IMG/VR virus record: IMGVR_UViG_3300050491_000011
Reading direction: 5' to 3' (one strand)
Source of the DNA: a virus
Taxonomy: Duplodnaviria; Caudoviricetes
Length of the DNA stretch: 64,000 nt
Part shown: piece after piece, positions 1-64,000 of the stretch
How the letters are laid out: the number at the start of each line of letters is the position of its first letter
Numbering within the stretch: position 1 is the stretch's first letter
Notes under the pieces: model-generated
Told to the model about the DNA's origin: nothing
Seen by the model: the letters and a program-made list of their open reading frames with translations, nothing else
Database searches by the model: none
Translations under genes and position numbers: made by a program

Positions 1-603
1 ACTGAAGCTGATTGTACTGATCCCTGATGCGCCGGTAGCGATCTTGCCGATGAACATACGCCCACTCGTCTCAGCCAGTGCAGTTTTCGAGATCATGTAC
101 TTGAGTACAGACCCGTCGAACTTCAGATAAGTGAAGAACAACTTGTTAGCTGGCGATGGGTCAATCGAGCTCAGGTTGATGTTGATGATTGGAGCCGGTA
201 GATCGAAACCTGCCATCATCGACGGAATCTCAGCTGTGAAGGAAATGATCCAACCAGCGAATGAGATCGGCAGCGCGGCCCCCGTAAAGTTACCAAACCG
301 ACTGATCGGCAAAGCTCCTCGTGGGATAGCGATGCCCAACACCGCATTAACCGTATCGTTATCGACGCCATCGAGACTATCAGCGGTGATTCCGTGCGGG
401 TTGTTTTTATCAGCCACATGTGTGGTGCCGACTAACTTGCCGGCATTGATGAGCGTGGTAGCGGTATCCGTACCGATCAGCTTGGCGTTATCAGCCAAAC
501 CAGCGGTATCCGGCTTCTTACCGAGCGCCGCCAAGACTTTGATACGAAGCGCATCAAACGCGTCATGCATCAATTGGATCAGCTGGTTATTGTCGTCAGC
601 CAT
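1..603 (-). CDS. Tail fibre/baseplate-associated protein paralog; 3' end runs off the window
   Basis: Absent from the ORF track. Manual translation from ATG at 603 (GGAG upstream) gives MADDNNQLIQLMHDAFDALRIK...HVADKNNPHGIT...LPISRFG...GWIISF...MFIGKIAT, open to base 1. It shares NNPH, PISRFG and C-terminal motifs with the two neighbouring ORFs. Confidence 0.75.
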   Translation of the reverse strand, partial: MADDNNQLIQLMHDAFDALRIKVLAALGKKPDTAGLADNAKLIGTDTATTLINAGKLVGTTHVADKNNPHGITADSLDGVDNDTVNAVLGIAIPRGALPISRFGNFTGAALPISFAGWIISFTAEIPSMMAGFDLPAPIININLSSIDPSPANKLFFTYLKFDGSVLKYMISKTALAETSGRMFIGKIATGASGISTISFS

Positions 604-616
604 TGGAATGCTCCGA

Positions 617-1333
617 TTAACTTAACCAGTCGTTACCGATGTGGTCAGTGAAGACTGGGAGATCAGCAGTGCTAGGAATCGCAGCGCCGACAGCATCCTT
701 GGAGGTACGGTAGTGATCAAGCTTGGTAACCACGGACAGACTGACTGCCGTAAAGGTGTTAGCGTTGGTCGTAACCGAACCGATATAGAAGCGTGTCCAT
801 GTCTCACTCAGTGTCGTTTCCGATACCGTGTACTTAGCGACACCACCTACGACCTCAACGTACAGTTTGTACGTCTTGTTAGCTGGGGTGCCGAACAGAG
901 CCACGAAGTCGATCGATTGCGCAGGGAGGTTGTAATACGTACCCCACATGAGCAATGGGTTAGCCGTCAGAAAGTTCAGAACAAACTGAACGTAACCCGT
1001 CAGGATCACCGTACCGCCGAGATCACCGAACTGCGAAACAGGAAGAACCCCTTGGATCAACTTCTCAGCCGCCGATGTGTTTACGTCAGCAGGTGTTGGA
1101 GCATCCAGAATAGCTGGGGTTAATGCGTGGGGGTTATTCGTCAACAGAGCGTGGGCTGTGATAGTCGAATCAACCTGGGTTTTCATATCCGCCGGAATCA
1201 CCCCATTGAGCGCGGTACTGTTGTCAGCAGTACCGGCCGTAGGAGCTTTCCGGGTCAAGATGCGAGTGATTTGGTTGGTGAACGATGTCACCTTCGTCTT
1301 CAGCTCTTCAATCTTTTCCAGAAGCGTTGACAT
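617..1333 (-). CDS. Short tail fibre/baseplate-associated protein paralog (phiKZ gp131-135-like family, by resemblance)
   Basis: 238 aa with HALLTNNPH, LPVSQFG and C-terminal YIGSVTTN...AAIPSTADLP, all shared with the neighbours. Confidence 0.7.
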   Translation of the reverse strand: MSTLLEKIEELKTKVTSFTNQITRILTRKAPTAGTADNSTALNGVIPADMKTQVDSTITAHALLTNNPHALTPAILDAPTPADVNTSAAEKLIQGVLPVSQFGDLGGTVILTGYVQFVLNFLTANPLLMWGTYYNLPAQSIDFVALFGTPANKTYKLYVEVVGGVAKYTVSETTLSETWTRFYIGSVTTNANTFTAVSLSVVTKLDHYRTSKDAVGAAIPSTADLPVFTDHIGNDWLS

Positions 1334-1337
1334 TTGA

Positions 1338-4241
1338 TCAGCTCCATTCCAGAGTGTCTGGGGATGAAGGCAAGCCGTTACTCACAGGGATCGACGAACC
1401 AAGCGCTTCAGTGTTGAGGCGGAAGGTGCCAATGCGAGTGACCTTATCTGTAACGATCGATGTAATCTTCACGTCGTTCGTGGTGATAGTACCCAAGAAC
1501 ATCGTACCGATACCTTCATTAGAAGGACCTTGATCGATCGAGTAAGCACAGCTGTCGCCAGACTGCTTCAGATAAATGTAGAACGTCTTGTTCTTCAGCG
1601 CATTCGCTTCAGTGAAGATGAGGGACAGGTCGATGGTCTGCACCGGCATCACGAAGTACTTCCCGCCAATCACAACAGGCACAGGCTCGGAGAAGTAAAC
1701 AACCCACCCCTGAGCAACTTCCTGAGAGGCGAGAACAACACGATCCTCGATCGGTGGAACTACCGTCTTCACCCACGCATCGAACTCAGCTTCCGTTTTA
1801 GCGATCGGTAGGAACACCAACTTTGTAGCATCGTCGGTGATACCAGTCGCGTCAAGAGTCGCCCAGCTGCAACCAAACCCCAACGCAGGCGACGCCACGA
1901 AGTTACGGGTGTTGGTGTAGTGGTTGAACAGAACGTTGTTGTAGAGGTTGGTCGCAACGAACAATCCTGTTGACTTCTTGTACTTGAACGCAATGCAGGA
2001 CAATGCGGACGAGCCAGGTACGTTGCAGTTCCACACGTTAGACGAACCGATGAGGAATGCATCAGCCACTTCGTAGATGATGCACGCGCCAGCGTTGTTC
2101 GAGTTCGTCGAAGAGAAGCCGAGGCTGTTGGCGGTGTTCGCGTAGATAATGCCGGGCGGAAGAATAACGCCAATGCTGGAGATCCCGATCACGTTACCAG
2201 CGCCATCCTGAGTCAGGTTGACCTTGGCCACTGTGATACCATGCTGCCTTACAGTTGTCGTGAAATTACACATGACGAACGGAGGGCAGGATGTTGATGT
2301 TGGAATCACGAGATCAGCTTTGACCTCATCGAGCGAATAACCGAGTCCTGTCAGTTGGCTGGCGAGCATCCCTTCCAACGCTGTCATCAGCGCGGCAGTG
2401 ATACTTACAGATGGACCAACCACCAAGTCAGAACTGATGCTAGACGCACCGGTAAACTTAGCCCCAGTGAGGAAGCGCTTACCTGTGGTGGTGATCACGC
2501 CAGCCTGAGAGAACTCCTGCACCAAGCACACGTAGTTCGATTCGGTCAAGCCATCGTCAGCCACGTACTTACGGACAGTCGACGGTTTATAGCCTTTCAT
2601 GTCCGTCAGATAAAGGGATTTGTAATTGTAGGTAGGCGAGCCTTCAAGGTTCGTATACGCCACACCACGCTTCCAGTTACCGTTCTTATCAACACCGTCC
2701 GACCACAGGAGCAAACGGCTTGGCGAAAGGATTACCGGAGTAACCAAGTTACCGCCAACAGGCGAACCGTACTGCGCCCGGTTAACAACAACCGTTCTGG
2801 CAGTTGTCACAGCGACATTCGCATTCAGGGCGTCGAACTTACTCGTCCACCCAGTCACCTTACCGTAGATAAGCTGAATGCCATCGACAGTGTTCTGGTT
2901 CATGATCCGTGCAACGTTACCGGAATCATCGAAACAGTATTGCGACTGTTGGGCGCCAGAGGCCGACAGCGCGTCACGCTCAAGGATGTCGAATACAGGA
3001 CCTGTGTAGATATCAGCATCCGGCTGTGTAGATGTCGCCGTGTTCTGAACATCGTATCCAGCATCGAGCGCAGCAACCTTGGTGACAGGGTTGTAAACCC
3101 AGCTGAACGACATGGCTCGGTAAGCAGCGCCAACTACGACGTAACGAGACTGAGACCAGACCTTAGTCCGGATAGTCCCGTCAGGACCTACAGCCGATAC
3201 CATTGCTGGAATGCCGTAGTACATTGCGTTGACGGATGCAAACGTGCCAGAGTTCAGAACCATTGGCTTATCAGCAGCCACGGTACTCATGAGCTTATTA
3301 CAGAAGCGCATGGTGTCGAGGTCGTTATACGCAACGTTACCGAAGCCGGTAGTATCAATGCCGGTGGTTCTAACGAAGGTAACAACACCGCCATTAGCGG
3401 CTACGACGTCAGAGAGATCCACGGTCGATACATCGACCTCCCACGGCACTTGACCGGTGGTTGGGTTTGTCAGCCCGTAATAGATGATCTGATCACCTGC
3501 TACGAAGCATTCACCCGTACCACCACCCATCAGAGCAAAGTTAGCCTCAGTGACGACAGCACCAGTATGCTTACTATCGTCCAGCGTACCGTTGGTTAGG
3601 GAGATGAAGTAATCGCCAGCGACGCCATTAGCATCCTGAAGTCGACCGAATACGATCGTGTCAGAACACGAGAACACTTGCTGCGCTGTCTTACCCGCCG
3701 GGAAATAGGAAGGTTGATAGCGCTTGTTCGTCTTCGTCGGCTGTTGATTAGGTTTAACCACGGCGCCAGCAACGTATGCGTAGTAAACACCACGCACAGA
3801 ACCGTTGGTAGCGTTACGCAGATAGACGAGCGTACCGTCATCTTCAAACATCGATGCCGCGGTCTTTGGGTTGAATGTGGTTGTACCAGATTCAAACGTA
3901 CCCAAGATACCTGTCGGCAGATAGGTGTTACTACCGAACCGAGAGATAGGGCAGATCCCAGATGGGAGCAATGGGTCTTGAACAGCTTCCCACTGATCCT
4001 TTGTGATGATGCCTACCGATGCAGCTGTGTCGTTGTGAGCAGCTGGACCTGTCTTCTGGACGTGGGTGTTCACTGCGCCACGAATGAACGCAGTGAGTGC
4101 CGTCAACGCCATCCCGCCTACCTTGAGAGTAGTGTCAGCCAGCACAGCGAACTTACGTTTGTTTTTGACGATATCGGCCGTCAGGCTGTACAGTCGATTC
4201 ATCGCCGCTTTGTTCTCGGCGATCTTCTCGCTTAAACTCAT
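1338..4241 (-). CDS. Large tail fibre/receptor-binding virion protein (phiKZ gp131-like family)
   Basis: 967 aa, beta-rich, Thr/Val/Gly-rich. N-terminal PISRFG and C-terminal GWVVYF...FLGTITTN...SSIPVSNGLP modules match the short paralogs. Confidence 0.7.
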   Translation of the reverse strand: MSLSEKIAENKAAMNRLYSLTADIVKNKRKFAVLADTTLKVGGMALTALTAFIRGAVNTHVQKTGPAAHNDTAASVGIITKDQWEAVQDPLLPSGICPISRFGSNTYLPTGILGTFESGTTTFNPKTAASMFEDDGTLVYLRNATNGSVRGVYYAYVAGAVVKPNQQPTKTNKRYQPSYFPAGKTAQQVFSCSDTIVFGRLQDANGVAGDYFISLTNGTLDDSKHTGAVVTEANFALMGGGTGECFVAGDQIIYYGLTNPTTGQVPWEVDVSTVDLSDVVAANGGVVTFVRTTGIDTTGFGNVAYNDLDTMRFCNKLMSTVAADKPMVLNSGTFASVNAMYYGIPAMVSAVGPDGTIRTKVWSQSRYVVVGAAYRAMSFSWVYNPVTKVAALDAGYDVQNTATSTQPDADIYTGPVFDILERDALSASGAQQSQYCFDDSGNVARIMNQNTVDGIQLIYGKVTGWTSKFDALNANVAVTTARTVVVNRAQYGSPVGGNLVTPVILSPSRLLLWSDGVDKNGNWKRGVAYTNLEGSPTYNYKSLYLTDMKGYKPSTVRKYVADDGLTESNYVCLVQEFSQAGVITTTGKRFLTGAKFTGASSISSDLVVGPSVSITAALMTALEGMLASQLTGLGYSLDEVKADLVIPTSTSCPPFVMCNFTTTVRQHGITVAKVNLTQDGAGNVIGISSIGVILPPGIIYANTANSLGFSSTNSNNAGACIIYEVADAFLIGSSNVWNCNVPGSSALSCIAFKYKKSTGLFVATNLYNNVLFNHYTNTRNFVASPALGFGCSWATLDATGITDDATKLVFLPIAKTEAEFDAWVKTVVPPIEDRVVLASQEVAQGWVVYFSEPVPVVIGGKYFVMPVQTIDLSLIFTEANALKNKTFYIYLKQSGDSCAYSIDQGPSNEGIGTMFLGTITTNDVKITSIVTDKVTRIGTFRLNTEALGSSIPVSNGLPSSPDTLEWS

Positions 4242-4257
4242 GGGATGGCATCCTTAG

Positions 4258-4971
4258 TTAAATTTGAGCCAGTTGGTTCGCAGCGGTGTTGTAGGAATCG
4301 GTCATCGAAACAACCAGGTTCTCAACGTCGTCAGCGGACACACCGAAGCCCAACGATTCAAGACGTGCGTCGATCTCGTCTGCTGTGTAGAACTCAGACA
4401 TGAGGATCGGCGGGTTCTGCAACCAGTCGTTGGTACGTTCACGGATCGCAGCAGCGATGTCGTAGTTCGAGGTGATCAGCTCAGCCATACCGGTCAAGTC
4501 ATCTGCCGGGTGGTTGTGTTCGGTCGGAGGATAGACCTCAGGCTTCCCGCTGACTTCATCGAAGGTGACAAAGCGTGGATCACTGATCTTGTTCGACATG
4601 ATCTCGAGGATCTTGTTCTCTGGCAGAGTCCAGTTACCACCAAGAGTTTGGTAGGTCTGAACGATCTCACCGGAGAGAGTCAGGTCAAACAGAAGGATAC
4701 TGGCATACACGCCGCCCTTCTTGTTCTGCAACTCGTAGCTTGCAGCATTAAAGCGGTGACCAGGAGCCCAGTCCGTACCACGGATCAGCGTCCGCCCGGT
4801 AGGAGTGTGCTTGAGAACCATGGTATCGCGGAAGAACGGACCAGCCCACGGCAGAATGAAGTGGAACTCCAATTCTTCTTGCGGAGGCTGTAGTGTGCGC
4901 TTCTCATTGATGACCTTGTTCGTTACAGCGGCGCCCGTTTCGTCCAACGGGTAAAGATAATCGGTAGCCAT
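4258..4971 (-). CDS. Virion structural protein (baseplate/fibre attachment)
   Basis: 237 aa with YPLDETG...NKVINE...LPWAGPFF, a pattern I recognise from phiKZ-like baseplate proteins, plus a tail-type HNHPADDLTG motif. It sits in the tail-fibre operon. Confidence 0.6.
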   Translation of the reverse strand: MATDYLYPLDETGAAVTNKVINEKRTLQPPQEELEFHFILPWAGPFFRDTMVLKHTPTGRTLIRGTDWAPGHRFNAASYELQNKKGGVYASILLFDLTLSGEIVQTYQTLGGNWTLPENKILEIMSNKISDPRFVTFDEVSGKPEVYPPTEHNHPADDLTGMAELITSNYDIAAAIRERTNDWLQNPPILMSEFYTADEIDARLESLGFGVSADDVENLVVSMTDSYNTAANQLAQI

Positions 4972-4990
4972 TTACTGGTCCCCATTAAAA

Positions 4991-5030
4991 TATGAGCCTC
5001 AACGGTTTATTGAGGTAATGAACATATGAT
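4991..5030. promoter_or_regulatory. Divergent late-promoter region (TATG / palindromic CATATG)
   Basis: AT-rich 71-bp gap between divergent structural genes, with TATG at 4991 and CATATG at 5023-5028. TATG is the established phiKZ late-promoter core. Confidence 0.45.
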
Positions 5031-5042
5031 TTTTTACTTGAG

Positions 5043-6314
5043 GTGTTTTATATGTATACCTGCGTAAAAGCACTCATTCGCCAACGAGGCGATAATCAGA
5101 GATTGACTGAAGCGCAGGTAGGCGATGCGGCGGTTCGTACTCTGATGGCTGAGAACAGTACGGTCTATTTGGTCCTTACTCATCCGACCATTACTGGTCA
5201 GGTTGGCTTGGATCTGGATACGATTGAAGATGACATCTACCGCATTGCCGACGGTATTACTGTCGACCAGTGGCTTCATGCGAATGGTGATGCTACCCTA
5301 CCGACAACAACTCCTCTGATGAAGAAGGAAGCGGCTTCCTGCGGTTACAACGACCTCTTCGCAGCGGGCTACAAGATTCAACTCCAACACCCAACAGCGG
5401 GTGAAGGTACTCAGCTTCCTGACAGCGAGCTTACAGACATTCTGGTAACGAAGTCTGGGTTCGATTACAAGATGCTCTTCGACTATGGTCTTGCCACAGT
5501 CAATGGTCTTCTCCACTTGACCGATTACTCGACCCGTGGTTGGAAGATCAAAGAAGGCGGTCGTTCCACTCAGTTCGCCAAGCGTCACGATCTGGGCCTG
5601 ATCAGTTTCAAGAACGTCGGTAAGCTGACGTGCATCCCGATCAAGCCTTCGATGGTTCTGCCTTACGCTGACCAGCCCATGAAGAATGGCTTCGTCATTA
5701 AAGTGCCGGGCGTTGACCTCAGCACCAAAGTCGTGATGATGTCTATCGGTGGTTACCTCCACTTTGCCAATGAATGCTACAACGTCATCGGCGATCGTTC
5801 GATTAAGTTCGACTGGTGGAAATATCCGCTGGAACACCGCTACTACAATTCCAACAAACTGATCAACATGAAGGCCTTCACCGACACGATGGTTCGGAAT
5901 GAAGATCACGGCGATGCGTTGGACTTGAACCAAGCGAACAGCGACGCTTCCATCACGGCGTACATGTCTCTGCCGCAGTCGTTCATCATCCTGCTGGATG
6001 CGAAGAACTTCTACTACGAGCGTCACGCTGTGGAACGCACTGGTCTGCCTGGCCGCTACTACAGCTACGAACTGCCGAAGTTCCCATTGCAGCTTGAGAA
6101 CGGTTTGCTGCCAGCTTACGTGGCCATGCCTGAATCGGGTATGTATTCTCTCGCAATCCACGAGAACCTGATTCGTAGCTTCCAGCACGACACGAAGAAG
6201 CCTGCCGACGACATGTACTTCAACGGCGCACGCAAATCCTCTAACCTCGGACATTACGCTTCTGCGTATCTGCTCGAGATGGGGACTGAGTTCTTGACTC
6301 AGCCTTCTGCGTAG
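5043..6314 (+). CDS. Conserved phiKZ-like virion structural protein
   Basis: 423 aa with GAGGT RBS and phage-typical codon usage, located between the fibre and spike genes. Function is assigned by synteny only. Confidence 0.5.
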   Translation: MFYMYTCVKALIRQRGDNQRLTEAQVGDAAVRTLMAENSTVYLVLTHPTITGQVGLDLDTIEDDIYRIADGITVDQWLHANGDATLPTTTPLMKKEAASCGYNDLFAAGYKIQLQHPTAGEGTQLPDSELTDILVTKSGFDYKMLFDYGLATVNGLLHLTDYSTRGWKIKEGGRSTQFAKRHDLGLISFKNVGKLTCIPIKPSMVLPYADQPMKNGFVIKVPGVDLSTKVVMMSIGGYLHFANECYNVIGDRSIKFDWWKYPLEHRYYNSNKLINMKAFTDTMVRNEDHGDALDLNQANSDASITAYMSLPQSFIILLDAKNFYYERHAVERTGLPGRYYSYELPKFPLQLENGLLPAYVAMPESGMYSLAIHENLIRSFQHDTKKPADDMYFNGARKSSNLGHYASAYLLEMGTEFLTQPSA

Positions 6315-6318
6315 ATGT

Positions 6319-6355
6319 GACATAAGAGCCGGGGCTTCCCCCGGCTCTCTATGCT
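6319..6355. terminator. Bidirectional CATAA-hairpin-TATG element
   Basis: gacataag-agccgggg-cttc-cccggctct-ctatgctg between convergent genes; no U-tract. Confidence 0.7.
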
Positions 6356-6356
6356 G

Positions 6357-6623
6357 TCAACTTGGTAATGTCATCCATGGGTTGCCGTTGGCTTCGTGGC
6401 CACAGCTTGCATGGTTACCTGAACGAACGACGGGGATACCATTGAACGTCATCCATGCAGAACCTTCAACCATCTTAGGTCCTGCGTGAGAGCCCGTACC
6501 GTGGCCGGCAACGTCGTCCCCTACCAAGGAGATGGGTTTACCGAGAACGGTCCATGGAACAGCTCCTGGACCGGTAATGACCCCACCTGCTTGCGATTCA
6601 CCTACGAGAGAGATCTGAGGCAT
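6357..6623 (-). CDS. PAAR-like baseplate spike tip protein
   Basis: 88 aa from ATG at 6623. Gly-rich repeats PISLVGD / PVVRSGN and Zn-ligand pattern GHG..H...SCGH. The ATG overlaps the spike stop (TGATG). Confidence 0.85.
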   Translation of the reverse strand: MPQISLVGESQAGGVITGPGAVPWTVLGKPISLVGDDVAGHGTGSHAGPKMVEGSAWMTFNGIPVVRSGNHASCGHEANGNPWMTLPS

Positions 6624-7441
6624 CAAGTAGTACCTACGAACTTAGGAGTTTTGAGGGTGGTTGACCCGGCATTCATCGTGAGAATGGAGCCACCACCATC
6701 GATCATGGCTTGAACACCAGCCTTCATGTTGATGTTCTTACCGGCTGTCAGGGTGAAGTCACGACCTGCTTTACCGATGATGTCTCGAGGTGCATTAACC
6801 TTGAGGTCTTCCTGATCGAGCTTTAGGAATGTACCCTTAGCGTTCTCAAGATGGATCAAGTTCAACGCACTGGCCAAGAACATGAAGTTGCCGATGTCGT
6901 CCTTGAGCGTGAATGTGCCCTCAGCCAGATCGAAGAACATCTCGTACAGAAAAGGTTCGCCATTCGCTTTACAGCTACGGAACGAGAGCATCTTACTGTG
7001 GGACGAGAGTTCAAACCAGTACATGTTGTCGAGACCGAGAGTTGTAGACCCTTCGTCTTGAGTTGCACTGATACCGAAGATGATGGTCTCAAGCTTTCTG
7101 AGGTTGTCATCCAGACCCATGGTCCGCCAATAGTACTTATCGTGATCCGCTGTTTGCAGGATCTCCACACGCTCACCACGGCGTACATCGGGTGCAGTCA
7201 ACCGGTTGGTGCCAGAAGGCAGCCAAGTCGCTGTGATGCTGTTGGAGGAGATCATACCGCCACTCACGGCGTTACCATCGATGTCTTTGGTCTGATACGT
7301 CTCAGCTGTTTCGTTACCGGTCAATTCACCGTCACGCATTGGCAGCCATTCAATAGGGACCACATCGACGGTCTTGCTGCCCAGCTCTTTGTTCGTGTCG
7401 ATACGACCGATACCGACCGTTCTGAAAACTGATACATCCAT
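6623..7441 (-). CDS. Baseplate central spike (gpV/gp5-like; phiKZ gp164-like by synteny)
   Basis: 272 aa. OB-fold-like N-terminus (WLPSGTNRLTAPDVRRGERV) and C-terminal beta-helix-like repeats. Directly upstream of the PAAR gene and divergent from SbcC. Confidence 0.75.
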   Translation of the reverse strand: MDVSVFRTVGIGRIDTNKELGSKTVDVVPIEWLPMRDGELTGNETAETYQTKDIDGNAVSGGMISSNSITATWLPSGTNRLTAPDVRRGERVEILQTADHDKYYWRTMGLDDNLRKLETIIFGISATQDEGSTTLGLDNMYWFELSSHSKMLSFRSCKANGEPFLYEMFFDLAEGTFTLKDDIGNFMFLASALNLIHLENAKGTFLKLDQEDLKVNAPRDIIGKAGRDFTLTAGKNINMKAGVQAMIDGGGSILTMNAGSTTLKTPKFVGTT

Positions 7442-7468
7442 GACGGTTCCTCTAAATCAAATTTAACC

Positions 7469-7484
7469 AAACGTCTTAATGATA
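7469..7484 (+). promoter_or_regulatory. Candidate promoter motif AAACGTCYTAATGATA
   Basis: Lies 29 bp upstream of sbcC. It is 15/16 identical to 63395-63410. Confidence 0.4.
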
Positions 7485-7512
7485 CAATAGCACTACTCAC
7501 GGAGCATCCGCG

Positions 7513-9945
7513 ATGCAGTTCCTGTACATCGAATTAGTTAACTGTAACCGTACCGCGCTCAACGGAAAGAAGTCCATCAAGATTACACCTGAGACTAAAA
7601 CTCAGATGATCCTGGGCACTAACGGCAGCGGTAAGTCCAGTCTTATTGGAATCGGCTTCTCCCCACTCCCTCCTGATCCGGATGACTTCGATAAGGACGG
7701 ATACTGGTGCGCCAAGTTTATCCACAAAGGCCACACGTATAAATGCGAGGCGTGGTACTCGGATAAGAATTCCTATTCATTCATAGTAGACGGTGGTGAG
7801 AACCTTAACAAAGGCAGAACTATCACCGCTCAACTTGAACTGGTCAAGATCTACACTGGCTACACTCGTGACCTACATGCGCTTCTGACCGGCGAGATTC
7901 GTTTCACTACAATGAACGCACTTCAACGCCAACAGTGGATCAGCCGTTTCGCTACAGCTGACTTCACTTACGCCTTCGCCAAGTATAAAGAATGGCGTGG
8001 CATGCTGAGTAAGGCGAACAACATCGTTGACTGGGTGAGCGATCACTTGGTTGAGGCTAAGTCCCGTTTGATGGACCCCGACGATGTGGCTGAGATGCGC
8101 AAGAAGGCTGATGAGTTACATGAGACTCTGGACACGTTGATGCGTGAACCTAAGTCCGGCATTGGCGCTTTGAATGAGTTCGAGCTGCAAGACCTCATCC
8201 GTCGTACTGATCAAGAGATCTGTCTGCTGTTGATGGAAGAGTATCCTGAGATTGCCAACATGCGCAGTCAAGCGGATATGGACTTCACGTTGGCTGAGGT
8301 CGATATGATCTTCAACCAATACACCGGTGAGATGAAGGTCCACGGTGAGCGGTTGTCTGAACTGGAAACGATGAAGGTCAAAGCTCAACAGATGTTGAAG
8401 GTAGATCCTAACCTCTTGCAGGGTGAGATCGATCAACTGAAGCAAGACCTCAATTCGTTGCCTGCATTGGTTACCGGTATCCACGACAGTCTGTTGATTC
8501 CTGCTTCCGATGTGATCACCGAACTTCGAATGGGTACGGCTGCACTTCCACCTGAGCGTAAGACTCTGGGTGATGTGATGGCTATCTCCGAAGTCATCAT
8601 GTTCAAGCGGATGAAGCATAACCAATTCGGTGGGGCACTCGACGACATCCAGCGTCAGATCGAACACATCCACAAATGTGAATCGGTTATCTGCCCAAGC
8701 TGTACTCATGCGTTTAAGCCGGGCGTTGATCCGGGTGCGCTTGAAGAGTTGGAGGTGCGCCTGAATAAAGGCGAGGAACTGACTAAAGGCCTTGATGTTG
8801 AACTGGAAGAACTGACTAACAAACTTGATGAAGTCTCCGATGTCGCCAATGCTTACGAGCATATGGAAGATCTCAGGAAGAAGTATCAGGGTCGTTATCA
8901 GGGTTTGTTCTCGTACCTTGACCAGAAGGGTTGGACTTCGATTGGCCGTGGTCTCTCAGCAGCTTATGCTGCGTATGAGCGTGATGTTCACAACGCCGGT
9001 CTTCGCCGTAAAGCGCAAGAACGTCTTGACATCGTAATGGATGCCATTAGCCGGTTCAACCAAGAAGGCGGCGAGATGTCCGCAGTCATGGAGAACTACT
9101 TCAAGGCTAAGGCTGCGTACGAAGCTGCATTCAACAACGTGAGTGTTGCTCGTGAAGACAAAGCCAACATGGTTCGTCTGAGTCGTGGGATGCAAGACTA
9201 CGAGCGTCGTTACAACCAAGCTGAAGCGATGTACGAGACTCTTCGTGTTGAGCTGATTCGTTTCTGCAACAACCAAGGTGATCTTCTGATTGAAGATCTC
9301 ATCAAGAAGACCAAGACGTCTATCGGTATTCATGAGAACGCTTTGGCTGAACAAGATGCTCACGAGACTCTGGTAAAGGATCTCGAGAACCAACTTGTGG
9401 CAGCAGCTACTCAACAAGCAGCGATGAAGAAGCTGGTCGATGCGATGTGTCCAAAGAAAGGTCTGCTGGCGGAACAGATCACTCACCAGATGCTCACGGT
9501 GATCAACGTCGTCAACAAGATCATTCAACGAGTGTGGGAATACCCGCTCATCGTTTCGCCGAGTAATGTCGATGAAGAGAAGGGGATTGATTACAAGTTC
9601 CCACTCACAGTCGATACCAAACGTCGTAGCGATGTCATCAAAGGTAATGGCTCTTCCAAGGACATTGTCGATCAGGCTTTCAGGCTGGCAGGTTACGCTT
9701 GCATGAACTTGACTGACTACCCGCTATATTTGGACGAACTGGGTTCTTCCTTCGATGAGACCCACCAGTACAAGTTGCTTCCGTTGATTAAGGAATTGGC
9801 TGACGATCCACGGTTCTCTCAGATCTTGATCATTAGCCACGCTCTGATCAGTCAGACAGCGTTCCCTAGTTCGCAGACGATCATCCTCGACAACCGTAAC
9901 ATCAACTACCCTCACGCTTACAACGAACATGTGGAGTTTGCCTAA
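7513..9945 (+). CDS. sbcC: SbcC/Rad50-like SMC ATPase
   Basis: 810 aa with Walker A GTNGSGKSS, coiled coils, central Zn-hook CPSC, Walker B LYLDELGSSFD and H-switch ILIISH. Confidence 0.93.
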   Translation: MQFLYIELVNCNRTALNGKKSIKITPETKTQMILGTNGSGKSSLIGIGFSPLPPDPDDFDKDGYWCAKFIHKGHTYKCEAWYSDKNSYSFIVDGGENLNKGRTITAQLELVKIYTGYTRDLHALLTGEIRFTTMNALQRQQWISRFATADFTYAFAKYKEWRGMLSKANNIVDWVSDHLVEAKSRLMDPDDVAEMRKKADELHETLDTLMREPKSGIGALNEFELQDLIRRTDQEICLLLMEEYPEIANMRSQADMDFTLAEVDMIFNQYTGEMKVHGERLSELETMKVKAQQMLKVDPNLLQGEIDQLKQDLNSLPALVTGIHDSLLIPASDVITELRMGTAALPPERKTLGDVMAISEVIMFKRMKHNQFGGALDDIQRQIEHIHKCESVICPSCTHAFKPGVDPGALEELEVRLNKGEELTKGLDVELEELTNKLDEVSDVANAYEHMEDLRKKYQGRYQGLFSYLDQKGWTSIGRGLSAAYAAYERDVHNAGLRRKAQERLDIVMDAISRFNQEGGEMSAVMENYFKAKAAYEAAFNNVSVAREDKANMVRLSRGMQDYERRYNQAEAMYETLRVELIRFCNNQGDLLIEDLIKKTKTSIGIHENALAEQDAHETLVKDLENQLVAAATQQAAMKKLVDAMCPKKGLLAEQITHQMLTVINVVNKIIQRVWEYPLIVSPSNVDEEKGIDYKFPLTVDTKRRSDVIKGNGSSKDIVDQAFRLAGYACMNLTDYPLYLDELGSSFDETHQYKLLPLIKELADDPRFSQILIISHALISQTAFPSSQTIILDNRNINYPHAYNEHVEFA

Positions 9946-10130
9946 TGGTAATCGGTATCTTCTCGTTGATCTGTTTCATCGGCTTAATGTGTTTCTTCTG
10001 GCGCTTAAGCGGTGAAAAGAAGTTCTTTACCAAATTGTGTGTGACGGGAGGACTCAGCTTGGTCCTCACTGTTCTCTGTGCGTTTGGCGCAGCAAAAGAA
10101 CTGGCGTCGCTGAAGTTCCTTTTCAGTTGA
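9945..10130 (+). CDS. Small membrane protein
   Basis: 61 aa with two hydrophobic segments. The start overlaps the sbcC stop (TAATG). Confidence 0.55.
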   Translation: MVIGIFSLICFIGLMCFFWRLSGEKKFFTKLCVTGGLSLVLTVLCAFGAAKELASLKFLFS

Positions 10131-10154
10131 TGCCCGCAATGGAGTGAATGACTC

Positions 10155-10400
10155 ATGGACAAAAATCCAGAAGGTTACATCGGCGAAGCGTTGGTAACGG
10201 GTTTCGGTATTAACGAGATCCACATTCGCCTAAGTTACGGAAGAACTCGCTTGCGGGTTCCTTACAAGACTGAAGAAGCATTGTGGGAGAAGTATCAAGT
10301 TGATGACGTGGTGCATGTCTACCTCACTGCCGGTGATGGATGTGCTGAACTCCGCTTGAAGTCCCCACCGCCTCCGGCTGCATTTCCTCCAGAGATGTAA
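10155..10400 (+). CDS. Hypothetical protein
   Basis: 81 aa with GGAG RBS, ending just before the hairpin element. Confidence 0.6.
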   Translation: MDKNPEGYIGEALVTGFGINEIHIRLSYGRTRLRVPYKTEEALWEKYQVDDVVHVYLTAGDGCAELRLKSPPPPAAFPPEM

Positions 10401-10403
10401 ACA

Positions 10404-10435
10404 GCATAAAGCCCGGCCTTGAGCCGGGCCTTATG
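10404..10435. terminator. Bidirectional CATAA-hairpin-TATG element
   Basis: gcataaa-gcccggc-cttga-gccgggc-cttatg between convergent genes. The arms are identical to the 57324 element. Confidence 0.75.
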
Positions 10436-10442
10436 TTTGTCA

Positions 10443-11087
10443 TCAGCCGCCTGGAGCTGAACCTTCAAGATCTTTGATACGATCGTTGAGCGCTTCGATG
10501 GTTGCGATCATTGTTGCTTGTGCCGTTTTATAGGCTTCGATCTGCGCCATCAATACGAGGTTCTCAGCGTACGGAGTGGTACGAATAGCGATAGCCGCCG
10601 AACGTGCCGCAGCGTCAGCCACAGCTTGCTCTTGGGTTACCGCATCAGTAGTTGGGATCGTGGCAACAGACACGGTACTCTCAACACCGATGTAATCCGA
10701 CACCGCTTGCTTCACAGATTGCGTCAGACGGGTAAGGTCGTAGCTATCCGGCAAGATACCGAGATCAACAGTCGCAACCATCCAACTGTGAGGAACGACA
10801 CCCATGTTCGGATACGAATCAATGTAAGTATCCGGAACGTAGATCGCTTTCTCACTATCAGACATCAGCGTGATGATCGCAGCGCCAGCCGCGACGTCAG
10901 TCTGATAATCAGCCTCGACCAAGCTTACAGGATCGTAGACCAGTTTCATCGGATCTACGCCGCGATTGATAAGGTCCTCGAAAGAACGCTCACCAGTGAC
11001 GCGGTAGACGACCGTTGCTTTGGCGTTGAAGGGTGCTCGTAATACGAACAGACCTCTCGCACCTAACGGCGGAGTGATTCTAGCCAT
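10443..11087 (-). CDS. Probable virion structural protein
   Basis: 214 aa ending in a coiled coil, co-transcribed with the 443-aa gene. Assigned by phiKZ-like synteny. Confidence 0.5.
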   Translation of the reverse strand: MARITPPLGARGLFVLRAPFNAKATVVYRVTGERSFEDLINRGVDPMKLVYDPVSLVEADYQTDVAAGAAIITLMSDSEKAIYVPDTYIDSYPNMGVVPHSWMVATVDLGILPDSYDLTRLTQSVKQAVSDYIGVESTVSVATIPTTDAVTQEQAVADAAARSAAIAIRTTPYAENLVLMAQIEAYKTAQATMIATIEALNDRIKDLEGSAPGG

Positions 11088-11098
11088 ACGTCAATACC

Positions 11099-12430
11099 TC
11101 ATGGAGTGACTGGAATAGTCGCTTGAGCGATATCGACACTGTACTTGGTAACAACCAGATACAGGAACTTGTTGAAGCTCTTGGCGATATAAACCACGTC
11201 ATCACGAATCAGACGGTTGAAGCCAGTCGGAACGCCGGAGTCACGCGTCATCTCTTCAGCGTGCATCAGCATCTCAGCAAGCATCATGCAGAACTGGCGA
11301 GTTTCCTCTTTCATCTGCATGAAGTCTACGTGAGTAGTCGGCACGTTGATGTAGTCAGGATAACGCTCGATGAACTGATCGATACCATTACGGTTCTCAG
11401 GCCCACCGACCACAGCCAGCATAACGGAGCGGAACTGCGAAGGAACGATGTTCAACACCTTGTCGATGTGAGCATCAGTGTACTTCACGCCCTTGCAGGT
11501 CTTGTGACAGATCTTCATCGACTGCTGTACGCCAGCGATGCCGGCCCAGATGCCGGTTTGACGAACTTCCTGTGGTACAGCCCAGTTCATGTAGAGCGGA
11601 GTCGCGATGAACTCAGTCGACGTAAAAAGGTCAGGGAAGATCGTTGCCCAATCGTCACGGTCATGTTCGGAGTTATCGAGGATGTAATCCCGGATAGCTT
11701 CCTTGACGGCGTCGAGGTTGTCGCCAGCCGGGCCGTAGATCACTGTCACCCAGTTGGTGTCGATGGTCTTGGTCTTGTCGGTTGGGTCAGTCCAGGCAAA
11801 CACGTCGTTTCGCATTACCGTTTCAGGGAAGACGCCCTTAGCGATATTCATGCGGTTGAAGATGTCGGACTGCTGGATCGCCTGCACCATGGTCAGTACG
11901 GCGTCGTAGTCGTCGAAGAACGAATCGAGCGCCACAACCGGAGGAACCGGCAGGATGGTGAACTCGTCGTACTGGTTGTAGAACGACTCATCAGCGAACC
12001 AGATCCGCCAGCTTGTAGTAGCCGACTGATTCAGTGGTGCGATGTTGATGTATTCAGGGCAGAAGTAATTGCCGAATGCCGTTTGAATACCGGAATCGAT
12101 CAGGTCGAACTGAGTGCCGAACCGTGTGATGAAGGCTTGAGTGAAGCTATCCTTCTCTTCAGTAAAGGTCCCAAGCTTGGCCTGAGTGTAGATCCAGTTG
12201 ATCGCTGTCAAGCACTGGAATGCGATGGCGTCCGTTACTACGGTCGGCACATCGTTGACTTTGTAGGAGAACCCTACGAGCGTTTCAGCACCGAAGTCGG
12301 AGAAGGAATGCCACGTCTTTTCACGGGCAGCTGTTTTGGATCTGTCAGCCAGCTCGCCAATCGGTGAGACCACGCCAAGCGTGTTGTCTACCAACGATCC
12401 GATCTGGGCAAACGCCTTGAAAATATTCAC
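11099..12430 (-). CDS. Virion structural protein (phiKZ gp157-like by synteny)
   Basis: 443 aa with GAGGT RBS, positioned between SbcC and RNase H as in phiKZ-like phages. Confidence 0.55.
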   Translation of the reverse strand: MNIFKAFAQIGSLVDNTLGVVSPIGELADRSKTAAREKTWHSFSDFGAETLVGFSYKVNDVPTVVTDAIAFQCLTAINWIYTQAKLGTFTEEKDSFTQAFITRFGTQFDLIDSGIQTAFGNYFCPEYINIAPLNQSATTSWRIWFADESFYNQYDEFTILPVPPVVALDSFFDDYDAVLTMVQAIQQSDIFNRMNIAKGVFPETVMRNDVFAWTDPTDKTKTIDTNWVTVIYGPAGDNLDAVKEAIRDYILDNSEHDRDDWATIFPDLFTSTEFIATPLYMNWAVPQEVRQTGIWAGIAGVQQSMKICHKTCKGVKYTDAHIDKVLNIVPSQFRSVMLAVVGGPENRNGIDQFIERYPDYINVPTTHVDFMQMKEETRQFCMMLAEMLMHAEEMTRDSGVPTGFNRLIRDDVVYIAKSFNKFLYLVVTKYSVDIAQATIPVTP

Positions 12431-12542
12431 TGTTAATACCTCGGTTTGCGAGCGGCGAAAGGTATGACCGTAAGTGATGTAAAAACTTACACCATGTAGC
12501 CTGGAACTATATTATTTTTCAAGAACTTTAGGGGACTATGTA

Positions 12543-12965
12543 GTGGCACTCTCGACCCTGCTACTTTTGCTAAAGTCCTTATTTCCTTTCCTGAAAGAAA
12601 TTCTTCTGCGAGATAAGACTTTAAAGGCATTCGTCGGCGATAACAAGACGGCTACATTCTTGTTGTCTATCTTAGTCTTGGTGTTCATCCTGTTCCTAGC
12701 CGTCGTCGATGTCTTATCCGTGAAGAATAAAGAACTCGAAGCGATGAAAGAGTCAGGTGCTTTCACCACACCGCATCTGGAGGATGCGAACAAACGGATC
12801 AAGGAGCTCGAAGATCAACTTAAACTCTGCCGACCGGTGCAGCCTGATCCCAGTCAGGGTAATCACCATCCATCCACCAACGCCTCGAGCGAAGGCAAGA
12901 AGGGTAAGTCCCTAAAGGACTACGCCTCGTCGCGTCTGAAGAGTCTCGATGATAACGGTAAATAA
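12543..12965 (+). CDS. Candidate inner-membrane spanin (i-spanin)
   Basis: 140 aa with a TM helix (FLLSILVLVFILFLAVVDVL) followed by a coiled coil (LEDANKRIKELEDQL). It directly precedes a lipoprotein gene. Confidence 0.6.
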   Translation: MALSTLLLLLKSLFPFLKEILLRDKTLKAFVGDNKTATFLLSILVLVFILFLAVVDVLSVKNKELEAMKESGAFTTPHLEDANKRIKELEDQLKLCRPVQPDPSQGNHHPSTNASSEGKKGKSLKDYASSRLKSLDDNGK

Positions 12966-12967
12966 CC

Positions 12968-13345
12968 ATGTTGAAATTACGTTTAAATATGCGTCTGATG
13001 ATGCAACTTCCATTGCTACTCTTGGGATCATGCACACCGGTGATTCCAAGTACATCGATCGTCATTTATACGGTTGAGGCCCCTGCGCCTCAACCACAAC
13101 ACAAATCTCAGCCTGTACAAAAGAAGAAGGTCCGCAAGGTTACGGACAATGCTGAGAAATGTGAACGCATGGAGCTGGCTGTTATCGAGACATACAAGAT
13201 CCCTGACCTGCCGGATCTGAGTAACCTCTCGCCCGACGATGACCCAGCCGTAGTGGATGCACTGTACGAACACATCAAGCTATTACGAGGTGAGCTTAAG
13301 CGCGTAATGGCTGATTACAAATGTACGGTAAGTAGTACTCTCTGA
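12968..13345 (+). CDS. Candidate outer-membrane lipoprotein spanin (o-spanin)
   Basis: 125 aa with a signal peptide and lipobox LLGS-C, a Pro-rich linker and a helical C-terminus. Confidence 0.6.
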   Translation: MLKLRLNMRLMMQLPLLLLGSCTPVIPSTSIVIYTVEAPAPQPQHKSQPVQKKKVRKVTDNAEKCERMELAVIETYKIPDLPDLSNLSPDDDPAVVDALYEHIKLLRGELKRVMADYKCTVSSTL

Positions 13346-13409
13346 GTGGTTGATTCAAAAGATACAAACCTGACCAATACTCTAGGCGTACCTCTTAAGG
13401 AATTCAAGA

Positions 13410-14897
13410 ATGGCTGATACACCAGTAGCGACTGGAGCGGTCCTATATACTGACGGCGGGTTTCTGGCCGAGAAGCGTATTGGCGGATGGGGTGTTCACG
13501 GTTACACCTTCATCGACGAGGCTCCAAAGAAAGGCACGGGCAATCCTAAAGCCGTTCCTTCTGACAAAGGTTATCTCGGTGAGAACATCGTGGGTAACAA
13601 GGTCACTCCGATCGAGTACATCGATCTGATCGGTGGTCGCCGGGATTACGGCAGCAACAACGAAGTAGAACTTGAAGCGATGTATCGTGCATTGCTGTGG
13701 CTTCAAGAGAATCCTGAGATCGTCAAAGCTGTACTGCTCAGCGATTCGATGTTCGTTGTGAAGGGTACTGACTTCCTGCCGTCATGGGCAGAGGGTGGTA
13801 AATGGCTTAACAAGAAGGGCGGTCCGATCAAGTATCGCCCTCTTTGGGAAAAGTACAAAACGGTCTGGGATGACCTGAAGTCAAAGATCACCATTGAGAT
13901 GAACCACGTCAAGGCTCACAATGGTGAAATGGGCAACACCATCGCTGACTCCCACGCAGGGAGAGGTCTGGTGTTAGGAACGAAGAAAGACGATACGATC
14001 ATCCGCGATCGTAAAGTCGCGCAAGGTTATTGGGGCAACAAGAACGTCATCCCGCGTATTCTCCAAGCCCCTCGCTGGTATTTCGCAACAAACGATCTCC
14101 AGTACAAACGTCCGGACGGCACAACTGTCTACTACGTCGGTTCTCATGGCACTAAAGATAAGGAAGACGAACTGTACGGTAAACCGTACGCTGACAACTT
14201 CCTTGGCGTGGTACGGGTCAAAGAACCCGATCCAGTAATGGAAACTTTGCGTCTCACAGCTATTGCAAAAGATGCCAAGCAGTACGGCGCTATTGTGATT
14301 GCACACTTGGACGCGATCTTCTCTCCCAAGACGTACAAAGAGCTTTCTGACTACAACACCACCTTCCTGTACCCGTCCAAGAAAGGCGTCGACTTGCTCG
14401 ATTCCAAGGACGTTCCAGTGTTGGTGGAGATGCGGCCAGCAGGCTTAGGTTTCAGGGGTGTGCAGTCTTGGGACGGCATGAGCAGGGTTCTGGATGGGGT
14501 CCTTGAAGGTGACGATTACTACGTCCTCACCGACATTACTGACCTACTCTATGAGGAGAAGGGCGATAAGAAAGTCGTCCGGAAACTCAAGCCGAGTATT
14601 TCCCAAATTGTCAAATACCTCGATGTTGGGGTGACATTCAACTTGGAGAAAGCGAAGGATGAACCCAAACCGTTCATCGGTAAAGTGCGTTTGGTCTTGG
14701 GTGGCGATATACTGACACGGAACCAGTTGGCGGCTCTGGCAGAGGACGTTAAGTCCGTTAAAGTAGTGTGCTGGAGGGAATCTGATAACGTAGGACGTTA
14801 CGCTACCATGGTAGAGCTGTTGTCTGGTGATGTCGGCATTTGGGCACGGACAGCATCAAACATCTACTATCACACGATCAAGCAGAAGACTAACTGA
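13410..14897 (+). CDS. rnh: RNase HI with long C-terminal extension (phiKZ gp155-like)
   Basis: Catalytic motifs LYTDGG, SNNEVELEA, LSDSMFV and HVKAHNGEMGNTIAD. Confidence 0.92.
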   Translation: MADTPVATGAVLYTDGGFLAEKRIGGWGVHGYTFIDEAPKKGTGNPKAVPSDKGYLGENIVGNKVTPIEYIDLIGGRRDYGSNNEVELEAMYRALLWLQENPEIVKAVLLSDSMFVVKGTDFLPSWAEGGKWLNKKGGPIKYRPLWEKYKTVWDDLKSKITIEMNHVKAHNGEMGNTIADSHAGRGLVLGTKKDDTIIRDRKVAQGYWGNKNVIPRILQAPRWYFATNDLQYKRPDGTTVYYVGSHGTKDKEDELYGKPYADNFLGVVRVKEPDPVMETLRLTAIAKDAKQYGAIVIAHLDAIFSPKTYKELSDYNTTFLYPSKKGVDLLDSKDVPVLVEMRPAGLGFRGVQSWDGMSRVLDGVLEGDDYYVLTDITDLLYEEKGDKKVVRKLKPSISQIVKYLDVGVTFNLEKAKDEPKPFIGKVRLVLGGDILTRNQLAALAEDVKSVKVVCWRESDNVGRYATMVELLSGDVGIWARTASNIYYHTIKQKTN

Positions 14898-14914
14898 TCG
14901 TAGAGGTCTCACTA

Positions 14915-15331
14915 ATGAACGTCTCAAGACTGGCATCGGATCAATATCCGGTAGTGGTAAAACATCATCCAGTCAATGATGGTGAACTAAATCCAAAGCA
15001 CAGCATAAAGCGATTTATCTTTGTTACATCGCTGTGGTGTTGGATGAATCATATCGACAACCCCACCGCTTCTGCGATGGACGAGTTGAATGAGCGGTTC
15101 AAGTTAGTAATGAGGTCGAAAGCGTTATTGTTCCCTGCGGCCATGAGCAAGATGGTCTGGGGTAAGATCGACCTCGCGACCATTCACACTCGCTACAAAC
15201 AACGGAAGATTCGTATTGAAGATGCAGTTTCTGAACTGATGCGTTGCGCTCCCTCTTGGGTGCGGTACGATAGTGACGAGTTGCTCCTTCGAGACGTTGA
15301 GGCGATCTTCCGGAGCGTCAAAACGGTGTGA
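14915..15331 (+). CDS. Hypothetical protein
   Basis: 138 aa with AGAGG RBS, co-transcribed with RNase H. Confidence 0.65.
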   Translation: MNVSRLASDQYPVVVKHHPVNDGELNPKHSIKRFIFVTSLWCWMNHIDNPTASAMDELNERFKLVMRSKALLFPAAMSKMVWGKIDLATIHTRYKQRKIRIEDAVSELMRCAPSWVRYDSDELLLRDVEAIFRSVKTV

Positions 15332-15335
15332 GCAG

Positions 15336-15375
15336 CACACACTCCCCAGCAGACAACTGCTGGGGAGTGTGTATG
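15336..15375. terminator. Long bidirectional hairpin ending in TATG
   Basis: acacactccccagcag-acaa-ctgctggggagtgtgt, a 16-bp perfect stem, then atgcc. It lies between convergent genes. Confidence 0.75.
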
Positions 15376-15378
15376 CCC

Positions 15379-16239
15379 TTATGACTTCAATGCGACGACA
15401 ATATCGTCACGAGCATTCGTCATTGCGCTGGTGAACTGTTCAGTCATATCGACCAATACAGCACCTGCGGTAACGGTAATACCGACCTGGTAGAACAGGT
15501 CAGACAGCTGGGAAGTAACGAGACCCGACATCTCATCGCCATCTTTGCCGTCCAGTTCCTTGCGCAGCTCTTGCACGAGGACGACCAGACGGTTGATCAG
15601 CTTCTGGATGTTGACGAAGTCTACCGCACCGACGTCAGCGTTCAGCTTGTTGATCAGGATGAAGGCTTCTTCGATGTCAGCGTTACGCTCAACTACTTTA
15701 CTGAGAGTAGTCTGGTTACGCCCGCCGTTCTGGAAGAAGGACTTGATCTTGTCGAAGTCCTCCTGAGGAATCAGCGCTAGGTTCTTCGCCAGATCACGAA
15801 TACCCGACTGTGCCTTCAAACGGTCCGGTTCATTGAGAGCAACCGCCAGTTTACTGTTGACCGCCTTGAGAGTGATCTCAGTGGTTTCAACAGCTGGGAG
15901 GATGGACTCGATCAGGAAGCGCAGGAAAGGCACCCACTCACCGCTGAAGCCCGGTGGAACGGCAACGTAGATACCGCGGGTCTTCTGGTAGTCTTTACCT
16001 ACCAGAGTTTCCTTCAGTTCTTCGATGTCGATCTTCTGCTTGACGTAGTTGCCAAGCTTCAGGCCGTTGCAGTACGTGGTGAAGTTTTCGATGTAGCTCT
16101 TGAACGTGGTCGCAAGACCGGACAGGAAGGCCAGAGCTTTCGACTCGGTGGACAGCATGCTGCCTTCTTCGATCAAGCTTGGAAGGGTGCTAGCAGATTC
16201 CGACGTGTAGTCAGCCAGCGTCTTGTTAACTTTCGACAT
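15379..16239 (-). CDS. Probable head protein with protease-processed propeptide (phiKZ gp153-like by synteny)
   Basis: 286 aa. The N-terminal acidic segment contains S-T-E|S, the S/A/G-X-E consensus of phiKZ-type prohead proteases. Divergent from uvsX. Confidence 0.55.
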   Translation of the reverse strand: MSKVNKTLADYTSESASTLPSLIEEGSMLSTESKALAFLSGLATTFKSYIENFTTYCNGLKLGNYVKQKIDIEELKETLVGKDYQKTRGIYVAVPPGFSGEWVPFLRFLIESILPAVETTEITLKAVNSKLAVALNEPDRLKAQSGIRDLAKNLALIPQEDFDKIKSFFQNGGRNQTTLSKVVERNADIEEAFILINKLNADVGAVDFVNIQKLINRLVVLVQELRKELDGKDGDEMSGLVTSQLSDLFYQVGITVTAGAVLVDMTEQFTSAMTNARDDIVVALKS

Positions 16240-16342
16240 GAGCAGATGCTCCCTCAGAGTGCAAAATTAGGTAAACCCATAGCAGAGTCTATTTATTTAC
16301 GCAACGTGTGTATGTTGTGTGAAATTATCAACGGAGCAAGAC

Positions 16343-17839
16343 ATGTCTTACGCATCTCTCTGGAAACCCGCGCCAGCGTTTTACCCAATGCCTAACACTG
16401 GCACCATCCTTGACATCTCGTCGGGTAACTGGGTAAAGGGTCACAAAGGACAAATGATCTTGAACGGCGGCTTTGCTCTGTTCTGGTCGATCGCTGCATT
16501 GCCAAACATGGGTAAGTCCACCATCGCAGCCGGTTGCTGCGGTGCGGTACTGCGCGCTTTCCCTGACGCTGCACTTCATGTTCACGATACTGAAACCACC
16601 ATGGTTGCAGAACGTGTTGAACGTCTTACCCGTCTGGGTATGGGCGCTCCATCGAAGTACAACCGCGTCCCTGAGAACCTTCTGTCCGAAGGCCGTATGT
16701 TCTTCACCAACTCGGTGGACTACGACGGTACGCAGTGGTTCGAGCTGGTCAAGAAGTTCGCTAAGCAACGCTTCAAAGAAGAGAAGCGTGTTGAGCTTGA
16801 AATCCTGAACCCGCACGACAACAAGCCGTACGAGTACTTCAACCCAGTGATCGAGTTCTGCGACTCCTTCTCCGGCCTTAAAGCTGAGAACGCCGTAGCG
16901 ATGCTCGCTGAGAACGAAGTCGGCACCAAAGACTTGAACATGCTGGCGATGCGAGTCAACAGCGGTAAGAGTCAGATCGTTGACCAGATCAACGACCTCG
17001 CTGCTCGACATGCGATCTACTTCCTTGGCACCGCCCACGTCGGCGCCTCGTATCAGCTTGACCCGCGCTCTCCTACTATCAAGACCTTGAAGTGGCTGAA
17101 AGGCGACATCAAGCTCAAGCGCGTACCTGAGAACTTCTCGTTCCAGACTGGTAACTGCTACATCATCACGCACTTCTCGCCAATGCTGAACGGCAGCGGT
17201 AAGGATGCGATGCCTGAGTACCCTTACGAGCCGGGTGACGAAGATAAGCAGACCGACCTGATCGAGATCAAGGTTACGAACCAGCGTGGCAAGTTCGGCA
17301 TCTCAGGCGTTCCTATCCCTCTGGTTATTTCTCAGAAGGACGGCTTCCTGCCGTACATGTCCAACTTCGTCTTCTTGAAAGAAGAGGGCGGTAAGTTTGG
17401 TTTCGAAGGTAACGACCGCAACTACACGCTGTCGCTTTGCCCTGACATCAAACTGCAACGTACCAACGTTCGTCAGAAGTTCCGTGAGAACCCACGCCTG
17501 CAACACGCGGCCTACATTCTCGGAACCCTGTACTGGATGTTCACGTACTGGACTGAGTTCGACGACGGTCTTCGCTGCACTCCGGCGCAGTTGTATGAAG
17601 AAATCAAGGCCATGGGGTACGATTGGGACGCACTGCTGGACTCTCGCTATTGGTTCATGCCAATCGAAGCCGGTAAGGACATTCCGTTCACTTCCGCTAT
17701 GGACCTCCTTCGTATCCGGGCCGGTCGGTATCACCCTTACTGGTATCCAAAATCACGTAAAGAAATGGGACTCCCAGAGCCAGTTGACATTGCCGTAGTC
17801 GCTGAGTGTGTGGTTCCAAAGGAATCAACAGGAAAATAA
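16343..17839 (+). CDS. uvsX: UvsX/RecA-like recombinase (phiKZ gp152-like)
   Basis: Walker A ALPNMGKST and Walker B VIEFCDSFSGL. Probable start is the ATG at 16343 after GGAG (track start 16319). Confidence 0.85.
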   Translation: MSYASLWKPAPAFYPMPNTGTILDISSGNWVKGHKGQMILNGGFALFWSIAALPNMGKSTIAAGCCGAVLRAFPDAALHVHDTETTMVAERVERLTRLGMGAPSKYNRVPENLLSEGRMFFTNSVDYDGTQWFELVKKFAKQRFKEEKRVELEILNPHDNKPYEYFNPVIEFCDSFSGLKAENAVAMLAENEVGTKDLNMLAMRVNSGKSQIVDQINDLAARHAIYFLGTAHVGASYQLDPRSPTIKTLKWLKGDIKLKRVPENFSFQTGNCYIITHFSPMLNGSGKDAMPEYPYEPGDEDKQTDLIEIKVTNQRGKFGISGVPIPLVISQKDGFLPYMSNFVFLKEEGGKFGFEGNDRNYTLSLCPDIKLQRTNVRQKFRENPRLQHAAYILGTLYWMFTYWTEFDDGLRCTPAQLYEEIKAMGYDWDALLDSRYWFMPIEAGKDIPFTSAMDLLRIRAGRYHPYWYPKSRKEMGLPEPVDIAVVAECVVPKESTGK

Positions 17840-17843
17840 CATC

Positions 17844-18125
17844 ATGGCCAATTCACTGGTTACGAAGGTCAGCGACCTGCTGTCTAATCAGAACGCGAAA
17901 CTCGCGGCTAACTTTAACGCCACGTTCCATGTGAACGCGGTTACAGAAGAAGACGAACTCCGGGCTCTCAACAAGTACTTCCGTCAGGAGTTGAGTAAGA
18001 TCCGGATCTCTACACTGGACGAGTGTGAGTGTCTGCGAAACGATATCGCGCCAGTGTATTGGCTGAAGTATTTCGAGACTCACGTCCTGCCGACTCTGGT
18101 GCGTTTCAATCTACCCGAGGCCTAA
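17844..18125 (+). CDS. Conserved hypothetical protein
   Basis: 93 aa from ATG at 17844 after AGGA, between uvsX and RNAP beta-C. Confidence 0.6.
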   Translation: MANSLVTKVSDLLSNQNAKLAANFNATFHVNAVTEEDELRALNKYFRQELSKIRISTLDECECLRNDIAPVYWLKYFETHVLPTLVRFNLPEA

Positions 18126-18131
18126 TTCCAC

Positions 18132-18869
18132 ATGAACGCTAAACGTAAGAAAGTCACGGAAAAGATGTTGGAGCGAATCGCGTCCATCATTCCCGGCGAC
18201 GATACGAACGTGAAGATATTCAGGGAAAAGCTCGAGGCAATGAATGATGACGAGTTTGAAACTTACTTGCGTAAGCTCAAGCCCGTCAAAACTCAGGAAG
18301 ATATCGCTAACCGCGAGTGGATTCCATTCTACGTTCCAAACCTTTCCGGTAAGCGGGTGAGTATTGCCCGCAACTACCAGATTGCAAAAGGCATGGGGCG
18401 TAGCTTGGATCACCGTCTGGTAATGACTGACCCTTCAACAGGGTTGCAGTACGTCACACCTCACGCTTATCCGGTTCTCGATCTTCCAGTGCGTCGACAG
18501 GCTCAGACGGTCGCTAAGAAGCGATCGATCCCTGAACACAACCAACGTATCGACGACTTGACCGAACAGCCTACAAGCGAGTCCAAGGGCAGCCGTATCT
18601 CCTCTCCTGAGGGTGTGGCGCTTCTGTCTCGTGGTCTGGACAACACGATGCTTGAATTCGTGAAGATCCGTGGTGGTGACACCGCAGGTTATCGTGAATA
18701 CAAACGTCTGTTGATCGAGACGGGTGAGGTCAGTTACGCACAGCTGGACGGGTTGGGTATCGCTAAATCTACCAAGACTGCTGCGATTATCTTTAATTGC
18801 ATGCACATTGGTAACAACCTCGATCCAAGTACTAAGGTGCCTGCCGATGCCATGCCCGACTCGCTCTGA
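18132..18869 (+). CDS. rpoB: Virion RNA polymerase beta subunit, C-terminal part (phiKZ gp149-like)
   Basis: RIDDLTEQPTSESKGSRISSPEGVALLSRGLDNTMLEFVKIRGGD...YKRLLIETG aligns by eye with beta C-terminal [27 protein letters not shown]...LQEMLTVKSDD...YKNIVDG. Confidence 0.85.
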   Translation: MNAKRKKVTEKMLERIASIIPGDDTNVKIFREKLEAMNDDEFETYLRKLKPVKTQEDIANREWIPFYVPNLSGKRVSIARNYQIAKGMGRSLDHRLVMTDPSTGLQYVTPHAYPVLDLPVRRQAQTVAKKRSIPEHNQRIDDLTEQPTSESKGSRISSPEGVALLSRGLDNTMLEFVKIRGGDTAGYREYKRLLIETGEVSYAQLDGLGIAKSTKTAAIIFNCMHIGNNLDPSTKVPADAMPDSL

Positions 18870-19338
18870 TCTGTTAAAGCTCGTTTCTGAAATTGTGTTC
18901 AGGTATTGCAGCACGCCTGAACGCATCAGTTCGATGCTGACGCTGGCCACGGCTGCGAAGCTACAAATCAACTTCAGGACTTCCCTGTACTCTAAAGCCG
19001 GGTGCTTGAAGCTCTGGGACTTCATCGACGTTCAGACGAACGTCAGTGATCCTGAGTTCATGGAAATTCTGATGAACATGACTGGCGAGTTGATGTTCCT
19101 TGCTGAGGTGGATGACACTGCCTTCAACACTGAACTCGCCGGCCCTCTGGCCAGAACGCTATCGTGGGTGAAAGACGCAACCGGTACGCCGGAGTCCTTG
19201 CGTGAAATGTCCACCACGGCGGACACGTATCGTGAGATCATCATGTTCAACAAGTGGACGGCTTTCGTCTACCTGATGTCGATGACTGATTTGATGCGCG
19301 TGTTGACGGCGTTAAAGAACGAAGCTGCTAAAGGTTAA
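18847..19338 (+). CDS. Conserved hypothetical protein
   Basis: 163 aa from ATG at 18847 (TAAGGT upstream), overlapping the beta-C stop. The track start at 18724 is probably too long. Confidence 0.6.
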   Translation: MPCPTRSDLLKLVSEIVFRYCSTPERISSMLTLATAAKLQINFRTSLYSKAGCLKLWDFIDVQTNVSDPEFMEILMNMTGELMFLAEVDDTAFNTELAGPLARTLSWVKDATGTPESLREMSTTADTYREIIMFNKWTAFVYLMSMTDLMRVLTALKNEAAKG

Positions 19339-19352
19339 CTCCGAGGTTCTCA

Positions 19353-20078
19353 ATGAGACAAAGGGCGCTTATCGACATCGATATGATCCTGGACACTCGG
19401 TACGGCACACTCAAGCGCATCGACGAAAAAATCGCCGATGCGCTCGTGCTTACCAATCTGTATCGTGACCGTACGGATGATCATTTCGATCTAATTACAA
19501 ACGGGGCTATCGACCGTGAGGAGTATAAAGCTCTTTATGCTGCTCGCGACAATGAAACCCTGTTCAACTCGAAGATGACAGACTTCGTCTTTCATTTCCG
19601 TAAAGACATCAGTGAGGCGTTAACGCGCATCGACCGTAAGGTTGACATTGAGTCCATTGAGGTGGATATCAACGTCTACCCCTACAATCTGGAAGCCAGT
19701 GAAGCCGATGTTATTCGTGCATCGATGGAGCATTACTTCCAGTGGCCTGCTGTCGTCAACATCGTCAGACTCTCTCCTGAGGATCTGAGTCCGACGTACG
19801 TCGATAACAGTTACGAGTTGATGGCCTTTTACAACCACGAGGATTGGCTTGGTCCAAACACTCAGGCTGTAATCGACAAACGCATTCCGCTGGTAACGTT
19901 GATCACGCCACGGATCTCGACGTCGGGTAATGTACCACAGCCGGATCAACAAATCAGAGACCCATTCGCTACTCGGTCTGCGTATCTGGTTAAGTTCCTG
20001 GCGCTGCACTTCATCCCAACGTCGTGGACTTGCTACAACCCGTTTATTCGTCAGGAGTTACAAAATTCGAGATGTTGA
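19353..20078 (+). CDS. Hypothetical protein, possible HAD-like fold
   Basis: 241 aa with GAGGT RBS and an N-terminal LIDIDMILDT (DxD-type) motif. Confidence 0.5.
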   Translation: MRQRALIDIDMILDTRYGTLKRIDEKIADALVLTNLYRDRTDDHFDLITNGAIDREEYKALYAARDNETLFNSKMTDFVFHFRKDISEALTRIDRKVDIESIEVDINVYPYNLEASEADVIRASMEHYFQWPAVVNIVRLSPEDLSPTYVDNSYELMAFYNHEDWLGPNTQAVIDKRIPLVTLITPRISTSGNVPQPDQQIRDPFATRSAYLVKFLALHFIPTSWTCYNPFIRQELQNSRC

Positions 20079-20496
20079 GGATGTTCTCACCCTGAGCATC
20101 TTCGCCTTCGATGAACGAAACCGCTGGCAGCGCATTGACGTCCAGCGGTGAACGGGTACGTGGTTTGACTACGCGGGTGTCGACATCCTGATTCATCATC
20201 GCTTTCAGTTGACGGAAGGTATCGACAACCAGACGGCCATCTGTCGAATCGCTCTCGGCAATGTCGAGTTCACGAGTTGTCAGGGCTGCCTTGTCCATGT
20301 CACGAAGAACGCTGGTAAGATCCTTGATGTCTGCGGGGATCTTACGCTCCTCACCGAGCAGGTCGTCTACGATCTGATAGCGAAGTCCTTGGGTGAACTT
20401 GAGGACGTCACTTGGATCTGTTGATGCGACGATCGGTTTCTTCGCTTCAAGCAGTTCGCCTTCGAGGATCTCTTCGTCACTTACGTAATCTTCCAT
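20044..20496 (-). CDS. Conserved hypothetical helical protein
   Basis: 150 aa with AAGGAG RBS on the minus strand and an acidic N-terminus. Confidence 0.65.
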   Translation of the reverse strand: MEDYVSDEEILEGELLEAKKPIVASTDPSDVLKFTQGLRYQIVDDLLGEERKIPADIKDLTSVLRDMDKAALTTRELDIAESDSTDGRLVVDTFRQLKAMMNQDVDTRVVKPRTRSPLDVNALPAVSFIEGEDAQGENILNISNFVTPDE

Positions 20497-20527
20497 TTCA
20501 ATCTCCTTTACCCTCTAAGGAGGGATT

Positions 20528-21040
20528 ATGTTTCTCAAACGATTAAAGACATGGTTGTTAGGCGAGGAGGTGTTACTGCTACCCACAGAATGGCCTGAAG
20601 ACGTGTGGGACCGCATGTTGATGATGGCGCACTACGCACAGGATTTTAAGCTGGGTCCTATCGGTGTACACCATCACGACATCACCGTTGAGGTCATGTC
20701 GACGTGTGTGGATGAGCTATTTGCTCAATTGGAGACATTGATCAGCTGCGTGGCCAGCGAAGAGGACGTTCCTGACGGCTGGAACGACCGTGACCGCACG
20801 AAGTGGATCGATACCTTACCAGATTACTATTACGGGGTGAAGACCGGCTACAGGCAGCCACAGGCCGTCCTAGATATAGTGATCGAAAAGGTCATGGTCA
20901 TACATAACCTACTTGAATCACATGAGATAGTAGTTATCCATCCGTACTACAGTTACATGCGGAGAGAGTTCTACTCTGTCGTTAGTGATGTTGTTGAAGT
21001 GTTGAACGCCAGTTACGCTCTGCACAAGCTGGCTAAGTAA
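20528..21040 (+). CDS. Hypothetical protein
   Basis: 170 aa with AAGGAGG RBS. Confidence 0.7.
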   Translation: MFLKRLKTWLLGEEVLLLPTEWPEDVWDRMLMMAHYAQDFKLGPIGVHHHDITVEVMSTCVDELFAQLETLISCVASEEDVPDGWNDRDRTKWIDTLPDYYYGVKTGYRQPQAVLDIVIEKVMVIHNLLESHEIVVIHPYYSYMRREFYSVVSDVVEVLNASYALHKLAK

Positions 21041-21105
21041 TAACCATCTGTCCTCATTGCCGATCCATCGCTCCCGCGTAAGTTCGGACACGCCCAAAGG
21101 ATACA

Positions 21106-21582
21106 TTGATGCCAAAGCCTCCGAAGAACTCTACGTTCAGGGAATTGCTACGAGATCCAAACAAGAAGTACGATGAGACTTCTCATGCGTTGGCCAAGCT
21201 ACTCCGCGATATGCTTGCTAACAGTGGGATCGGTCCCGGTGAATGGGACAAGCTCATTGAGCGGTATTACAAGAAGATGTACACGAACCGTAAGGGTGAG
21301 ATCGATCTGATCAAGGTTAACCAAGAGAAGTCTAACCTCACCCGCGCTCTTGCTAAGGATAAGGTGCCTTGGTATCGACTCGATACAGCGATCCAGATCC
21401 TTGGGTCAGCGAGCTACACAATCTCGATCGAGCGAGAAGATGCACGGGGTGTGAAGTTCACCAGTAAGCTGAAGATCAAGAACCGGTATGTAATCATGCC
21501 TGAGATGAACGAGGAAGAAGATGACGGCATTGACGTCTTGACTTCCGACAATCAGAAGGGTGACGACACTGATGAAGACTAA
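21106..21582 (+). CDS. Hypothetical protein, possible HTH-like DNA-binding protein
   Basis: 158 aa (ATG at 21109) with a basic helical core and an acidic tail. Confidence 0.55.
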   Translation: MMPKPPKNSTFRELLRDPNKKYDETSHALAKLLRDMLANSGIGPGEWDKLIERYYKKMYTNRKGEIDLIKVNQEKSNLTRALAKDKVPWYRLDTAIQILGSASYTISIEREDARGVKFTSKLKIKNRYVIMPEMNEEEDDGIDVLTSDNQKGDDTDED

Positions 21583-22018
21583 AGTTCCTGATCCAACGCT
21601 GGACGGTGAAGATCACATCAACGTCTGGACCAAAGGCAAGACTCGTTTGGGGCGGCTGCTGACTAACCCAGCTGACGTTCCAGTGAACCATCCTACGTAC
21701 GGCCGATTCCGTACAATGGAAGGTCTACACTTCTATCTGAAGACCGGTATGATCCATGAAGACCTTCGCTCCATGAACGGCTTTGAGGCACGTCGTTTTG
21801 GAGGCACGTTGAAGACGGTCTGGCATCCTACATTCATGGATGAGATCAAAGTCGGTATTCGGTGTAAGATCGAACAACATCCTGAGCTGAAAGAATTGAT
21901 GGAGGAATCCATCCTGCCTTTCGAGCATTACTACGTATACCCGACGAACGTGGTGGTGCCTAAGAGCTCTAAAGCTCTGTGCCTGTTGCTTGAAGAGATC
22001 AGGGCTGAGATGCGCTAA
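21560..22018 (+). CDS. NADAR (YbiA-like) family protein
   Basis: HINVWT...LLTN...TMEGLHFYLK...EARRFG...RCKIEQHPELKELM...FEH...LCLLLEEIRAEM matches the YbiA/NADAR pattern INFYS...FSNF...TSEHYFQAQK...AARMG...RAKFEQHAELRALL...VEH...LGYLLMELREQL. Likely start is 21572. Confidence 0.72.
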   Translation: MTTLMKTKVPDPTLDGEDHINVWTKGKTRLGRLLTNPADVPVNHPTYGRFRTMEGLHFYLKTGMIHEDLRSMNGFEARRFGGTLKTVWHPTFMDEIKVGIRCKIEQHPELKELMEESILPFEHYYVYPTNVVVPKSSKALCLLLEEIRAEMR

Positions 22019-22020
22019 AT

Positions 22021-22064
22021 AATGGGAGACTTCGGTCTCCCATTATCCCCACTTCTTTTTTTTT
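22021..22064 (+). terminator. Intrinsic terminator
   Basis: aatgggagac-ttcg-gtctcccatt (cUUCGg loop) followed by a long T-tract. TATG follows at about 22068. Confidence 0.85.
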
Positions 22065-22100
22065 GTCTATGGTGTGATAGTTACACTCAGGATGATAACC

Positions 22101-23141
22101 ATGGCAGCTTCATTAGCAAACACGATTTTCCAAGGCAACTCCCGTGACGCGATGGTTGTTTCCGACGCGTACAAGATTTCAAAGAACGAGACTCGCAACA
22201 GCATGTACGATTCCGTTAAGGGGATCTACAGTGGTGCAGTTGATGGCCTGTTCGCTAACAAGAGTTCTATCACGACCCTCGCTGGATTGGTGAAACAAGC
22301 TAAGGGCGGTAGTGTCGATAAGATCGGCATGCTGAACACAGCCCTCGGTGCAATGGGTACGAGTCTTCCGGGTCTGCTCGGTACGTTGGGTGGTTCTCTC
22401 AAGAACGTCTTGGGTGACGCTGCTGGCTCGATGATTGGTCCTGGAGCTCAGAAGAGTATCGAGGTACTCTACAAGAACGCCGGTATGCTCATTGGCGCTG
22501 CTGACATCGATAGCACACACGACCTCTTGAAGTTCGTGAATGCGATGGCTGGCGATAGCGAGCTGACTCAGTTCATCAACATCGAAGCTGAAAGCGCAAT
22601 CATCGGTGGTATTGCCAAGAACCTGATGGACTACGGTCTTGATGATCTTGTTGATGAAGCTATCGAGATGGGACGGTCAGAAGAAGTCAGGAAGAATGCT
22701 TTCGCTTACATGTCCGTGGCTGCTGTCAATGGTCCATTGGGTTCTGGCGTTGGCGGCTCTAACCTCGACATGATCAACAAGGTCATCGATAACATCGGGA
22801 TCACCAAGTTCCTCGAATACAACCCTGATGCAGTGGCTGGCATTATCGCTGGCTACAACTTCGATCCGACCTACACGCCTGCTGACTATCCAGCGCAGCG
22901 CACCAAGTTGATCAACACATTGGTTCGCATCAATGCCAACTGGTATCAGAAACTTCGTGCTGGCGTTTACATTCCGAACCTCGGTCCTTTCCTGAAGCAA
23001 AGCGCTTCCTCGAAAACCCTGTTCTGTATGGAACCTCCACTACGTACGATCTCGATGGCGGCGACTGGCAAGGCTACCGCTAACGTCGGTACGGTTGTGA
23101 AGACACTCTACCCGAATGCGTACATGCCGGGCATCAAGTGA
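22101..23141 (+). CDS. Probable virion (baseplate/tail) protein
   Basis: 346 aa from ATG at 22101 (track start 22074). It converges on the tape-measure operon as in phiKZ-like phages. Confidence 0.5.
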   Translation: MAASLANTIFQGNSRDAMVVSDAYKISKNETRNSMYDSVKGIYSGAVDGLFANKSSITTLAGLVKQAKGGSVDKIGMLNTALGAMGTSLPGLLGTLGGSLKNVLGDAAGSMIGPGAQKSIEVLYKNAGMLIGAADIDSTHDLLKFVNAMAGDSELTQFINIEAESAIIGGIAKNLMDYGLDDLVDEAIEMGRSEEVRKNAFAYMSVAAVNGPLGSGVGGSNLDMINKVIDNIGITKFLEYNPDAVAGIIAGYNFDPTYTPADYPAQRTKLINTLVRINANWYQKLRAGVYIPNLGPFLKQSASSKTLFCMEPPLRTISMAATGKATANVGTVVKTLYPNAYMPGIK

Positions 23142-23175
23142 CATAAGGCCGGGGGATTACCCCGGCCTCTATGCT
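23141..23175. terminator. Bidirectional CATAA-hairpin-TATG element
   Basis: gacataag-gccggg-loop-cccggc-ctctatgctg between convergent genes. It is a near copy of the 6319 element. Confidence 0.7.
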
Positions 23176-23177
23176 GT

Positions 23178-25166
23178 TTACGAACGATCCGTCGGGTTGG
23201 ACAGCGCTTTAATGAGATCTCCAGTCAGGCCGGACATGAGTCCAGACGCCATGCGGTACGGAGAACGCCATTGAGCAGCTTCAGCTCGACTGCGCGCCAT
23301 GTTGAGTTGCCACTTACGAGTACCGTTGATCTGTACGTCCAAAGGAATGGACGCAATCGTCGCAAGGTAGTCGGTCCATTTGTTGTCTTCACCGTAGGTT
23401 GCTTTGGTGAGGGCAGCAGCAGCAGCTTCACCAGCCGACCCGCCCAACGCATCAGCTACCGCAGTGATAGCGCCGGTGAAAGTACTTACGTTCGGATTGA
23501 TAGGAACAGACAATACGTTGGACAGGTCATCGATAGTAACGTTAACGTCAATACCCAGAACCTTACCGCCCTTGGCGTAACCAACGTCACCCACACCACG
23601 TTCGATACTGATCGAGGAGATCAGACCTTCACGGATGATCGTACGACCTTGGTTGTAGACTTCCAGCAAGAACGGACCGTCATAGGAAGCACGACCTGTT
23701 GCACGAGGAAGACCCAACGCCATGATAGCGCCCAACGGAATGAACAGGTTCTGCAAACGAACCCAGTCATCTGCTGCCCACGATCTCAAGTGGATGGTAA
23801 ACGTGGTACGACCGATATCGGCCGAGGACGTTTCATACACCTTTTGAATGTCAGCGAAGGCGTTACCTGCCAGAGCGATGAACCCTTCAACCTGAGCCGC
23901 GTTCAAGATCCCCTTGGCGATATCTCCGACGATATCCATTACTGCCCCGATAGGCGCAGCGATGTTACCGTCAGCGATGTTGAATCGCGCCATACGAGCC
24001 TTGGAAGACATCGCATTGATTTCGGTCTTGATCGAAGGTTCAGTGATGCCGTTGTTGAAGCTATCAGAGTTAGTCCCTGTGTTGTTCACGCGGAACGTCA
24101 CAAAGTCAGCACCCATCCGTGCCTCAGCTTTCGCCTGCGTCGCCATTTTACTGACGTAGCCTTGCTCACTGGAGTCTTCGTCTGACTTCGGTGGTTTGCT
24201 TGCGTCGTACTCACCACCAAACGCCATGTACGCTGCTTCGTACTCAGCCAGAGAGAACCCTGGGTCAGTAAGCTGGATCGTACCTGTCTCGATGGCATTA
24301 CCCATCATGCGCTGGAACTGCTCAGCACGTTGTGCCGGGTCAGCTGTCAGGCCAGACATGGCGTTGTCCATCATCGCACGATACTGGTTAGCCAGACGCT
24401 GTGCTTTGGTAGAGAACGCAAACACGTCGATACCACCAGCCGACATTACAATGTCAGGCATGATGCGGTGCATCGAATCGCTGTCAGCCTTATCCGGAAC
24501 TGCGAGTGGATCGAAGAACCGCTTCTGTTCGTCGTTCACAAAGTGAGGAGACAAACCGAGGTTAACGAACATGCCGTTCACGAAACTACTTACCGCCCAC
24601 CAGTACGGGTACATGGTTGGTTTCAGATAGTAATACTTCGAGCGGGGCATGCCGGCAAAGAAGTCGATCATCTGACCAGCAAGAATGAATGGCTGGAAAG
24701 GAATCGTACCAATGAAGCCTGCAACCTCACCAGCTTTAAACCACACCGACGGGGCACGACCTGTACGGGCCATCGAACCTGCGTACACGTTGTAGAAGTT
24801 ACCGAAGAAGTTCTGCATCGAGTTGAACTTCGGAACACCTGCACGGATGTGGATCTGCTGAGAGTTATCGTCAAGCACTTCACTCCACCAACGACCTACG
24901 CCGTAAGATTTGGAGTAAAGGGATTTGTGCTTCAGGTCGCAGTTACCTGTAAACTGAGGCAGAGGGTTTACTTGGAAATGTCCTCCCATCGAGGTGTCGA
25001 TGAACTTGCGTGAAGAGGTGGTGTAATAACGTCTGGTGTTGTTCGTGGCGTCAGACAACGCACTGGCGGGTGCCAAGAATGCGTTACCCGCCCACGATCT
25101 ATCGAGGATATATTTCCGTGCCATAGATACATCCTGTTGGGAAAGAAGCCGGGTGAGTTTCCCCAC
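23178..25166 (-). CDS. Baseplate/tail structural protein (phiKZ gp182-like by synteny)
   Basis: 662 aa directly downstream of the tape measure. The C-terminal beta-rich region (GLISSISIERG...IDVNVTIDDL) is typical of tube-initiator/hub-like proteins. Confidence 0.6.
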   Translation of the reverse strand: MGKLTRLLSQQDVSMARKYILDRSWAGNAFLAPASALSDATNNTRRYYTTSSRKFIDTSMGGHFQVNPLPQFTGNCDLKHKSLYSKSYGVGRWWSEVLDDNSQQIHIRAGVPKFNSMQNFFGNFYNVYAGSMARTGRAPSVWFKAGEVAGFIGTIPFQPFILAGQMIDFFAGMPRSKYYYLKPTMYPYWWAVSSFVNGMFVNLGLSPHFVNDEQKRFFDPLAVPDKADSDSMHRIMPDIVMSAGGIDVFAFSTKAQRLANQYRAMMDNAMSGLTADPAQRAEQFQRMMGNAIETGTIQLTDPGFSLAEYEAAYMAFGGEYDASKPPKSDEDSSEQGYVSKMATQAKAEARMGADFVTFRVNNTGTNSDSFNNGITEPSIKTEINAMSSKARMARFNIADGNIAAPIGAVMDIVGDIAKGILNAAQVEGFIALAGNAFADIQKVYETSSADIGRTTFTIHLRSWAADDWVRLQNLFIPLGAIMALGLPRATGRASYDGPFLLEVYNQGRTIIREGLISSISIERGVGDVGYAKGGKVLGIDVNVTIDDLSNVLSVPINPNVSTFTGAITAVADALGGSAGEAAAAALTKATYGEDNKWTDYLATIASIPLDVQINGTRKWQLNMARSRAEAAQWRSPYRMASGLMSGLTGDLIKALSNPTDRS

Positions 25167-25175
25167 CCGGTATTG

Positions 25176-28100
25176 TTACGTCACAGCGTTAGCACGCGTA
25201 TTGTCCAAAGGAGTACGGCGTGCCGGTTCTGCTTTCGGTGGAGTAGGTGCAGATGCTTGAGGAGTCGCACCACCAAGGTTATCCAATTTAGCCAAGATAC
25301 CGTGAAGCGTGGTGTTAGAGTCCTGGTTAACTTCAAGCAGTTTCTGCATCACGCCGCTGAGGTCAACATTCGCCGATTCCTGCGCCTTCATTGCAGACTG
25401 TTGCGACGAGGAAGCTGCCGCTGCCGAAGCAGTCGGTTGAGGGATCATTGGGGAAGGAGTCGATACAGCAGGAGCGCCTGTACCTGCACCATTACCACCT
25501 TTGATCTCAGCGATAGCTGCTGCTGACGTGCTGCCAGTCGGGATAGCGCTAGGAGCCGAGCCACTACCTGCTGCCGAGGAAGATGCTGCTGCTGCTGCGT
25601 TAGCGCTCGCGGTAAGACCACCCGCAGCCTCAACAGCACCACCTACCGAAGTAGGACCTTCCGCTTCAGCTGGACCTGATTCAGCCGGAGCCGAACCACC
25701 TGCCGGAGCACCGCCAGCCGCTGAAGCACCACCGGCGGCAGCCGCAGCTGTAGCGCCGATATCAGTTGCCCCAACATCCTTCTGGATACCGGACTGTGTG
25801 GTAGTAGATGTTTGACCGGCTTTCTTACGACCGATGTCCACACGACGATCCAGTTCAGCAATCGTCTCACCAACAGTACGCATGCGGCCAGACTTATCCT
25901 TGAACACCGATGCGTTGTTCTTGATGGCTGCTTCGCTGGCGTGCGCTGAGGCAGGTGCTTCACGAGGGGCAGACAGGAAGCGACGAGCGCCACCCAGACC
26001 CAAGAAGTGAGCTGCGTACAGATCCACGTCAGTTACTTTACCACCAAGGGTCTTGCTGAGACCGTTGTAGTTCTCTTTCAGGTAACACATACCCAAGATG
26101 GCGTTAGCCCGAGGATCTGTGATCGGCGTATTGGGAGCGATCCCGTAAGTCGCGCCGTACTTGGTAATCATGTCGCTCCAAGTACCTTTAACGAACTGGT
26201 ACAACCCGTGCGCAATACCGCTAGACGCGTTTGGATCGAACCCGGACTCAACACCAGCCACAGCCGCAGCGATCTTAGGATCGAAACCAACCATCTCAGC
26301 CGCAGCTGTAATGATCGGACCCATAGCGCCCCAACCTTTACCGGTAGCGTTCGGGAGCTTGTTGATATCCCCACCAGTACCACCGCCCGGATGGACTACC
26401 TCAGCACCGTACTTGCCAGACATCAGCAATGCGCCAGTACCTTGACCACCTGGAGCTTGACCAGCTACACCGCCAGAGACCTGCTGTCCACTGAACACCT
26501 TACCCATGTTCGACAGAGTAGGACCAGTTACACCGACATTTCCGCGATTACCGTTCGTAGTGGTGTTACCCATAGCGACGTTAGTTAGCTTAGTGCCGTA
26601 GTCCTGACCTGCTGTACGCTTCTGGGTTTCCATCCCGTCTACGTTGAGGACCTTACTCTTATCGCCAGTGTCGATACCGTCAAGATACAACGTCACCGAA
26701 CCGGGAAGAGTTTCCAACTCATAACCAACCCAAGGGCTGTTGGTGATGGACCACACACTCACCTTAGACATCATGGTGTCTGTGCTGGTCTGGATGGTCT
26801 CTTGCAGCACTTCCTTCATCAACACACCCGTAAGGTTACGGGATGCATCTTTCGCAGCGCCATTGAAGCGACGACGAGACGAGATGCAGTATTGCAGGAA
26901 GGTTGGAATGAAACGGTAGTTCAGCCAGCGAGTTGCATCTTCGTGGGCTTGACCATCAGCAGGTTTGAAGATAACCATGACCTTTTGAGCCAGTTCATCT
27001 TGGTTACCGCCGATCATCGCTTTGTCAGTGCCTGAGTACTGCACTGCTTCCCAGTAGATGTCTTCCACCGCTTGGAGCTGCTGAGCCTTATCCAGCGACA
27101 TCTCTTTCAGACCGTACGTCTTGAAACGCACAGCTGTTGGGATATCGAGGTTCTTCTTGGCTTGGCTGGCAACTTTGTTACCTACCTGAGCAGCTGCACC
27201 GAAACCACCTACAACGCCGGGAGCGATAACCAACCCCTTAGCGATGTCGTTTGGAGCCTGGCCATTAGCAGCCACACCCAACGTGGTATTCTTAGCAACC
27301 TGAGCCGCACTACCAATAGCGATACCGCCTGCTACGGCAGCAGCCTTATTCTCAGCCTTCTGCTCCTTACGATCACGAACCATCTTGATCGCATCCTCTA
27401 CGTCATCCGCATCGCAATCGAGATCGCTATCGAATGGAGAAGTATCAGTATCGTCGTAAACCTTCTGCATGTTAGCAAGGTCAACGATCTGAAGGTAAGC
27501 AGAGAGGTCGCCGTTACCGATACCTTCATCGGCACTCACCAGATCCGTAGTACCACGGATAGACTGCATGGCAGTACAGTGAGCCAAGAACACTGGACGG
27601 AAGCGAGTAGCTACCCAAGACAACAGGTTGTGCTGTTCTTCAGGACCGCTGGTTGGGAAGAGCTTCAGGAATGCATCCGGATCAATGGACTTAGGGTCCA
27701 TCGACGCTTTACCGTCACGAGTGACAGTTACAGCACCCTTACACAGGGACTCAAGAGCAAGCATCTTCTTCACTCGATCCTCGTCCGTAGGAGCCACCCC
27801 GTACTGCGTCATCCGAAGATAGAGCAGAGGGAACTTCTTCGCTTGAGACGATTTGTAGTAGCGGTATCCAAGATAAGCAATACCACCAACCGCAACCGCA
27901 CCGAGGATCAACGGCATCCCGAGAACACCAACCACAGCACTACCAGCAGTAGCCAATGCACCACCAACCGCAGTAGCGCCTGTCATCAGCGCACCACCAA
28001 CAGCGGAAGCACCAGCGCCAAGTGTAGCCATGCTTGGAAGCATACCGGCAGCGGCAATAGCACCACGACCTACCCAGCCTGCCGCACGTCCGAGACTACC

Positions 28101-31100
28101 AGCTCCGGGGATCTTCTTCAGACCACGCCCAATTTTACTAACGCCGTTACCGATCTTCCCACGGATTCCTCGACCAGACCTGAATCCTTTCTTAGGTCGA
28201 CCTTTCCTTCCGCGCTTACCATCACCACCCTCACCACCACCCAGATCGGCAAGATCTGCGGCATCTTCCAGCAAGCTGGATTCACCGGCTTCTTCCGTCA
28301 CCTCGGCGAGGTCATCGAACTTCTTGTCCATGTCTTTGTTCATGGTCTTGATGGCGTCTACGATAGCTGCGCTACCGGCATCCTTGGCACCACCCATCTT
28401 CCCTTCTTTCTCTTCCTTACGACGCTTCAGGATATCGGCCCACGAGTTATCGCGGTCACCGTCACCATCCACATCGCCGTGAACGCCCTCAGGATCGAGT
28501 TTGGCTTTCAGGAGATTGAAGATCTGACCTTGTACTTTCAGTTGCTCAACGCCGATCTCGATAGAGGCAGCAGCCATCTCCTCATCGAGCATCCCGATAC
28601 CACCGTTCTTACCGAACCGCCCAGCGACGAACTTGTAAGTCCCACCAATGACCTTGCCGACACCTTTTGCAATGCCTTTGTACATCTTGATGGCAAACTT
28701 ACCGTACGCCAACGCAGCCTTAGCTGCGAGCTGTGCAGCCTTCACACCGACTTGAGCAAAGCCCTTACCGATGGTGAACAGTAGCGAACCATTACGAGTG
28801 TAGAACGACTTGTACTTATCGATCTCATCCTGAGAAACGATTTCGTTCATGTCACCCTTTTCGTTCATCTCAAAGACTGGACCTTTGATTTCTTTGAGCG
28901 AGAAGATTGGGGAACCGTCAGCGTTACGGTACTTACCTTTCTTCATCAGGTTCGAGCGAATACGAGGTTCCGTATCGCCTGGGAAGTAAGCATCGAATTG
29001 AGTGAACTGGTTGACGGCAAAGTTACTCACCATCTTGATACCCTTCCAGATCAAGCCGTACGTACCGCCGATGTACGCAGCACCCAGTCTAGCAGCAATG
29101 CCACCAGCCTTAGCACCCAGCTTCAATCCGTATCCAGCAAGAGATTCGCCTTTACCGTTGTAGAGTCCTTTCTCGAACTCCTCTGTGGTTAGGACGACAT
29201 TACCTTCACGGTCTTTAACTTCACCGGTAATGTCCTTGATGGACATGATGGTCTTCTGAGTAGCTACGTCGAAGTACCATCCTTTCTTAATGCCTTTAGC
29301 CAACAGCGATGGTTCTTCATCACCCATGACGTGAACGTCGGATACACCAAGACCACTGATGTTCTTGAACGGAAGCTTAGCGGCTGCGAAGCCAGTCTTA
29401 GCACCGAACTTACCGACCTTCCACATTGCGCTGTAAGTACCCTTGATGTAACCGAGGACACCTTTACCCGCAACCTTGGTAGCTTTCAGGCCATGGCCAG
29501 CAGCGTTACCGATGGAATAGTCTCTCCACCGTTTCTTCTGCGGATCACCTTCAGGGCCTTCACCACCATCGCCAGGAGCATCGCCAGCACCCATCGCACC
29601 AGACGCTTTGTGCGCCAAGTAATCAAGGAACTTGTTAGCCTGATCTGCCATACCCAACATCAGGTCGAGACGTTTGTGCGTCTCTTCATCAGAGGCTTTG
29701 AAGAGTTCTGGGAACTCAACGATGGCCTTGATGGACTCTGGCATTACGACGTTGGCTTGAACCTGCTGGACAGGAGGGACGAGGTCAGGACGGTTCTTCT
29801 TCGGACGGTTAGAGCTACTGCTCTTACGTGGAGGTCGTGGACCTTTGGTAGGACCGTCGTCGAATGCACCACGAAGATCATCATCGTTCTCAAGGTCAAC
29901 AGAACCCTGCTCACGAAGCTGACGCTTCTCTTCCTCTGCCTTCATGCGTTGCAGCTTTTCCTTGGCAGTCTCCTTCTTCTCCTCTTTCTTAACGATGTCG
30001 GTCTCTTCGCCAGCCAGTAGAACTTTGTAGAGTTCCTGCATCTGGATAGCGTCAGACTGGTTACCGTTGTACTTGGTCAGACCTAGGTCACGCCATGCAC
30101 GACGGCCAGTGCCGGAAGTCAGCTCGCTGAGAGCACGCCCGAAGTCAGGGAGGTTGTTCGATACATCGATGAACTTATCCCGAACATCGTTGTGGAACGA
30201 CAGGTTATCCTGGTCACCATTGTGTTGCTTGGTTTCCTTATCCAACTTGAACTTATCGTGGAAGAAATCCAAGAGTTCGTTCACGACGGAAGGATCTGCC
30301 TTATCCCACGTATTCTTCTCGACGTACCGCTCAGGCTTAAAGTCCATGCCTTCTTGAAGGTCAGCTGTCAACTGCATACGCAGCGCACGGCGTGCTTCGC
30401 CAGACAGTTCACCAGCGCCCATCTCACCAAGGATCTCATCCACCATGCCACGAACGTTCGGCAGGTTTCCTTTAAGTGTGAGGTTGAGGTGTTGGTTCTT
30501 AAGCGTGGAGCGTGAAACCAAACTACCGGTGTAATGACTGAAGGCTGTCTCTTCCTGAGTCTCACCAGTCGCCATGGTTTTAACCCAGCGATCGATGGAA
30601 GCCAAGTGAGCAGGGATGATCTCCACCACCGACTTGTGGAAGATGTTATCGAACTGCGCAGGCTTATCGAGATCCATGATCCCGTTACCTTGAACGGTAC
30701 GGGTCGTGTTGTGCGTATCGATCAGGCCTTTAGCGCCTTCATGAAGTGCCCAATACTTGTTATCATAGTCCGTGTCAGACTTCGCGTAATCGTTAATCCG
30801 CTGGAAGATACCGCCGAAGAGTTGACGCAGGATGTTATCGCCCGCAGCTACACCCGGAGCATTGTTCAACTTAGGCTTGAGTTTCTTCGCAGCCCAGTTA
30901 CCAGCGTCTTCAGCTTTGTCACCAACCCAGTCTGCGGCAAGAGAACCGAGAATGCTACCAGCCATCTGAGCGCGGTTAACGCCCATGTCGGAACCTTCGT
31001 TCAACGACTGGTTAAACTGGAGGCCTTGGCCGAGCATGTCGGAAGCGTTCTGCTTGAGTCCACCAAAGAACTTCTTAGCAGATCCTGCAACACCTTCCAT

Positions 31101-31925
31101 CGCAGCGCCAGCAAGACGCTGCTTCAATTGCTGCTCGACGAGTTCAGTCGTCTTCATCTTCAGGAAGTCTGGCAAGCCAGTGTTCTTGAGGATGTCCTTC
31201 AGCAACAGCTCACTTGTGTGGTAGTGTTGTTGGTGAAGCTTTAAGGTACGGATGCCGACGTCGAGCTGGCGATAACCAATCTCGATGTTCTTCCGGTGGT
31301 AGTTAACCAGAACAGTGTCCTGATAGCCAACCAGTCGACCGATACCTTTAGCTGTGGCTGTGGAGACTTTCATCTCCGCAGTGAAACGTTTCTTCTCGCG
31401 GACGTCTCTTACAGCGTCTTTGTACTCGCCCTGCATCTGCTTCTTGGCTTCGAAACCAAGGAGCTTATCAATGCCGTCGATGTTCTGAGTAAGTTCATCA
31501 GGACCTTCGTCGTGGCGGTACGGTTCTTCAGCGCTGTCAACAGCATCACGGATGGACCCAGGAATCATTCTCCGAAGAGTAGGATTCATCCGGTCCATCT
31601 TTTGTTTTGATTTGATCAAGTAAGGACTGAGCTCGGAAGCATTGTCCTTCATGATGTCGGCGATCGTCGAGTCTAATGCATCGTATGCATCAAAGGCTTG
31701 GACGTATCCTTTACCGACGACTTTCTTGATCATCCGCTTAATGAAGCCGGGATCGGTTAACTTCGATTTAACGTTGGTCTTAAACGTGTCTTTGAAATGC
31801 TCGACAGGTTTGCGGCTGTCTTTCATCGAGTCTTCGCCGAAATCCATATCGTCGAAGTTGAGATCATCGAAGTTCAAGTCGTCTAAGTCGTCCTTCCCTA
31901 AATCGAATTCGTCTTTCTTGGCCAT
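25176..31925 (-). CDS. Tail tape measure protein with lytic transglycosylase domain (phiKZ gp181-like)
   Basis: 2249 aa, Ala/Gly-rich. SLT motifs AAVAGVESGFDPNA...GLYQFVKGTW...DPRANAILGMCYLKEN...YAAHFLG near the C-terminus. Divergent from RNAP beta'. Confidence 0.92.
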   Translation of the reverse strand: MAKKDEFDLGKDDLDDLNFDDLNFDDMDFGEDSMKDSRKPVEHFKDTFKTNVKSKLTDPGFIKRMIKKVVGKGYVQAFDAYDALDSTIADIMKDNASELSPYLIKSKQKMDRMNPTLRRMIPGSIRDAVDSAEEPYRHDEGPDELTQNIDGIDKLLGFEAKKQMQGEYKDAVRDVREKKRFTAEMKVSTATAKGIGRLVGYQDTVLVNYHRKNIEIGYRQLDVGIRTLKLHQQHYHTSELLLKDILKNTGLPDFLKMKTTELVEQQLKQRLAGAAMEGVAGSAKKFFGGLKQNASDMLGQGLQFNQSLNEGSDMGVNRAQMAGSILGSLAADWVGDKAEDAGNWAAKKLKPKLNNAPGVAAGDNILRQLFGGIFQRINDYAKSDTDYDNKYWALHEGAKGLIDTHNTTRTVQGNGIMDLDKPAQFDNIFHKSVVEIIPAHLASIDRWVKTMATGETQEETAFSHYTGSLVSRSTLKNQHLNLTLKGNLPNVRGMVDEILGEMGAGELSGEARRALRMQLTADLQEGMDFKPERYVEKNTWDKADPSVVNELLDFFHDKFKLDKETKQHNGDQDNLSFHNDVRDKFIDVSNNLPDFGRALSELTSGTGRRAWRDLGLTKYNGNQSDAIQMQELYKVLLAGEETDIVKKEEKKETAKEKLQRMKAEEEKRQLREQGSVDLENDDDLRGAFDDGPTKGPRPPRKSSSSNRPKKNRPDLVPPVQQVQANVVMPESIKAIVEFPELFKASDEETHKRLDLMLGMADQANKFLDYLAHKASGAMGAGDAPGDGGEGPEGDPQKKRWRDYSIGNAAGHGLKATKVAGKGVLGYIKGTYSAMWKVGKFGAKTGFAAAKLPFKNISGLGVSDVHVMGDEEPSLLAKGIKKGWYFDVATQKTIMSIKDITGEVKDREGNVVLTTEEFEKGLYNGKGESLAGYGLKLGAKAGGIAARLGAAYIGGTYGLIWKGIKMVSNFAVNQFTQFDAYFPGDTEPRIRSNLMKKGKYRNADGSPIFSLKEIKGPVFEMNEKGDMNEIVSQDEIDKYKSFYTRNGSLLFTIGKGFAQVGVKAAQLAAKAALAYGKFAIKMYKGIAKGVGKVIGGTYKFVAGRFGKNGGIGMLDEEMAAASIEIGVEQLKVQGQIFNLLKAKLDPEGVHGDVDGDGDRDNSWADILKRRKEEKEGKMGGAKDAGSAAIVDAIKTMNKDMDKKFDDLAEVTEEAGESSLLEDAADLADLGGGEGGDGKRGRKGRPKKGFRSGRGIRGKIGNGVSKIGRGLKKIPGAGSLGRAAGWVGRGAIAAAGMLPSMATLGAGASAVGGALMTGATAVGGALATAGSAVVGVLGMPLILGAVAVGGIAYLGYRYYKSSQAKKFPLLYLRMTQYGVAPTDEDRVKKMLALESLCKGAVTVTRDGKASMDPKSIDPDAFLKLFPTSGPEEQHNLLSWVATRFRPVFLAHCTAMQSIRGTTDLVSADEGIGNGDLSAYLQIVDLANMQKVYDDTDTSPFDSDLDCDADDVEDAIKMVRDRKEQKAENKAAAVAGGIAIGSAAQVAKNTTLGVAANGQAPNDIAKGLVIAPGVVGGFGAAAQVGNKVASQAKKNLDIPTAVRFKTYGLKEMSLDKAQQLQAVEDIYWEAVQYSGTDKAMIGGNQDELAQKVMVIFKPADGQAHEDATRWLNYRFIPTFLQYCISSRRRFNGAAKDASRNLTGVLMKEVLQETIQTSTDTMMSKVSVWSITNSPWVGYELETLPGSVTLYLDGIDTGDKSKVLNVDGMETQKRTAGQDYGTKLTNVAMGNTTTNGNRGNVGVTGPTLSNMGKVFSGQQVSGGVAGQAPGGQGTGALLMSGKYGAEVVHPGGGTGGDINKLPNATGKGWGAMGPIITAAAEMVGFDPKIAAAVAGVESGFDPNASSGIAHGLYQFVKGTWSDMITKYGATYGIAPNTPITDPRANAILGMCYLKENYNGLSKTLGGKVTDVDLYAAHFLGLGGARRFLSAPREAPASAHASEAAIKNNASVFKDKSGRMRTVGETIAELDRRVDIGRKKAGQTSTTTQSGIQKDVGATDIGATAAAAAGGASAAGGAPAGGSAPAESGPAEAEGPTSVGGAVEAAGGLTASANAAAAASSSAAGSGSAPSAIPTGSTSAAAIAEIKGGNGAGTGAPAVSTPSPMIPQPTASAAAASSSQQSAMKAQESANVDLSGVMQKLLEVNQDSNTTLHGILAKLDNLGGATPQASAPTPPKAEPARRTPLDNTRANAVT

Positions 31926-31966
31926 AAATCCGTCTCTCTATAAGGGAGGCAATCGTTCATACAACT

Positions 31967-33661
31967 TTGTTTCTAAATGAGGTGAGCGTCTTGAAACCTG
32001 ACATGCTACCCGCGTTGCTCTGGATTCTGCATGCCTCGGATGCAGACCTTAAGCACATCGCTCCAATTACACGACTCGATATCACCGAAGGCGCTACTAG
32101 CGACTTCCACGATGACGGTCTTTATTCCACTCGAATCTTTGGGATGGTTGGCTCCACTGAGCGTGATGAGATTTACGGCAAGATCGATCTTAAAGTAAAC
32201 ATCATCCACCCCAAGGTCTATCGTGATTTGGTAGGTCAGCGCGATCTGTACAAGACTATTCTTGACGGCACCCGCATGGCTAAGTTTGACGAGGCAGAAG
32301 GTGACTTCGTTGCGAGCATTGATGAGGATGCCGAAACTGGCTTCTCGTTCTTCATGCGCTACCTCGACAAGATCCAGCTGAAGACAAACAAATCTCCAGC
32401 GCGTAACGAGCGGATCAAGTTCCTTGAGAAGTGGCGTCACCGTTGGTTGATGAAGAACCTCATCGTTATGCCTGCTGGTTTGCGTGACGTGGAGATGGGT
32501 GAAGATGGTCGCGTGACTAAGCACGAGATCAACGAGTATTACTTCAAAGCGATTTCCATCACCAACACGATTACCCGCTCAAGCGACATGGAGTCGTCGG
32601 CGTACGATCAGGCACGTCTTTCCCTGACCTTGATCATCAACGAGCTGTACAAGTACCTGGAGCGCTTCCAGGGCGGTAAGGATGGCTTCCTTAAAGATAA
32701 GTGGGCCTCTCGCCGTGTACGTGAAGGTACTCGTAACGTATTGACCTCCATGAACACCACCGGTGTCAGTTTGGACTCCCCTAACGTACCGAGCTTTGAC
32801 AGTACGGTGTTGGGTGTTTACCAGACAGCAGTGGGTCTTGCGCCGTTGGTCATACACTGGCTGCGCACAGGATTCCTGTCGAAGGTTATGGCGGCTGGTG
32901 AAGGTGACGTTTCTCTGGTTGATCCGAAGACTCTCAAACGTACGTGGGTTTCCCTCTCGGCGTATGAGCGTGACCGTTGGATTACCGAAGATGGTCAGCG
33001 TGATGTCATCAACCACTTGATCGATAACGAAGCTCGTGGTCGTCCTATCATGATCAACGGCTGCTATCTGTCGTTGGTTTATCTGGGCGAGGATACCTTC
33101 AAGGTGTTCGACTCCATTGACGAACTACCTGCTGGCTTTGATAAAGCCAATGTCCACCCAATGACGTTGATCGAACTGATCTACCTCTGCGGGTATTCCA
33201 AGTGGGCGAAGTACTTCACGGACATCGTTCGTTATCCGGTTACCGGTGATGACTCGACTTACCCGTCGCGCATCTACGTTAAGTCCACCTCTGTTGGCGA
33301 AGTTCGCTGGGAGATGGATGAGAACTGGGAGAAGCAGACCGGCGATGAGTTCATGGCCGTTGAGTATCCGAAGTTCGGCTTGACCACGTATCACGATTCT
33401 GAATCACCGCACCCAAGCCGTCTTAGCGGCCTCGGCGCTGACTTTGACGGTGACACCGGCTCATCTACCAAAGTCATGATGAAAGAATCGCTCGAAGAAA
33501 CTGAGCGGTATCTCGGAACACGCGCTGCGTGGGTAACTCCTTCTGGAGCTCCTCGTGCGTCTGTGGTTTACGATACCTCCGAATTGGTCATCCGTAACTT
33601 GACCAGTCGATTCAATCATGTCGTTCAGAATGCTGACACTATTCGTAAGTCGGTGGACTGA
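31967..33661 (+). CDS. rpoC: Virion RNA polymerase beta' subunit, N-terminal/catalytic part (phiKZ gp180-like)
   Basis: Catalytic motif GADFDGD plus GLYSTRIFG and IVMPAGLRD. Probable start is TTG at 31991 after GAGGTGA. Confidence 0.92.
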   Translation: MFLNEVSVLKPDMLPALLWILHASDADLKHIAPITRLDITEGATSDFHDDGLYSTRIFGMVGSTERDEIYGKIDLKVNIIHPKVYRDLVGQRDLYKTILDGTRMAKFDEAEGDFVASIDEDAETGFSFFMRYLDKIQLKTNKSPARNERIKFLEKWRHRWLMKNLIVMPAGLRDVEMGEDGRVTKHEINEYYFKAISITNTITRSSDMESSAYDQARLSLTLIINELYKYLERFQGGKDGFLKDKWASRRVREGTRNVLTSMNTTGVSLDSPNVPSFDSTVLGVYQTAVGLAPLVIHWLRTGFLSKVMAAGEGDVSLVDPKTLKRTWVSLSAYERDRWITEDGQRDVINHLIDNEARGRPIMINGCYLSLVYLGEDTFKVFDSIDELPAGFDKANVHPMTLIELIYLCGYSKWAKYFTDIVRYPVTGDDSTYPSRIYVKSTSVGEVRWEMDENWEKQTGDEFMAVEYPKFGLTTYHDSESPHPSRLSGLGADFDGDTGSSTKVMMKESLEETERYLGTRAAWVTPSGAPRASVVYDTSELVIRNLTSRFNHVVQNADTIRKSVD

Positions 33662-33681
33662 TCCACGGGGATATCTCAATC

Positions 33682-36600
33682 ATGTCTGAAATGTTAAATC
33701 TCGACGTTTATGTCAGACAGTTCAGTTTGTGGCGGCAATCGGAGATCAATGCTCCGAAGCTTTACCCGATCGCAAAGCTCTGTCTGCCTAAGTTGTCGAT
33801 CCTGCATTACGCAAACGTTGACGGTGTGTCCGTAGGTCCTCAAGCATCTGATCAGATCTTTCTGACTCGTCAGGCGCTTTTGTACATCGACCACAAGAGC
33901 CGTTACATCGATCCAATTGGCAACCCTGTGAAGACCCTCAGCAACGTTGAGGGTATGATCACTGAGTACCGTCGCCGTAATCGCGCGTTTCGTCCCATGC
34001 GCAAGCTGGAGCGGCTGGAGAACGATAAACAGTCTCTGGTCATCTACAACTACTCCATGCTGGCGCACATCGTCAAGTATTCAGCGTCTTTCCGCGCTTC
34101 GTACTTCATGTGGTACAACATCTACCACGAAGTTATTCTGAACATGAACCACTTGGCGCAGGTTAGTAACCGCCAACAGTTCATTGAGATTGACCTCCCA
34201 GACGTCATCCCTCCTCTCGCTGCATTGCGTGAGTATTCGAATAACCTCACGGCTCAAACGCTGGCGAAGTTCAGGACACCTGAAGCTAAGCTCTTGGCTG
34301 ACCTCTTCATGTGGGCTGGTCCTGATCGGGCTAAGAGCCTGTTCGGTAAGCTCGAGTCCGATAACCTGAGTAAGATCAACCTGATCGTTCGTCGTTTGAA
34401 TGGCTGGGTGGTGATCAACCTCGGGTGGTTGGATTCGTTCCGTTCCGAGAAGAACCTTCCTGAGGGTCTCGATCCTAAGGAGAAGAAGCGTCGTGAGAAA
34501 GGTGAGGAACCAAAGACCTTCTCGCTGCGTTTCCTGAAGCTGTTGACCACGATCCATCAAGGCACTACGCCGATTGCCACTGAAACCGGTGATTCGGTGT
34601 TGGAAGAGCCTCTGGTTGAAGTTAACCCAGATGACGCGAAGATCGACTCGCAAGACTTCGACCTCGAAGACGAGATGACCGCGCTGGGCGATTCCAATCA
34701 GTTGATGGACGATGACGTTGAACTCTCCAAGCTTGAGAAAGAGCTGGAAGAACTCGACAAGTTGAAAGATCTGTTCGCCACTTCCGAACAAGTCGACGAA
34801 GACGGTGACCTGATTGAACAGAAGGTTATCAACGTTGACCTCATGGCCCAGAAAGCAGGTGTCGCCAAAGAAGGCGAGGCAATGCTCAACAAGGCTAATG
34901 AACTGTACGGCAAGGGGTTGCTTACCCAAGGTGAGTATCGTCGCTTAGAGCGCCTCTCAACCGTCTACGAGACACTCCCTAACCCCTACGGTGGTGAAGG
35001 TAACTTCGTTGACGCGATGAAGATCACTCGTGAAGACGTTTTGGTCGACCCTCAGGAGTTGACCAACGATTCCGTGGTGACTGATAAGTCGTTGGCATTT
35101 AGCCGTGTGGATGCTGTTGATCAGAAGTACATCAAAACTGTACTGAAGAAAGACATCATGCGTGCTGTGTCTTCGATGCAGAAGGGCGCCGTAGCGATTA
35201 CGAGTTACGTGGTCGATCGTAAGATCGATGCCGTGAACGATCGTGAGATGCACATCGTCAAGTTTGCGCCGGCTGTTGGTGTTCCTTCCACAGTCAAGTT
35301 CGAGCTTCCGACTATTCGTGAAGATGGCACGTTCCTGTATAACGGTACTGAATACCGGATGCGGAAACAACGTTCCGACTTGCCTATTCGTAAGGTAGGT
35401 CCTAATCGGGTGGCGCTGTCCAGCTACTACTCGAAGATCTTCGTTGAACGGTCGAACCGCAAGAAGTTCGATTACGGCAAATGGCTCTTGGGTCAGCTGA
35501 CCGTTAAATGTCTCGATCCAGAAGACCCGCACATCTCCAACGCTGTGCTGTCTGATGCAACCAACTTCAAAGCTGACGTACCGATGGTCTACTCGACTAT
35601 CGCCGGTAGCATTGCGGCGTTCACGGTTGACAAGCTGGATCTGTACTTCGATTACAAACACCGGATCAAGAAGTTCAACTACACCAAGGAAGAACTGTCG
35701 CTCGAGAAAGGCGGCTACGTTCTCTGCGGTCGTTCCAAGATGGGTCCGCTGGTCATGGCTCCTAACGGCATGATCTACGTCCATTGGAAGAACGAGCTGC
35801 AAGACCTGGGTACGGTTGAGTCTCTGTGCGGTATCGAGATGAGTGCTGAGTCGACGCCGATGTACATGGCTGAGATGAAGATCTACTCGAAGACCATTCC
35901 GGTAGGCTTCGCACTGGCTTACCTGCTGGGTATCGACGAACTGCTCAAAGTGCTTAACGTCGTTCCACGACGTGCATTGGTTGGCGAACGTCTGAACCTT
36001 CAGCCGGATGAGTACGCAATCCGCTTCAAGAACGAATCGCTGATCTTCAAGCGCAGCGACGTAATGGCGGGGATGCTGCTGAGTGGCTTCAACCTTTACC
36101 ATGCTGTCATCCGCAACTACGACATTGAACTGTTTAACGACAGGGATGTGTACGCTGCTGTACTTGAGCGTAGTGGTGTAGGTTCGCGCTATGTCCGTGA
36201 GCTCGATGCGTTGAACACTTTGTTCATCGACCCGATTACCGAAGACTTGCTCGAATGGATGAAAGAACCTACGACCTTCACCGGTCTTCTGGTTCGTGCT
36301 ACCGAGATGCTCCAAACCAACATGGTGCGTGTGCGCCGTGACGACAAGGACCGTCTGGTAGAAGGTCTGGAAAGGGTTCGTGGTTACGAACGTGTGGCGG
36401 GGGTGGTTTACGAGACACTCTCGAAGGCTATCCGTTCTTACACGACTCGTTCGGCTACTGGCCGGGCATCGGTTGTGGTTAACCCGAACGACACCATCAA
36501 CGCGCTGGTGCAAGATCCAACCACATCTCCAGTAAACAACATCAACCCGATCCACAGCTTGCGGGAACGGGAAGTTATCACCTTCGGTGGTCGTGGTGGT

Positions 36601-37956
36601 CGTAGCCGTCGTGCGATGGTTGCAAACACCCGTCTGTTTACTGATGAAGACATGGGCTTTATCTCGGAAGGTACGGTTGACTCCGGTGACGTGGCAATCA
36701 TCACCTATCTGTCTCCGAACTCCAACCTGACCTCTGTACGTGGTACGGTTCGGATGTACGATGCAGAACGAGACGGTGCTTCGGCATTGTTCTCCACCGC
36801 AGGCTTGCTCAGCTTCGGTGCGGACGGCGATGACCCTAAACGTCTGAACTTCATTCAAGTACAGCACGGTCACGGTATCATGACTGTGGGCTCGGAAGTT
36901 CAAGGCGCTCGTACCGGCATGGAGCGAGTAATCGCTGCCCGGATGAGTCCTGAGTTTGCTGTTACCGCGAAGCAAGATGGCGAGGTTACTGAGATCGCCG
37001 CTGATGCAATCACCGTTACCATGAAGGATGGTACTGTTGCTAAGTACCCACTCGGATTGGTTCACACGACTGCTGAAGGTTCTGTGTATCCGAACATCAT
37101 CGCTACGACCCTTAAGGTCGGTGAGAAGGTGAGCGAGTACGACGTCATTACCTACAACAAAGGCTTCTTCAAACCAAGCATGTTGGACAAGCGTCGTGTT
37201 GACTACATGAACGGTTGCATTGGCCGCATTGCACTTCGTGAAGCCACGTACACCGTAGAAGACAGTAGCTCCATCTCTGTTGATTTCGCCAAGCGTATGG
37301 GTACTTACGTCAGCAAGCTCAAGACGATTGTAGTCGACTTCCATGACGGCATTAGTGGGTTGGTTAAGGAAGGTGATAAGACTGACCTTGACACAATTCT
37401 ATGCACGATTGAAGGCGCGGTTTCGTCTGCTGCCGGGCTTTATGACGACGCTACGCGGGAGACACTCCGTAACTGGGCAGCGATGACGCCGAAGGCTAAG
37501 GCCGTGGGTGTGGTTGCCAAGGTCGAGGTCTTTTACAACGGTGAGATCGACTCGATGTCCGACAGCCTGATGTCTATCGTGGCTGATTCGGAGAAAGAGC
37601 GCAAACGCTCTGCCAAACGTCTGGGCAAGGAATATGTTCCTGCTCGCGTAGGACGCAACGTTCGTATCGACGGACACACGCTTGAAGACCGTCAGGCTAT
37701 CATCATGGTTTACATCACCACCCCGGTGGGAATGGGCATCGGCGATAAGCTGGTAATTGCCAACCAGATGAAGTCTACAGTCGGTGAGATCCTCATCGGT
37801 AGCAACCGGACTCTTGAGGGTGAGTTCATCGACGCGATCTTCGGTGCTAAGTCGGTAATTGACCGGATCGTAACAAGTCCGTTCGATATCGGAACGACCA
37901 ACACCGTCCTGCGCTTTATCGGCGAAGAAGCATACGCTGATTATTTTGGCGAGTAA
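33682..37956 (+). CDS. rpoB: Virion RNA polymerase beta subunit, N-terminal/main part (phiKZ gp178-like)
   Basis: 1424 aa with beta motifs RTGME, YTVEDSSSIS and GIGDKLVIANQMKSTVG. Confidence 0.92.
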   Translation: MSEMLNLDVYVRQFSLWRQSEINAPKLYPIAKLCLPKLSILHYANVDGVSVGPQASDQIFLTRQALLYIDHKSRYIDPIGNPVKTLSNVEGMITEYRRRNRAFRPMRKLERLENDKQSLVIYNYSMLAHIVKYSASFRASYFMWYNIYHEVILNMNHLAQVSNRQQFIEIDLPDVIPPLAALREYSNNLTAQTLAKFRTPEAKLLADLFMWAGPDRAKSLFGKLESDNLSKINLIVRRLNGWVVINLGWLDSFRSEKNLPEGLDPKEKKRREKGEEPKTFSLRFLKLLTTIHQGTTPIATETGDSVLEEPLVEVNPDDAKIDSQDFDLEDEMTALGDSNQLMDDDVELSKLEKELEELDKLKDLFATSEQVDEDGDLIEQKVINVDLMAQKAGVAKEGEAMLNKANELYGKGLLTQGEYRRLERLSTVYETLPNPYGGEGNFVDAMKITREDVLVDPQELTNDSVVTDKSLAFSRVDAVDQKYIKTVLKKDIMRAVSSMQKGAVAITSYVVDRKIDAVNDREMHIVKFAPAVGVPSTVKFELPTIREDGTFLYNGTEYRMRKQRSDLPIRKVGPNRVALSSYYSKIFVERSNRKKFDYGKWLLGQLTVKCLDPEDPHISNAVLSDATNFKADVPMVYSTIAGSIAAFTVDKLDLYFDYKHRIKKFNYTKEELSLEKGGYVLCGRSKMGPLVMAPNGMIYVHWKNELQDLGTVESLCGIEMSAESTPMYMAEMKIYSKTIPVGFALAYLLGIDELLKVLNVVPRRALVGERLNLQPDEYAIRFKNESLIFKRSDVMAGMLLSGFNLYHAVIRNYDIELFNDRDVYAAVLERSGVGSRYVRELDALNTLFIDPITEDLLEWMKEPTTFTGLLVRATEMLQTNMVRVRRDDKDRLVEGLERVRGYERVAGVVYETLSKAIRSYTTRSATGRASVVVNPNDTINALVQDPTTSPVNNINPIHSLREREVITFGGRGGRSRRAMVANTRLFTDEDMGFISEGTVDSGDVAIITYLSPNSNLTSVRGTVRMYDAERDGASALFSTAGLLSFGADGDDPKRLNFIQVQHGHGIMTVGSEVQGARTGMERVIAARMSPEFAVTAKQDGEVTEIAADAITVTMKDGTVAKYPLGLVHTTAEGSVYPNIIATTLKVGEKVSEYDVITYNKGFFKPSMLDKRRVDYMNGCIGRIALREATYTVEDSSSISVDFAKRMGTYVSKLKTIVVDFHDGISGLVKEGDKTDLDTILCTIEGAVSSAAGLYDDATRETLRNWAAMTPKAKAVGVVAKVEVFYNGEIDSMSDSLMSIVADSEKERKRSAKRLGKEYVPARVGRNVRIDGHTLEDRQAIIMVYITTPVGMGIGDKLVIANQMKSTVGEILIGSNRTLEGEFIDAIFGAKSVIDRIVTSPFDIGTTNTVLRFIGEEAYADYFGE

Positions 37957-37966
37957 ATAAAACACA

Positions 37967-37997
37967 CCACTCCCGGAAGACCGGGAGTGGCTGTATG
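37967..37997 (+). terminator. Hairpin-TATG element between co-directional genes
   Basis: ccactcccgg-aaga-ccgggagtgg, then ctgtatg; no U-tract. Confidence 0.65.
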
Positions 37998-38019
37998 TAT
38001 ATAGTCGAGGTATTTCCTG

Positions 38020-38211
38020 ATGTCTCCCAATGAAATTAAGAATTTGCCTATTCTGGCAACCGCTATCCAACTGATCGGCGACGTAGCCCTGAACGTTATC
38101 GGCAACGACGTTGCTGCTGAAGTTGATGGCATCAAAGTCACCCAGTCTTCGGTCAAGGTATTGGCTGTTGCTTCCCTGAACAAAGTACTGAGCGAGAAAT
38201 GCCATGCTTGA
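38020..38211 (+). CDS. Small hypothetical protein
   Basis: 63 aa with GAGGT RBS, overlapping the next start. Confidence 0.6.
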   Translation: MSPNEIKNLPILATAIQLIGDVALNVIGNDVAAEVDGIKVTQSSVKVLAVASLNKVLSEKCHA

Positions 38212-39595
38212 GCCTAGCGCTATTGCCGCAGCAATTCCTCTTTCCCAGATGTTGTCTGAAAAAGGCATCTCGCTGGATGCCCACGCTGACACCCCGCTTG
38301 CCTGCATCGTACGTGACGCTCCGCTGGTTGGCTTCAATCCAGGCGACGCTTCCTACGACGCTATCAGCGCTGCACTGTTGAACGCTAGCCGCGGTGAATC
38401 CCACGCTGCCATGCTGGCCGAGTGCATCGATCTGGTTACCGTATCGGTTCGCCGTACCCTGGACTTCAGCCGCAACACCGTGATCCCTCACGTCCGTCGC
38501 GTTCTGGAAGCATTCACTGCACGTCTGGAAGGCCTGGACATCGTTCCTTTGCCGTTCACGCTGAAGTTCAACTACCTGCCTGAGATCTACAAGCTGGCCG
38601 CCGGCTTGCAGTTCGTTGAGCGTTGGGAGAACAACCCAACTGCCAGCACTCCGGGCGCGTTGACTCTGGGTACTTACTCCCCAGCTGAAATCGAAAGCCT
38701 GGCACAGCTGACCGACGAAGGTGGCTTCAACGAATCCCTCAAGGAACTGTTGAGCGCTGATGACGGCCGTGGCCTGTCTGCAATCGCTGACGTACTGAGC
38801 GGCCGCGTTGGTATCGCCAACATGCCGGTAGAGTTCTCTCTGCCACTGGCTATTGTTCTGCGCAACATCGAAACGCCGAAAGAAGGCGTGCAGTCTTCGC
38901 TGACTGCGTACAACGATGCTCGCTCGGTTCTGTCCAACGTTGCTGCCAAGCGCGCTCTGGGTCTGATCGATCAACTGAACATCCAGCTCAAGAACAAGTC
39001 CCTGTATAAGGGTAACTTCGTTAAAGAGCTGGGCGTGATCGAACTGACAGGTGAGGTTTACAAGATCCTTCTGAACGAAGGTCTGACCTCTGAAGCCGTG
39101 ATCGGTAACGAACTGATCGGCCGTAAGTACATCGGCGGGCAGATGCTCAGCCCTGAAGTCATTGCTGAACTGACTGACGTCTATGCTCGCGATCACGCTG
39201 TGCGCAAGCAGGCTGTCAGCATCAGCAAGCACGAACACACCCGCAAGGCTCTGCAAGCTGTTCTGCGTGAAGACGTGAACGTGATCGCAGAGAAGGGCGA
39301 GTTCGTGATCGAAGGCGATACCGCTGATAAAGCGTGGGGTCGTCTGCGTGAGTTCATCGACGCTCTGTACGAACACAACGGTCTGCAATTCGAACCGGCT
39401 GGTGTTATCACTGCGGCAATCTGCGTGGTTTGGTACGCCCACACCGACTCGGCCCGCGTGATCGACATCATGTTCAAGATCGAGAAAGAGCAGCCTGGTC
39501 TGCCAGCGAAAGAAGTAGCCACCCTCGCCACCATTCAGTATCTGAGTGAGTGGGTCGGCAGCATGATGCTTCCATCGAAGGCTGAAGCTGCTTAA
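38204..39595 (+). CDS. Probable internal head/virion protein (phiKZ gp177 / SPN3US gp243 position)
   Basis: 463 aa with strong highly-expressed codon bias, between beta-N and beta'-C. Confidence 0.55.
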   Translation: MLEPSAIAAAIPLSQMLSEKGISLDAHADTPLACIVRDAPLVGFNPGDASYDAISAALLNASRGESHAAMLAECIDLVTVSVRRTLDFSRNTVIPHVRRVLEAFTARLEGLDIVPLPFTLKFNYLPEIYKLAAGLQFVERWENNPTASTPGALTLGTYSPAEIESLAQLTDEGGFNESLKELLSADDGRGLSAIADVLSGRVGIANMPVEFSLPLAIVLRNIETPKEGVQSSLTAYNDARSVLSNVAAKRALGLIDQLNIQLKNKSLYKGNFVKELGVIELTGEVYKILLNEGLTSEAVIGNELIGRKYIGGQMLSPEVIAELTDVYARDHAVRKQAVSISKHEHTRKALQAVLREDVNVIAEKGEFVIEGDTADKAWGRLREFIDALYEHNGLQFEPAGVITAAICVVWYAHTDSARVIDIMFKIEKEQPGLPAKEVATLATIQYLSEWVGSMMLPSKAEAA

Positions 39596-39614
39596 TCCTC
39601 AAGGGGCGTGACGT

Positions 39615-40337
39615 ATGCTTTCATCGGTATATAAACGCTCGAAGACCCGTGTGGATGCCTGCTTGAAAAAGGCGGGCACCACATTCATCGCGATGGAACC
39701 TTTGCGGATTCATATCCCTGAACGGTTTGCTGAACGTGGTCTGGCTGTGATCGAGGATGTCTCGTACATCCTCGGTTGTTTGGCCATCATCACCGAAGAC
39801 AACTATTACGCTCCATCCACTGTTACGGCTATGTTGAAGACAGAGCCTGACCGTGTGGGTCGTATCGTGATCGATGACGTCGGGTATATCGAGCTCAGCT
39901 ACAACAAGGGTTCAAAGATCATCGCGTCTACGGAACCGGTAGTGGTAGATAACTTACCTCACCGTATCTATACCGAGCTTCTTGGTAAAGGTCGTATTCC
40001 GTGGTATTACGATTACACCGACATTCCGTTCATCTTCCGTGAATCCCTTAAATACAATGGTGTGCGTTTAGGCGCGGACCTTGCTATTTGGGAATACATC
40101 GCAGCTCAACTGTGCCGTGACCCGGATAACCCAACCAGATACTGGCGGCAAGTTCCGAACGCCAAAGCTCTGCTGGCAACTAAGTCACCGTACTTTGTGG
40201 CTCTTCGTAACGTGAGTATTGGCTCAACCAACATGACGGCCCGTCTGGGCGGCTCTTATTTCGACCCAGGTATGACCAGTACGTTGGCGAATCCATCCGA
40301 TCGTAATGAACGGTTCGAGACGGTATTGCGTCGATAA
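39615..40337 (+). CDS. Virion RNA polymerase beta' C-terminal subunit (phiKZ gp176 / SPN3US gp244-like)
   Basis: GVRLGADLAIWEYIAAQLCRD...VALRNVSIGSTNMTARLGGSYFDPGMTSTLANPSDRNERFETVLR resembles beta' C-terminal GVKINDKHIEVIVRQMLR...[46 protein letters not shown]. It lies directly upstream of the protease. Confidence 0.72.
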   Translation: MLSSVYKRSKTRVDACLKKAGTTFIAMEPLRIHIPERFAERGLAVIEDVSYILGCLAIITEDNYYAPSTVTAMLKTEPDRVGRIVIDDVGYIELSYNKGSKIIASTEPVVVDNLPHRIYTELLGKGRIPWYYDYTDIPFIFRESLKYNGVRLGADLAIWEYIAAQLCRDPDNPTRYWRQVPNAKALLATKSPYFVALRNVSIGSTNMTARLGGSYFDPGMTSTLANPSDRNERFETVLRR

Positions 40338-40348
40338 GGAATAGAATC

Positions 40349-41155
40349 ATGGGCATGCCTTCCATTCAATTGCCGAACTCCAGTCAGGTCAGTTCCTACA
40401 GCAGCATCGCTTTGGCGAATAGCGGCAAGAAGGGCGTTCTGAAGGACGTAGGTAACGGCTACAAAGAAATCCTACTGGGTGCCTTCGGTGCATTCGGTAA
40501 CGGCGGCTGGCTTTATGACACCGCCTCTGCAATGCGTTATCTGGAGAACGACCAAGAGTTCCTGCGGATGATGCAGGCAGGTCGTATCCGTGGCGAGTGG
40601 GGTCACCCAGTTCGTCCACCGGGTATGAGCGACCAAGATTGGTTCGTTCGTATCTGTACGATCGTTGAAGCCAACATGTGCTGCCACATCCGCCGTGTGC
40701 GTCCTTCGTTGGACACCGTGGTTGATGAACGTGGTCGTAAGGTTATCGCCCTCATCGGCGAAGTGAAGCCGTCTGGTAAAGAGGCTAAGGCCTTTGGCGA
40801 CATGCTGGACAATCCGGATGAAGACGTAAACTTCTCCATCCGTTGCTTTGCGAAGAAGAACTTCGGCAACATGACCAAACACATGACCAAGATCATCACT
40901 TGGGACTTCGTGTTTGATCCGGGCATTGCCCTGACCACCAAGTACAACACTCCGAGTATGGAGTCGAAGAGCGTCACTCGACAGCTCGACGAGGCTGAGT
41001 TCAACCTCGAACGTCTGCGCAATGGTTTCGACCATACGCGTCAGAACAACTCCGAAGAGAGCTTCGAAAGCGTTGCTCCAGCGGTTGAGATCCTAGGTTC
41101 TCTCTATGAGAAGACCAAGTCTCAAATCTTCGTCCCTACCTCCCTCGGCTGGTAA
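40349..41155 (+). CDS. Prohead protease (phiKZ gp175 / T4 gp21-like)
   Basis: GEWGHP (catalytic His), NFSIRC (catalytic Ser) and ITWDFVFDPG. The C-terminal tail carries SME|S and SFE|S autocleavage-type sites. Confidence 0.9.
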   Translation: MGMPSIQLPNSSQVSSYSSIALANSGKKGVLKDVGNGYKEILLGAFGAFGNGGWLYDTASAMRYLENDQEFLRMMQAGRIRGEWGHPVRPPGMSDQDWFVRICTIVEANMCCHIRRVRPSLDTVVDERGRKVIALIGEVKPSGKEAKAFGDMLDNPDEDVNFSIRCFAKKNFGNMTKHMTKIITWDFVFDPGIALTTKYNTPSMESKSVTRQLDEAEFNLERLRNGFDHTRQNNSEESFESVAPAVEILGSLYEKTKSQIFVPTSLGW

Positions 41156-41182
41156 TTAGCCAACACAATTAGGACTGCATCC

Positions 41183-42547
41183 ATGAGCAAAGATCTCATG
41201 CTTCAATACGGCGTCGAATCCGGCGAAGTAGCACCAGAACCAGAAATGGCGAACATCACCGCTGAAGAAGCGCTGACCGACGTGTTGGTTGACGAAGCAG
41301 CCCAAGGCGGCGAAACTCTGTCCAGCCACATGGAACAGGTTGAAGAAACCAAGGACATCGCCGAACAGCTGGAAGAACTGGCTGATCGTACCGAAGCCCT
41401 GGCTGACGCTCAAGAAGAAAACCCGTCGGCTCCTGCCGTTCTCGATGTTGCTACCGAATCCGCTGCTCGCGAATTCCGTGCGATCATGCGCGCCAACAAG
41501 CTGCCGTTCACCGCGTCCAGCTTCGAAAGCAAAGCTACCGACAACCGCCTGCGTGACCTGGCCTCCGACGCTCGTCGTGTTCAGCGTATCGCCGAAGGTC
41601 ACCGTGCCAACCTGTTGGACCTGTCCAACGAAGGCGCCATCTCGCGTTTCCTGAACCGCGATGAAAGCAAGATCGCCAAAGGCATCAACGCCCTGGGCGC
41701 TGCCGAAGCTTCCCTGTCTGGTAGCCTGCAATCCCTGAAAGACCACCCGGTCATCATCACTCACGACGGCATCGCCGGGTTCCTGACCCAAGGTGATTCG
41801 CCAGTCCTGAACCTGAAACAGGGCGTCGAGAAAGATGCTGCTCACCTGGGTCACTGCCATGACGCAGTTACCAAGGCTCTGGCCACCATCGCTTCTCTGG
41901 CTAATGGCCTGAAGGCCAGCGGCGCTACCAAGGGCTCTTCCGTATCGAAGATCCTGAGCGGTAACTTCCTGGGTGACCTGAGCGGCTGCGCTACCAAGGG
42001 TCCTGCTCTGATGGGCAACTACGCTTTCATCGTTGATGGCGCTGCCGTACACGGCGTTCCTAAACTGAAGCGCGTTCGCAACACCGACAAGGCTGACGCC
42101 AAAGGTCGTGGCCGTCAGATCGCCATCGGTGCAGCCATCGGCTTCCTCGTTGGTACAGTCGTAGGCGCTGCGATCGGCGCTGCGATCGGCAACCAGGTTG
42201 GTAAACGTGATAACCGTGAAGGTAGCGGTGCTAAGTCGGCTGCTTCTGCTGCCGATCTGGTTAGCGCTATCAACACAGTGAAAGGCTTCAACAAGATCAC
42301 CGACTACAAAGTCGACACCGATGCTATCGACAAGGCGCTGAAAGATGCGCGTGCTTCCCTGGGCGAACTGTCTGCTGAAGACAAGACCGCTACCAAGAAA
42401 GCGGCCGACGCTCTGGAAGACGCTATCTCCCGTCTGGTGATCATCGCCGACTGCGCTTACGAGCAGGCGTTCTACGACATCACCACCATGGCAGCTGTTG
42501 TTACTGCCGTGGCCAAGCAGGCTGGTCAGCAAGCCGGCGACGAATAA
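41183..42547 (+). CDS. Internal head (ejection-type) protein with acidic propeptide, paralog A
   Basis: 454 aa with acidic N-terminus, ATE|S, SFE|S and SNE|G sites, a hydrophobic Gly-zipper near the C-terminus and strong codon bias. Confidence 0.7.
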   Translation: MSKDLMLQYGVESGEVAPEPEMANITAEEALTDVLVDEAAQGGETLSSHMEQVEETKDIAEQLEELADRTEALADAQEENPSAPAVLDVATESAAREFRAIMRANKLPFTASSFESKATDNRLRDLASDARRVQRIAEGHRANLLDLSNEGAISRFLNRDESKIAKGINALGAAEASLSGSLQSLKDHPVIITHDGIAGFLTQGDSPVLNLKQGVEKDAAHLGHCHDAVTKALATIASLANGLKASGATKGSSVSKILSGNFLGDLSGCATKGPALMGNYAFIVDGAAVHGVPKLKRVRNTDKADAKGRGRQIAIGAAIGFLVGTVVGAAIGAAIGNQVGKRDNREGSGAKSAASAADLVSAINTVKGFNKITDYKVDTDAIDKALKDARASLGELSAEDKTATKKAADALEDAISRLVIIADCAYEQAFYDITTMAAVVTAVAKQAGQQAGDE

Positions 42548-42557
42548 GGGGTAGATA

Positions 42558-43967
42558 ATGCGTGAATTCATGGAACTCATCTCGACTGAATCCAGCGTAG
42601 TTGCTGAGTCCAGTGATGGTCCTGAAGTCAGCGTATCTGGCATGTTGGTGGAAAGCACCGCCACGGAACCTAGCGTAACTGAGCACTTCGATACGATCGA
42701 AGAAACTCAGGATCTGTCTTCTCAGCTTGACGAGTTGGCAGATCACGCGGACGCCGTGGCGAAGGCTGAAGAAAACGGGGAGATCAGCTCTGAAGCTGCC
42801 TTCCTGTCCACCGAGTCGATGAACCGTGAGTTCCGCTCCATCATGCGTTCGGCTAAGCTACCTTACACTGCTTCGAGTTTCGAAGCTGCTGGTAGTGATG
42901 CTGAGCGTGCGGTGGGTCTTGCTCGCGATGCTCGTCGTGTCAGTAAGCTCGCGTTGGAACATGCAGATCACCTCAGGGACTACACCGAAGAAGGTGCGCT
43001 CCTGAGCTTCCTGCGTCGCGATGAAAGTAAGCTTAACAAAGCTCACGATAGTCTCGATCAAGTTTCCAAACGACTTCAGAAGAAGATCGCTCAGCTGTCC
43101 GAGAAGCCGGTGAAGATTCGTAACCAGGGCTTTGCCCGGTTCATGACTCGTAACAACCGTCAGGTCACCGACCTTGGCGCGGCTATCGGTTCTGAGTCGA
43201 AGTATCTGGCCAGCACTCACGATCAGATCGAATCAGCTATTAAGGCATTGGGCGTAATGTCCAACAACCTTCGTGGCCCTCAGGTTCTGTCTGCCTTGAA
43301 CGGCTTGGTCAACGCCCGTCCATTCGTGTCGGCGTCCAACTTGGGTACGGAAGAAGGTTACCTCATGGGTAACTGCACTATCGAATCCGATGAGACCGAT
43401 GGTCCTTTCCCTCACCTGCTTGTCCCTAAGTACACTCGTACTAGCGGCATCCGGGTTAAGGGTAAGTCCGTTGGTTGGGCGGCTCTCGGCGGTCTGTTCG
43501 GCGCGGTGAACGGTTGGGCTTGGTCTACCATCATCTGCCTTGGCGGTATGGCTGTAGGCGCTCCAGTCGTTGTAGGTCTCGCTTACGCAGCTCTGCCGGT
43601 AATGAAAGTAGGGTTTGGCGCTAAAGGTGCCTACGACTCGTTCCAGAAGTCCGAGGACGAAAGTAACAGTCGTTCTCAAGCATCCGCTCAAGACCTGAAA
43701 CGCGTCGTGGACATGGTGCTGGGCTACACTCGTTACACCAACTACACTGTGGATGCTGATCTGATCCGTGCAAACCTGAAGGCTGCTCGCAAGAACACCG
43801 ACGGAATGACGCCAGAACAGAAGAAGCAGTTGTCCGGTGTAATCAACGCTCTGGACACCAGTCTGGATCGGTTGGTTCGTTTGGCAAGCCAGACGTACGA
43901 GCAAGCGTACTACACGACTACCATGTCGGCTGCGTTGATCTCGGCTGCATGCAATCGTTCGATGTAA
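42558..43967 (+). CDS. Internal head (ejection-type) protein with acidic propeptide, paralog B
   Basis: 469 aa with repeated STE|S sites and SFE|A. The block REFRSIMRSAKLPYTASSFE...LARDARRV is clearly homologous to paralog A. Confidence 0.7.
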   Translation: MREFMELISTESSVVAESSDGPEVSVSGMLVESTATEPSVTEHFDTIEETQDLSSQLDELADHADAVAKAEENGEISSEAAFLSTESMNREFRSIMRSAKLPYTASSFEAAGSDAERAVGLARDARRVSKLALEHADHLRDYTEEGALLSFLRRDESKLNKAHDSLDQVSKRLQKKIAQLSEKPVKIRNQGFARFMTRNNRQVTDLGAAIGSESKYLASTHDQIESAIKALGVMSNNLRGPQVLSALNGLVNARPFVSASNLGTEEGYLMGNCTIESDETDGPFPHLLVPKYTRTSGIRVKGKSVGWAALGGLFGAVNGWAWSTIICLGGMAVGAPVVVGLAYAALPVMKVGFGAKGAYDSFQKSEDESNSRSQASAQDLKRVVDMVLGYTRYTNYTVDADLIRANLKAARKNTDGMTPEQKKQLSGVINALDTSLDRLVRLASQTYEQAYYTTTMSAALISAACNRSM

Positions 43968-43970
43968 ACA

Positions 43971-44018
43971 CATATCCCACCTACAGATGCCAAAACATCT
44001 GTAGGTGGGTTTATGCCG
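43971..44018 (+). terminator. CATA-hairpin-TATG element
   Basis: cata-t-cccacctacagatg-ccaaaa-catctgtaggtggg-tttatgccg (14-bp stem). Confidence 0.75.
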
Positions 44019-44032
44019 TTAAAATCGTAGTT

Positions 44033-44069
44033 AAAAATATTACAGTCACACATCACTCGAGTACAATAC
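44033..44069 (+). promoter_or_regulatory. Early promoter candidate, copy 1
   Basis: aaaaata-ttacag-tcac-acat-cactcgagtac-aata. Same spacing as the copies at 44564 and 58665; it contains TATTAC, like the phiKZ early consensus TATATTAC. Confidence 0.65.
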
Positions 44070-44118
44070 AACAACGATAGCCATTCCGGATATCGTTCTA
44101 TCGACCGTGGAGGTCACT

Positions 44119-44565
44119 ATGTCTAACGCAATCAAAACCCTGCAAGCTGCTTTCGACCGTATCGAAAACGTTGTTGAATACAACGAAGAGTTCAACAACG
44201 GTACTGGCTACTTCGATCACCTCGTAACTCACGAGACTGGTCTGGAAGTTGGTCAGCGTTTCAAGATGATCACCCCAATGCCAAACAACCGCAAGGTTAT
44301 CGGCGTGGTTACTCCTGTCGGTAACGCAGTGTTCTTCGAACGCTACACCGGCGGCGAGAACGGTATCGTTGCCCGTAACATCCCATCGTCCTTCAGCGGT
44401 ATCTTCATTGAAGGTAGTGTTTCCGAAGAGTTGCTCTCGATGGCAATCGGTTCTGCCGAAGGTTACAACCGCAACATCGGCCACATGCTGAAGGCTGTAG
44501 TTTGCAAAGCTGTTGGTAATGGTTTCATGGAAGCTAAGGCTGAGAAGCCAGCAGACTTGAACTAA
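44119..44565 (+). CDS. Early hypothetical protein
   Basis: 148 aa from ATG at 44119 after GGAGG, with an NNGTGYFD...GNAVFFERY motif and strong codon bias. Confidence 0.7.
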   Translation: MSNAIKTLQAAFDRIENVVEYNEEFNNGTGYFDHLVTHETGLEVGQRFKMITPMPNNRKVIGVVTPVGNAVFFERYTGGENGIVARNIPSSFSGIFIEGSVSEELLSMAIGSAEGYNRNIGHMLKAVVCKAVGNGFMEAKAEKPADLN

Positions 44566-44600
44566 AAGATTTATAGCTGCACATTGTAATTTCGTAATAC
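44564..44600 (+). promoter_or_regulatory. Early promoter candidate, copy 2
   Basis: aaaagat-ttatag-ctgc-acat-tgtaatttcgt-aata. Confidence 0.65.
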
Positions 44601-44640
44601 CCCAACCCTATCGAAACAATTTGTTATTTGGAGATACACC

Positions 44641-44898
44641 ATGTCTGCTGAAATGATCACCGCTGCTGCTGAAGTTGCAAAGAATGTTTCTTACCTGCAA
44701 CGCCTGAAAGATCTGGCTACCGCTCACCCGGTCGGCGCAGTTGTCGCTGGTACTGTCGTAGCCACTGTTGCAGTGGTCGGCGGTTACAAGCTCGCCACCA
44801 AGATGTTCGGCGAAAAGAAGAAAGAGCCACACGCTGACGTAACTGTCAACGTCGACGCTCGCCCTGCTGCGGATGCGACTGCCAAACCGGCGGCGTAA
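44641..44898 (+). CDS. Small early single-pass membrane protein
   Basis: 85 aa with GGAG RBS, a TM segment VGAVVAGTVVATVAVVGGY and a basic KKK stop-transfer stretch. Confidence 0.7.
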   Translation: MSAEMITAAAEVAKNVSYLQRLKDLATAHPVGAVVAGTVVATVAVVGGYKLATKMFGEKKKEPHADVTVNVDARPAADATAKPAA

Positions 44899-44904
44899 CC
44901 TCAG

Positions 44905-44950
44905 TCATCAGATCGGTCGGCCAACGGCCGATCTGATGATTTCTTTTTTT
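44905..44950 (+). terminator. Intrinsic terminator
   Basis: tcatcagatcgg...ccgatctgatga followed by a T-tract. Confidence 0.8.
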
Positions 44951-45014
44951 GTACTTAAACCAAACACAACCACACATTACCAAAGGGATAATACAAACAT
45001 GTTGAGGCTTATGA

Positions 45015-45239
45015 ATGGCAATCGCCGAAACACCCTACGCTATTTACGTCGGCCATCACAAAATCCGTGAAGGGATCGAGCATCTCCAATTCCTTGGTGT
45101 ACCAGTAAAGGTTCTGGAACTCATCATCGCGATGGATGTGTTTGATTCGTCCGACACCCTTAGCCTGTACCGCAACGAGAACGATCAAACCGTTTGGGTG
45201 CTGGTTTCGCACTCTTACGAGATCCGCTGCAAACGCTAA
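45015..45239 (+). CDS. Small hypothetical protein
   Basis: 74 aa with GAGG RBS 7 nt upstream. Confidence 0.55.
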   Translation: MAIAETPYAIYVGHHKIREGIEHLQFLGVPVKVLELIIAMDVFDSSDTLSLYRNENDQTVWVLVSHSYEIRCKR

Positions 45240-45322
45240 ACCTGTAATTAGTTACAATTGTAGTAAACCCTGTGTTCGAAAGTCGAATACCCCTAACCCG
45301 TGAAATACAAGGAAAGCGCAAC

Positions 45323-45781
45323 ATGAGCAAAGAATTGAACCCTGCCGTACGTTCCCTGGCTGATGACCTGAAACCGATCATCACTCTGGACAACACCACC
45401 GGCGTGGCCGAAGCACCTGGCGCTGAAGACGTATTCGCCAAGCACTTGCCTGAAGGCGTGACCATCGAAACCGTGAAAGTCGTTCAGGACAGCCTGCTGA
45501 CCTACGCTGCTGCCCAGACCCTGGCCAACGGCGAGCTGCAACGCGACGCCATGCTCGAGAACAAAGACCTGGCCTCCGGTTCGCTGAAAACCAAGATCGG
45601 CTACAGCGCCATCGAATCCAGCTACCACCGCCGCAAGTCCGGCACTGCCATGGGCAAGCCGTGGGAGAAGTTCGGCGTTACCAATACCGACGTAACTCTC
45701 GGTGTCGGCCGTAAGGGCGCAGACCTGAAAGCAGTTGTGAACTACCTGGGCGAAGACGCTCAGTCCGTATTCGCAAACTGA
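45323..45781 (+). CDS. Highly expressed hypothetical protein, possible HU/IHF-like DNA-binding protein
   Basis: 152 aa from ATG at 45323 after AAGGA, with extreme C-ending codon bias. The C-terminal half resembles the HU beta-arm and final helix. Confidence 0.6.
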   Translation: MSKELNPAVRSLADDLKPIITLDNTTGVAEAPGAEDVFAKHLPEGVTIETVKVVQDSLLTYAAAQTLANGELQRDAMLENKDLASGSLKTKIGYSAIESSYHRRKSGTAMGKPWEKFGVTNTDVTLGVGRKGADLKAVVNYLGEDAQSVFAN

Positions 45782-45843
45782 TCGCACTGCCTGGGCGCCG
45801 TATCTGGAGAAGGGGCCAACACTTCTCCAGTGGCAGCCATTCG

Positions 45844-45887
45844 TAAAGCCGGGGGTTCGCCTCCGGCTTTATGCCCTTTCTTTTTTC
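45844..45887 (+). terminator. Intrinsic terminator of the TAAAG...CTTTATG family
   Basis: taaagccggggg-ttcg-cctccggcttta-tgccc followed by a T-tract. Confidence 0.85.
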
Positions 45888-45925
45888 TTACTGTATTTAT
45901 TTTCTCAACCAGCAGGAACTAAAGC

Positions 45926-46249
45926 ATGATTCTTCGCAATGGCGATTTCAAAACCTTTGGTACTCTTGAACGCGCACTCTTCCGTGAGTGTGGTGTTCGT
46001 ATCGTATTCCGCATCGATACCGATACCCAACTGTTCCCGAGTGTTAGGCTCACCCGTCAAGGTTATCCGATCATCATCGATCGAATGACTGTCGCCCAAT
46101 TCAAGGAAATGATCCGTGGCTCGATGCGGCGTCGGTGCGTGAGTACTAACGACGATCACATCCTCGCCAAGACTTCACTGGATGTCGTTAGTAACTGCGG
46201 CATTATCCCTGCCGGTCAAACTCTCATCAAGAACGTGATCTTCGGATAA
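45926..46249 (+). CDS. Hypothetical protein
   Basis: 107 aa with AGGA RBS. Confidence 0.6.
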   Translation: MILRNGDFKTFGTLERALFRECGVRIVFRIDTDTQLFPSVRLTRQGYPIIIDRMTVAQFKEMIRGSMRRRCVSTNDDHILAKTSLDVVSNCGIIPAGQTLIKNVIFG

Positions 46250-46259
46250 GGGTTTGACA

Positions 46260-46308
46260 GCATAAAGACCGGGGCGTAATGCCCCGGTCTATGCCACTTC
46301 TTTTTTTT
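46260..46308. terminator. CATAA-hairpin-TATG element with T-tract
   Basis: gcataa-agaccggggc-gtaat-gccccggtct-atgcc...tttttttt between convergent genes. Confidence 0.85.
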
Positions 46309-46309
46309 G

Positions 46310-46627
46310 TCACCGTTTGGATGTGATCCGGTACTTGGTGCTCTTCGGCAACACAAGCTTACCGACCATCGTACCAATCATGACCTCCCCAGTCATGCTG
46401 ATCGATTCCAAACGATAGTCACTTCCTTCCAGAAAGCGGCTATCTACACAATTCTGGCTGTAGTGGATTACACCACCCACAGCTAGTAGGGCCTCCCCGA
46501 CCCTACGAACCTCATCCCTGACGTTTTCTTTGTCCAGGTATACGATGCCACAGGTTCCCACACCTTGCAGCCTCAAATCGCTTTCCAGCTCCTTGAGTGA
46601 CTCGAGCAGTTTGTGTTGTGCTGGCAT
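46310..46627 (-). CDS. Hypothetical protein
   Basis: 105 aa, downstream of the tube gene and a hairpin at about 46660-46692. Confidence 0.5.
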   Translation of the reverse strand: MPAQHKLLESLKELESDLRLQGVGTCGIVYLDKENVRDEVRRVGEALLAVGGVIHYSQNCVDSRFLEGSDYRLESISMTGEVMIGTMVGKLVLPKSTKYRITSKR

Positions 46628-46701
46628 AGTGCTATCTCTTTTAGTGCTTCACGGTATAAAGCCTGGACTCAACCTTTCGGAAGAGTCCAGGAGTAACGGT
46701 G

Positions 46702-47562
46702 TTACGGAGTTACCAACGAGCCTTTGATCGCATTGATCTGCTCGGTGAAACCCGTTGCAACGGCCGATACGTTGGAGTCAACGCCGGTGACGAAGTTGGC
46801 CTGGTACTGTGGGTCCATACCGCTTACGCGGACGGCGTCCATGAAGCCCTGAGCCAATTTGTCAACTGCGTAACCAACCTTCTGCCAGCCAGTCCAGGAC
46901 AGGTTGTAGGTGGCAAGCTCACCATCCTGCTGGAGTTGACGGTTACCGATGTTCTCACCAATTTCCTGATGCAGCCAGAAGTTGGTGATCAGCCAGGAGT
47001 TCTCGACGTAACGGAAAGTCTTGTCGGGCTCGAAGGCGATGATGGTGCCGCCGTACACGTCTGCCAGTTGGTCGGTAAACCGATCGCTGACGCCAGTGAG
47101 GAGCGGATGCCCGGTGTCCGGGTCCATGAACAGGTAACGAACCATGTCTTCCATGAAGCGCATGATTGGACGACGATCCTTGTCCACCACGGTGGAGGTG
47201 ATCTGCGACCGCGCACGCGATACACGGGATGGGGTCTGGAAGACCTCACCGGCGTTACCCAGCTGAGTTTCCTGGGTGTTAACAGTCAGGGTACGGTTGA
47301 AGCCGTTCCAGGACTGCATCCAGTTTTCGATGAAGTTCTTGTAGGCAGCTACGTACAGCTGCCCATTAGGAAGCATCATCAGACCGGCGGGCGCTTGCAG
47401 CACTTTGATGATCAGCGGCTTACGGATGTAGTCCGTGGCCGATGGGTAGTACTGCATGTCGGTCAGGTAGCCTTGTTGGCCCTGTACCGCCATGTTCAGC
47501 ACTGTCATCTGAGCGCGTTCGGCGTACGCCTTATTGGTCAGAGTATCTGCATACCGTCCCAT
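46702..47562 (-). CDS. Tail tube protein (phiKZ gp30-like)
   Basis: 286 aa directly downstream of the sheath, beta-rich, with strong codon bias. Confidence 0.85.
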   Translation of the reverse strand: MGRYADTLTNKAYAERAQMTVLNMAVQGQQGYLTDMQYYPSATDYIRKPLIIKVLQAPAGLMMLPNGQLYVAAYKNFIENWMQSWNGFNRTLTVNTQETQLGNAGEVFQTPSRVSRARSQITSTVVDKDRRPIMRFMEDMVRYLFMDPDTGHPLLTGVSDRFTDQLADVYGGTIIAFEPDKTFRYVENSWLITNFWLHQEIGENIGNRQLQQDGELATYNLSWTGWQKVGYAVDKLAQGFMDAVRVSGMDPQYQANFVTGVDSNVSAVATGFTEQINAIKGSLVTP

Positions 47563-47565
47563 TTA

Positions 47566-49632
47566 TTAAGTCTCCGAAGAACGACGGTTTTGCGCGATGA
47601 TCGCCAGGTTTTCAACGGTGCGAGCGTTGTCACCAGCCATCTCGATATTCAGGTGCCACGAGAAGTTGCTCTGAGTATCGAACGCATCGAAATAAGCGTC
47701 TGGAGTGACGTCGACGCGGCCGTCGTACTTACCAGCAGTACGAGCGGTAACCTTGTCGTTCACCATGTCCAGGAACTGCTCATCGGTGAGCTGCGAGTCA
47801 CCCGACATTTCACGCCAGGTGATGTGCCCGATCCGCGTCAGGTTGCACGCGATGCAAACGTTGATGTAAGCATGCAGGATCGAGGTCTGCTCTTCGTAGA
47901 TCGACTGGATGCCGGCCCAGAAGAGGCGGCCCATATCGAAGTACTCGGCGTAGTTCATCCCGTTGTCCCAGTCAACCTGACGCACTTCAGGCTCTTGGGT
48001 CACGACGTTGTGGTCGCGATAACGAGTGATGGTGTTCTGCTCACCACGGCCGAACGATTTCTCGTTCTTCATCTCGCCGCCTTCAGCGCCCATGTACTCG
48101 GTGCCGAGGATCAAGATGTATTCCAGGAACGGAACGATGCCGTCGTACAGGTCGTCGATCAGATGACCGGCTTGACCGAATACGCAGAAGCGCAGTGCCT
48201 TGGTGCCGAACTCGGACGATTCCTGCTGCGCACGGAAGTGCGAACGCAAGGTGATAGCGATCGAGGAGTCTTGCGCCGGGGTGTTCAGCGGCTTCAGGAC
48301 GTCTTGGGTGCAGGTGTGAACGTACACGTCAGGACGAGCAGTGTGGAACGCCGAGAACTTCAGCTTGGTGGCAACCGGGAAGCCCGAATCCCAGACGGAG
48401 TCGTACGGCATGCGTGCGATGTCTTTGTATGGGACGCCATTGCTGCTGAGATCGCTCAGAACGCTGTCCATCACGGCGTTGAAGCTTTCGTTACCCAGGT
48501 TACCGTCTGCGCCGCCAGTCATCCACAGGTTGGACAGTTCGCCCAAGAGGATGCCGCCGTCAGCAGGACCTTCGATGATGAAGGTATGGTAAGGGTTGCC
48601 GTTGATGTCGGTGCCTGTCAGGAAGTTGAACAGGTTGACATCGGAGAGTTCTTCAGTGGTGTAGTCCGCTTCGGCCGTAGCCAATTGGGTCAACAGCGCC
48701 TGAATGTTTGCGTCGTAGAACGCGAACTTCTCGCACGGACCCCAGCCGGTGAAGGCTTGTGGGTTGTTGGCTTCGTAGCTCTTCTTGATAACCTTGCCAC
48801 CGTAGTACTCGGTGGAGGTCGCCAAGTCGATGGTGCCTTTCTTGAACGAGAAGTCCAGGTAAGGCTGGCTGCGCAGCGTGCGCTGCAAAGTAGCAGTCGA
48901 AGACTTGTTGGCACGGTTAACGAATTGAACGCGGAACAGACGAGCGCCCAGAGCTTCGGCCAGATCTTCATCAACAGGCTGGCTCGACTTGGTAGTCGGA
49001 GCGATCAGGCGCATGCCGATGTTGTTACCCTTCTCGCCTTCGAAGCGAGCCAGGCCGTCCCAGATTGGGATCTCGCGAGAGACCTCACCGCCGACGGTCG
49101 AAACCAGCAGGCCTTCAGCTTCAGCAGCAGCGCCGAAGGTGGATTCACCAGCTTGGTCATTGGTAACAGCTTTCCAACGCCATTGAGCGCGGAAACCAGT
49201 GGTCTTCTCGCCGGTAGGAATCTTGACGCCTTGAGCGTCGAGCTTCAGGCTACCGTCGGTGTTCCGCTCGTAGAGAGGAACTTGGTCTTCGACGATATCG
49301 AGAGCCAGGCGGAAGGATGCTTGTTTGGCACCAGGCGCAGGCAGACGAACGAAGATCGCTTTACCGGAAGCTTCGAAGTGACTGCGGATGAACTGCGATT
49401 GGTGGGTGAAGAACGGAGACAGCGGGTCCGTCACACCAGAACCGAACAGCAGGCTCAAGCCCGAGTCGTTTACGTAGCGACCGTTACCGTACTCACCCCA
49501 AGGTGCGAACGATTGGAACAAAGGAAGACGAATCGGAAGATTCTCGACCGGAAGGGTCAAGCTCGTTACCGTCTCGTCCTTTACGCCCCGGAACTCAGTC
49601 CGTGGCACGGAACTCAAACGACTTACAGACAT
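47566..49632 (-). CDS. Contractile tail sheath protein (phiKZ gp29-like)
   Basis: 688 aa with strong codon bias. It heads the sheath-tube operon, divergent from three virion genes and the terminase as in phiKZ gp25-30. Confidence 0.88.
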   Translation of the reverse strand: MSVSRLSSVPRTEFRGVKDETVTSLTLPVENLPIRLPLFQSFAPWGEYGNGRYVNDSGLSLLFGSGVTDPLSPFFTHQSQFIRSHFEASGKAIFVRLPAPGAKQASFRLALDIVEDQVPLYERNTDGSLKLDAQGVKIPTGEKTTGFRAQWRWKAVTNDQAGESTFGAAAEAEGLLVSTVGGEVSREIPIWDGLARFEGEKGNNIGMRLIAPTTKSSQPVDEDLAEALGARLFRVQFVNRANKSSTATLQRTLRSQPYLDFSFKKGTIDLATSTEYYGGKVIKKSYEANNPQAFTGWGPCEKFAFYDANIQALLTQLATAEADYTTEELSDVNLFNFLTGTDINGNPYHTFIIEGPADGGILLGELSNLWMTGGADGNLGNESFNAVMDSVLSDLSSNGVPYKDIARMPYDSVWDSGFPVATKLKFSAFHTARPDVYVHTCTQDVLKPLNTPAQDSSIAITLRSHFRAQQESSEFGTKALRFCVFGQAGHLIDDLYDGIVPFLEYILILGTEYMGAEGGEMKNEKSFGRGEQNTITRYRDHNVVTQEPEVRQVDWDNGMNYAEYFDMGRLFWAGIQSIYEEQTSILHAYINVCIACNLTRIGHITWREMSGDSQLTDEQFLDMVNDKVTARTAGKYDGRVDVTPDAYFDAFDTQSNFSWHLNIEMAGDNARTVENLAIIAQNRRSSET

Positions 49633-49714
49633 GTTGTACTCCCAGGAGCTAGTTCTGCGCAGAACTTCGAGGAATGGTATGGTCAGCGAACTTCAGCCGA
49701 AACGCCGAAGTAAG

Positions 49715-49740
49715 CATACTATTTTTATTCCCGCTTTATG
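49715..49740. promoter_or_regulatory. Divergent late promoters (CATA on + = TATG on -, and TATG on +)
   Basis: aagCATActatttttattcccgcttTATGc in the AT-rich gap between the sheath and the 49786 gene. Confidence 0.5.
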
Positions 49741-49785
49741 CAAACGAATGTAACTTTTAACTCACATAAGTAGGAGACGCGAACA

Positions 49786-50685
49786 ATGTTCGAGACCCCA
49801 TACCAGACCACTCCATGTTCGCGGTTCTCTTTGGACAAAACCGCTGCCGCAATTCGGGCACTGGAAATCAATGAAGAACTGGTCGGAACTGACTTCAGCA
49901 CACAGGGCGTAATGCTTATTCCGCCCGGCGTAGTTGACCTCATGCCGTTCCAACAAGTGATCACTCGTATCCAGATTCCTACCATGCAAGCACCGGCTGT
50001 CATCGATGGCCGCTCGTTGATGCGCGCAGATGGTCGCTTCGTTAAAGATGATGCTGCTAAGCACGCCATCTTGGTTGCTGACTTGGTTGTGATGTGGTAC
50101 ACCCAAGAAGCTTCCTTTAAGCGTGACATGTTGAACGTCGGTGATTTCCCAGCCAAGGTTTTTATCTCCTGGCTCAACGGGGCAATCAGTCAACGGATTG
50201 GGCTTGACCTCGGTCAAAGTACTTTGGTCCGAGCGATGATCGCAATCTACTACGTTCAGCTCTTTGGTCCACTGCCTGACAATGCAACCGAGAACGACGT
50301 TGATCGTTTGATGGTTCGCGCATCCCGTCTGCTACCGGCGATGGACCCTACAACTCTTCGTGGCGCACTGGGTGAGATTCCTCAGCTCAATACGTTGAAA
50401 GATCTGGTTACGTGGATCGTTAAGGTCTTGGATTCTCCAAGAACTCATGACCTGACAGTGGCCTACGTCTACACTGCATTAGGAGCAAGCTTCGGTCCGC
50501 TCCATCGTGAAGCCGTTGCTATCGCAGTCGAATACCCGCCGATGTTCTTGGCGATGCTGTACTCCACCTGCAAAGAACGTAGCTACACCCGCACTGGCCT
50601 TGGCCGTGTTATCGAAGCGGTTATCCGTCAGGGTTCCGATAAAGAATACGTCAAGAACATGAACCACCTCATCGGTCAGAGGTAA
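49786..50685 (+). CDS. Virion structural protein (phiKZ gp28-like by synteny)
   Basis: 299 aa with TAGGAG RBS; first gene of the operon divergent from the sheath. Confidence 0.65.
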   Translation: MFETPYQTTPCSRFSLDKTAAAIRALEINEELVGTDFSTQGVMLIPPGVVDLMPFQQVITRIQIPTMQAPAVIDGRSLMRADGRFVKDDAAKHAILVADLVVMWYTQEASFKRDMLNVGDFPAKVFISWLNGAISQRIGLDLGQSTLVRAMIAIYYVQLFGPLPDNATENDVDRLMVRASRLLPAMDPTTLRGALGEIPQLNTLKDLVTWIVKVLDSPRTHDLTVAYVYTALGASFGPLHREAVAIAVEYPPMFLAMLYSTCKERSYTRTGLGRVIEAVIRQGSDKEYVKNMNHLIGQR

Positions 50686-50689
50686 GCAC

Positions 50690-53311
50690 ATGGTTAGTTC
50701 AACCGACTTTCTGGTTGATCACGCCTACCGGAATGCTTGGTGCAGTCCACGGCAAGATCGCCAGCACATCGTAGCACCGACGCGGATCACTAAACGCCAA
50801 GGTGCTATCGGTAACGTCAAGCTCGGGATGAAGACTTACAACCTTCCGTCGCTCGGCAAGTGGTATCACGTTTTCAACATCGGCGACCTCCCACCTATCT
50901 TGGTGGGAATGACTACAATCGTCGATAAGTGGGTATCGGTAATGGGGCAGTGTAATGCTACTTCATTGCTGGTAGATCTGTACACCGAACTCGGTTTACA
51001 CATCCCGGCCCACAGAGCATATTGGCTGTACACTCATACCGGGCAGTTGGTGCTCGCTATTTTGGACACCAAGAAGATCGCAAACCTCGGTATTGAGCAG
51101 CCGTATATCCGTTGGAGAAGCAACGCTTACTTCGATGGTAACGACGGCATGTTCCTCAATGACGGGATCGAGATCGCAGGTCTCACGCCGACTACTCAGG
51201 CTCAGTATTCGCTGTTTCAAGCGAAGTGGCGCGCTGCCAAACTGCTGCCGGGTTACGCTTGGGCCTTCGTCAACGGTAAGCGTGTCAAGGACATCAACCT
51301 GACCACTGCGGTGGTTGGGGACATCCTTGAATACACCTACGACGCTTCGGTGAAAGTTGTTACTGAACTGAAGATCAAAGATCTCAAGTCGTTCCTGAGT
51401 ACCCTCGATACCAAGGGCAAGTATCTGGTGCCGCGTGCTGGCGTGTCTGACATCATCGACTACTGCGATGACATCGATATCTACATGTTGCGCTACCACT
51501 TGACCGCCGCTTACACCGGACACTATTACCACCAGAACCAGCCGGACTCTGTTCGGATGGTAACGCATCGGGACTACTCGATTCCGCAGACTTATCTCCA
51601 GCACTTCATCGATAACATCGAAGGGTGGATCTGGAACGATGACCTGCGTCTGGAAGTGATCGTTCGTAACAGCGGCTGGACGAATCGCCCTCTGGTTAAC
51701 GAGGCGCATCGGATCAAGGAACTGTTCAAGCTTTCTGAGACTAATCGTCTTAAAGCAATGATCGGTGAGCAGTCTCTCGATATCTGGCATGCTGCGGAAC
51801 TTGAGAACAGCTTCTATCCGAAGATCATGCGTGCTGAGTTCGGTGGCATTGATCGTCCGATGGTTGAGAAAGCTTACGGGTACAATGCGATCGCTAAACT
51901 GATCTGCGACGTGCCTTACAAGGTTGCTGTGAATTCGCCGTGGGTGGATCTTCCATTCGCAGTGACGCAGTTCTCGACTGTGTTCGAATACGACAGCTCC
52001 GGCTTGCTGCTAGGTTGGTACGTTCACGATAACTCGATTCAGTATCCGGTTCACAATCCGGAAACGATGTACATCGAGAGCTATGTCGGCCGGGGCGGCA
52101 CTAAGCTGTCGACGATTTACGATACCGATCTGGTTAAGTTGGAATACGGCGTTGACTACCGGTTCTACGTTTGTGACATCTGGAACGGTGTTTCCAAGAA
52201 CAACTGGAAAGACGTAACAGGTGACGATGAGTACTACACCATCTCTAATCGGGTGGTTAGCTGGCACATCGATCAAACGAAATTCCACACGGCAATCCGT
52301 GACAGCAAAGACTTCCTGTGCCATACGCTTCAGTTGAACTATCGTGATGACCTGCTGACTCTCACCGTGAATATCGATGAGGTGTTGAGCGGGCGTGTTC
52401 CGGTTACCGACGTGATGCGTGTTCCGCCTGGTCAGTTCGATGTGATCCTTAACAAGTTCACGTTGGTTCCTGATATCGACTATTACGTCGAGTGGCCTGA
52501 AGTCTGCATCGTCAACAAGATGTATCTGAAACCGGGTGCAATGCAGGACGTGACCATTCGTGGTCGTGGCTTCTGTAACCCTGACATGACTTTGGAACCG
52601 GTCGGTGATTCTGGCTTTGTTGCTTACGAGCAGCTCAGTCATAACGCTCGGTTTAACGTGCGGGACGATAAGGTCTGCCGCATCTCCATTGCAGGTCAGT
52701 TGTACACCCGTGAAGAAGTTGCATTCAGTGAAGACGGGGCAGTGCTTGCCACTGGTGTGAAGAACGGCACGCCGTACCTGATCACTCACCCAGTGATTCC
52801 GATGATGGGCGTTACAGATACCGACACCTACACGTTGAAGGCAGTTTCTGATGCCATCGATGAGAAAGTGGAAGGGTATCTCACTCAGTACCGTCCTGAG
52901 CCGGTGCAACCGTTGCCGTCTGGGATGCCTGCGTGGTACTCGGTATTCAGTCCTTTCTGCGCGAAGCTTATCTACGACATGCTTAACGGCATTCTGTTGA
53001 TGGATGAGTTCATGGGTACTTATACCTTGCAGCAGGTCAAGGAGAAGTTGGTTGGTTACGAATGGATTCTCAAGTACGACCCTGCTATTCGGGGCGTGAA
53101 TGATGAATACGTCAAGATCGATCCGCACCCTGAAGCCGAAGTCATCGAGCTCAACATCTACCAGTATCGGTTCTTGGATCGGGCGGTCGAAGCTTTCCTC
53201 GACGGTAAGGTTCCTCTCAACCACCACTTGGTGATTGTAGAGCCTGGCTACGAGCATGAGCAGGACGATCACCCTCACCCGCATCGTTCTTGGGACGAAG
53301 TGTCGGCATAA
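50690..53311 (+). CDS. Virion/baseplate structural protein (phiKZ gp27-like by synteny)
   Basis: 873 aa starting FLVDHAYRNAWCSPRQDRQ. Confidence 0.65.
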   Translation: MVSSTDFLVDHAYRNAWCSPRQDRQHIVAPTRITKRQGAIGNVKLGMKTYNLPSLGKWYHVFNIGDLPPILVGMTTIVDKWVSVMGQCNATSLLVDLYTELGLHIPAHRAYWLYTHTGQLVLAILDTKKIANLGIEQPYIRWRSNAYFDGNDGMFLNDGIEIAGLTPTTQAQYSLFQAKWRAAKLLPGYAWAFVNGKRVKDINLTTAVVGDILEYTYDASVKVVTELKIKDLKSFLSTLDTKGKYLVPRAGVSDIIDYCDDIDIYMLRYHLTAAYTGHYYHQNQPDSVRMVTHRDYSIPQTYLQHFIDNIEGWIWNDDLRLEVIVRNSGWTNRPLVNEAHRIKELFKLSETNRLKAMIGEQSLDIWHAAELENSFYPKIMRAEFGGIDRPMVEKAYGYNAIAKLICDVPYKVAVNSPWVDLPFAVTQFSTVFEYDSSGLLLGWYVHDNSIQYPVHNPETMYIESYVGRGGTKLSTIYDTDLVKLEYGVDYRFYVCDIWNGVSKNNWKDVTGDDEYYTISNRVVSWHIDQTKFHTAIRDSKDFLCHTLQLNYRDDLLTLTVNIDEVLSGRVPVTDVMRVPPGQFDVILNKFTLVPDIDYYVEWPEVCIVNKMYLKPGAMQDVTIRGRGFCNPDMTLEPVGDSGFVAYEQLSHNARFNVRDDKVCRISIAGQLYTREEVAFSEDGAVLATGVKNGTPYLITHPVIPMMGVTDTDTYTLKAVSDAIDEKVEGYLTQYRPEPVQPLPSGMPAWYSVFSPFCAKLIYDMLNGILLMDEFMGTYTLQQVKEKLVGYEWILKYDPAIRGVNDEYVKIDPHPEAEVIELNIYQYRFLDRAVEAFLDGKVPLNHHLVIVEPGYEHEQDDHPHPHRSWDEVSA

Positions 53312-53356
53312 ACCCAATAGGGGGCGGGCAACCGCTCCCTCTACTGAGTCGAAATT

Positions 53357-55075
53357 ATGGCTGAGAATATCATCCCGTTACCGAACGGTTATACGGTGAT
53401 CACTGACGAGGATCGTGAAAAGGCGTCGGTCTTTAAGATCGCTGACCTCTACTCTTACAGACTCGTGGACGATGGCAGTGATGTTATCAAAGGTGAAGGC
53501 AAATACGTACCGAACGTCGATGACCTGGTCATCATTTATGAACTCGGCATGTTTCGTGTTAGTCGGGTGGATTACACCAGTTACGTCGCTGACCTAGAAC
53601 TCTGGGAACTTCCCAAGTCTGGTGGTGATGTTGGTGTGGTCGACGTTCTGCTCGGTGTTGGCACTGGCTACACCAGCGAAACTTGGCGGGCAATGCTGGA
53701 CACCCGCAAGCTGCCGTACACTCTGGACGTTGATGGTCGACTCCACATGTACAGCGATCTGGCGAAAGAGTTCCGTGTCTTCAAAGGCATTGACATTACC
53801 CAGACTGGCGAAGTCATCAGTGCGTATTACAACGCATCGAACGAATACGTCAATGATGCTATCCCTCTGAAGACCGTTGGTACTGACGTTGTCACTAACC
53901 TCAATATCAAAGCTCCTACAGCGGGCTACAGCACCATTGCGCTTGAAGATGGTGCATTGGTGACGGCTGTGTTCTACAGCTTCACTGGCGCGATCCTGAG
54001 CATCGCTAAGCTGCTGATCCACAACACGAACGTGATCCGCCATCCTGATGATTCGGTTAAACGGATCAAATCGATTGAGCTGATCAGTCCGTACCTGTCG
54101 ACGACTGAGCCGAACGTCCTGAACATCTCCATCTCTGCAACTGTGGCCACTCTGGCACTGCGCGGTAAGGTGACGTACATCGACGGTACGACTTCTATCC
54201 AAGACGTTGTGGATGAAGACTCGAACGGCAAGATGAAGTTGCTGGGCCTGAAGTACTGGTCTCCAACCATCACCGGTCGTTACGCCGACGTTACTCTGAG
54301 CTATGCTCCGAGTGAAGGTGAGGAATTCTCTTACAGTCAAGGCACCACTTACGCCGGCACTGTAACTGTTCCTTATCAGATCCGTGGCCTGCCAGTCGAT
54401 CCTTCGTACAGCCTCAAGCTGTTCGTGTTCCCATCGTGGATCTCGAACCTGCAAGGCTACGCGCTGGAATACTGGCTCTACGACCTGAACCGTCAGGTGG
54501 CTCGTCGTGTACCGAAAGCTGCTGTGGAATTGCACGAAGACTCCATGCCGTTCGACGGCCTGGAATACATCACAGTGCAGACCCTGAAGTTCGGTGTGAA
54601 CCTCGGCGTGGTCGATACCAGTTACGGCAGCAACCGCCATGTGCAAACAGTGCAGGTTGCGTTGCAGCGTGATGGTGGTCTGCGTGCTACCAACTGGAAA
54701 GTCAAGTTTGCGAGCAACCAGCCGGGTTACTACGGTACTGGTATCGAAGCGATCATCCGGGCTGGCAGCAGCGGCCTGAGTACCGTGAATCTGAAATGCG
54801 GTGCTGTTGATAAAGCTGCGTGGCTCAAGCTGGTCTTCGAACCACTGCAAGCACTGTACGATCCGCAAACTGAAGTGTCGGCTCCAGCACCTACTCACTT
54901 TGTCGTGACTACGAAGACTCGCGTCTACGAATTCCCGATCGGTCAGTGGGCTAACGACCTCACATTCATCAACGATCTCCAGGAAGGCGAGACTCTCTAC
55001 GTTAAGTTCCTCAAACGTAACGTCTCTGGCGATCTGCAACTGGCTGTGGCTGGTTTCCCTACGCACTCGGTCTAA
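53357..55075 (+). CDS. Virion/baseplate structural protein (phiKZ gp26-like by synteny)
   Basis: 572 aa, beta-rich (Ig-like strands), immediately upstream of the terminase. Confidence 0.65.
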   Translation: MAENIIPLPNGYTVITDEDREKASVFKIADLYSYRLVDDGSDVIKGEGKYVPNVDDLVIIYELGMFRVSRVDYTSYVADLELWELPKSGGDVGVVDVLLGVGTGYTSETWRAMLDTRKLPYTLDVDGRLHMYSDLAKEFRVFKGIDITQTGEVISAYYNASNEYVNDAIPLKTVGTDVVTNLNIKAPTAGYSTIALEDGALVTAVFYSFTGAILSIAKLLIHNTNVIRHPDDSVKRIKSIELISPYLSTTEPNVLNISISATVATLALRGKVTYIDGTTSIQDVVDEDSNGKMKLLGLKYWSPTITGRYADVTLSYAPSEGEEFSYSQGTTYAGTVTVPYQIRGLPVDPSYSLKLFVFPSWISNLQGYALEYWLYDLNRQVARRVPKAAVELHEDSMPFDGLEYITVQTLKFGVNLGVVDTSYGSNRHVQTVQVALQRDGGLRATNWKVKFASNQPGYYGTGIEAIIRAGSSGLSTVNLKCGAVDKAAWLKLVFEPLQALYDPQTEVSAPAPTHFVVTTKTRVYEFPIGQWANDLTFINDLQEGETLYVKFLKRNVSGDLQLAVAGFPTHSV

Positions 55076-55134
55076 GGGATACGATCTAGGGAGGGCGACC
55101 TCCCTAGGTCACTATGCCGCATTGAGGACCAATC

Positions 55135-57321
55135 ATGACACTTTTGTATTTGGAACAATGGGATACGAAATATCCCAACGCGATTGCCGATACCCAGACA
55201 CGCCGCCAGACGTGGGTTAAGTTGGCAGCAAAGTACCAGAAGATGGGAGTGAAGAACTATTACTTCCACTTGGCTTTGCATAACCCTCTCTTGCAGGGGG
55301 TCGATCCATATTCGGATGACTTGACTCCTGCGCAACAGCAGATGATCTTGCTCGAGTGTTCCGAGAACTTCTGGTACGCTCTACGTGAGGTGATTCGTTT
55401 CCCGGATGCTGGTGGTGATCAGTATTTCCACTTGGATGCGAACCGTGGCAACATCGCCATGTTCTGGTGTATCTTCAACGCCTTTGTTACTTACGTACAG
55501 CAGATCCGTCAGACAGGTAAATCCCTGAACAGTCGGGCAATCATCATCCTGCTGCACATGTTCGCAGCTCAAGGTTCTGACTCCATCCTCTTCACCAAGG
55601 GTGACTTGCGTAAAGGCGAGATCAAGAACTACAAGGCTTATCGGGACGCACTGCCGAAGTGGATGTGGTACAAGGCGGACAAGGACACGGATAACCAGTA
55701 CGAATTCACTACGATGATGAATAAGAACATCACGTACTCGTACGTTCCACAAGGTTCTCCAGAAGAGGCGAACAACGTGGGTCGCGGTAAGACCCCTCGC
55801 TTCATCTACGGGGACGAAATCCCGTTCCTGCCGTACGCTGCCATTTCTCTTCCTGCATTGATCGCATCCACCACGGACTCCTTCGACAAGGCAAGGTCGC
55901 AAGGCCTGTTCCACGGTGTTCTCTACACGACTACGGCCGGTGACTTGTCAACGGATTCGGGTAAGTACGTTTACGAGAAGATCAAGAAGAAGGCGATGTT
56001 CTTCAGTGAGTCTCTGTTCGATGCTCGTAATCGTTCAGAAGCCATTGACATGATCATGGCAAACAGTAAATGCGAATCCCGCGATGCTCCGTTTGTGGAC
56101 ATCTCGTTTAACCACCTGCAACTCGGTAAGACGAACGAATGGCTGCGCGGTAAGATCGCGATGGTTTCAGCATCTCGTGACCAGATCGAACGAGACTTCC
56201 TTGGACGTTGGACTTTCGGTTCCGAGAGTAACCCTATCCCTGAGAAGATCCTCAACAAGATCCGTGACAATGCGCAACAGGCTCCGTATGTTCAGGTCGA
56301 AGAGAAGTACAAGTACCACATCAAGTTCCAGCTCCCTCCTGAGGAAGTAAGGGCTCGTAAAGCTGTAATGGGTCTCGATACATCCAACGCGGTTAACCGA
56401 GATGCCATTACTGGCGTGATGATCGATGTGGAAACCGGTGAGACGTTGATGACGTTCATGGTGAGTGAGATCAGTCTTTCTTACTTTGCCTATTGGTTGG
56501 CTCAGTTCATGGCTGACTTCCCGAACTTCACCCTGATCCCTGAGAACAAGTCCTCGTGGCTTGGTATGTTCGACATCCTTAACAGCCGTCTCCCGATGCT
56601 GGGTGTGGATGTGGGTCGTCGTATCTACTCGGATATCGTAGACAATGCTTACGGTTCTGATGCTGAGAAACGTACCTACCGAGATTACACTTCGGGCGGT
56701 GGTTCTGAGCGTAAGTACTTCCCGTTCCGTAACGACTTTGGTTTCATGACCACAGCCGGTAGTCGTGGCGATCTGTACATCGACATCCTGAAGTTGGCTA
56801 CTGTTCAACAGGCTGAGCTGATTCGTGAGCCTGCACTTATCGATGAGCTATCCAGTCTGGTAGAACGTCGCGGTCGGGTTGACCACAAAGCCTCTGGACA
56901 CGATGACCACGTAATCTCGTGGTTGATGGCTAACTGGTTCCTTCGTTTCGCCCGTAACTTGGATCACTACGGAATCGATCCGCGTAAAGTCCTTTCCCGT
57001 GTACGTTCTGTTACTGCCGGTAATGATCCTAAGGTCGTTGCCAAGAACCGTAAGCGTGAGAAACATGCGGTCGATGTAGAGATCCTTGAAGCACGTATCG
57101 AAGGTGCAGCTACTCTGATCGAACGTCGTTACTTGGAAGCCAAGCTGAAGTCTCTGATGTCTGAGGCTATTGGTGAGGAAGAGTCTGACGTAGTTTCCGT
57201 TGACCGTGTGGCTGTTAGTGAGAAGAACATTCAAACAACTGCTGCTCGTGGGATGAACCGAGATGGTCTGTTCGCAGCCGCTCGCAACATGCCTTTCCGT
57301 CCAGGCTTCAATCGTCGTTAA
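55135..57321 (+). CDS. terL: Terminase large subunit
   Basis: Walker A QQIRQTGKS, Walker B FIYGDEIPF, nuclease motifs VMGLDTSNAVNRD and GHDDHVISW. Confidence 0.93.
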   Translation: MTLLYLEQWDTKYPNAIADTQTRRQTWVKLAAKYQKMGVKNYYFHLALHNPLLQGVDPYSDDLTPAQQQMILLECSENFWYALREVIRFPDAGGDQYFHLDANRGNIAMFWCIFNAFVTYVQQIRQTGKSLNSRAIIILLHMFAAQGSDSILFTKGDLRKGEIKNYKAYRDALPKWMWYKADKDTDNQYEFTTMMNKNITYSYVPQGSPEEANNVGRGKTPRFIYGDEIPFLPYAAISLPALIASTTDSFDKARSQGLFHGVLYTTTAGDLSTDSGKYVYEKIKKKAMFFSESLFDARNRSEAIDMIMANSKCESRDAPFVDISFNHLQLGKTNEWLRGKIAMVSASRDQIERDFLGRWTFGSESNPIPEKILNKIRDNAQQAPYVQVEEKYKYHIKFQLPPEEVRARKAVMGLDTSNAVNRDAITGVMIDVETGETLMTFMVSEISLSYFAYWLAQFMADFPNFTLIPENKSSWLGMFDILNSRLPMLGVDVGRRIYSDIVDNAYGSDAEKRTYRDYTSGGGSERKYFPFRNDFGFMTTAGSRGDLYIDILKLATVQQAELIREPALIDELSSLVERRGRVDHKASGHDDHVISWLMANWFLRFARNLDHYGIDPRKVLSRVRSVTAGNDPKVVAKNRKREKHAVDVEILEARIEGAATLIERRYLEAKLKSLMSEAIGEEESDVVSVDRVAVSEKNIQTTAARGMNRDGLFAAARNMPFRPGFNRR

Positions 57322-57323
57322 CA

Positions 57324-57354
57324 GCATAAAGCCCGGCTCACGCCGGGCCTTATG
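57324..57354. terminator. Bidirectional CATAA-hairpin-TATG element
   Basis: gcataaa-gcccggc-tcac-gccgggc-cttatg between convergent genes. Confidence 0.75.
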
Positions 57355-57359
57355 TTCGC

Positions 57360-58628
57360 TTACTTCTCGTTGTGGTGCTTTGTGAAGGCCCGCAGGAGAA
57401 TGTAAAGAAGTACAGCGTTACGTACTGATGAGATCAAAACCTTGTTCTTGGACTTGATCGCGATAGTCGTAATATCTTCAGTAAGCTCACGCATCTCGAG
57501 AATCATCGGGTTGTTCGTACGACTGGCTTGATACAACGAGCGCATCTTACGAAGCAGACCTGGGATGTCAGAACTTGACACCATGGTCGATGGATTCTTG
57601 TTCAGGTAATCAAACGCATGCTGCAACGTGATCTCACAGATCCGCTGTACGCGCTTGTCAGCCCGAGGAGAGGCATTGTTGGACATGTACGACAGTGTGT
57701 TCACCAACGCGCTCTTAGGCATCGTAGGGACTGTCTTAACGATAACCTCGACCAACTCCGGGATGATGAAGTTGTTCTTATCGCTAATGATCTCCAATAG
57801 GTAACGGATGTAGCTCGAATACAATCGAGTCTTGTCACGGATCTTGAGCTCACCATCGAGTTCGATCTGCGCATCCGAGTTACGGATCTGAAGCGTTGGA
57901 TCGTGAAGCACGGTTTCAAAGACGTCCCGAATGTTCTTCAGGATATCCTTGATACGACCTTGAGTATCGTTGGCGATCTTGTCGATGTCTTTATCGAACT
58001 TGATCAGGTGGTTGTACCACAGCGTACCTTTACTGACGATGTCAGCAGCACGTTGTTTAAGCAACTCACCCCAACTGCCCGCTACTTTAAGGCCAAAGCG
58101 TTTTGATAGCTGGGCGTAGGTCGCTTGGGCGACGATGGGATCGGCGTCCCAGGTAAACCAATTAGCGAGAATAGATGTGATATACTTGTACTGGAGAACG
58201 AGAGCGCAAGCCATAGCGCCGCTGTGCCGATCACCTTCATTGAGTTTGTCCGCCGTCAGAAATTTATGGATCATCCAAAGACAGGCCAAGTTCATGACGT
58301 CGCTGGATACGTGCCGGTGAGTTACCACTTCAGGAAGAGCATGTAGATCATCCTCAAGGGAATCTTCATCCACGTCCATCACTTCATCGAACCACTTGTT
58401 CCGGTCTTCATCTTTGAATCGTACCGGATCGACGCCCATCAGGTTCCCACCGAAGAATCTGATGTGTACGTCATTCTTGTTTACGAACCGCTGTTCGTAG
58501 TCCATCACCTTACGAAGAAGCTTCTGATCAAAGACAAGGTGGGAGCAGTGATGCTCAAACACTTCTTTGATGTTGCGCATCGTAGGTGTGTGACCGTTGA
58601 TTGTATCTCGAATCATCGAAGTCCCCAC
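57360..58628 (-). CDS. Conserved phiKZ-like protein, probably virion-associated
   Basis: About 420 aa, helical, convergent on terL. The true start may be a downstream ATG (58616 or 58580). Confidence 0.55.
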   Translation of the reverse strand: MGTSMIRDTINGHTPTMRNIKEVFEHHCSHLVFDQKLLRKVMDYEQRFVNKNDVHIRFFGGNLMGVDPVRFKDEDRNKWFDEVMDVDEDSLEDDLHALPEVVTHRHVSSDVMNLACLWMIHKFLTADKLNEGDRHSGAMACALVLQYKYITSILANWFTWDADPIVAQATYAQLSKRFGLKVAGSWGELLKQRAADIVSKGTLWYNHLIKFDKDIDKIANDTQGRIKDILKNIRDVFETVLHDPTLQIRNSDAQIELDGELKIRDKTRLYSSYIRYLLEIISDKNNFIIPELVEVIVKTVPTMPKSALVNTLSYMSNNASPRADKRVQRICEITLQHAFDYLNKNPSTMVSSSDIPGLLRKMRSLYQASRTNNPMILEMRELTEDITTIAIKSKNKVLISSVRNAVLLYILLRAFTKHHNEK

Positions 58629-58664
58629 CCTGTTAGGGTTCTTTAGTCACAGGATACCTAACGC

Positions 58665-58700
58665 AAATTATTATAGTCCTACATTGTACTCTTAGAATAA
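58665..58700 (+). promoter_or_regulatory. Early promoter candidate, copy 3
   Basis: aaatta-ttatag-tcct-acat-tgtactcttag-aata, about 35 bp before an AGGAGG RBS. Confidence 0.65.
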
Positions 58701-58732
58701 CCAACACTAACCGACCGTAGGAGGTCAACGCA

Positions 58733-58912
58733 ATGAGCAATCAAGCAACTAATAAGCCGATCTTTCTGCGTTCCGGTGATGATCTTGACTGCGATTGCGG
58801 TCGACGGGGAAGCGTAAAGATTCCGTATAACCCAGCTCCAGGCAAAACCTCGTACCACGTTTTCTGTGATGATCATTACGATGATTGGAAGGAAGACAAC
58901 AAAGGGTCTTAA
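58733..58912 (+). CDS. Small Zn-finger-like protein (59 aa, not in the ORF track)
   Basis: Manual translation MSNQATNKPIFLRSGDDLDCDCGRRGSVKIPYNPAPGKTSYHVFCDDHYDDWKEDNKGS with AGGAGG RBS and a CxC...CxxH pattern. Confidence 0.75.
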   Translation: MSNQATNKPIFLRSGDDLDCDCGRRGSVKIPYNPAPGKTSYHVFCDDHYDDWKEDNKGS

Positions 58913-58914
58913 AG

Positions 58915-59103
58915 ATGTCTCAGCAAGAACCTTCAAAGCTCCAATCGGTTTGCTCTCAGTGTGGGCAGCAATCCGAAACGTTGTTCACCACAGCGTTAAA
59001 CATCGGCGGGATCAGCACGGTTGTACCGAATGTCTGTCCTCGTTGTATTTCTTCTAAGGGTGACGTTAGCAAGCATCTTGCCGACTACTCACCAGAAGCA
59101 TAA
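58915..59103 (+). CDS. Small Zn-ribbon protein (62 aa)
   Basis: MSQQEPSKLQSVCSQCG...VCPRC... with CxxC...CxxC; it starts 2 nt after the previous stop. Confidence 0.7.
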   Translation: MSQQEPSKLQSVCSQCGQQSETLFTTALNIGGISTVVPNVCPRCISSKGDVSKHLADYSPEA

Positions 59104-59134
59104 GGACTTGCCGGGGTTTTCCCGGCGCTTATGC
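59098..59134 (+). terminator. CATAA-hairpin-TATG element
   Basis: gcataag...gccggg-gtttt-cccggc-gcttatgc. Confidence 0.65.
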
Positions 59135-59171
59135 CGCTAAGCACGATTTCTAACTTCTTAAGGATTCCAAG

Positions 59172-59903
59172 ATGATCACCACTGACAACGCTCCAGTAAC
59201 CGCCCTGCAAGCTGCTTTCGCTCACGTTCAACAGGAACATCTGGTAACCGCTGCTGAGTTCCCAGTCGTTTGGTGTAATGCGCCTGAAGCCGAAGTCCTG
59301 AAAGCTTACAACGTCGACGACGGCAAGATGTTCCTCACCGAGGCTGAGTTCCAAGAGATCATGTCAAACTCCGCCAATCGCGCCAACGTTGTTCAACTCT
59401 TCGGTACTCCGAAGCGTGCAGATCTCAACGTAGACCTGTATCGCAACAAAGGTGTCGAGAACAACGTAGACCTGTCCGGCATGAAGTGGGTTATGGCTAT
59501 CCCTGACCTCGACCTGACTTTGGCTGAAGAAGTTCCAGTCGAAGTAGTTCCAGGTCCAATCGAAACCCACATGGGTCTCAGCGTACCGCGCGTCATCGCT
59601 CATGAGGTTCTGGACATCCAGGCTAAAGAAGAACCTATCGTCTGGAACAAGACCGATGGGATCATCGAATATCTCCACATCTTCAAGAACATCCCTACAA
59701 AGGACCTTGATGTGGAATGTTCGTCCAAATGCTTCCGTGAACTGATCGTCGGTCTGAAACGCATCCTCTGGTTCAATGATGATCTCAACGTCGAACTGGC
59801 GCGCCGTCTACGTAAGGAAGGCTTCCCAGTCAACTACGTTAGCTACAAACGTGAACTGACTGTTATCGTACACCCTGATGGACCTTTCGTCTGGAAGGTT
59901 TAA
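59172..59903 (+). CDS. Hypothetical protein
   Basis: 243 aa with TAAGGA RBS and strong codon bias. Confidence 0.75.
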   Translation: MITTDNAPVTALQAAFAHVQQEHLVTAAEFPVVWCNAPEAEVLKAYNVDDGKMFLTEAEFQEIMSNSANRANVVQLFGTPKRADLNVDLYRNKGVENNVDLSGMKWVMAIPDLDLTLAEEVPVEVVPGPIETHMGLSVPRVIAHEVLDIQAKEEPIVWNKTDGIIEYLHIFKNIPTKDLDVECSSKCFRELIVGLKRILWFNDDLNVELARRLRKEGFPVNYVSYKRELTVIVHPDGPFVWKV

Positions 59904-59918
59904 ACTGAGTCCCCTTTA

Positions 59919-59961
59919 CCTCGCTACTTTTACTCTTTTGAGTAGCGGGGTCTTTTTTCTT
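59919..59961 (+). terminator. Intrinsic terminator
   Basis: cctcgctact...agtagcgggg followed by a T-tract. Confidence 0.65.
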
Positions 59962-59983
59962 TGTCCCAAAGTTGGAGTTTCTC

Positions 59984-60556
59984 ATGCCTCTTAGATCCGA
60001 ACGCGATAAACTGCTGTTCCTCTACATCTCTTCCGATGTGCCGATCATCACTCTCGAGAACTACGAGAAGTGGTACAACATCTACGTCGTCTTCCCAGGC
60101 GATATCGTTGAAGCTATTCCAGGTGATCTGGTCGCTGAAGCATGTGGTAATCACGGATTACATATTGACCATGATTACCACCCTCAGCTTCTGCACAACT
60201 TGGCTAAGATTTACTGTGGTCAAGTCGATCATCTGGCGCTTGAAGTTGCTGCTGGTCGCTGGGTTCTTTCTGGGCACGGTAGTATCGGTGATACCGGCTA
60301 CATCGTCGATCAGGAATTTGAAGACACGATGTTCGAAGCCGCTGACGACAACTCGTTCGAGATGGAGCGTAATGTTCGCTGCTGTTGCTGCGTCAAGGTA
60401 GCACGGGAACAGTTCAAGGTTTCTCGCCGTATCGATCCTGTCGGTGAACACAAGCTGTTCCGCTTCTGCTCGGAACATCTCAAAGAGTTCAACGAAAATC
60501 GCCACAATTGGGTCGAAGCACACTTCAGCAAACCCCATCTGTCTCTCGTAAACTAA
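59984..60556 (+). CDS. Hypothetical protein with C-terminal Cys/His Zn-finger
   Basis: 190 aa from ATG at 59984 after GGAG. C-terminal RCCCC...FRFCSEH. Confidence 0.7.
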   Translation: MPLRSERDKLLFLYISSDVPIITLENYEKWYNIYVVFPGDIVEAIPGDLVAEACGNHGLHIDHDYHPQLLHNLAKIYCGQVDHLALEVAAGRWVLSGHGSIGDTGYIVDQEFEDTMFEAADDNSFEMERNVRCCCCVKVAREQFKVSRRIDPVGEHKLFRFCSEHLKEFNENRHNWVEAHFSKPHLSLVN

Positions 60557-60582
60557 CTACTAATCGACTGAGGAAGTCACGG

Positions 60583-61314
60583 ATGTTTAAAATTACAGCG
60601 CTGCACGTTATCGATGAACTGGGTCCTAAGTTCATGGAGTTCTTGAAGAAGAACCAACTGGTGGAGTTTGTCACCGATCCTGCTGGCTATCTGGATGAGA
60701 AGACCGTTATCGGTACTATCTTCTCGCTGGCTTACGGCAACGGTGTTCACTCCTCCCAGTTCGAGGAATGTAGTAAGCGCCTTGTTTCATTGTTGGGTGG
60801 GCATGTGCCTGAAGAGTTGGTCGATGAGCTTCTCTCGCAGGCACTGGGTTATCGGGATAGAGCTCAACTTCGTTCCAAGGCTGTAAAGCTGAAGTTCAAG
60901 TCGAGAACGTATTACTACCCGAGTGTGTGGCGTCACGGGATGACTGGCCGTAAACAAATCTTCGAGCCAGACTCCATTGCTCCAATCGACGTCAAGGTAA
61001 AGGTCATTGACTACTGGACGCTGTTCCAGGAACGTGGTTATGAAGATCAACCGACCACGTACTACACTCCAGTTGATTACATGGTTAAGGTGGCATTCCA
61101 CTACAACCAATGTCGTAAGACCTTGAAGGAATGTGCGCGTGACATGCAGATCCTGTCGTCTGGTCAACTGACCCTCGGTGATTCGTACAGACTCCTAGCT
61201 AAGGCGATGGGGTACGAGTCTTGGTATCATGCCAAAGTTTCATCCGCTCCTGATGAGAACATCGAAAACTTACGTAACCCACGTCCAAGCATCGGCGTCT
61301 ACGCCCAACACTAA
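60583..61314 (+). CDS. Hypothetical protein with a duplicated LxxxLGYxxW-type helical motif
   Basis: 243 aa from ATG at 60583 after GAGGA, containing LLSQALGYRDRAQL and LLAKAMGYESWYHA. Confidence 0.65.
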   Translation: MFKITALHVIDELGPKFMEFLKKNQLVEFVTDPAGYLDEKTVIGTIFSLAYGNGVHSSQFEECSKRLVSLLGGHVPEELVDELLSQALGYRDRAQLRSKAVKLKFKSRTYYYPSVWRHGMTGRKQIFEPDSIAPIDVKVKVIDYWTLFQERGYEDQPTTYYTPVDYMVKVAFHYNQCRKTLKECARDMQILSSGQLTLGDSYRLLAKAMGYESWYHAKVSSAPDENIENLRNPRPSIGVYAQH

Positions 61315-61326
61315 GAGTTAAGTCTC

Positions 61327-62823
61327 ATGACCATCCGCGAAGAAGTTATCGCTTTGAAACCCCAAACAACCGAACGTGAAACTCCTACTCGTATCTTCGG
61401 TGAAGCTGAAGTTCGTCAGACGTACATCACCAAGGCTAAGTTCGAAAGTGCTGGTCGGGGTTCCTTCAATCCTCTCGTCCTACTCGGCGCTAATGCCGAC
61501 TTCGACGGTAACGCATTGAGCAATCTGTTAGACGATGGTTTAGTGAAGTCTGAACAGTTAAAGCAGGTTCTTTTCACTCGAGGTTACCCGACAGACATCA
61601 ATTCCAACATCTCCCTTACTCCAGATGCGTTGGCTGATTACTCGCGCTTTATGTCTGAGCTGCAAACCACCACTGTTCTCGAGACAGCGGAAGCGGCCAA
61701 AGCTCTGATCATGGAAAGTAAACCTCTTGATGAGAGTGAGTACTTCAACCGTAAGATGTTAGCTAAGGCTGAAGCGACTGAACAGCGCATCCTTAAGTTG
61801 ATGGAACAAGGGATGACTCGCGTTGAGGCTGAGCAGGTAGTTGCTTATAATGCGGATCAGCTCAACAAGATGCGTCAGAAAGAATGGCGTCAACACATCA
61901 ACAGCTACGAGTTGGGTGGTCCTGACGATCCGAACCGCCGGCCGCTACGGAATGACCTGTACGACGATGCGATTGTCAATCGCCGGTATTCTTCGGTAGA
62001 GTTTCATGTGAATGCAATCGAGGACCACATCAACAGCATCCTGTCGGTCAAGGAGGCTGGTTGGGAAGGTCGGGTTATTCGTCTGCGTGAATTCCAAGCC
62101 AAGCTGCTGACTCCACTTGAAGAGCCTAAAGCTATTGAACCTGAGGAGCCGCCACCGCCACCACCTATTCTGGACTTCAGCACTGGTGATCTGGAAATGC
62201 CTGAGCGGTTCATCATCAAGGACCTCAAAGGCTTCGAGTTCAATCCAGATACCAAGTTCGATGGCCTACGTCTGCCGTATGACTCCTGCCTGTTTGTATT
62301 GGGTGATGAGTTGAAGGCTGTCGTTCTGGCTACTCAGGAAGACGAAGACGTCATCACTCTGAAGCTTCTGTCTGAAACCAAGACAGATATCCCTTGGCAC
62401 GCCACTGCAACGCTGTATGCGCGTCTTCAAGGCGATAAGGTTAAGGTTCGTTGGGGTAACACTAAACGCAGCCTGGATAAGCGTTTGGGTATGGTGTCGT
62501 CGATCCTTGCTTTCATCGCTGGTGAGCAGCTTAATGAAGTTGAGATCGAAACAGTTATCACCGCTCCTGAGCAAGATGTCCCACCACCTAAGCCGGGCAA
62601 CTGCTACAACGTGGTTAGTCTGGTACAAGGTCGTCGCGGTAAACGTACTGATTGGAAAGGTGGTACTCACGCCTCTCCTCGTGAACACAAACGCAAAGGT
62701 CACTGGTGGCCTGGCAAACACGGTCCTATCTGGATCAAGGCTACTATCGTGAACAAAGGTGTTCTCGGTAAAGTCGATAAAGAATATCACGTTACTAAAA
62801 TTGAGGAGGTTGTAAATGCCTGA
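61327..62823 (+). CDS. Multidomain hypothetical protein
   Basis: 498 aa with a polyproline linker (EEPPPPPP) and basic C-terminus SPREHKRKGHWW...WIKATIVN. Confidence 0.75.
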   Translation: MTIREEVIALKPQTTERETPTRIFGEAEVRQTYITKAKFESAGRGSFNPLVLLGANADFDGNALSNLLDDGLVKSEQLKQVLFTRGYPTDINSNISLTPDALADYSRFMSELQTTTVLETAEAAKALIMESKPLDESEYFNRKMLAKAEATEQRILKLMEQGMTRVEAEQVVAYNADQLNKMRQKEWRQHINSYELGGPDDPNRRPLRNDLYDDAIVNRRYSSVEFHVNAIEDHINSILSVKEAGWEGRVIRLREFQAKLLTPLEEPKAIEPEEPPPPPPILDFSTGDLEMPERFIIKDLKGFEFNPDTKFDGLRLPYDSCLFVLGDELKAVVLATQEDEDVITLKLLSETKTDIPWHATATLYARLQGDKVKVRWGNTKRSLDKRLGMVSSILAFIAGEQLNEVEIETVITAPEQDVPPPKPGNCYNVVSLVQGRRGKRTDWKGGTHASPREHKRKGHWWPGKHGPIWIKATIVNKGVLGKVDKEYHVTKIEEVVNA

Positions 62824-63148
62824 CGTACCAGCTGAATCCGAAATCACCCGCATGCGTAAGATTCACAGCGATGCAGTGATCGATCCTGATGCTCCACCGA
62901 AGACCATGGAAGAACATATCGGCGAAGTCGAGAAGTTCCTCACCAAACCTGCTGTACCGGCGGCCCTTGCTCCATGTGATGACGAGGTATTCAAGAAAGG
63001 TGTAAGTCTTGGTTTCTTCGACATGCCTAAACTGGAGGCGGAAGCTTACTGCGTCGAACAGTCCAAGATAACTGGACGTAAGCATGACTGGCACTATGTT
63101 GGTGGTCGTGTTCACATCAAGGCTATGCCTGAAGTAGAAGCTGAGTAA
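62816..63148 (+). CDS. Hypothetical protein
   Basis: 110 aa with GAGGAGG RBS and a C-terminal HDWHYVGGRVHIK motif. Confidence 0.75.
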   Translation: MPDVPAESEITRMRKIHSDAVIDPDAPPKTMEEHIGEVEKFLTKPAVPAALAPCDDEVFKKGVSLGFFDMPKLEAEAYCVEQSKITGRKHDWHYVGGRVHIKAMPEVEAE

Positions 63149-63151
63149 ACG

Positions 63152-63192
63152 AGTAGCCTCCCTTCGGGGAGGTTGCTTCATTCTTTTTTTTT
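63152..63192 (+). terminator. Intrinsic terminator
   Basis: agtagcctccc-ttcg-gggaggttgct followed by a T-tract. Confidence 0.9.
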
Positions 63193-63194
63193 GT

Positions 63195-63530
63195 AAGAAA
63201 TGATCTCGGTGCTTATCTCTATGCATCACTCTAATTCATCTTGGGAAAGAGGAGGAAGGGTGGTGTTTACGAAGTAAACACCGGGTTGGTGGTGATAGGG
63301 ATAGACTAGACTCCGTAGCGAAATGAGTGAAACGATATTGAGTAGGAGTATCTTTAGTAGCGAGGAACTCGCTAAGAGGAATTAAGTTTTAACAAAACGT
63401 CCTAATGATATTTATAGGGCGTGTAAAAGGATAGGCCTACTGCCTATCCGAGTGAAAGTGCTTTTATGCTCTTTACTTAAAAAGCCCTAATGAAATGTAG
63501 GCAACTGCTCTTAATTGTTTTTCGAGGATT
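63195..63530. other. Structured non-coding region (origin-like element, ncRNA or promoter cluster)
   Basis: About 340 bp with no credible ORF. Three perfect hairpins (63262-63282, 63358-63374, 63429-63449), repeats TAGCGA, GAGTGAAA and CTAATGA, and a purine-rich + strand. Confidence 0.5.
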
Positions 63531-63536
63531 TCACCG

Positions 63537-64000
63537 ATGACTGAAGCTGAAGAGAAAGAGAAAGCAGCGAAGGCTGTAAAGGATACACAACCGGGTATGC
63601 ACCTGCGATCTCTGCCCGACGCTCGTGAATCGGGTGAGGTCATGATCGAACTCCCAACCACCATGCCGTTTGATGATGGCGTGAATGGATTGATTGAAAG
63701 TCTCGAAGCTAAGGGCTTTAAAGTTCGTTGGCGCCGTGAAGGCGAGGCTTCTTTCGAAGATGCATCTGAAGGCATCGACACTGGTCGCCCAGTAGCCGGT
63801 ACTCAGAATGGTGATAACAACATCATCAATGGCGTGAGCTTACCGAAGGTGGACGATCACTCCGTCTACAAAGTGGTAAAGCTGGTGCGCCCTGAAGATA
63901 CCGTCAAGGATGGCGAGAGCGGTTTGCTCTACCTGATGAATGGTAATGGTGATGTAAAGGAATACCTTCAGAATGAAGGATTCCTCGTTGTGGATGAAGA
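63537..64000 (+). CDS. Hypothetical protein, 3'-truncated by the window
   Basis: Not in the ORF track. ATG at 63537 after GAGGA; MTEAEEKEKAAKAVKDTQPGMHL...EASFEDASEG... stays open to the window end. Confidence 0.7.
   Translation, partial: MTEAEEKEKAAKAVKDTQPGMHLRSLPDARESGEVMIELPTTMPFDDGVNGLIESLEAKGFKVRWRREGEASFEDASEGIDTGRPVAGTQNGDNNIINGVSLPKVDDHSVYKVVKLVRPEDTVKDGESGLLYLMNGNGDVKEYLQNEGFLVVDE

Follow-up and report, generated by a model that had tools for sequence, protein, structure and literature searches.

Hairpin-TATG elements at gene ends of an uncultured giant soil phage resemble the transcription terminators of phiKZ

We analyzed a stretch of 64,000 nt (the window) from the IMG/VR record IMGVR_UViG_3300050491_000011, a tailed phage (Duplodnaviria; Caudoviricetes) in which GC-rich hairpins flanked by CATAA and TATG recur between genes. 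The phage was found to be phiKZ-like: the window encodes homologues of the phiKZ virion RNA polymerase genes gp178 and gp180 as well as a virion protein with DUF7193. The gp178 homologue lies at 33682-37956. The DUF7193 protein matched 288 records, of which the best 25 listed were all from jumbo phages, and its best matches in cultured phages were about 35-40% identical. The gene at 5043-6314 (+), next to the first element, has a PHROG match. A megablast search of the window against phage records gave no match. For comparison we used G002, a complete 254-kb IMG/VR relative that is 82-93% identical and in which a gp123 homologue was found. The ORF at 61327-62823 was considered as a homologue of the polymerase protein gp74 and dropped; the match was limited to residues 59-143, and the ORF was therefore not used as evidence for a non-virion polymerase.

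The 12 hairpins listed in the initial annotation were all present in the window (Table 1). Their stems are 7-16 bp long and vary widely between copies. The right flank TATG was found at 11 of the 12 sites, usually in the extended form TATG(C/T)(C/T); the exception is 46655, where the right flank is AGTAACGG and the hairpin is followed on the minus strand by the near-motif CTTTATAC. The left flank RCATAA (reverse complement, TTATGY) was present at 6319, 10404, 23141, 46260, 57324, and 59098, partial at 43971 (CACATAT), 46655 (GTATAAA), and 45844 (CGTAAA), and absent at 15336 (15337 in Table 1), 37967, and 55085. The copies at 10404 and 57324 do have identical arms (AACAGCATAAAGCCCGGC...GCCGGGCCTTATGTT), and 23141 is a near twin of 6319. 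Five copies of the strict tail TTATGYYGT were found in the window. At 59098, the TAA stop codon of a zinc-ribbon ORF lies inside the CATAA, and at 53306, where TTTATGCCG is found on the minus strand only, the CATAA contains the stop codon of the gene at 50690-53311. The description of the elements as mostly lacking U-tracts held only in part. The box itself is U-rich (UUUAU), and a lenient search for T-tails (5 T in 8) accepts some of the sites. The search was passed at 43976 (minus strand), 45842, and 57331 and failed at 46260, 55085, and 59098; 45844 and 46260 also have a T-run 8-10 nt further on.

Table 1 Positions, strands, parts, and neighboring genes of the hairpin-TATG elements and of the second class of hairpins in the window.
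Position	Strand	Feature	Parts	Gene context
6319..6356	both	putative two-way terminator	stem 6325-6348, loop CTTC, CATA 6321-6324, TATG 6350-6353, tail CTATGCTGT	convergent 5043-6314 (+) and 6357-6626/6623-7441 (-)
10404..10438	both	putative two-way terminator	stem GCCCGGC/GCCGGGC 10411-10429, CATAA 10405-10409, TATG 10432-10435	convergent 10155-10400 (+) and 10443-11087 (-)
15337..15378	motif on plus only	16-bp hairpin	hairpin 15337-15372, last bases merge into TATGCC	convergent 14915-15331 (+) and 15379-16239 (-)
23141..23176	both	putative two-way terminator, near twin of 6319	stem 23146-23168, TATG 23170-23173	22074-23141 (+) and 23178-25166 (-)
37967..37999	+	putative one-way terminator	stem 37967-37990, TATG 37994-37997, left CATAA absent	3' of virion RNA polymerase gene 33682-37956
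43971..44018	.	14-bp hairpin	hairpin 43976-44009, right flank TTTATGCCGT, left flank CACATAT	3' of gene 42558-43967 (+)
45844..45890	+	putative one-way terminator	stem 45844-45871, TTTATGCCC, then T-rich run 45878-45889	within block of small plus-strand genes
46260..46309	both	putative two-way terminator	stem 46266-46290, TATG 46290-46293 overlapping stem foot, plus-strand tail beyond TATG CCACTTC + T8 + GT	between 45926-46249 (+) and 46310-46627 (-)
46655..46691	-	doubtful member	hairpin 46662-46691, plus-strand TATG absent	divergent gap
53306..53343	-	GC hairpin, missed in first reading		between co-directional plus genes
55086..55119	+	putative one-way terminator	stem 55086-55107, CTATGCCG starting 5 nt past stem and 19 nt before terminase start codon	virion protein gene 53357-55075 / large terminase 55135-57321
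57324..57357	both	putative two-way terminator		terminase 55135-57321 (+) and 57360-58628 (-)
59098..59134	.	two-tier hairpin	outer stem GCATAAG/CTTATGC, inner stem GCCGGG/CCCGGC	probably follows small plus-strand zinc-ribbon ORF ending at 59103
22019..22065	+	second class	hairpin 22019-22046, then CCCCACTTC + T9 + GT	
44905..44952	+	second class	long hairpin, directly followed by TTTC + T7 + GT	
59918..59960	+	second class	hairpin, then CTTTTTTCTTTGT	3' of gene 59172-59903
63155..63195	+	second class	UUCG-capped hairpin, then TTCATTC + T9 + GT	3' of 62816-63148

The repeated CATAA-GC hairpin-TTATG elements are real. Scoring TATG from -3 to +7 of the stem end, with a per-site chance of 1.5%, we found it at 10 of 22 intergenic and 1 of 16 coding perfect-stem hairpins in the window. 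Hairpins with TATG were observed 11 times, whereas 30 dinucleotide shuffles of the window averaged 0.63 and never exceeded 3. For TATG, 15.6% of the occurrences came after a strong hairpin, compared with 3.0% for the 11 other arrangements of its letters. The pattern CATA-N16-38-TATGY occurred 19 times against 9.9 expected, with 14 of the 19 matches coming from seven hairpin loci each counted on both strands. In G002, TATG ranked first among the 4-mers enriched behind intergenic hairpins (60 of 194 flanks versus 3.06 expected), and hairpins in coding sequences of that genome showed no enrichment of TATG after the stem. TTTATGC was the commonest intergenic 7-mer after T7. No Rfam family was found for the hairpin-TATG elements.

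The elements are under purifying selection. They differ from G002 at 2.3% of positions, compared with 9.1% in the mostly coding flanks (p = 2e-10); at 6319, there were no differences in 38 positions against 16.5% in the flanks. Most of the changes that we inspected were in the loop, which was the case for all differences at 23141 and, in comparison with relatives, at 59098. The element at 57324 was identical in four relatives. At 15337, a matched double change from C-G to T-A retained the pair and the TATG, and at 10404, the sole change, C to T in G002, turned an A.C mismatch into an A-T pair.

We found that the stems turn over while the box and the site stay fixed. At 43971, G002 has another hairpin (GCCCGGCC) followed by TTTGTGCCGT in the same place. 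This shows stem turnover at a fixed site. In a relative with a 58%-identical terminase, a different stem with CTATGCCGT was found at the place of 55086, before the terminase, and CATA, a new stem (CAGCGGGGC), and TATGCTGT were found at the place of 57324, after it. Such exchange of whole stems at orthologous sites, with box and position kept, argues against viewing the elements as DNA-level palindromes, whether as sites for a phage DNA-binding protein, as cruciforms, or as small mobile repeats that multiply by copying. Read as DNA, the core is perfectly palindromic, and identical GCCCGGC arms occur in several copies in the window and in about 10 in G002. However, the copies lie at gene ends only, the flanks of one-way copies are not palindromic, and the outer flanks are fully accounted for by the consensus box on both strands. 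No REP/MITE-like mobile repeats were recognized among the elements, the alignable sites being in place in G002 and the stems differing widely. The loop identity is also strand-specific and tracks gene direction, which makes the DNA-level binding site considered in the initial annotation unlikely. As a whole, we regard an origin or role as DNA palindromes as extremely improbable.

The placement of the elements relative to genes was informative. At convergent junctions, TATG and/or a T-run was found on 38 of 44 flanks, as would suit stop signals rather than promoters. Thirteen hairpins at co-directional junctions had TATG on the downstream side only. This indicates that the flanks are not mere stem extensions or the complement of the other flank, a possibility that the initial annotation had raised against its own proposals. 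The palindromic CATAA...TTATG is the two-way version of the element, and the one-way sites have TATG downstream only. Simple extension of the stem, or a role in controlling antisense RNA, may nevertheless account for part of the symmetry, as the box was found at co-directional junctions on 17 of 71 flanks of the antisense strand and, at 53306, on that strand only. The element at 15337 has the box on the plus strand only despite its convergent genes, and the absence of a box for the minus-strand gene counts against the reading as terminators.

Among four-base loops, 24 of 35 were of the UUCG or GNRA type when read on the sense strand, compared with none of the 35 on the antisense strand and 3.5% expected by chance. 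This shows that the hairpin acts as RNA. Sequence alone does not separate termination from a role in RNA 3'-end processing or stability. Exonucleases might trim transcripts back to the hairpin, with the box as a nuclease or protein site, while transcription ends elsewhere or never. The very stable hairpins and their sense-strand UUCG/GNRA caps would suit such protection, and long-read 3' ends (PMC10914365, PMC11512511) do not fully separate trimming from termination. Trimming would, however, remove the box, which lies 3' of the hairpin, and would leave no ready explanation for the strong conservation of the box. In addition, eight terminators of phage 201phi2-1 stopped the host polymerase in uninfected cells, blocking expression of the downstream reporter in a two-reporter trap that measures read-through (PMC11512511). 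We consider it very unlikely that the elements are sites of RNA 3'-end protection or processing in this sense.

The transcript 3' ends of phiKZ have been described as carrying a "stem-loop followed by TTAT", with the consensus ...YTTATKYYGT, and 133 termination regions were mapped, with six two-way regions between convergent genes (Putzeys et al. 2024, Microlife; PMC10914365). In 201phi2-1, motif A at mapped RNA ends (n = 59) resembles the phiKZ motif (PMC11512511). The elements described here share with the phiKZ terminators the GC-rich stem-loop followed by TTAT(G/T)YYGT, the gene-end position, the two-way copies at convergent genes, and a host genome from the same phage family with its own multisubunit polymerases. 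The phiKZ genome also contains CATAA-GCCCTCCC...GGGAGGGC-TTATG palindromes, and the K position of YTTATKYYGT was G in 14 of 20 instances in our phiKZ scan. The full published IUPAC consensus had 0 exact matches, even in phiKZ, and the likeness is thus one at the consensus level. The stems differ, being mostly of the GCCCGGC/GCCGGGG type here and CCCTCCC/GGGAGGG in phiKZ, and the AT-rich box is more conspicuous here owing to the GC content of 52% compared with 37% in phiKZ. RNA ends were mapped in phiKZ, whereas the elements here are known from their sequence.

Thus, the phage is likely to have in these elements its own factor-independent terminators of transcription, belonging to the type that was mapped in phiKZ. 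By analogy with phiKZ and 201phi2-1, RNA 3' ends would be expected at the hairpin-TATG sites of this uncultured phage. Terminators specific to the phage RNA polymerases were among the proposals of the initial annotation. Termination as such agrees with the gene-end position, the statistics of convergent junctions, the sense-strand UUCG/GNRA loops, and the match to the phiKZ motif; the specificity is doubtful, given that eight 201phi2-1 terminators also act on the host polymerase. The annotation's statement that it knew of no mechanistic description was fair, but the motif had already been described in phiKZ and was missed in the first reading.

In termination of this kind, the nascent RNA would fold into the GC-rich hairpin, often with a UUCG or GNRA cap. 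The predicted box, (U)UAUG(C/U)(C/U)(G)(U), would begin most often 2 nt past the GC core (range 0-5), with its G about 6 nt past the core, the usual point of RNA release by multisubunit polymerases. The box would provide a short, weak, U-rich RNA-DNA hybrid. Convergent genes would need the box on both strands, giving rise to the CATAA-hairpin-TTATG palindrome as a two-way terminator. Bacterial intrinsic terminators share the GC hairpin followed by a U-rich stretch, and bacterial two-way terminators share the complementary A-rich left flank that allows them to work in both directions; the action of related phage terminators on the host polymerase is a further likeness. In contrast to bacterial terminators, the U-rich stretch here has only 3-4 U, with a fixed AUG(C/Y) that interrupts and ends it. 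As a rule, no run of about 6-8 U was found to start 0-2 nt past the stem, most sites having only UUUAU or CUAU. The fixed letters exceed what a weak hybrid needs, and hybrid weakness alone gives no explanation for the fixed ATG(C/Y) beyond the U-rich part.

As the initial annotation noted, TATG is the core of the phiKZ late promoter, where transcription has been proven to start at the G (Yakunina et al. 2015; PMC4666361). The hairpin could accordingly close the upstream transcript while the adjoining TATG serves as a late promoter (G = +1) for the non-virion polymerase, so that one element would end one unit and open the next, and convergent pairs would receive antisense RNA. The spacing to the next gene at co-directional junctions is often suited to a promoter; in 9 of 23 cases in G002, the start codon of that gene lies 19-28 nt beyond the box G. 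Hairpin-free TTTATGC(C) was also found 29-49 nt upstream of some genes. Unlike the late promoter, which has the same four letters, the box goes with hairpins and gene ends and not with gene starts, and it is most regular at convergent junctions, where no gene follows. Separate TATGs were as frequent at junctions with a box-less hairpin (2.1/kb) as at those with the box (1.9/kb). In phiKZ, 4 antisense RNAs with a defined start were reported, compared with the 133 mapped termination regions (PMC10914365). Both the small number of these RNAs and the lack of a gene for TATG to serve at convergent sites speak against the cassettes firing antisense RNA that the initial annotation had suggested. Restart may occur at co-directional junctions, but we think it unlikely that the elements combine a stop with a restart.

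It is conceivable, though unlikely, that the box is read by the polymerase itself. The GP123-type subunit has a beta-lobe pocket that binds the non-template TATG at late promoters (PMC12809450), and this pocket of the non-virion polymerase might recognize the terminator box during transcription, leading to a sequence-specific pause in which the hairpin releases the RNA or to restart at the G. We compared 14 pocket side-chain residues and the backbone positions 155 and 156 of GP123 with the box in eight phages. F151, H331, and Q466 were kept in all eight phages, and SPN3US differs at several others. No clean split of the pocket residues following the terminator box was found among the eight phages.

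Beside the putative hairpin-TATG terminators, we found a second class with a hairpin, a spacer of 6-12 nt, and C-T8-G. The U-tract sites at 22021, 44905, and 63152 noted in the initial annotation do exist, but they are not the ordinary terminators they were taken for, having a common fixed motif of their own. At 22019, the T-run begins 10 nt past the stem, and the same class was also found at sites in G002. The second class is confined to one strand, and an early-promoter-like motif likewise. On this basis, the second class may serve the virion polymerase. The first terminator downstream of early-promoter-like motifs was a T-run in 8 of 10 cases, a weak link given the base rate of 53%. If the second class does serve the virion polymerase, there would be two polymerases with two stop signals.

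We extended the motif scan to other phages. Hairpin-TATG was enriched not only in G002 but also in phiKZ, 201phi2-1, Xoo-sp14, DT01 (pPa_SNUABM_DT01), RSL2, and Goslar; Xoo-sp14, DT01, and RSL2 are cultured relatives with these elements. The signal was weak in SPN3US, and the same scan found none in AR9, T4, or RSL1. In Goslar, a 4-mer test with perfect stems over 100 kb gave no TATG signal, which was an artefact of the criterion; folded imperfect stems gave 6.8% versus 1.5%.

The elements are probably a giant soil phage's version of the known gene-end stop signals of phiKZ. They are largely ordinary and no new kind of element. With them, the terminator signal mapped in phiKZ is extended to a remote member of the family, an uncultured soil phage with 52% GC. 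One question becomes sharper, namely why the tail of a terminator has the same letters as the core of the polymerase's own promoter. Together with the family-wide scan, the results reveal that the combination of hairpin and TATG box is old and conserved in these phages and absent from AR9 and unrelated large phages, which helps to annotate genes and operons in jumbo phages from metagenomes.

The window has a GC content of 52% over its 64 kb and encodes a large terminase, virion proteins, and homologues of two phiKZ virion RNA polymerase genes, gp178 and gp180. It also encodes a DUF7193 virion protein with matches in 288 phage records; the best 25 listed all belong to jumbo phages, with 34-40% identity. 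On the strength of these proteins, we regard the phage as a distant, uncultured nucleus-forming jumbo phage. The sequencing runs containing it are all DNA and came from soil and rhizosphere metagenomes. One ORF (61327-62823) was considered as a polymerase subunit and rejected, as its match to phiKZ gp74 spans residues 59-143 only and is too short to annotate. Genome-wide counts were made on G002, a complete IMG/VR genome of 253,921 bp with terminal repeats, which is colinear with the window, 82-93% identical to it, and carries a homologue of gp123, a subunit of the non-virion polymerase. A second, more distant relative, G003, has a terminase with 58% identity.

All twelve hairpins of the CATAA-GC hairpin-TTATG family listed in the initial annotation, named here by their listed positions, are present in the window. 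The right flank claimed for them was found at 11 of the 12, where TATG, mostly as the box TATG(C/T)(C/T), lies 3' of the stem; the twelfth is without it. The left flank, RCATAA, is simply the box read on the opposite strand. TATG occurs at -3 to +7 of the stem end in 10 of 22 intergenic perfect-stem hairpins in the window and in 1 of 16 inside genes. In dinucleotide shuffles of the window, hairpin-TATG instances averaged 0.63 and never exceeded 3, versus 11 observed. A strong hairpin precedes 15.6% of TATG versus 3.0% for the eleven other orderings of the same letters, a five-fold difference. In an unbiased count of every 4-mer that follows an intergenic hairpin in G002, TATG ranked first (60 of 194 flanks versus 3.06 expected); the same count found no TATG signal after hairpins within G002 genes. 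Among intergenic 7-mers of G002, TTTATGC is second in frequency only to T7. The sole coding-sequence case in the window lies inside the virion RNA polymerase gene, where TATG follows a 7-bp hairpin, and is probably due to chance.

Gene calls were crude and were corrected by PHROG hits. The fully palindromic copies in the window (6319, 10404, 23141, 46260, and 57324) were all five located between convergent genes, while copies 37967, 45844, and 55085 were located between same-strand genes and had a box downstream of the hairpin but none upstream. At convergent junctions of G002, TATG and/or a T-run was found on 38 of 44 flanks, each lying 3' of one gene and facing an oncoming gene. Hairpins at G002 co-directional junctions carried the box downstream only in 13 cases, on both sides in 10, and on the antisense side only in 7. 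This placement at gene ends and convergent junctions therefore fits the prediction of a stop signal. Contrary to the refuting condition set in the initial annotation, the flanks are more than stem extensions, because the box also occurs where the complementary flank is missing and its letters are constrained far more than pairing alone demands. The box was also found on 17 of 71 antisense flanks at G002 co-directional sites, and part of the symmetry there may reflect stem extension or antisense-RNA control.

The 4-base loops at G002 co-directional junctions were UUCG or GNRA in 24 of 35 cases on the sense strand and never when read on the antisense strand (0 of 35; 3.5% by chance). This argues against a DNA palindrome or a double-strand binding site, since either would be indifferent to strand, and indicates that the hairpin is selected as a structure of the sense transcript. 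Two small ORFs with paired cysteines lie near element 59098. One has a zinc-ribbon-like CxxC...CxxC pattern and its TAA stop falls within the CATAA of that element; its poor codon score leaves some doubt whether it is a gene.

Intrinsic terminators usually release the RNA 7-9 nt past the stem. The box mostly starts 2 nt past the last G-C pair (range 0-5, from G002 counts and window sites read by eye), which places the G of TATG about 6 nt beyond the GC core. The description of the elements as mostly without a U-tract holds in part: the segment is U-rich (YUUUAUG), and some sites pass a lenient T-tail scan while others fail it.

The sites first described as ordinary U-tract terminators do have a T-run after a hairpin, but the run is mostly spaced from the stem and belongs to a fixed tail of its own. 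G002 contains 25 runs of at least 7 T, all but one on the plus strand; a strong hairpin precedes 22 of the 24 plus-strand runs, with C before the run in 23 and G or A after it in 23. T-runs were found on 0 of 71 antisense flanks in G002. The run mostly begins 6-12 nt past the stem and not immediately, so that the tail of this second class reads hairpin, 6-12 nt spacer, C-T7-10-G, often as ACTTC-T8-GT. Many terminators of SPN3US have a similar CTTTC-T7-GT tail. Another motif, (A/T)TTACAG-TCACACAT, was confined to the plus strand, with 10 copies in G002, one in the window, and none on the minus strand of either. It follows an A-rich stretch, stands ahead of groups of small plus-strand genes, and resembles an early (virion polymerase) promoter. 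In G002, the nearest motif-bearing terminator downstream of it belongs to the T-run class in 8 of 10 instances; because the base rate is 53%, a tie between T-run terminators and early transcription is only a lead. The window also contains three copies of CYTAATGAWA (0.31 expected), two within AAACGTCYTAATGATA and all three in gaps upstream of plus-strand genes; it is a candidate for a further class of promoter or operator.

Table. Positions of hairpin elements, tails, motifs, and ORFs in the window.
Feature	Site	Coordinates	Strand
CATAA-hairpin element	6319
CATAA-hairpin element	10404
CATAA-hairpin element	15336
CATAA-hairpin element	23141
CATAA-hairpin element	37967
CATAA-hairpin element	43971	43976-44009
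CATAA-hairpin element	45844
CATAA-hairpin element	46260
CATAA-hairpin element	~46655
CATAA-hairpin element	55085
CATAA-hairpin element	57324
CATAA-hairpin element	59098
Coding-sequence hairpin-TATG		33934-33957
T-run motif, tail	22021	22053-22064
T-run motif, tail	44905	44941-44952
T-run motif, tail	45844	45878-45889
T-run motif, tail	46260	46298-46309
T-run motif	59918
T-run motif, tail	63152	63181-63192
(A/T)TTACAG motif		44039-44053	+
CYTAATGAWA		7475-7484
CYTAATGAWA		63401-63410
CYTAATGAWA		63486-63495
Zinc-ribbon-like ORF		58885-59103	+
Second paired-cysteine ORF		58733-58912	+

TATG is the proven core of the phiKZ late promoter, with G as the start site, and is necessary but not sufficient (PMC4666361). 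In a 2026 structure, the beta-like subunit GP123 holds the four non-template-strand bases in a pocket that is incomplete in the transcribing complex (PMC12809450). Together these raise the possibility, which we consider unlikely, that the box is a restart site, or a pause/release signal read by the polymerase. In favour, the G at co-directional junctions of G002 precedes the following start codon by 19-28 nt in 9 of 23 cases, and hairpin-free TTTATGC(C) was found upstream of some genes. However, a mainly promoter role fits poorly with the regular occurrence of the box at convergent junctions, because no gene is there for a promoter to serve. Only four phiKZ antisense RNAs have a defined start, and no excess of separate TATGs was found where the junction hairpin was without a box. 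Outward antisense promoters, as initially proposed, are therefore not supported. The pocket residues F151, H331, and Q466 are conserved throughout the eight phages compared, the window lineage among them, and show no split following the box.

The elements are under purifying selection. Across 15 alignable elements, 13 of 572 positions (2.3%) are different between the window and G002, versus 692 of 7,639 (9.1%) in the 300-nt flanks, which are mostly coding (lower in elements, p = 2e-10). The inspected changes were all in the loop at 23141 and 59098; at 10404 the change mends a mismatch, and at 15336 a matched double change preserves both the base pair and TATG. The 43971 hairpin and its counterpart at 88610-88630 of G002 are unrelated but occupy the same place after the same gene, with a TATG box in the window and TGTG in G002; we interpret this as a terminator replaced in place. 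The gaps flanking the terminase gene of G003 contain very different stems, followed by CTATGCCGT before the gene and TATGCTGT after it, an arrangement matching 55085 and 57324 in the window. Stems turn over while position and box are retained.

In phiKZ, 133 termination regions were mapped by Putzeys et al. 2024. The conserved motif described there is a "stem-loop followed by TTAT" of consensus ...GGGRRGGBYTTATKYYGT, and six two-way regions separate convergent genes (PMC10914365). In our own scan of phiKZ, the K position was G in 14 of 20 instances, and phiKZ itself carries CATAA-GCCCTCCC...GGGAGGGC-TTATG palindromes. Motif A of 201phi2-1 (n = 59) resembles the phiKZ motif, and 15 sites there are two-way; eight selected 201phi2-1 terminators also halt the host polymerase in uninfected cells (PMC11512511), which leaves the suggested phage-polymerase specificity unsupported. 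Consistent with the remark that no mechanistic description exists, a 2020 review of these polymerases is silent on how termination works. Using folded stems (a perfect-stem version was also run), we found hairpin-TATG to be enriched in phiKZ, 201phi2-1, Xoo-sp14, DT01, RSL2, and Goslar, with a weak signal in SPN3US and none in AR9, T4, or RSL1. The gene-end and convergent placement, the sense-strand loops, and the match to the phiKZ motif support the window elements as predicted terminators. Given the match to the phiKZ and 201phi2-1 motifs and the family-wide enrichment, the element would thus be this phage's version of a terminator already known and present across the family.
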